Numbered from the stretch's first letter, positions 1 through 25,509 are shown. The stretch is DNA of 25,509 nucleotides from Anaerolineae bacterium (GCA_027021705.1 JALUTT010000142.1:1-25509), one strand, 5' to 3'. The notes: generated from the sequence alone by a model not told the origin. A program made the numbers and translations.

Positions 1-16
1 CGGGAGTCATCCCCTC

Positions 17-49
17 AGCGTAACCGGCTTCAAGCTGGTTACGCTTTTT
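17..49 (+). terminator. Putative intrinsic terminator for a + strand gene upstream of the window
   Basis: AGCGTAACCGGCTT-C-AAGCTGGTTACGCT inverted repeat (one G-T pair) followed by a T run; partial copies of CGTAACC recur at 50-56 and 72-82. Confidence 0.55.
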
Positions 50-90
50 CGTAACCACCTCGTCGCCACCTCGTAACCGGCTAAACCTGG

Positions 91-1011
91 TCCGACCCTC
101 CCTCTTCATCGGGGCCTGTATTCGGACCAGGAGACAAACTGTTACGTCTAAACGAAGTAACTTGTCTCAACCCCCTCTTCATCGGGGCCTGTATTCGGAC
201 CAAACCAATACGCCGACGCCGACGGACACACCCACACGTCTCAACCCCCTCTTCATCGGGGCCTGTATTCGGACCCGACTCCCACGGAGCCACCCACTGA
301 AACACCGACTCGTCTCAACCCCCTCTTCATCGGGGCCTGTATTCGGACTACCGCGATGGCAGCGAGGAGTATCATCCTCTGGAGGTCTCAACCCCCTCTT
401 CATCGGGGCCTGTATTCGGACTACCGCGATGGCAGCGAGGAGTATCATCCTCTGGAGGTCTCAACCCCCTCTTCATCGGGGCCTGTATTCGGACGCAATT
501 CTATCTCCCCCATTCGTGGGGAGATAGAATGTCTCAACCCCCTCTTCATCGGGGCCTGTATTCGGACCTGGATGTTATTGGATCGTGCTATCCCAAGGGA
601 ACCCGTCTCAACCCCCTCTTCATCGGGGCCTGTATTCGGACGGAAGCCGGGATCAGGGGGATGATGAGACAGCTAGGAGTCTCAACCCCCTCTTCATCGG
701 GGCCTGTATTCGGACTCGGGGGGGACTACATCCCCCCGATGAGGGGAGGATGGGTCTCAACCCCCTCTTCATCGGGGCCTGTATTCGGACCCTCTGATGG
801 ACACTTCATCGCTCCCGTCGGGAGCGAGTCTCAACCCCCTCTTCATCGGGGCCTGTATTCGGACTTCAGGTGGCGACGTTGGGAGAGATCGGATACCTCC
901 AGTCTCAACCCCCTCTTCATCGGGGCCTGTATTCGGACTTTGCAAAATCAAGCTTACTGTACCTTATATCCCTGGTCTCAACCCCCTCTTCATCGGGGCC
1001 TGTATTCGGAC
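91..1011 (-). CRISPR. CRISPR array, 13 repeats / 12 spacers (36-38 bp, 11 unique)
   Basis: Repeat GTCTCAACCCCCTCTTCATCGGGGCCTGTATTCGGAC starts at 164, 238, 312, 385, 458, 531, 605, 679, 754, 828, 902 and 975, with a degenerate copy at 91-127 (trailer). The minus-strand repeat has a CCCC/GGGG hairpin and ends GTTGAGAC, resembling the 8-nt handle of class 1 (type III / I-D-like) repeats; subtype not determinable. Confidence 0.98.
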
Positions 1012-1316
1012 CGCAAACCGTCACCGAGGGAGAACCCCCCTTTCCGGCCGGTGAAAAAGGGCTCGGGGTGGGCTTGATGCCCCACCGGAAGGGTGGAATG
1101 AGGGGATACACATTTCCTTTCCCCCACCAAAGATCTCCCTGCGAGAATCACCGAAAACCCCCGAAAAAGCGTGCAGGAGGCCACTCCTCTGTCACCGGCC
1201 TTCGGGAGAGCACAACGGGCGGGGTCTGCCGTGGAGGGCAAGCGAGGATGCCGACAAGGATGAAGGGATGGGAAAGCCGGTGCCTATATCTTACCCGCTT
1301 TTTCCTCTCCCGTCAA
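1012..1316 (-). promoter_or_regulatory. CRISPR leader with sigma70 promoter pointing into the array
   Basis: Minus strand TTGACG (1316-1311) - 17 bp - TAAGAT (1293-1288), on the side opposite the degenerate repeat. Confidence 0.75.
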
Positions 1317-1338
1317 GACCCACTCGCGCGTGTGACTG

Positions 1339-1390
1339 TTCCACAACTGGTGAAAAAGGTGTATAATGAGGGCAGTAGCAGGAGGAGGTG
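1339..1390 (+). promoter_or_regulatory. Transposase promoter and RBS
   Basis: TTCCAC (1339-1344) - 17 bp - TATAAT (1362-1367); GGAGGAGGTG at 1381-1390 before ATG 1395. Confidence 0.6.
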
Positions 1391-1394
1391 AGCT

Positions 1395-2573
1395 ATGCGT
1401 CTAAGGGTGAAGATTTCCAAGGTAGAACCGGGGCGCTATCCGGAGCCGATCGAATGTCCCTACTGCCACAGCCGAGCGGTCAAGCTCCACCAGGGGGGGT
1501 GTTCCAAGGCGGTGCGTGATCTGACGTATGAGGAAGTGGAGGTCCAGCGTCAGCGCTGTTTGAGTTGTCGGCGGACTTTCCGGGTGTATCCGGAGGGGGT
1601 CTCCCGGGGCCAGCAATCGCAGGCGTTGAAGGCGCTCAGTGTGATGTTGTATCTGTTGGGGCTCAGCTACGGGGCGGTGACCGATGTGCTGGAGGTGATG
1701 GGGGCGTTGTTGGGCAAGCCGGTCCAGTTGGGGAAGACGACCGTCTATCGGAACGTTCAAGAGGCGGGGGAGAAGGCGCGGCGGCTTCGTCGGAGGTGGC
1801 TGGAGGGGGGGAAGCGGGTCCGGGTGATCGGGGCGGACATCACCCAGGTGAAGTGTGGGGGGGAGAGTCTGCTGGTTGGGGTGGTGGTGGATGACCGGAC
1901 GGGTATTGAGTTGAGCGTGGAGATTCTGGAGGACGAGACGACCGAGAGCCTCTTGGCCTGGCTGAAGGAGGTGGCGGACCTGGTGGGAGCGGAGGTGGTG
2001 GTCACGGATGATGCCGATGGGCTCAAGACGGTGGCCGATGACCTGGATCTGGCGCACCAAATCTGCCGGGCTCACGTGACCAAGAACACCCTTCGGTTGG
2101 TGGGGGAGTTGGGGACTCAGGCGATGGAGGCTCCTCATCCTCCGCCACCGGGGGTGAACAAGGGGGTTGAGGAGTTTCTGGCCGACTTGGAGGAGGTCCA
2201 AAGGCTGATTGAGAGCCATCCCCACGATGGGCAGGCGCGGATGAAGGCGCTCCACTTGGCCTATTGCCAGGCTCCCCCTCCCGGGGAGGGGGAGAAAGCC
2301 ACTATGTGGTATCGGATGCGATTGCTGACCCTGGACCGATGGGAGAATTGGCCCCGCCTCACCCTCTATCAGCGGTGGCGAGGCCCCCAAGGGGAGCGCA
2401 TCGATGGCACCAACAATGGGGCCGAACGGGCGATTGGCTGGTGGGTGAAGGAAAGATACCGCTCTATGCGGGGCTACAAGCGCCGAGAATCGGTGTTGAA
2501 CGTCAGCACCCTCTTGGGCTGGCTGGGCGCTCAGACAGCCGATTACGACCTCGCCGAACTCGTGGCTGCTTGA
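1395..2573 (+). CDS. DDE transposase with N-terminal zinc ribbon
   Basis: CPYC...CLSC zinc ribbon, HTH-like segment, VIGAD / VVVTDD / TNNGAER catalytic triad, HQICRAH (CxxH) motif; bounded by TIRs. Confidence 0.88.
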   Translation: MRLRVKISKVEPGRYPEPIECPYCHSRAVKLHQGGCSKAVRDLTYEEVEVQRQRCLSCRRTFRVYPEGVSRGQQSQALKALSVMLYLLGLSYGAVTDVLEVMGALLGKPVQLGKTTVYRNVQEAGEKARRLRRRWLEGGKRVRVIGADITQVKCGGESLLVGVVVDDRTGIELSVEILEDETTESLLAWLKEVADLVGAEVVVTDDADGLKTVADDLDLAHQICRAHVTKNTLRLVGELGTQAMEAPHPPPPGVNKGVEEFLADLEEVQRLIESHPHDGQARMKALHLAYCQAPPPGEGEKATMWYRMRLLTLDRWENWPRLTLYQRWRGPQGERIDGTNNGAERAIGWWVKERYRSMRGYKRRESVLNVSTLLGWLGAQTADYDLAELVAA

Positions 2574-2642
2574 AAGCCCTCAAGATGGGGGGACCCCTCG
2601 CCTCCCCTGAATCTTCCACCAAACTCGGAACAATCACTCGCG

Positions 2643-2796
2643 CGGTGATTACCCACAAGGGAGCGAGAGAGTGGTCCGTAGCAGGCCGTCCACGAATTTC
2701 TCACAAATGCACGATGAGGCGGTCCTTAATTCGTGTATTCGTGCCCCATTCGTGGACGGCTCGTCTCCCTATCTCCAAAGATATGGGCAATCACCG
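2643..2796 (+). mobile_element. MITE family 1, copy A (154 bp)
   Basis: TIR CGGTGATTACCCA / TGGGCAATCACCG; internal 13-bp inverted repeat 2685-2697 / 2748-2760; near-identical to three other copies in the window. Confidence 0.88.
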
Positions 2797-2826
2797 GCCA
2801 TTTGCGCCCCTTGCGCCAAGTCTTCC

Positions 2827-3879
2827 CTACGGCCCAGGAGAGGCTGTCGGGGTTGCCGCCGAAGGAACCCGCAGCGTGGTGAAAGTCACCAGCGTCGTCC
2901 GCCCCGCCTCCACGCTGGCCGTCCACAGGTGCGTCTCCCCCCCCACCTCCGCCTTCACCGTGTACTTCCCCGGCTTCAGCTCCCAGAAGACGAAGTTCTC
3001 CCCCCACCCCTCATCCGGGTGAACGACGGAGCTGGTGTAGGTCCAGGTCTCCTCGACCAACCGATCCCCCTGGTAGATGCGAATGGGATGGCGATGGATG
3101 TAGCGCCCCAGCGGATCCACCAGCCGGCCCGCCAGCGTGCCCGTGCCCTGGCGCGGCTTCAGCCAGAGCACCGGGTTACGGGTGTAGGCCTCGCTGTTCT
3201 GACCAATCCGCACCTCCAGGTGGACGTGGGGGCCGGTGGCGTTGCCCGTCATCCCCGCCAACCCGATCCGTTCCCCCGTCTGCACGTGCTGCCCCTCGCG
3301 GACCAGGACCTGGGAGAGGTGGGCATAGAGGATGTAGACGGGCCACCCCTCGAAGGTCCGATCGAGCCGGAGCATCACGTGGTTGCCGTAGGCCCCGCTC
3401 GGCCGGCCGTTGATCTCCACCAACTGGTTCCCCGCCTCGATCACCACCCCCGAGGCGACGGCCTGCACGGGGTCCCCCTCCGAAGCGCTGATGTCCACCC
3501 CCCGATGGACCCAGGACCCTCCCGGCCAGGGCGCTCCGTAGGGATAGATGTGCAGGACCTGCCCGGGCACCGGCCACTCCAGCCAGTAGTGCTCCTTGAG
3601 GATCTGGTTGATGACGATGGCCGGCCGGGGCTCCCCGGTGGGAGTAACGATGAAGCCGGGGCGCTGCGGGGCCGGCGAGGGCAGCGACGTCCCGGCCGGC
3701 GTGGGCGGCGGCAGGGGGGTGGGCGAGGGCTGCAGGGTGGGGAACGGGACCGGCGTGATCACCGAAGCGCCCGCCAGGTCTGCGCACCCGGCCACGACGA
3801 AGAGCAAGGGCAGGACCAGCCCCACGAACCCAACGGCCCGGAAGAGGGCCGGCCACCGACCATCGGGCCTCCCCCTCAC
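2827..3879 (-). CDS. M23 family metallopeptidase, probable lipoprotein
   Basis: HRGVD and HVH zinc motifs, signal peptide with VAGC lipobox-like motif, Pro/Thr linker, C-terminal beta-sandwich; GTG start overlaps the upstream stop. Confidence 0.88.
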
Positions 3880-5102
3880 GGCCCCCCCTCCCCCGATGCA
3901 GGCAGCGTCAGGGTGACGAAAGCGGTCTGGCCCGCCACCACCTCCACCGGCACCTCCAGCACCTCATCCCCCACGTAGGCCCGCACCAGGTAGCTGCCGG
4001 CCGGCAGATCGCCGATGGCGAAGTTCTCCTGCCAGAACTCGTCCGGGTTCACCCCGGTGTCGGCGTAGGTCCAGCTCTGACGGACCGCCTGCCCCGAAGG
4101 CCGGAGGATGGCGATGGGCACATCGTAGAGGAACCGGCCCTCGGCGTCGGTCACCCGGCCGGCGACGGTCCCGAAGCCGGCGTAGGGGGCCATCCAGAGC
4201 TGCGGGTTGCGGGTGTCGGCGTAGGTGTTGCCCCCCACCCGGACCTCCAGGTGCAGGTGAGGTCCCAGGGCAACCCCGCTGGAGCCGGAGTAGCCGACCA
4301 GTTGACCGGGCTCCACCCGCTCCCCCACCTGGGCCACCACCTCCGAGAGGTGGCCGTAGAGGACGTAGACCGGCTGCCCCCGATACGTCCAGTCCAGTTG
4401 GATGACCACCAGCAGGCCGTAGTAGTTGGGCCGCTTGCCGTAGACGGCGGTCCGGTCGTCGCCGGCCACGATCACCTGGCCGGGGGCCACCGCCACCAGC
4501 GGCGTTCCCAGGCCGGCCCCGATGTCCAGGCCGTGGTGGACGGCCAGCCGCCCTCCTCCCGTGGTCCCGTACAGGTAGTTGGAGGCCGCCCAGCTTGGCC
4601 CCTCGATGCCCAGCGGACGGAAGAGCCAGTAATGCTCCGCCGGATCGTCGGGCACCGAGGTGGCCGACAGCCCCTCCGTCGGCCCCCGCAGGATCGTCCC
4701 AGGCCCCAGCGGGGTCGGTGACGGGCGGGGCGTCCAGGTCGGGGTCGGGGTAGGCGTCTCCGTCGGCGTCGCCGTGGGCGTCGGCGTCGCCGTCGGGGTG
4801 TTGGTGGGGGTCGGGGTGGGGGTGGGCGTGTTAGTGGGGGTCGGCGTTGGGGTCGGCGTCGGCGTCGGCGTCGGCGTATTGGTGGGGGTTGGGGTGTAGG
4901 TCGGCGTGGGCGTATCGGTGGGCGTCGGCGTCGGCGTCGAGGTGATGACGGCCACCGGCGTGGCGGTGAGCACCGCCCCCGCCTGGGCTCCCAACATCTG
5001 GTCGGCGGTGAAGAGGATGACCAGGGCGACGACGACGAGGCCACCCATCCAACCGGTGGCCCGCCGCCTTCGGTAGAGGGAAGGACCGTCGTTCAGGACC
5101 AT
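3876..5102 (-). CDS. M23 family metallopeptidase with long Pro/Thr linker
   Basis: HHGLD and HLH motifs, N-terminal TM/signal, long (TP)n tract; paralog of the adjacent gene. Confidence 0.88.
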
Positions 5103-5107
5103 CGGCG

Positions 5108-6649
5108 CTATCCCTGCTCCAGGCCGGCCCGCCGGACGACGACGGCGCTTACCTTCTTCCAGAGATGGCCCGCCTGCTCCCGGAGGTCCTCCACCTCGGC
5201 CAGCCAGCGCCGGCGCAGGGCTTCGTCCTCCAGGGCGAGGGCGTTGACCCGGACGTTGAGAGCAGCCCCCTCGACGGCGGCCCAGGCCAGGTGGGCCGCC
5301 ACGCCGGCGTCGGTCACGGCGTTGACGTTCCCCACCTCGGCCACCTGCCGGATCAGCCGCAGCGTGGCCACCGCCTCGCGGGCCACCGCCAGGGGGACCT
5401 CACCAGCCCGTCGGGTAGCCTCCTGGATCGCCTGTCGGCGGGCGGCCTTCTCCGCCTCGGTCCCTTTGGGCATCCGGTAGGCCGCCATCACCGCGTCGAA
5501 GGCAGCGCTGTCCTGGGCCACGGCGGCTGTGAGGCGGACCCGGAGCGTGCCGGCCTCGGCCAGCACCTCCTGCATCGCTTCCTCTACCAGGGCGTACTTC
5601 TTCCGCCCCACCGTCAGGCCGGCCACCATCTGGGCCAGGGCAGCGGCCAGGGCGGCGGCCAGCGCCGAGACGGCCCCGCCTCCCGGCGTCGGCGTAGGGG
5701 CCGCCACCGCGTCCAGGAAGGCCGTCGGTGTGGTCTCGGCCTCCATCGCGGCGGCCAGCCGGTTCTCCAGGACCTGGTCGGGCTCGAAGAGGTCCAACTG
5801 CAGGTGCCAGCGGGCCGCCTCCACCAGGGCTGCCTGGGGGATCAGCCCCACCAACTCGCTGTGGGTCACCGCCACGCCGTAGCGGGCTGCCTCCTGGCGG
5901 ATCAGGTTGACCACCCGCTGGATGGGGGTCTTCTCGTAGTTGGTCAGGTTCATCGAGACCTGGGCCTGTCCTTCGACCAGGAAGCCCTTGGCCTGGACGT
6001 AGCGCAGGCCCCCGCTGGAGTGGCGGACCGCCCGGGCGATGCGGTCGGCAATGCGCACATCGTCGGTGTTCAGGTAGACGTTGAAGGCGATGAGGAAGGG
6101 GCGGGCTCCGACGACGGTGGCCCCGGCTTTGCCCAAGCGGGCCGGCCCGAAGTCGGGAGCCCGGTCCGGGTCCGTGGCGATGGCCTCCCGCAGCCCCTCG
6201 TACTCCCCGCGCCGGATGGTGGCCAGGCGCCGGCGGTCGGGCCGGCGGGCAGCCTCGGCGTAGAGGTAGGTGGGGATCTCCAGCTCGGCGGCGATGCGCC
6301 GGGCCACCCGCTCCGCCATCGCCACACAGTCGGCCATCGTCACCCCCTGGAGGGGGACGAAGGGGATGACGTCGGTGGCCCCGATGCGGGGGTGTTCCCC
6401 CCGGTGTTGGGTCATGTCAATCAGTTCGGCGGCCCGGGCCGCCCCTTGGAAGGCCGCTTCCTCCACCGCCTCCGGCGGACCGACGAAGGTGACGACGGTC
6501 CGGTTGTGGTCCGGGTCGCTGTGGGTATCGAGGACGTAGACCTGGGGGACGGCGGCGATGGCCCCGACGATGGCCTGGATCACCTCCTCCCGCCGGCCCT
6601 CGCTGAAGTTGGGTACACATTCGACCAGCCGTTGGGGTTTCTTGGTCAT
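5108..6649 (-). CDS. ftcd: Glutamate formimidoyltransferase / formimidoyltetrahydrofolate cyclodeaminase
   Basis: [42 protein letters not shown] cyclodeaminase domain; start placed at ATG 6649 (ORF extends to GTG 6697 through repeats). Confidence 0.93.
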
Positions 6650-6823
6650 TTGGTCGTTTGGTCGCGTGGTCAGGTGGTCGGGTGGTCGCTTGGTCACGTA
6701 GTCACGTGGTCGGGTGGTCAGATGGTCGGTTGGTCGCTTGGTCGCGTGGTCAGGTGGTCGGGTGGTCGCTAGGTCGCTAGGCCGCTAAGCCGCTAGGCCG
6801 CTAGGCCGCTAAGCCGCTAGGTC
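6643..6823. repeat. Degenerate 8-bp tandem repeat tract (TGGTCnnn grading into GCCGCTA[G/A])
   Basis: Visible 8-bp periodicity over about 180 bp in the ftcd 5' region. Confidence 0.9.
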
Positions 6824-6832
6824 AACGGTCGG

Positions 6833-6861
6833 ATTGTACAGGAATTTTCACCAACCGTCAA
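6833..6861 (-). promoter_or_regulatory. Sigma70 promoter for ftcd-M23-M23 operon
   Basis: Minus strand TTGACG - 17 bp - TACAAT. Confidence 0.75.
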
Positions 6862-6866
6862 CCTGT

Positions 6867-6969
6867 GCGAATTGCAAATTGCGAATTGCGAATTGCGAAT
6901 TGCAAATTGCAAATTGCAACTTGCAACTTGCAACTTGCCCCTTGCCCCTTGCAACTTGCCCCCTGCCCC
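6867..6969. repeat. 7-bp tandem repeat tract (GCGAATT / GCAAATT / GCAACTT / GCCCCTT)
   Basis: Clear 7-bp periodicity between two divergent promoters. Confidence 0.9.
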
Positions 6970-6970
6970 A

Positions 6971-6999
6971 TTGACACTTCCTCCATTCCGGGGTATAAC
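6971..6999 (+). promoter_or_regulatory. Sigma70 promoter for amidase / L,D-transpeptidase operon
   Basis: TTGACA - 17 bp - TATAAC. Confidence 0.8.
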
Positions 7000-7049
7000 A
7001 GGGTTGCCGACCTGGGAGACCCGTTGCAGAGGGGAGATCACCCAAGCTT

Positions 7050-7889
7050 ATGTCCGACTCCCGACCCCCGACTCCAAACCCCAAACCCCGATTCCGGCGT
7101 TGGGTGCCCTGGCTCCGCTACCCGGTGCTGGAGGCCGCCTGGCGGGGAGCCCGGGGACTGGCGCTGGCCGCCGGGCTGCTGGCCCTGCTCCTGGGCCTCT
7201 ACGGCCTGCTGGTGCCCACCCCTGCCGCCTCCCAGCCGGGGGGGCCATCCTCGGGCCGGGCGACCCTCCCCCCGCCCACCCCCACGCCTCGGCCGCCCAC
7301 CCCCACCCCACCTCCCCCCACGCCCTCGGTCCCCCGCATCGGCATCGTGGCCGGCCACTGGTGGCCGGAGGGGTCCGAGATGAGCGACGCGGGAGCGGTC
7401 TGTCCCGATGGCCTGACGGAGGTCGAGATCAACAAAGACGTGGCCGAGCGGGTCGTCTTCACCCTGCGCAAGATGGGCTACCGGGCCGACCTGCTGGCCG
7501 AGTGGGACGAGCGGCTCCAGGGCTACCAGGCCGACGCCCTCGTCTCCATCCACGCCGATTCCTGCCTCTACCCCGAAGCCTCGGGGTTCAAGGTGGCCCG
7601 GGTGACCGACAGCGTGATCCCAGAGGAAGAGGACCGTCTGGTGGCCTGCCTGGCCGACCGCTACGCCCGGCGCACCGGCCTCCGCTTCCACCGCAACAGC
7701 ATCACCTACGATATGACCCGCTACCACACCTTCTACGAGATTGACCCCCTAACGCCGGGGGCCATCATCGAGGTGGGCTTTATGCTGGCGGACCGGGACC
7801 TGCTGACCCGGCGGCCCGACCTGGTGGCCCAGGGGATCATTGACGGCCTGCTCTGCTACCTGCGGGAGGAGACGGTCAATGGGCCGTGA
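7050..7889 (+). CDS. N-acetylmuramoyl-L-alanine amidase (Amidase_3)
   Basis: IGIVAGH, TEVEIN, VSIHAD and IIEVGFM motifs; TM helix plus Pro/Thr linker; start uncertain because the first codons are 7-bp repeats. Confidence 0.85.
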
Positions 7890-8868
7890 GGCGACCCAGG
7901 AGACCATCGCCCAACTGTGGCAGCGTGCTCAGGCGGCCGCTTTGGCCGGCCATCGGCCCGAAGCCCAACGCCTCTTCGAGGCGATCCTAGCCCAGGACCC
8001 GACCCACGAAGGGGCGCTGCTCTGGATGGCCTACCTGGCCGGGGGCGGACGGCGGAGCCTGGCCTACATCGCCCGGCTCCTGGAAGCCCATCCCCACAGC
8101 GCCCGGGGACGGGCCGCTTTACGCTGGGCCCGCGCCCAGGAGGCCAGGGGAGAGGCTACACCGCCGGGGGAAGCCTACCTGCCGCCCTCAAGGAAGGAGA
8201 GCACCGGTCGAGGAGGCCGGCGAGGGCTCTTCCTGACAGCGCTGACCATCTGGCTGGTGGCCGTGGTGCTGCTCCTGCTCATCGGAGCCGACGGCCTACT
8301 GGCCGAGGCGATCCCGGCCCCCTCGGAAACGCCGACGGTCGTCCGTCTGGCCTACCGGTCCCGGCCCACGGCGACGCCTCCCCTCCTGCCCACGCTGACG
8401 CCCAGCCCGACGGCAACGCCGTCCCCCACGCCGACCTCCACACCGACGCCCACCCCCACGCCCACCAATACCTTGGTGCCCACGGTGACGCCGGCTCCAA
8501 CCCGCCCCCCCGTGGGCAGCCGCTGGATCGAGGTCAACCTGACCACACAGACCCTCATCGCTCACGAGGGGAACCGCCCCGTGCGCTGGATCAAGGTCTC
8601 CACGGGCCTGCCCCAATACCCCACCGTCACCGGCGTCTACCGCATCTACGTCAAGTACCGCTCGGCCGATATGTCGGGGCCGGGGTACTACCTGCCCGAC
8701 GTGCCCTACGTGATGTACTTCTACAAGGGCTACGGTCTGCACGGCACCTACTGGCACAACAACTTCGGCCAGCCGATGAGCCACGGCTGCGTGAACCTGC
8801 CCGTTGAGGAAGCCAAGTGGCTCTACGAGTGGGCCGACGTAGGCACCGTGGTCAACATCCACTACTGA
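7879..8868 (+). CDS. L,D-transpeptidase (YkuD family) with N-terminal TPR-like region and TM helix
   Basis: [24 protein letters not shown] catalytic motif; ATG 7879 overlaps the amidase end. Confidence 0.9.
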
Positions 8869-8875
8869 GTCGAGG

Positions 8876-8950
8876 CCCTCCCGCAGGTCCCCATAGGCAA
8901 CCTCTGAGAAACCACCGCTGTCACCGGGCACCGCGTGACCTGCAGGAGGG
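8876..8950. repeat. Inverted-repeat element, family 2 (decayed copy) between convergent genes
   Basis: CCCTCCCGCAGGTC (8876-8889) / GACCTGCAGGAGGG (8937-8950), same arms as the element at 22320-22441. Confidence 0.7.
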
Positions 8951-8979
8951 TGACCACCGTCAGGTAACCGGCTACGGAG

Positions 8980-10140
8980 TCAATCCTGCGGCGTCGCCGT
9001 TGCCTCTGCTTCTGCCTCCTGGCAGAGGCGGATCCCCTCCTGGGCGTTGACCTCGTCGGGATCCCGGGCCAGCACCTGCTGGAAGAGGGGGATCGCCCGC
9101 TCGCACCGGTCCAGGTAGTAGTAGCAGAGCCCCAGCGTGTAGTAGTACTCCAGCTTCTCCCCCCCCTCGGCCAAAGCCCGCTCCAGGGCCGGGATGGCAT
9201 CCTCGTAGTTGCGCCGTCGGTAGTAGGTGATCCCCAGCCGGCCCCAGCCCTGGGCGTAGCGGGGATCCACCTCCACCGCTTTCTTTAGGTAGATCTGGGC
9301 CTGCTCAAACTCCCCCATCCCGAAGTAGGTCCAGCCCACCTCATCGTACCCCTCGGCGCTGTTCGGGTCCAGCTCGGCGGCCCGCTTGAAGCTGGCGATG
9401 GCCTCATCGAACTGCCCCAGGACCCGGTAGTTCCGGCCCAAGGCCATGTAGATGTAGGCCAGGTTGGGATGAATGGCTAGGGCCTGTTGATAGGCTTTGA
9501 TCGCCTGGCTGTAGTTGCCCTGGCTCTCCAGCGCGTAGGCGCGGTTCCGGTGGACGTCCACGCTCTGGGGGTCCAACTCCAGGGCCGTCTGGAGCTCCTC
9601 GTAGACATCATCCCACCCGACGCCGAAGCTGCCGCTCAGGATGTAGTCGGTGTAAGCTTCGGCCAGGTAGGCGTGGGCTTCGGCGTAGCGGGGGTTGAGG
9701 GCGATGGCCTCCTTGCAGGCGGCGATGGCCTCGTCCACGGCCCCGTTCCAGTCCAGGGCCATGCAGAGGATCGCCCGGGCCTCGGCGCTCTCGGGGTCCG
9801 CGTCCACCGCCCGACGGGCCATCGTCAGCCCCTCTTCCAGCTCTCCATCCAGGATGAGCAGCCGGGCCAGGGGAACCATGACGGCGGGGTCGTTGGGGGT
9901 CAGGCGGAGAGCCTGCCGGTAGTTGGCGATGGCCTCCTGAAAATCGCCGCGCCGATAGGCGGCCACCGCGTCGAGGATGTACGAGGGGGCACCCCGGGTG
10001 GGCGTCGGGGTGGGCTGGAAGGGCTCCTGGAAGGTCTCCCGCTGACGGAGCACGTAGAGCCCCGCCGCGATGAGGATGAGGAGCACCAGGATCCGTTTGG
10101 GTGACGACCGGCGTCGCTTGGGGGGAGGTCCTAGGTACAT
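8980..10140 (-). CDS. Membrane-anchored tetratricopeptide repeat protein
   Basis: N-terminal basic stretch and TM helix, multiple TPR units (A...Y..AL...P). Confidence 0.9.
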   Translation of the reverse strand: MYLGPPPKRRRSSPKRILVLLILIAAGLYVLRQRETFQEPFQPTPTPTRGAPSYILDAVAAYRRGDFQEAIANYRQALRLTPNDPAVMVPLARLLILDGELEEGLTMARRAVDADPESAEARAILCMALDWNGAVDEAIAACKEAIALNPRYAEAHAYLAEAYTDYILSGSFGVGWDDVYEELQTALELDPQSVDVHRNRAYALESQGNYSQAIKAYQQALAIHPNLAYIYMALGRNYRVLGQFDEAIASFKRAAELDPNSAEGYDEVGWTYFGMGEFEQAQIYLKKAVEVDPRYAQGWGRLGITYYRRRNYEDAIPALERALAEGGEKLEYYYTLGLCYYYLDRCERAIPLFQQVLARDPDEVNAQEGIRLCQEAEAEATATPQD

Positions 10141-10164
10141 TGCACGCTCTCCCGTCCGGCCGCT

Positions 10165-10193
10165 ATGATAACACGTTCATCCAGGCCCGTCAA
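10165..10193 (-). promoter_or_regulatory. Sigma70 promoter for TPR gene
   Basis: Minus strand TTGACG - 17 bp - TATCAT with extended -10 TG. Confidence 0.72.
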
Positions 10194-10205
10194 GATGGCA
10201 GAGAC

Positions 10206-10360
10206 CGGTGATTACCCATATCTTTGGAGATAGGGAGACGGGCCGTCCACGAAGGGGGCACGAATACACGAATTAAGGACCGCCTCCTTCGTGCATTTGT
10301 GAGAAATTCGTGGACGGCCTGCTGCGGACCACTCTCGCGCTCACTTGTGGGTAATCACCG
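10206..10360 (-). mobile_element. MITE family 1, copy B (155 bp, inverted)
   Basis: Perfect 13-bp TIR CGGTGATTACCCA / TGGGTAATCACCG; reverse complement of copy A. Confidence 0.88.
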
Positions 10361-10406
10361 CGACGGAGAAGAGAGGATTGGGATGCCGTGAGCGGTCTGA
10401 GACCGC

Positions 10407-11129
10407 TCACCTGCTCCCGCGTCGGAGGCTCCCCCACCCCAAGGCGAGGCCGGCCAGGAGCATGGCCAGGCCTAGAAGCTGATCCAGCCGCCACCCCCCC
10501 AGGGCGGGCATCGGGTCGCCCCGCCAGCCCCCCAAGATAAGGAAAAGCCCACCCGTTCCCACCAGGTAGAGGGCGAAGCGGCGTCCGGGGCGCTCCGAGG
10601 TCCACCAGAGCAGGAGGGCCAGGAGCCCATTGCCGCCGGCCGCCAGCCGCTGGACGGCGACCCGGGGCTCCTGCAGGCCGTAGAGATCGGGCAGGTCGGC
10701 GCTGAGCCGCCAGAGGAGACCATCGGCGGGATAAACGGGACGTCCCCAGGCGCAGCCCGCCCCATCGCAGGCCAGCCAGGCCAGGCCGCTCCCCAGGGCC
10801 AGGGGGACGGCCAGTAGGTCCAGGATGGGCAGCCAGCGCGTGCGGTGGAGGGCACAGACCGGCCCGGTGGCCAGCAACCCCACCAGAAGGCCGATCTGGC
10901 CGTTCAGCCCCCCCTGCCAGAGGCGGATCGCCTCGCCCAGGTGGTCGCGGAAGTAGGCCCAGTTGAGGGCCACGTAGCCAGCCCGCGCCCCCAAGAGGCC
11001 CGCCAGGATCCCTCCCAGCACCAGGTCCAGCAGGAGGGCCAATGGGAGGCCGCGCCGACGCCCCATCAGGTAGAAGAGCAGCGCCCCTCCCACCAGCGCC
11101 CCGTTGAGCCAGGTCCGGTAAGCAAGCAT
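10407..11129 (-). CDS. Prolipoprotein diacylglyceryl transferase (Lgt)-like membrane protein, divergent
   Basis: GARAGYV...NW.YF, LWQGGL, LD...PLALG, GC.WG.P pattern and multiple TM helices match the Lgt layout; the ORF-track extension to 11192 runs into a MITE. Confidence 0.75.
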   Translation of the reverse strand: MLAYRTWLNGALVGGALLFYLMGRRRGLPLALLLDLVLGGILAGLLGARAGYVALNWAYFRDHLGEAIRLWQGGLNGQIGLLVGLLATGPVCALHRTRWLPILDLLAVPLALGSGLAWLACDGAGCAWGRPVYPADGLLWRLSADLPDLYGLQEPRVAVQRLAAGGNGLLALLLWWTSERPGRRFALYLVGTGGLFLILGGWRGDPMPALGGWRLDQLLGLAMLLAGLALGWGSLRRGSR

Positions 11130-11135
11130 GCCCCT

Positions 11136-11163
11136 ATTGTATGCGCTTCTGGGGAAAAGACAA
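11136..11163 (-). promoter_or_regulatory. Promoter for lgt-like gene, probably leaderless
   Basis: Minus strand TTGTCT - 16 bp - TACAAT, then only 6 nt to ATG 11129. Confidence 0.55.
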
Positions 11164-11176
11164 GCGCGAAGGGCAG

Positions 11177-11331
11177 CGGTGATTACCCACAAGTGAGCGA
11201 GAGAGTGGTCCGTAGCGGGCCGTCCGCGAATTTCTCACCAATGCACGAATGAGGCGGTCCTTAATTCGTGTGTTCGCGCCCCATTCGTGGACAGCTAGTC
11301 TCCCCATCTCCAAAGATATGGGTAATTACCG
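11177..11331 (+). mobile_element. MITE family 1, copy C (155 bp)
   Basis: TIR CGGTGATTACCCA / TGGGTAATTACCG; flanking 11-bp direct repeat GCGAAGGGCAG / GAGAAAGGCAG (9/11). Confidence 0.88.
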
Positions 11332-11366
11332 GAGAAAGGCAGCCCACAACACGCCCCATGTCTCCA

Positions 11367-11395
11367 TTGCCTTTTTGCCAGGAACGCCGTATAAT
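11367..11395 (+). promoter_or_regulatory. Sigma70 promoter for first two-component system
   Basis: TTGCCT - 17 bp - TATAAT. Confidence 0.7.
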
Positions 11396-11430
11396 CCCCA
11401 AAGCCGGGTTTGAGGTAAAGGGAGAGGATC

Positions 11431-13815
11431 GTGCAGGGCAAAGGGTTCCGCCTCCAACAGGCGATGCGCTTCCTCCAGAGCATCCAGGGGAAGCTCTTCG
11501 TTGCCTTCCTGACCGTTGTCTTGATCCCCCTCATCGGGACGGGGCTGTACGGCAATTGGATCACCAGCCGGATCATCGAAGAGCGGGTGATCGAGTCGGC
11601 CCGGAGCAACGTAGAGCAGCACGCCCAGCAGATCGCCGGCTTCCTCGACAGCGTGCGGGGCGACGTCCTCTACCTGGCTCACCTGGACAGCCTTCAGCGG
11701 CTGCTCCAGGCCCGCGCCCAGGGGGACGACGAAGGCGTCGCCTACTGGCGGACCCAACTGGCCCGTGACTTCCTGATCTTCTCCGCTGCCCGTCCCACCT
11801 ACTACCAGGTCCGCTACCTGGACGAGACCGGCCGGGAGGTCGTGCGGGTGGACTCGGACGGGCGCGTCTCCCGCATCATCCCTCAGGACAAGCTCCAGGA
11901 CAAGTCTCACCGCTACTACTTCCAGGAGACCATCCAGCGAGGCCCCGGCGAGATCTACGTCTCCCCTCTCGACCTGAACCGGGAGCACGGCCAGATCGAG
12001 GTCCCCTACCGGCCCGTGATCCGCTACGCCACACCCATCTACGTGGACAGCACCCTTCGGGGGATCGTCATCATCAACGTCTACGCTGATTACTTCCTCC
12101 GTTTCCTCTACGAGCACGGTCCTCAGAAGGGGATGCTGCTGATGGTGGATCAGGATGGGTACTACCTGGCCCACCCCGACCCAACGCGCCGTTGGGGAGG
12201 GCCGGTGGACCTAAACACCGGGTACGGTCTCTGGACCGACTACCCTGACGCCGCCTTCCAGATCCTCTCCGGCCAGGAGGGGACCTACATCAGCGGGGAC
12301 CAGGCCATCGTCTACACCCCCCTCTACCCGGTTGCCGTCGAGCGGGACCGGTTCTGGGTGATCCTCCGGGTAGAGTCCACGAGCTCCCTCTTCGCCCCCA
12401 TCCGCGCCTTCCGCGTCACGGCGGCTTCCATCCTGGCCGCCGCCATCCTCGTCGCCACGGCGATGACGATGGTGTTGGCCCGCCAGCTCACCGAACCGAT
12501 CCGGGCCCTGCAGCGGGGCGTCGAGCAGTTCGGGCAGGGGAAGCTGGACCATCCGCTGGAGGTCAAGCAGGAAGATGAGATCGGTCAGCTCACGCACGCC
12601 TTCAACCAGATGGCGGCCGCCATCCGGCGCTACGTCGTCCAACTGGAGATGCTGAACGAGGCGGGTCAACGGATCAGTTCGGGGCTGGACCGCCAGGCGA
12701 CAGTCCGGGCCATCGCCGACGCGGCACGGCAGCTCCTCCCGGCCGAATTCGTCGCCATCCTCTGCCTCGAGCAATCGGAGCCACACCGATTCCGGGTCCT
12801 GGTCGAGGTGGGGGATCGTCGGTGGGCCACCCTGCGGGAGACCCCCGCCGTTCAAGCTCTCTACCAAGAGGCCCTGAACCTAGAGATCGGCCAGTCTAGG
12901 AACCTGCAGGAGGCCGGCGGCTTCGTCTGCTGCGCCCCCCTGCGCATTGAGGCCAACCGCCGGAGCCTGATCGAGCTGTACGGTGCCGACCCGGAGCTGG
13001 GCGACCCTTGGGCCAGCAAGCTGCTCTCCACGCTGGCAGCCCACGCTTCCATCGCGTTGGAGAACGTCTCCCTCTACGAGGTGCTGGCCGAACATCGCCA
13101 GCGGCTGGCCCACCTGGTCGAGGACCTGATCAACGCCCAGGAAGAGGAACGCAAGCTCGTCGCCTACGACCTCCACGACGGCCTGATCCAGTACCTGGTG
13201 GGAGCGCGGATGCACCTGCGCAGCTTCACCGCCCTGCGGGACACCAATCCCCAGGCCGCCGAGGAGGCGCTGGAGGCGGGGATGGCTCACCTGGCTACCG
13301 CCATCAGCGAGGGGCGTCGGGTCATCGAAGGGCTGCGCCCCACACTGCTGGACGATATGGGGCTGGCAGCAGCCATCGGGGAGCTGACCCGGCAGATGGC
13401 TATGGCCGCCGGCTGGGAGGTCGAGCTCGATCTGGCAACGGCCAACCAGCAGTTCCCGCCCAGCGTGGAGATCACCGCCTTCCGCATCGTCCAGGAGGCG
13501 CTGACCAATGCCCGCAAGTACGCCCAGGCCCGGCGCGTCAAGGTCAGCCTGGCGGTGAGGGACAGCGTCCTCGAGGTGGTCGTCCAGGACTGGGGTCGGG
13601 GATTTGATCCCGAAGCGACCCGGAACCGCCAAGAGTGTATGGGCCTGGTCGGAATGCGCGAACGGGCCCACCTGGTGGGGGGACGGTGCACCATCCACAG
13701 CGAGCCGGGGAAGGGAACCCGGGTGCTCGTCCGCCTGCCCTTGCAATCGGAATCGGGGGTGATCCATGAACCACTTCTCGGAGACGAAGCCGATCCGAGT
13801 GCTGATTGCGGATGA
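11431..13815 (+). CDS. Sensor histidine kinase (Cache - HAMP - GAF - HisKA_3 - HATPase)
   Basis: Two TM helices, DKSHRYYFQE Cache motif, DEIGQL HAMP, EEERKLVAYDLHDG H-box, DWGRGF / GLVGMRER / PGKGT boxes. Confidence 0.92.
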   Translation: MQGKGFRLQQAMRFLQSIQGKLFVAFLTVVLIPLIGTGLYGNWITSRIIEERVIESARSNVEQHAQQIAGFLDSVRGDVLYLAHLDSLQRLLQARAQGDDEGVAYWRTQLARDFLIFSAARPTYYQVRYLDETGREVVRVDSDGRVSRIIPQDKLQDKSHRYYFQETIQRGPGEIYVSPLDLNREHGQIEVPYRPVIRYATPIYVDSTLRGIVIINVYADYFLRFLYEHGPQKGMLLMVDQDGYYLAHPDPTRRWGGPVDLNTGYGLWTDYPDAAFQILSGQEGTYISGDQAIVYTPLYPVAVERDRFWVILRVESTSSLFAPIRAFRVTAASILAAAILVATAMTMVLARQLTEPIRALQRGVEQFGQGKLDHPLEVKQEDEIGQLTHAFNQMAAAIRRYVVQLEMLNEAGQRISSGLDRQATVRAIADAARQLLPAEFVAILCLEQSEPHRFRVLVEVGDRRWATLRETPAVQALYQEALNLEIGQSRNLQEAGGFVCCAPLRIEANRRSLIELYGADPELGDPWASKLLSTLAAHASIALENVSLYEVLAEHRQRLAHLVEDLINAQEEERKLVAYDLHDGLIQYLVGARMHLRSFTALRDTNPQAAEEALEAGMAHLATAISEGRRVIEGLRPTLLDDMGLAAAIGELTRQMAMAAGWEVELDLATANQQFPPSVEITAFRIVQEALTNARKYAQARRVKVSLAVRDSVLEVVVQDWGRGFDPEATRNRQECMGLVGMRERAHLVGGRCTIHSEPGKGTRVLVRLPLQSESGVIHEPLLGDEADPSADCG

Positions 13816-14437
13816 TCACGGCGTCGTCCGGGAGGGGCTGCGCAGCCTCCTCAGCCGGGCCGGCCTGGAGGTCGTGGGCTCTGCGGCCACGGGCCGGGAG
13901 GCGGTGGACTTGGCCCAGCGGCTTCGGCCCGATGTCGTTCTGCTGGACATCCGTATGCCGGATATGGACGGCCTTCAGGCCCTCATCGCCATCAAAGAGA
14001 GCCTCCCAACCACCAGCGTCATCATCCTGACGACCTACACCAACCTGGAGTACCTGGCCCGGGCCGTGGCCCTGGGCGCAGCCGGCTACCTCTCGAAGGA
14101 AGTGGACCCAGACCGAATCCCCCCGGCGGTCCGGGCTGTCGTGGCCGGGGAGACCATCATTGACCGCTCCCTCCTCCAGGCCGCCCTCAGCATCCCCCTC
14201 CACCTCACCGGCGACAAACCCCAGCCCGCGATGGCACCGGCCCACAACCTGACCGAGCAGGAGGTGCGGGTCCTCCGGCTCATCGCCGAGGGGATGAGCA
14301 ACGATGCCATCGCCGAAGCCCTCTCCATCAGCCGCAACACGGTGAAGACCCACGTGCGCCACATCTTCGAGAAACTGGGGGTCTCGGACCGGACCCAGGC
14401 GGCCATCTGGGCTATGCGCCACGGCCTGGCCCGCTGA
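13766..14437 (+). CDS. NarL/LuxR family response regulator
   Basis: IADDH, LLDIRMP receiver; LTEQE...ISRNTVKTH HTH. Confidence 0.93.
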   Translation: MNHFSETKPIRVLIADDHGVVREGLRSLLSRAGLEVVGSAATGREAVDLAQRLRPDVVLLDIRMPDMDGLQALIAIKESLPTTSVIILTTYTNLEYLARAVALGAAGYLSKEVDPDRIPPAVRAVVAGETIIDRSLLQAALSIPLHLTGDKPQPAMAPAHNLTEQEVRVLRLIAEGMSNDAIAEALSISRNTVKTHVRHIFEKLGVSDRTQAAIWAMRHGLAR

Positions 14438-14470
14438 CCCCCCGCCCCCATCCTCGCCCCAACCCGAGCG

Positions 14471-14536
14471 TGTGACTTTTTTCACATTACACCGTGATAT
14501 TTATCACTATGACACCTCTTGGAAAGGCGTTACACT
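14471..14536 (+). promoter_or_regulatory. hdr-mvh promoter with two TGTGA-N6-TCACA-type operator sites
   Basis: TGTGACTTTTTTCACA (14471-14486), CGTGATATTTATCACT (14493-14508); candidate ATGACA - 16 bp - TACACT (14509-14536). Confidence 0.65.
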
Positions 14537-14593
14537 AGAGAAGGCCGGGAAAGCAGAGACTTTGGGTGATACCTTGATGCCAAGGAGGTTCCT

Positions 14594-15181
14594 ATGGCTA
14601 CTGCCACGACAACGACCCTTGCGCGGGCACCGACGTTCCTCGATGAGGTCATCGCTGCGACCCCCGGCGATCCCCATCTGGAGCTTTGCCTGCAGTGTGG
14701 CACCTGCGGGGGCTCCTGTCCTTCCGGCCCCGATATGGACCACACACCGCGCCACCTCTTCGCGCTGATCGCCGCCGGGATGAAAGATGAAGTCTTGCGC
14801 AGCAACACCCCCTGGTACTGTGTCTCCTGCTACTACTGCATGGCCCGTTGTCCTCAAGAGATCCACATCACCGATCTGATGTACACCCTCAAACGGATGG
14901 CCATCCAAGAGGGACTGTACCGGGAGTCCAGCGCCGCCGAAGCGCCCGAGTTCTCCGAGACCTTCATTGACCTGGTGGAGAACTACGGGCGCAGTTTCGA
15001 ATTGGGGCTGGCCACCCGCCACTACCTGCGCCACCACCCCCTCGGCGTGGTCAAGATGGCCCCGATGGCGCTGGACCTGCTGCGCAAGGGGAGGATGGAC
15101 CTGACCCCCCGGCGCATCAAGAAGATTGACCAGTTGAAGGCGATTCTGGCCAAGGCCAGGGAGCTAGGAGGTGCAGCATGA
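14594..15181 (+). CDS. hdrC: Heterodisulfide reductase subunit C
   Basis: CLQCGTCGGSCP and CVSCYYCMARCP 4Fe-4S motifs; RBS AGGAGG; operon position. Confidence 0.88.
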   Translation: MATATTTTLARAPTFLDEVIAATPGDPHLELCLQCGTCGGSCPSGPDMDHTPRHLFALIAAGMKDEVLRSNTPWYCVSCYYCMARCPQEIHITDLMYTLKRMAIQEGLYRESSAAEAPEFSETFIDLVENYGRSFELGLATRHYLRHHPLGVVKMAPMALDLLRKGRMDLTPRRIKKIDQLKAILAKARELGGAA

Positions 15182-16146
15182 AGTACGGCTACTATCCCGG
15201 GTGCTCCCTGGAGCGTAACGCCATCGCCTACCATAAGTCGGCGATGGCCGTTGCCGCCCCCCTGGAGATCGAGTTCGTCGAGGTCGAGGACTGGAACTGC
15301 TGTGGTGCGACGGAGTATATCACGGTGGACCTGCTGGGGGCCCACGCCCTGGTCGGGCGCAACCTGGCCCTGGCCGCTCAGCAGCCCGACAACGGCCACC
15401 AGTTGGTCGCCCCCTGCAGCGCCTGCTTCCTCAACCTGAGCAAGACCGATCGCTATATGCTGGATTCGCCGGAGTTGGCCGAGAAGGTCAACGCGGCGCT
15501 GGCTGCCGGCGGCCTCCACTACACCCCCGGCAGCGTCCGGGTGCGCCACCTGCTGGACGTCATCGTCAACGACGTGGGGTACGACGCCGTCGCCGAGAAG
15601 GTGACCAGGCCGTTGCAGGGCCTGCGGGTCGCTCCTTACTACGGCTGCCTCATCGTGCGGCCCGGATACCAGGGTGTCTTCGACGATCCTGAGTATCCCA
15701 CCTCCCTGGACAAGCTGATGCGGACCCTGGGGGCCAAGGTGGTGGACTTCCCCCTGAAGACCCACTGCTGCGGCGGCCACATGACCCAGATCAGCCAATC
15801 CACCGCCTTCGAGCTGATCCGCCGTCTGCTCAAGAACGCCGCCGACTACGACGCAGACGTGATCGTCACCCTCTGCCCCATGTGTCAGCTCAACCTGGAC
15901 GCCTACCAGGATGCGGTGAACCGGCACTTCAAGACCGACTACCACATCCCCATCCTCTACTTCACCCAGTTGATGGGGCTGGCCTTTGGCATTCCGCCGA
16001 AGGAGTTGGGCATCGGCAAGGAGTTCGTGGACGCCCGGCCCGCCCTGGCCAAGGTCGGCGCCGAAGCACCGGCGCCGGAAGCGCCCCGGCGGAAGCGACG
16101 GCCCAAGGAGGCGCTCCCTATGCCACGTATGCCGGAGGAGGAGTGA
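15178..16146 (+). CDS. hdrB: Heterodisulfide reductase subunit B
   Basis: Two CCG domains: YYPGC, WNCCGA, PCSAC, YYGC, HCCGG, CPMC. Confidence 0.92.
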   Translation: MKYGYYPGCSLERNAIAYHKSAMAVAAPLEIEFVEVEDWNCCGATEYITVDLLGAHALVGRNLALAAQQPDNGHQLVAPCSACFLNLSKTDRYMLDSPELAEKVNAALAAGGLHYTPGSVRVRHLLDVIVNDVGYDAVAEKVTRPLQGLRVAPYYGCLIVRPGYQGVFDDPEYPTSLDKLMRTLGAKVVDFPLKTHCCGGHMTQISQSTAFELIRRLLKNAADYDADVIVTLCPMCQLNLDAYQDAVNRHFKTDYHIPILYFTQLMGLAFGIPPKELGIGKEFVDARPALAKVGAEAPAPEAPRRKRRPKEALPMPRMPEEE

Positions 16147-16149
16147 GCG

Positions 16150-18171
16150 ATGAGCAAGGAACGAGTTGGCGTCTACATCTGTCACTGCGGTACGAACATC
16201 GCCGGCACGGTGGACGTGGAAGCGGTCGCCCGCTGGGCCAGTGAGCAGCCCCACGTGGCGGTGGCCCGCGACTACAAGTTCATGTGCTCCAGCCTGGGCC
16301 AGGACCTCATCGAAGAGGACATCCGCGAACTGGGCCTCACCCGCGTCGTCGTCGCCGCCTGCTCCCCCCACATGCACGAGAAGACCTTCCGCACCGCCTG
16401 TCAGCGAGCCGGCCTCAACCCCTTCCTCTTCGAGATGGCCAACATCCGCGAGCACAACTCCTGGGCCACCGACGACCGGGAGGCGGCCACCGAGAAGGCC
16501 AAGGCATTGGTCAAAGGGGCCATCGAGCGGGTCGTCCACCATCAGCCCTTGGAGCCCCTGCCCGTCCAGATCAACCCCGCCACCCTCGTCGTCGGCGGCG
16601 GCATCGCCGGCATCACCGCCGCCCTGGAGCTGGCCAACGCCGGCTACCCCGTCTACCTGGTCGAGCGGGAGCCCTCCATCGGCGGCCATATGGCCCAGTT
16701 GGACAAGACCTTCCCCACCCTCGACTGCTCCGCCTGCATCCTCACCCCCAAGATGGTCGAGGTGGGGCAGCACCCCCACATCACCCTGCTGAGCTACAGC
16801 GAGGTGGAGGAGGTGGAGGGGTACATCGGCAACTTCACCGTCACCGTGCGCAAGAAGGCCCGCCACGTCAACGAGGAGCTCTGCACCGGCTGCGGCATCT
16901 GCGAGGAGAAGTGCCCCAAGAAGGTGCTGGATGAGGTCTTCGAGGCCGGGCTGGGCTACCGCAAGGCGATCTACCGCCCCTTCCCCCAGGCGGTGCCCAA
17001 GTACCCCGTCATTGACGTAGAGAACTGCATCTACTTCCAGCGGGGGAAGTGCAAAGCGTGCCAGATCTTCTGTCCCGCCGGCGCCATAGACTTCGAGCAG
17101 GAGGACGAGATCCTGCAGATCGAGGTGGGGAACATCATCCTGGCGACGGGGTACGACCTCTTCGACCCGCGCCGGATTCCCCAGTACGGCTACGGGCGGC
17201 TGGCCAACGTCTTCACCAGCCTGGAGTTCGAGCGGATGGTGAACGCGGCGGGGCCGACGGGGGGCCGGATCGTCCTGCGGGATGGGGTGACGGAGCCCCA
17301 GAGCGTGGCCATCATCCACTGCGTGGGCTCGCGGGACAAGAATTACAACGAGTACTGCTCCAAGGTCTGCTGTATGTACTCCCTCAAGTTCGCCCACCTG
17401 GTCCACGAGCGGCTGCCCAACGCCGAGGTCTACAACTTCTACATTGACATCCGCGCCCCCGGCAAAGGGTACGAAGAGTTCTACCACCGACTCCTAGAAG
17501 AGAAGACGCACTTCATCCGGGGCCGGGTGGCCGAGGTGACCGACGCCGCACGGATGCCCGGCGAGGAGGGCAAGCTGATCGTCCAGGTCGAGGACACGCT
17601 GATCGGCAGACAGCGGCGCATCCCGGTGGATATGGTGATCCTGAGCGCGGGGCTGGAGGCGCGGCACGACTCGCGGGAGGTGGCCCAGCGCTTCGGGCTG
17701 GGATGCGACTTCAACGGCTTCTTCGTCGAGCGCCACCCGAAGCTGGACCCGGTGGCGACGATGACGGAAGGGGTCTTCGTCGCCGGGGCCTGCCAGGGGC
17801 CGAAGGACATTCCCGAGTCGGTGGCCCAGGGGGCGGCAGCGGCGGCCCGGGTGGCCAGCCTGATCAGCCAGGGGACGGTGCTGATGGAGCCGGTGCGGGC
17901 CCACATCATCGAGGAACTCTGCTCCGGCTGCCGCATCTGCAACAACCTCTGCCCCTACAACGCCATCGTCTACCACGAGGACCGGAAGGTGTCGGAGGTG
18001 GTGACGGCCCTCTGCCAGGGGTGTGGGACCTGCGTGGCGGCCTGCCCCAGCGCCGCCATCACCGGCGCCCACTTCACCAGCGAGCAGGTGATGTTCCAGA
18101 TCGAAGGCATTCTGTGGGACGTGCGCTCTCCCGACGGGCGGGAGCGGGAGCCGGAGATGGTGATGGCGTGA
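16150..18171 (+). CDS. hdrA: Heterodisulfide reductase subunit A (FAD, Fe-S)
   Basis: VGVYICHCGTNI, GGGIAG, LDKTFPTLDCSACILTP, HCVGSRD, CSKVCCMY, ferredoxin motifs. Confidence 0.95.
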   Translation: MSKERVGVYICHCGTNIAGTVDVEAVARWASEQPHVAVARDYKFMCSSLGQDLIEEDIRELGLTRVVVAACSPHMHEKTFRTACQRAGLNPFLFEMANIREHNSWATDDREAATEKAKALVKGAIERVVHHQPLEPLPVQINPATLVVGGGIAGITAALELANAGYPVYLVEREPSIGGHMAQLDKTFPTLDCSACILTPKMVEVGQHPHITLLSYSEVEEVEGYIGNFTVTVRKKARHVNEELCTGCGICEEKCPKKVLDEVFEAGLGYRKAIYRPFPQAVPKYPVIDVENCIYFQRGKCKACQIFCPAGAIDFEQEDEILQIEVGNIILATGYDLFDPRRIPQYGYGRLANVFTSLEFERMVNAAGPTGGRIVLRDGVTEPQSVAIIHCVGSRDKNYNEYCSKVCCMYSLKFAHLVHERLPNAEVYNFYIDIRAPGKGYEEFYHRLLEEKTHFIRGRVAEVTDAARMPGEEGKLIVQVEDTLIGRQRRIPVDMVILSAGLEARHDSREVAQRFGLGCDFNGFFVERHPKLDPVATMTEGVFVAGACQGPKDIPESVAQGAAAAARVASLISQGTVLMEPVRAHIIEELCSGCRICNNLCPYNAIVYHEDRKVSEVVTALCQGCGTCVAACPSAAITGAHFTSEQVMFQIEGILWDVRSPDGREREPEMVMA

Positions 18172-18237
18172 GGCGTAAACGCGACACGCGCCACGGAACA
18201 CGCACCACGCAAGCGGTCTGAATCAGGAGAGTGAACG

Positions 18238-18723
18238 ATGAGCGAGAGATACGAACCCGTGATCGTGGGGTTTCTGTGCAACTGGTGCTCCTACCGGGCT
18301 GCTGACCTGGCCGGCACCTCCCGCCTCCACTACGCGCCCAATATGCGCCCCATCCGCGTGATGTGCAGCGGACGGGTGGATCCCCAGTTCGTGCTCAAGG
18401 CGCTGCGGGAAGGGGCCGACGGGGTTCTCATCGCCGGCTGTCACCCGGGCGAGTGTCACTACGTGGAAGGTAACATCAAGGCCCTGCGCCGCTACATCCT
18501 GCTCAAGCGCCTGCTGCGCCAGTTGGGTGTGGAAGAGGAGCGGGTCCAACTGATCTGGGCCTCGGCCTCCGAGGGGAACGTGCTGGCGGAGGCGGTAGAC
18601 CGGATGACGGAACAACTGCGGGCGCTGGGTCCTCTGCGCTGGCGGGAGATGGTGCTGAGCGGTGACGGCCACCGGCCGTCCCCCCTCCCGCAGCAGGCCG
18701 CGCCGGTGGCGGAGGAGGTGTGA
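18238..18723 (+). CDS. mvhD: F420-non-reducing hydrogenase iron-sulfur subunit D
   Basis: FLCNWCSY, RVMCSGRVDP, GCHPGECHY..GN, WASASEG. Confidence 0.93.
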   Translation: MSERYEPVIVGFLCNWCSYRAADLAGTSRLHYAPNMRPIRVMCSGRVDPQFVLKALREGADGVLIAGCHPGECHYVEGNIKALRRYILLKRLLRQLGVEEERVQLIWASASEGNVLAEAVDRMTEQLRALGPLRWREMVLSGDGHRPSPLPQQAAPVAEEV

Positions 18724-18725
18724 CG

Positions 18726-19751
18726 ATGGCCGAGAAGGGAAAGGGCAAACTCGCTATGTACTGGGCGGCCTCCTGTGGGGGGTGCGAGATCGCCGTGCTC
18801 AACATCGGCGACAAGATCCTGGACGTGGATGCCGCCTTCGACATCGTCTTCTGGCCCTGTGCCGCCGACTTCAAGTACGAGGATGTGCGGAACTACCCCG
18901 ACCGCTACATTGACCTCTGCCTCTTCAACGGGGCGATCCGCACCTCGGAGAACGAGGAGATGGCCCACCTGCTCCGCCAGAAGTCGAAGGTGCTGGTCGC
19001 CTTCGGCTCCTGCGCCTACGAAGGGTGCATCCCAGCCCTCTCTAACCTAACCACGGCCGAAGCCACCCTCCGCACCGCCTACCTGGAGAGCCCTTCCACG
19101 GACAACCCCGACGGGGTCCTCCCCCAGCCGGTTACCCAGGTGCCGGAAGGGGAGTTGCACATCCCCGCCTTCTACAACACCGTCAAGACACTGGACCAGG
19201 TGGTGCCGGTGGACTACTACATCCCCGGCTGCCCGCCGGAGCCCCACCAGATCTGGGCCGTCCTGGAAGCGGTCATCCAGGGGGCGGAACTGCCACCGCC
19301 GGGCTCCATCATCGGTGCGGGGACGGTGGCCGTCTGCCACGAGTGCCCCCTGGAGAAGCACGAGAAGCAGATCGAGCGCTTCTACCGGCCCTACGAGATC
19401 ACGCCGGAGCCGGGGCTCTGTCTGCTGGAGCAAGGGATCGTCTGCCTGGGGCCGGCCACCCGCAGTGGCTGCGGGGCCCTCTGTCCCCGCGTGGGGATGG
19501 GCTGCCGGGGCTGCTACGGGCCGCTGGACGGGGTCGAGGATCAGGGAGCCCGCATCCTCTCGGCCATCGCCTCGGTCGTCGGGGTGGGAACCCCTGAGGA
19601 GGATGAAGCGGAACTGGAGCGGAAGATCGAGGCTGTGATGGAGACGCTGGCGGACCCGGCCGGCACCTTCTATCGCTTCAGCATGGCCCGCTCCCTGCTC
19701 CAGCGGGCCCGCGTCGGTGGCAACGGTGCCGGGAAAGGAGAGGCCCGATGA
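18726..19751 (+). CDS. mvhG: [NiFe] hydrogenase small subunit (group 3c-like)
   Basis: SCGGCE, AFGSCA, PGCPP, CLLEQG..CLGPATRSGCGALCP...GCRGCYG; ATG 18726 suits RBS spacing (alternative GTG 18720). Confidence 0.88.
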   Translation: MAEKGKGKLAMYWAASCGGCEIAVLNIGDKILDVDAAFDIVFWPCAADFKYEDVRNYPDRYIDLCLFNGAIRTSENEEMAHLLRQKSKVLVAFGSCAYEGCIPALSNLTTAEATLRTAYLESPSTDNPDGVLPQPVTQVPEGELHIPAFYNTVKTLDQVVPVDYYIPGCPPEPHQIWAVLEAVIQGAELPPPGSIIGAGTVAVCHECPLEKHEKQIERFYRPYEITPEPGLCLLEQGIVCLGPATRSGCGALCPRVGMGCRGCYGPLDGVEDQGARILSAIASVVGVGTPEEDEAELERKIEAVMETLADPAGTFYRFSMARSLLQRARVGGNGAGKGEAR

Positions 19752-21241
19752 AACGGATCAGCATTGACCCCATCACCCGACTGGAAGGCCACGGCAAGAT
19801 CGAGATCTTCCTCAACGGCGACGGGGACGTTGCCAACGCCTACTTCATCATCCCCGAGCTGCGGGGGTTCGAGCAGTTCTGCGTGGGCCGGCCGGCCGAG
19901 GAGATGCCCCGCATCACCAACCGCATCTGTGGCGTCTGCCCAGAGGCCCACCACATGGCCTCGACCAAGGCGCTGGACGATCTCTTCCACGTCGCCCCCC
20001 CCTCGGTGACCAAGAAGCTGCGGGAGATGTTCTACTGCGCCTTCTACGTCACCGACCACACTACCCACTTCTACGCCCTAGGCGGCCCCGACTTCGTCGT
20101 CGGCCCCGACGCACCCCCGGCCGAGCGCAATATCCTGGGCGTGATCCACAAGGTGGGGGTCGAGGTCGGCAAACTGGTCATCGCCTGCCGGCAGCGCAAC
20201 CACCACGTCATCGAGATGGTCGGAGGCCGAGGCATCCACCCGGTGGCCGGCCTGCCCGGCGGGTGGAGCAAGCCCATCACCGAGGAGGAGCGGCAGGAGA
20301 TCGAAGAGATCGCCCGGCAGAACGTGGACTTCGCCCTCTTCAGCCTCGGCCTCTTCGAGGACCTGGTGCTGGGCAACCAGGAATACGTGGATATGATCCT
20401 CTCGGACGCCTACACCCACCGTACCTACTACATGGGCACGGTGGACGAGAAGAACCGGGTCAACTTCTACGACGGGATGATCCGGGTGGTGGACCCCGAG
20501 GGGAAGGAGTTCGTCAAGTACCATCCCCGCGACTACACCCAGCACGTGGCCGAGCACGTCGAGCCCTGGACCTACCTCAAGTTCCCCTACCTCAAGGCGG
20601 TGGGCTGGAAAGGGTTCGTGGATGGCAAGGAGAGCGGCGTCTACTGTGCCACCCCCCTGGCCCGACTGAACGCGGCCGACGGGATGGCGACGCCCCGCGC
20701 CCAGGAAGCCTACGAGAAGATGTACGAGACCTTGGGCAGCAAGAAGGTCAATGGGCGCTACCAGCCGATCCACTACCGGCTGGCCACCCACTGGGCCCGG
20801 CTCATCGAGCTCCTCTATGCCGCCGAGCGGATGCTGGAACTGATTACCGACCCCGAGATCACCGACCCCAACGTGCGTGCCCCCATCACCGAGACGCCGG
20901 ATGAGGGCGTGGGCTGCGTGGAAGCGCCCCGGGGCACCCTGACCCACCACTATTGGACCGACGAGCGGGGCATCTTGACCAAGGTCAACCTCATCGTGGG
21001 CACCACCAACAACTACGCCCCGATGGCTATGTCCATCAAGAAAGCGGCCCAGGCCCTCATCAAGAAGGGCACGGTGATCACCAACGGGCTGCTGAACCGG
21101 ATCGAGATGGCCTTCCGGGCCTACGATCCCTGCTTCGCCTGCGCCACCCACTCCCTGCCGGGCCAGATGCCGCTGGAGGTGATCATCCGGGATGCCGAGG
21201 GGAAGGTGGTAGAGCGGTTGAGTCAGTACGTGGAAGCGTGA
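19748..21241 (+). CDS. mvhA: [NiFe] hydrogenase large subunit (group 3c-like)
   Basis: IDPITRLEGHG, RICGVC (L1), EAPRG, DPCFACATH (L2) followed by a cleavable C-terminal tail. Confidence 0.92.
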   Translation: MKRISIDPITRLEGHGKIEIFLNGDGDVANAYFIIPELRGFEQFCVGRPAEEMPRITNRICGVCPEAHHMASTKALDDLFHVAPPSVTKKLREMFYCAFYVTDHTTHFYALGGPDFVVGPDAPPAERNILGVIHKVGVEVGKLVIACRQRNHHVIEMVGGRGIHPVAGLPGGWSKPITEEERQEIEEIARQNVDFALFSLGLFEDLVLGNQEYVDMILSDAYTHRTYYMGTVDEKNRVNFYDGMIRVVDPEGKEFVKYHPRDYTQHVAEHVEPWTYLKFPYLKAVGWKGFVDGKESGVYCATPLARLNAADGMATPRAQEAYEKMYETLGSKKVNGRYQPIHYRLATHWARLIELLYAAERMLELITDPEITDPNVRAPITETPDEGVGCVEAPRGTLTHHYWTDERGILTKVNLIVGTTNNYAPMAMSIKKAAQALIKKGTVITNGLLNRIEMAFRAYDPCFACATHSLPGQMPLEVIIRDAEGKVVERLSQYVEA

Positions 21242-21269
21242 AGCGCGAAACGTGAAGCCCGAGCAGAGG

Positions 21270-21776
21270 ATGCGAAAAACGTTGGTCCTTGGCCTTGGCA
21301 ACCCCATCCTGAGGGACGACGGCGTGGGCGTGCGGGTGGCGGAGATGGTGAAAGCCGCCCTCCCGTCCGATGCCCCCGTCGAGGTACGCCAGGTCAGCGT
21401 CGGAGGGCTGACGCTGATGGAGGCGATGGTAGGCTACGAACGGGTGATCCTCGTGGACGCTTTCCACCGCCGCGACGGGAGGCCCGGCACCACCCACCGA
21501 CTGACGCTGGAGGAGCTGCAGGCCATCAGCCCGACCCAGCACATCGCCTCACCCCACGACGCCACTCTGGTCACCGCGCTGGAAGTGGGCCGGCGGATGG
21601 GGTTGCCCCTGCCCGAGGAGATCACCATCTACGCCGTCGAGGTGGAGAACGTCACCGAGTTCGGCGAGGAGCCCACACCGGCCGTCGCCCGGGCCATCCC
21701 CCAGGTGGCCCGGGCCGTGCTGGTCGAACTGGGCCTCCCCACCGACTCCTCACCGGCCACAGACCAAGACCTGTAG
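21270..21776 (+). CDS. Hydrogenase maturation protease
   Basis: VLGLGNPILRDDGVG, ILVDA, SPH motifs; start placed at ATG 21270 (alternative GTG 21252 lies in short repeats). Confidence 0.9.
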   Translation: MRKTLVLGLGNPILRDDGVGVRVAEMVKAALPSDAPVEVRQVSVGGLTLMEAMVGYERVILVDAFHRRDGRPGTTHRLTLEELQAISPTQHIASPHDATLVTALEVGRRMGLPLPEEITIYAVEVENVTEFGEEPTPAVARAIPQVARAVLVELGLPTDSSPATDQDL

Positions 21777-21794
21777 AGCCTTCAGGAGGACACC

Positions 21795-22295
21795 ATGGTC
21801 TCACCGGAATTGATCCGGCGCTATCCCTTTTTCGCCGGCCTGGAACACGAGCACATCGTTACACTGGCCGGCGCCGCCGACGAAGTGACGGTGGAGGAAG
21901 GGCACTACTTCTTCCGCGAAGGGGAAGACCTCTGCTGTTTCTACGTCGTCATGGAAGGAGCCGTCGCCATCCTGGTTGAACTGCCCGATCAAGAGGCGGA
22001 GCAATCCCTGGCCGGGCAACTCACGGGTGAGTTGCACACCCGTGAGGTGGTCATCAGCACCGTCGGGCCGGGTGAGGTCTTCGCCTGGTCGGGCATCGTG
22101 CCCCCTCACAAGGCCACCGCCATCGCCAAGGCCCTCACCCCCTGTCGGGTGATCGCCTTCGACTGCAAGCAACTGCTCAAAGCCTTTGAGGAGGATCACC
22201 GCTTCGGCTACCTGATGATGCAGAAGGCCGCCCAGGTGATCCGGGACCGCCTGCGCGACACCCGGATCCAGTCCCTGGCCTACGTCGCCGAGTGA
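21795..22295 (+). CDS. Stand-alone cyclic nucleotide-binding (Crp-type effector) domain protein without HTH
   Basis: PFFAGL, FFREGE...FYVVMEGAV, VGPGEVFAWS, ATAIA; ends after the C-helix; RBS AGGAGG. Confidence 0.85.
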   Translation: MVSPELIRRYPFFAGLEHEHIVTLAGAADEVTVEEGHYFFREGEDLCCFYVVMEGAVAILVELPDQEAEQSLAGQLTGELHTREVVISTVGPGEVFAWSGIVPPHKATAIAKALTPCRVIAFDCKQLLKAFEEDHRFGYLMMQKAAQVIRDRLRDTRIQSLAYVAE

Positions 22296-22319
22296 GCCAA
22301 TCGGATTTCGTCTAGAGGG

Positions 22320-22441
22320 GTATCCATTCAGCCTACCCTCCCGCAGGTCACCGGTCAAGGGCGCTTTCAGCCCCGATGGGCTATTTGAAGCACGGTTTCG
22401 CGTCGGAAACGCGCCTAACCTGCGGGAGGGTGAACAGTTAT
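22320..22441. mobile_element. MITE family 2 (about 122 bp)
   Basis: Direct repeat (T)CTAGAGGG at 22311-22319 and 22441-22449; perfect 14-bp inverted repeat ACCCTCCCGCAGGT (22335-22348) / ACCTGCGGGAGGGT (22418-22431); imperfect termini GTATCCATTCA / TGAACAGTTAT. Confidence 0.75.
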
Positions 22442-22487
22442 CTAGAGGGATGGTCTGGCCTTCTGCTTGGGGGGCAGCGAATGGCCC

Positions 22488-22554
22488 TCAACGAATAGGC
22501 GACGGATCAGCGAGTGGGTGTAGACATTCGCTGATTCGCTCCCTCATTCGTTGA
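22488..22554. repeat. Nested palindromic CGAAT/ATTCG repeat element
   Basis: TCAACGAAT / ATTCGTTGA outer arms; ATCAGCGAGTG / CATTCGCTGAT inner arms. Confidence 0.65.
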
Positions 22555-22578
22555 CGAGCCGGTTTTGGGCTTCGCGGT

Positions 22579-22613
22579 ACTTCCGAGGCCGTCCTCGCCT
22601 CGGAAGTTTTTTT
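22579..22613 (+). terminator. Intrinsic terminator after hdr-mvh operon
   Basis: ACTTCCGAGGC - 7 nt loop - GCCTCGGAAGT stem running into T7. Confidence 0.8.
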
Positions 22614-22616
22614 GGG

Positions 22617-22771
22617 CGGTGATTGCCCACAAGTGAGCGAGAGAGTGGTCTGTAGCGGGCCGTCCACGAATTTCTCACAAATGCACGGATGAGGCGGTCC
22701 TTATTTCGTGTATTCGTGCCCCCTTCGTGGACGGCTAGCCTCCCTATCTCCAAAGATATGGGTAATCACCG
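22617..22771 (+). mobile_element. MITE family 1, copy D (155 bp)
   Basis: TIR CGGTGATTGCCCA / TGGGTAATCACCG; perfect 11-bp direct repeat GTTTTTTTGGG at 22606-22616 and 22772-22782. Confidence 0.9.
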
Positions 22772-22784
22772 GTTTTTTTGGGTA

Positions 22785-22820
22785 TTGAAAAGCTGTCCCG
22801 TTTGTGATACAATACACAAA
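22785..22820 (+). promoter_or_regulatory. Sigma70 promoter of second two-component system with palindromic operator over the -10
   Basis: TTGAAA - 17 bp - TACAAT (extended -10 TG); palindrome TTTGTGATACAATACACAAA at 22801-22820. Confidence 0.72.
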
Positions 22821-22940
22821 GAGAGGTGACGAGACCTCCCCGACAGCGCCCCCTACTCTCGGTGCAGCTTCGGGGTTCTGCAGGCCGGGGACCGGCGGCT
22901 GGGACCGGTGGGGCCTCCCGGCCCGGTGGTGGGTGGGAAG

Positions 22941-24866
22941 ATGGCTGCACGAGCGTGGAGATGGCTGATCCAGTGGGGTCTCCAGCGCCACCTTCAGTTG
23001 CTGACGGTGGTCAGCCTGCTGGTCGCCTTCGCCCTCTTCTGGCTGGCCGGCCAACACGCCGTCCAGGGGAGCATCCGCCAGAGCCTGGACAGCCGGTTGG
23101 CCGTTGCCCATCTCATCGCCTCCTCCCTGGACGACCGCCTGGAGAGGGTGCTCTCCCTGCTGGAGCAGGCAGCCGCCCAGGAGGACCTCAGGGCAGAGCG
23201 CCCGGGTGCTTCCCCGACCGCGCTGCTCCGGGAAACCCAACTGCGGCTTAGCGCCTACGGCCAACGCCTCTACTGGCTCGACGCCGAAGGTCGCCTCCTC
23301 TGGACGGAACCCCCCGCCCCCTCCCTCCTCGCCCGCCCCTTCCCCGACCTCCCCATCGTCTACCCGGCGCTGAAGAAGGGCACACGCCACGTCTCGAACC
23401 TCTGCTGGCCCCCAGGAGCGTCTCAGCCCTACGTCCTGCTGGCCGTGCCGATTCGTGGGACGACGGGGGAGGTGAGCGGCCTGCTGGTCGAGCGCATCGA
23501 GACCGATCGCCTGGGCCTGGAGCCTCTGCTGCGCCAGGGGGTGCCCGGAGAGAGCAGCTACATCGAGGTCGTTGACCGCCGGGGGATAGTCCTGGCCTCC
23601 AGCCGACCGGAGCGCCGTTTCCAAAAGGCCGACCACACCGACCAGTTTGCCCGATGGATCGAAGCCCGACAGCCGTTGGTGGGGGAGTGCCATCGCTGCC
23701 ACACCGAAGAGGAGGGAGGAACGGGGCAGGCCCTTCGCCAGGCCGATGAAGTGCTCACTTTCGTCCCCCTGCAGACCGCTCCCTGGGGTGTCGCCATCCG
23801 GCAACCGGCCCGCTACGCGATGGCCCCCCTGCGCCGTCTGCAGCATCTGATCATTCTGGGCGGTGGCGCTGTGCTGACCCTCGTACTGCTGGCGACCTCC
23901 TGGCTCGTCCGTCACCAGATCGTGGGACCGATCCAGACCCTCAAGGAGGCATCGGCCCAGCTCGCGGCGGACAACCGGAACGTCCCCATCCCCGTCCAAG
24001 GCGTTGACGAAGTCGCCCGCCTGACCGCTCACCTGGAGCAAATGCGGGTGAGGCTGGAAGCCACTTTAGAGGACCACCGCCGATGGAACGAGGCCCTGGA
24101 GGAGATGGTCGAGGAGCGGACGCGGGAACTGACCGCCCTTTACGAACAGTTGCAGGGGAAGGAAGCGGTCTGCAAGCAACTGCTGGGCAAGGTCCTGACC
24201 GCCCAGGAGGAAGAGCGGGCCCGCCTGGCCCGGGAGCTCCACGACACCATCGGCCAGTCCCTCACCGCCATCATCATGACGACGATGGCGATGGAGAACA
24301 GCCTCTCCCCCGACTTCATCGCCGGTCGGGAGAAGCTGACCAACGTGCGCAGGATCGCCACCCAGGCTCTGCGGGACCTACGCAGCCTCATCTTCGACCT
24401 GCGGCCTGAAGCCCTGGACGACCTGGGGCTGGTGATGGCCCTGCGCAGTCAGGCCAAGAAGTGCCTGGAACCGGCCGGCGTTCGGGTGCGGCTGCGCTCC
24501 ATCGGCCTGGAGGACCGGCTGCCGGCCGAGGTAGAGATCGCCGTCTTCCGCGTCGTCCAGGAGGCCATCACCAACATCGCCCGCCACGCCCAGGCCACCG
24601 AAGCCAACATCTCGCTGACCCGGAAGGGGGATAAGCTCATCGTGCGCGTGGAGGATGACGGTGTGGGCTTCGATCCAGCGTCGGTGATGCGGGACGAGCA
24701 GAAGGGGTGGGGGTTGAGAGGGATGGAGGAGCGGATCACCCTGCTGGGCGGCAGGTTCTACATCGGCTCGAAGCCGGGGCAGGGCACGCTGGTGTTGGCC
24801 GAGGTCCCCCTGGAGATGCTCGAGCATGAGGCCCTAGTCGAGGTGCCTGGTACCCTTCAGCGGTGA
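22941..24866 (+). CDS. Sensor histidine kinase (Cache-like - HAMP - HisKA_3 - HATPase) with CXXCH motif
   Basis: Two TM helices, CHRCH in the extracytoplasmic region, DEVARL HAMP, EEERARLARELHD H-box, DDGVGF / GLRGMEER boxes; start at ATG 22941 is inferred. Confidence 0.9.
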   Translation: MAARAWRWLIQWGLQRHLQLLTVVSLLVAFALFWLAGQHAVQGSIRQSLDSRLAVAHLIASSLDDRLERVLSLLEQAAAQEDLRAERPGASPTALLRETQLRLSAYGQRLYWLDAEGRLLWTEPPAPSLLARPFPDLPIVYPALKKGTRHVSNLCWPPGASQPYVLLAVPIRGTTGEVSGLLVERIETDRLGLEPLLRQGVPGESSYIEVVDRRGIVLASSRPERRFQKADHTDQFARWIEARQPLVGECHRCHTEEEGGTGQALRQADEVLTFVPLQTAPWGVAIRQPARYAMAPLRRLQHLIILGGGAVLTLVLLATSWLVRHQIVGPIQTLKEASAQLAADNRNVPIPVQGVDEVARLTAHLEQMRVRLEATLEDHRRWNEALEEMVEERTRELTALYEQLQGKEAVCKQLLGKVLTAQEEERARLARELHDTIGQSLTAIIMTTMAMENSLSPDFIAGREKLTNVRRIATQALRDLRSLIFDLRPEALDDLGLVMALRSQAKKCLEPAGVRVRLRSIGLEDRLPAEVEIAVFRVVQEAITNIARHAQATEANISLTRKGDKLIVRVEDDGVGFDPASVMRDEQKGWGLRGMEERITLLGGRFYIGSKPGQGTLVLAEVPLEMLEHEALVEVPGTLQR

Positions 24867-24896
24867 CCGCTCAGGCAGTCAGGTTGGGGAGGCGGC

Positions 24897-25509
24897 ATGG
24901 GCAAGATCCGTGTCCTGATCGCCGATGATCACGCTATCGTGCGGGCGGGCATCCGCTCCCTTCTGGAGGACCACGCCGACATCGAGGTCGTCGGCGAAGC
25001 GGGCAGTGGGTGCGAGGCCATCGAGCAGACCCTCCGCCTGCGCCCCGACGTCGTCCTGATGGACATCGCCATGCGCGACCTGAGCGGCCTCGAGGCGACG
25101 CGAGCTATCAAAGCCCAGGCCCCCCAGGTCAACGTGCTGGCTCTGACGATGCACGACCGGGAGGAGTACTTCTTCGCCATGCTCAAGGCGGGGGCTCTGG
25201 GGTACGTGCTGAAGGAAAGTGGGCCGGAGGAACTGCTGGCCGCCATCCGAGCCGTCCACCGGGGCGAAGCCTTCCTCTCCCCTCGGGTGACCAAGATGAT
25301 CCTGGACGACTACCTGGCCCAGCAGGCGGACAGGGTCCCATCCCGCTACAACAGCCTCACCTCGCGCGAAAAAGAGGTCCTCCGCCTGGCGGCTGAGGGG
25401 AAGACGACCCGAGAGATGGCCGAAATTCTGCACCTCAGCCCCAAGACCGTCGAGAAGCACCGGTCCAGCATGATGCGCAAGCTAGGGCTGCACAACCTCT
25501 CCGAACTGA
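24897..25509 (+). CDS. NarL/LuxR family response regulator (3' end beyond window; absent from the ORF track)
   Basis: Manual translation from ATG 24897: MGKIRVLIADDHAIVRAG...VLMDIAM...LTSREKEVLRL...LSPKTVEKHR; RBS GGGAGG. Confidence 0.92.
   Translation, partial: MGKIRVLIADDHAIVRAGIRSLLEDHADIEVVGEAGSGCEAIEQTLRLRPDVVLMDIAMRDLSGLEATRAIKAQAPQVNVLALTMHDREEYFFAMLKAGALGYVLKESGPEELLAAIRAVHRGEAFLSPRVTKMILDDYLAQQADRVPSRYNSLTSREKEVLRLAAEGKTTREMAEILHLSPKTVEKHRSSMMRKLGLHNLSEL

Follow-up and report, generated by a model that had tools for sequence, protein, structure and literature searches.

The four elements in the window (the whole 25,509-nt stretch of DNA that was analysed) are copies of one non-autonomous transposon (MITE), of which the genome contains about 110 paired copies. 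On the promoter side, 2 bp separate its target duplication from the -35 box of a predicted promoter of the TTGACA-17-TATAAT type, so that the element end stands at about -48. Insertion leaves the core promoter and the adjoining upstream 10 bp intact. We consider it probable that this MITE belongs to a Tn5-like IS family, termed IS-Y below, that it was moved in trans, and that it homes to this position by a target choice in which the promoter is read as a whole.

Four MITE copies with a common layout in the window

The four copies described in the earlier note (A to D; Table 1) were all found where that note had placed them, each with the layout -35 hexamer, 2 bp, target duplication and MITE end. 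The predicted -10 boxes were correctly spaced, as had also been claimed, with spacers of 16-17 nt. The 13-base MITE end matched the window 10 times at up to two mismatches, against 0.41 matches expected. When IS-X, a Mutator-like insertion sequence that splits copy A, was taken out, the -35 box (1311-1316), GA and CCCACTCGCG followed one another as in the other copies. Copy D was predicted to fold into a long hairpin (-75.1 kcal/mol, z -7.5); an Rfam search of the window, MITE D included, returned no family.

The promoter of D is directed at a sensor histidine kinase gene (22908-24866), that of C at lgt (10407-11129), whose ATG lies 6 nt past the -10 box, and that of B at a TPR protein gene (8980-10140). 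The promoter of A is oriented towards a CRISPR array at 100-1050. Transcription from the four promoters is predicted to start near 22820 (+, D), 11129 (-, C), 10158 (-, B) and 1281 (-, A). The T-run of D's left duplication comes after a G+C-rich hairpin (22580-22606) and is terminator-like in appearance.

Table 1. Positions of the MITE copies, their target duplications, the neighbouring predicted promoters and IS-X in the window
Feature	Position	Strand	Details
Predicted promoter beside A	1288..1316	-	-35 TTGACG (1316-1311), 17-nt spacer, TAAGAT (1293-1288)
Promoter-side duplication of A	1319..1328	.	CCCACTCGCG; partner 2797-2806 GCCATTTGCG, 7/10; IS-X now between A and CCCACTCGCG
IS-X	1332..2637	+	1306 bp, ends GTGACTGTTCC... 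/ ...GGAACAATCAC
MITE copy A	2643..2796	+	154 bp; cut off from its promoter by IS-X (1332-2637)
Predicted promoter beside B	10165..10193	-	-35 TTGACG (10193-10188), 17-nt spacer, TATCAT (10170-10165); GA between -35 and duplication
Duplication of B	10196..10205	.	TGGCAGAGAC; partner 10361-10370 CGACGGAGAA, 6/10, decayed
MITE copy B	10206..10360	-	Orientation opposite to A, C and D
Predicted promoter beside C	11136..11163	-	-35 TTGTCT (11163-11158), 16-nt spacer, TACAAT (11141-11136); GC between -35 and duplication
Left duplication of C	11166..11176	.	GCGAAGGGCAG; partner 11332-11342 GAGAAAGGCAG, 9/11
MITE copy C	11177..11331	+	
Left target duplication of D	22606..22616	.	GTTTTTTTGGG, read directly
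MITE copy D	22617..22771	+	155 bp, ends CGGTGATTGCCCA / TGGGTAATCACCG
Right target duplication of D	22772..22782	.	11/11 match to left copy, then TA
Predicted promoter beside D	22785..22813	+	TTGAAA 22785-22790, 17-nt spacer, TG-n-TACAAT 22805-22813 (TACAAT 22808-22813)

The register across the genome

The assembly contained 170 blastn loci and 110 TIR-paired MITE copies, 108 of them with usable flanks. The copies are MITEs by their length of 154-155 bp, which is too small for transposase coding, by the 13-base inverted repeats at their ends, by a 9-11-bp duplication and by their many dispersed locations. Across the 108 copies, flank identity was highest at a duplication length of 10 (0.54, compared with ~0.26 at unrelated lengths). 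In 32 clean cases the duplication measured 8 bp (1), 9 bp (6), 10 bp (19) or 11 bp (6), and its distance from the -35 TTG was 2 bp in 29 of them.

A TTG was present at offsets 11-13 from the element end in 89 of 216 flanks; counted by copy, 93 of 108 had a TTG at offsets 10-14 on one or both sides. Outward-facing TTGAC occurred at offsets 10-14 in 56 of the 216 flanks and at every other offset in two flanks at most. At these offsets (10-14), 75 of the 216 flanks had a full promoter, defined by at least 9 of 12 matches and a spacer of 16-18, compared with 3 of 20000 random positions (1.5e-4 per position). With a threshold of at least 8.5 of 12 and offsets 8-16, 79 of 108 copies had a promoter (43 left, 35 right, 1 both). 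The -35 offsets of 78 copies were 10 (3 copies), 11 (18), 12 (39), 13 (14), 14 (3) and 15 (1). In the other 29 copies neither side reached 8.5, several of them being copies that score 8, nested copies or very short ones. MITEs occupied 61 of 319 consensus-like promoter sites in the genome (about 19%).

For the four copies, the earlier note had described a 10-11-bp duplication with a 2-bp offset, unrelated target sequences and either MITE end towards the promoter, and it had predicted -35 and -10 motifs at set distances in flanks genome-wide, above the level of control sites. The genome-wide data bear this out: the duplication is 9-11 bp long, mostly 10; the duplication sequences are mutually unrelated; one end faced the promoter in 47 copies and the other in 31; and the aligned flanks, whose logo had the promoter positions alone in common, showed a -35 box at 11-13 nt and a -10 box about 17 nt further on, on one side only.

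Whole promoter or TTGAC word

A TAnnnT -10 motif at spacer 16-18 accompanied 46 of 57 MITE-adjacent TTGAC words. The share with this motif was 12.2% among 2110 crude-intergenic control TTGAC words and 1.1% among 5680 coding ones (odds ratio 30, p 1e-30); the intergenic control comes from crude gene calls (78% coding) and is diluted by missed genes, but if half of it were actually coding, the expected share would still be about 25%. In the TG that precedes the -10 box, the G was not scored, yet 60 of 78 promoters had it. On the promoter side, 52 of 78 cases had a crude-called gene start pointing away at no more than 350 nt, compared with 28 on the opposite side; the corresponding numbers for gene ends were 3 and 34.

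Fifteen copies had no TTG at the register. In seven of them a -10 box that matched the consensus at 5 or more of its 6 positions stood at 33-35 nt, preceded by TG in six; at any other offset such a strong -10 was found at most once. Because these seven copies keep their distance to a strong -10, the whole promoter, and not the TTGAC word, gains support as the landmark.

Alternatively, the transposase could recognise promoter DNA (TTGAC, perhaps together with the -10) without RNA polymerase, and complete promoters would then be over-represented through the loss of insertions at TTGAC within genes. Purifying selection against insertions in genes is indeed expected, and the TTG at the register in most copies fits such recognition. 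In addition, C at -1 was enriched over the promoter background (42 of 61 promoters beside MITEs versus 117 of 258 free promoter-like sites), and the transposase may thus partly read the DNA directly. We nevertheless regard this explanation as unlikely: it does not account for the excess of proper -10 boxes behind adjacent TTGAC or for the seven copies that lack a -35-like hexamer at equal distance from a strong -10, and a Tn5-like enzyme that reads two motifs 23 bp apart, on one side only, would be out of the ordinary.

Autonomous relatives with the same ends

A transposase with the same TIRs, envisaged in the earlier note, was found in other genomes. The 13-16-base terminal repeat of the MITE also bounds a 1.43-kb autonomous IS (IS-Y) in other Chloroflexota genomes and in metagenomes. 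IS-Y has a single gene, coding for a DDE transposase of roughly 420 aa with a Tn5-like predicted fold. In the metagenomes, 80 loci code for this transposase, and 69 of them have both ends (13-base end, up to two mismatches, first base C or T) 1350-1520 bp apart. Across the 113 flanks of these 69 elements, promoters numbered 12 at offset 11, 17 at offset 12 and 3 at offset 13, with no more than 3 at any other offset. A promoter was seen in 29 of the 69 elements and a clean duplication in few, with flanks that may be chimeric at collapsed repeats. Autonomous copies with a duplication of up to two mismatches (n=7) had 9 bp (1) or 10 bp (6). The complete 1384-bp IS-Y element at G305:C2:40992-42375 has TTGACA-17-TATAAT at offset 11, and genome G153 contains a different, 143-bp MITE with ends as here, for which 15 of 31 flanks had a promoter at offsets 11-14.

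Searches of the present assembly (95% complete, 183 contigs) with the IS-Y protein and profile found no such transposase; the profile does match G305, G142 and G153. No TIR pair spaced 600-5000 bp apart in this genome had both a duplication and a transposase, and inspection by eye of the ORFs next to unpaired MITE ends revealed no transposase. A search of 40 relatives gave no full MITE, only its inner hairpin module. Against a plasmid collection, IS-Y gave only distant "transposase" matches (about 28% identity to Thermus and Deinococcus genes).

The transposase of IS-Y is Tn5-like, as judged from its predicted fold, and not Mutator-like in the sense of ISLre2/TnGBS/ISKra4. An AlphaFold model of medium confidence (pLDDT 74, pTM 0.76) had chains of Tn5 transposase as its top five Foldseek matches in the PDB (4dm0_A, 3ecp_A, 1mus_A, 1muh_A and 1mm8_A; E 1e-15 to 2e-14, TM 0.62-0.69), and strands at 224-302 precede the last catalytic region. 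A profile search of PDB sequences with IS-Y gave no match. Pfam DDE_Tnp_1 (PF01609) scored 26.7 bits (cut-off 23) in one of six members and was below the cut-off or absent in the other five. NCBIfam IS4 models reached E 3e-14, with IS4_3 as the best (52.8 bits, cut-off 160); all IS4, IS701, IS1380 and IS1634 models were far under their cut-offs. Mutator-like DDE transposases are characterised by an alpha-helical insert and a C/D(2)H motif; the IS-Y members tested had no Transposase_mut, ISKra4 or ISLre2 match.

A second promoter-homing element, IS-X

IS-X codes for a 392-aa Mutator-like transposase (1395-2573; Pfam Transposase_mut 25.5 bits, cut-off 21). Its 8-bp duplication, TCGCGCGT at 1324-1331 versus TCGCGCGG at 2638-2645 (7/8), comprises 5 nt of flanking sequence and 3 nt that belong to MITE A. 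A promoter with score 9, which is also the promoter of copy A, stands at offset 15 from the IS-X end. The IS-X family, which has members in Chloroflexota MAGs, homes to promoters as well, with a geometry of its own (8-bp duplication, -35 at 15 nt) that matches known Mutator-like promoter-seekers. Insertions of IS-X were found at two MITE-occupied promoters, 15 and 14 nt from the -35 box, and part of its duplication there is consequently MITE DNA. The DNA upstream of the promoter is irrelevant to target choice, as the unrelated duplications and these insertions into MITE-occupied promoters indicate. Against the plasmid collection, IS-X gave only distant "transposase" matches (about 28% identity to Rhizobium genes).

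Promoter homing and the common promoter at copy A are what IS-X and the MITE share; the enzyme, the ends, the duplication length and the distance to the -35 box differ. As the autonomous partner of the MITE, IS-X was rejected by its ends, duplication length and register. An ISKra4-family element (C168 plus the end of C41) was likewise ruled out as partner by its different end, TTTTGGTCACGCTC; the ISLre2 model gave only a weak, sub-threshold match, on the contig of this element.

It is very improbable that a Mutator-like transposase, from IS-X or the ISKra4-family element, moved the MITE as a miniature ISLre2/TnGBS/ISKra4 member. Both types of transposase are present in the genome, IS-X homes to promoters and, at its ends, has GTGATT and some subterminal bases in common with the MITE, and PMC3942029 describes ISKra4-group elements in Chloroflexi that target promoters from either side. 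However, IS-X and the MITE (CGGTGATTACCCA) have only about 6 terminal bases in common, the 10-bp duplication and 12-nt distance of the MITE contrast with 8 bp and 15 nt, and the ISKra4-like element ends differently. Moreover, the 13-base MITE end bounds 69 of 80 loci coding for the Tn5-like enzyme, and its end word does not appear in the IR columns of Table S1 of PMC3942029.

Random insertion with survival only at harmless promoter-upstream sites, or a promoter that is part of the repeated unit, has practically no chance of being correct: for 89 of 110 copies neither side falls in a crude coding call, a pattern that selection by itself would produce too, but a register of plus or minus 1 bp is beyond what selection can produce, and the promoter is not carried by the element, because the duplication lies between element end and -35 box and the flanks are otherwise unlike.

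Discussion

In the account that we favor, an IS-Y-type transposase, absent from this assembly, would have moved the MITE in trans, as the shared ends suggest, and target choice would read the promoter as a whole. We infer guidance by RNA polymerase: the most likely cue would be the promoter-bound holoenzyme or the distortion that it causes in the DNA just upstream of the -35 box. Since the promoter-side cut is fixed and the far cut variable, the complex would be anchored at the promoter side. That a Tn5-like family independently evolved the holoenzyme, or its DNA bend at about -40, as a target-capture landmark is a serious possibility, which we put forward tentatively.

To our knowledge, promoter-directed transposition in bacteria has been described for Mutator-like elements only, and its mechanism is unsolved. 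Here, the same promoter homing is seen with the best-understood transposase fold (Tn5, predicted), a sharper register and hundreds of natural sites, and this combination makes reading of RNA polymerase versus promoter DNA directly testable. A tiny non-coding element stands at -48 of about 19% of the genome's consensus-like promoters. Every MITE copy replaces any upstream activator or UP-element DNA, which bears on regulation in uncultured Chloroflexota. If a Tn5-like family did evolve this landmark independently, (i) two or more unrelated transposase superfamilies would have converged on promoter homing as a safe-harbour strategy, and (ii) MITEs could occupy roughly one in five of a genome's strongest promoters, rewiring whatever had been upstream of -48. 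An IS-Y-type enzyme could also become a tool for inserting DNA next to active promoters with genes left unbroken.

Relation to known systems

IS-Y resembles IS4, Tn5 (IS50) and IS10 in its predicted fold, weak DDE_Tnp_1 and IS4 matches, short terminal inverted repeats, 9-11-bp duplication (MITE mode 10) and size near 1.4 kb with one gene. The IS4 family has target duplications of about 9-12 bp and the signature Y-(2)-R-(3)-E-(6)-K. After the catalytic E, the IS-Y alignment consensus is W319-(2)-R322-(3)-E326-(6)-Q333, with equal spacing but two of the four residues different. Target choice by Tn5 and IS10 follows a weak symmetric consensus inside the duplication; we know of no promoter register described for them.

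Searches of the literature for a MITE or an IS4-type element that seeks promoters yielded PMC3942029 (Guerillot et al. 2014) as the sole relevant match, and no such MITE in print. In that study, ISLre2/TnGBS (p-MULT 3) and the ISKra4 group (p-MULT 4) are Mutator-like elements that insert upstream of sigmaA promoters, with 8-9-bp direct repeats and 13-17 bp between the inverted repeat and the -35 box; as their mechanism, the authors propose contact with the transcription initiation complex. Like these elements, the MITE inserts at a fixed short distance upstream of a housekeeping -35 box and leaves genes undisrupted, and with the ISKra4 group it shares near-perfect inverted repeats and insertion in either orientation. 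It differs in its cognate transposase, Tn5-like by predicted fold and not Mutator-like, in a duplication of 10 bp (9-11) instead of 8-9 bp, in a -35 box at 11-13 nt instead of 13-17, and in that the amplified form here is a 155-bp MITE. The duplication and offset given in the earlier note are thus unlike those of the Mutator-like promoter-seekers described in PMC3942029. Its parallel with ISLre2/TnGBS stands as an analogy in promoter-upstream insertion and falls as kinship, given the Tn5-like transposase. Fixed-distance insertion at promoters is a functional likeness to ISLre2/TnGBS/ISKra4, not membership.

Four MITE copies lie beside predicted promoters

A search of the window with the 13-base end CGGTGATTACCCA, allowing up to 2 mismatches, gave 10 matches where 0.41 would be expected. 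Eight of the matches mark the two ends of each of four 154-155-bp elements, MITEs A to D. An earlier note had described each copy as lying one target duplication and 2 bp from a -35 hexamer, and reading of the sequence bore this out at all four. Promoters are sequence predictions here and throughout.

MITE copies in the window and the predicted promoters beside them
Copy	Position	Orientation	Evidence	Duplication	Next 2 bp	Promoter (-35, spacer, -10)	Remarks
A	2643-2796	+	end matches, sequence reading	7/10	GA	TTGACG-17-TAAGAT	layout read without the intervening 1306-bp IS (IS-X, 1332-2637)
B	10206-10360	inverted	end matches, sequence reading	6/10	GA	TTGACG-17-TATCAT	
C	11177-11331	+	end matches, sequence reading	9/11	GC	TTGTCT-16-TACAAT	promoter on minus strand
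D	22617-22771	+	end matches, sequence reading	perfect, 11 bp	TA	TTGAAA-17-TACAAT	TG before -10

The promoters beside D, C, and B face a histidine kinase gene, lgt, and a TPR protein gene, respectively, and that beside A faces a CRISPR array. The lgt ATG (11129-11127, minus strand) starts 6 nt past the TACAAT -10, and from its sequence the gene appears leaderless or nearly so. In the CRISPR array (100-1050), 37-nt repeats recur every 73-75 nt, and one spacer is duplicated (312-384 = 385-457). Since the repeat ends in GTTGAGAC on the minus strand, the predicted promoter at 1288-1316, with MITE and IS upstream, may be the leader promoter of the array. Two other repeats were seen in the window: at least 17 copies of the 8-nt unit TGGTCNNN and then 7/14-nt units (TGCGAAT/TGCAAAT), located between two large ORFs (6627-6956), and a 12/18-nt periodic repeat within a minus-strand ORF (4698-4971).

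The register is kept across the genome

The assembly (5.19 Mb, 183 contigs, 66% G+C), in which the window is contig C142, contains 170 MITE loci by blastn, 85 of them full length. Pairing of terminal repeats 60-600 bp apart yielded 110 elements, 62 of which are 155 bp long; the 108 with usable flanks (216 flanks) were analyzed. Read outward and without selection, TTGAC stands at offsets 10-14 (nt from the element end) in 56 of the 216 flanks and at any other offset in at most 2. A full promoter, defined as at least 9/12 matches to TTGACA/TATAAT with a spacer of 16-18, was present at offsets 10-14 in 75 flanks, compared with 3 of 20,000 random positions. The genome-wide flank alignment proposed in the earlier note thus shows enrichment of the -35/-10 register. 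Exact TTGAC at offsets 9-15 was found at 57 of the 108 elements, invariably on one side only. At a threshold of 8.5, the promoter is on the left in 43 elements, on the right in 35, on both sides in 1, and on neither in 29. Either end can face it, as had been claimed (CACAAG end 47 times, CATATC end 31 times).

Flank identity peaks at 0.54 for a duplication length of 10, with 0.40 at 9 and 11 and 0.25-0.31 elsewhere. A clean duplication (at most 1 mismatch) was seen in 32 of the 78 one-sided cases, with lengths of 8 (1 case), 9 (6), 10 (19), and 11 bp (6). The gap from duplication to TTG is 2 in 29 of these cases; one case has a gap of 1 and two have a gap of 3. Because this gap is nearly constant and the duplication length is not, the promoter-side cut is fixed and the far cut variable. 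Both the 2-bp offset and the 10-11-bp duplication described in the earlier note are confirmed by these cases.

On contig C156 (16616-16946), two MITEs from separate subfamilies, 155 and 165 bp long, are adjacent between two back-to-back divergent promoters with coinciding target windows; an identical 10-bp target is present three times. Positions 43-120 of the MITE, its inner hairpin module (22659-22736 in D), were also found without terminal repeats, as a tandem array of ~85-bp units on contig C77 (115630-116265) and in two further genomes of the class (loci L014 and L015). Judged from these sequences, a palindromic repeat that already existed seems to have been taken up by the MITE. Another abundant family of repeats, ending in TTTTGGTCACGCTC, occupies ~45 places in the genome, including L012 (contig C168) and the end of contig C41, and has this end in common with the only ISKra4-family transposase gene present there. 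Its flanks begin with A+T-rich words such as AATTCA and TTATCA, suggesting a different target rule.

The landmark is probably the promoter rather than the TTGAC word

Beside MITEs, 46 of the 57 exact TTGAC words are followed by a TAnnnT -10 at a spacer of 16-18, compared with 12.2% of 2110 intergenic and 1.1% of 5680 coding TTGAC words (odds ratio 30), these classes being based on crude gene calls (78% coding). In the logo of one-sided cases, the G of a TG immediately 5' of the -10, a position outside the score, is present in 60 of 78. By the same crude calls, 52 of 78 cases have a gene start pointing away at up to 350 nt on the promoter side, and 28 have one on the opposite side; for gene ends, the counts are 3 and 34.

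TTG is present at offsets 10-14 in 93 of the 108 elements. Among the 15 elements lacking it, 7 have a -10 with at least 5/6 matches located 33-35 nt away from the element end, compared with at most 1 at any other offset, and 6 of these 7 have TG before the -10. This is exactly the distance of the usual -10, indicating that copies with no -35 consensus still keep their register to the promoter. They give the strongest support in our data for the inferred recognition of the promoter in the form seen by RNA polymerase. Of 319 promoter-like sites outside the crude coding calls, 61 are accompanied by a MITE no more than 20 nt away. At these occupied sites, -1 is more often C (42/61) than at free sites (117/258), and thus the transposase may also read some DNA directly.

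A Tn5-like IS family carries the MITE ends

No intact element with MITE ends was found in the assembly of the window. The 13-mer end is present in 69 of 401 genomes of the same class, and a reversed control pattern is almost absent. Genome G153 has 59 matches at up to 1 mismatch. G142 has 8; seven of these lie ~113 nt from contig starts, the signature of a collapsed IS. In G305, both ends bound a 1384-bp element whose transposase gene is frameshifted and which lies beside TTGACA-17-TATAAT at offset 11. This transposase has 44 relatives of ~400-430 aa, many on contigs of ~1.3-2 kb and one named from an Ardenticatenia MAG. We refer to this family as IS-Y. Pfam DDE_Tnp_1 scored above the cut-off in one of six IS-Y proteins; matches to the NCBIfam IS4, IS701, IS1380, and IS1634 models were weak and all below their own cut-offs. 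When a structure was modeled from an alignment of 16 sequences (pLDDT 74, pTM 0.76), the top five PDB matches were Tn5 transposase chains (E 1e-15, TM 0.62-0.69).

When metagenome contigs were scanned with the IS-Y alignment, 80 loci were obtained. The gene is flanked in 69 of these by (C/T)GGTGATTACCCA and its complement, 1350-1520 bp apart and each with at most 2 mismatches, showing that the MITE ends belong to the IS-Y family. The IS-Y profile matched G305, G142, and G153 and had no match in the genome of the window; in G153, the gene start adjoins a variant of the MITE end. Thus, a transposase with the same terminal repeats, as sought in the earlier note, was found in G305 and in metagenome loci but not in this genome.

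G153 also harbors a 143-bp MITE with the same ends and a different interior; 15 of its 31 distinct flanks show a promoter at offsets 11-14. In the 113 distinct flanks of autonomous metagenome copies, a promoter was counted 12 times at offset 11, 17 times at offset 12, and 3 times at offset 13, with no other offset exceeding 3. The 31 qualifying flanks belong to 29 elements; 22 of them are at the gene-start end and 9 at the opposite end. Clean duplications were few among these copies; the seven found are 9 or 10 bp.

IS-X is placed relative to the same promoters

The 392-aa protein of IS-X, the element splitting copy A from its promoter, matched Pfam Transposase_mut with 25.5 bits (cut-off 21). 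Matches to the IS256, ISL3, and ISH6 models were far below cut-off, and no ISKra4 or ISLre2 model matched. Its family (loci L023-L068) consists of ~390-aa Mutator-like transposases with over 3000 database relatives and is accepted by no NCBIfam IS family model. IS-X is multicopy in the genome and breaks contigs. Of six left ends found, five (the exception is a partial copy on contig C113) have a reverse-strand promoter next to them, at offsets 14-17. One is at 26, behind an end remnant. Relatives with ends GTGAYYGTTY show homing in several Chloroflexota MAGs, with the -35 at 15 nt (3, 13, and 2 of 66 flanks at 14, 15, and 16 nt, respectively) and an 8-bp duplication in the three checked (L024-L026); 17 of the 66 flanks fall at offsets 13-17 (12 left, 5 right).

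In the window, 5 nt of the 8-bp duplication of IS-X (7/8) come from the flank and 3 nt from MITE A; at the contig pair C127/C109, flank and MITE contribute 4 nt each. At both MITE-occupied promoters, IS-X is 14-15 nt from the -35. Since both duplications are part MITE and this distance is still kept, both elements measured from the same promoter, the DNA cut into being immaterial.

Comparison with known promoter-seeking elements

Our data strongly support a promoter-homing MITE that belongs to an unclassified Tn5-like IS family and whose targeting may be guided by promoter-bound RNA polymerase. Promoter homing itself is already known from another transposase superfamily. According to Guerillot et al. 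2014 (PMC3942029), ISLre2/TnGBS elements insert 15-17 bp upstream of the -35, promoter-seeking Mutator-like elements generate 8-9-bp direct repeats, ISKra4-group elements, including those of Ktedonobacter (Chloroflexi), have promoters on both sides, and contact with the initiation complex has been proposed. The MITE end word is absent from the IR columns of Table S1 of that paper, and the IS-X end words searched are absent from the same table. No promoter-seeking MITE or IS4-type element was found in the literature searched, which apart from PMC3942029 was covered by listings. The geometry of IS-X is that reported in PMC3942029 for the Mutator-like promoter-seekers. The parallel with ISLre2/TnGBS drawn for the MITE in the earlier note holds for the way of working, shared also with the ISKra4 group, but not for membership, as the MITE differs in enzyme fold, duplication length, and distance to the -35.
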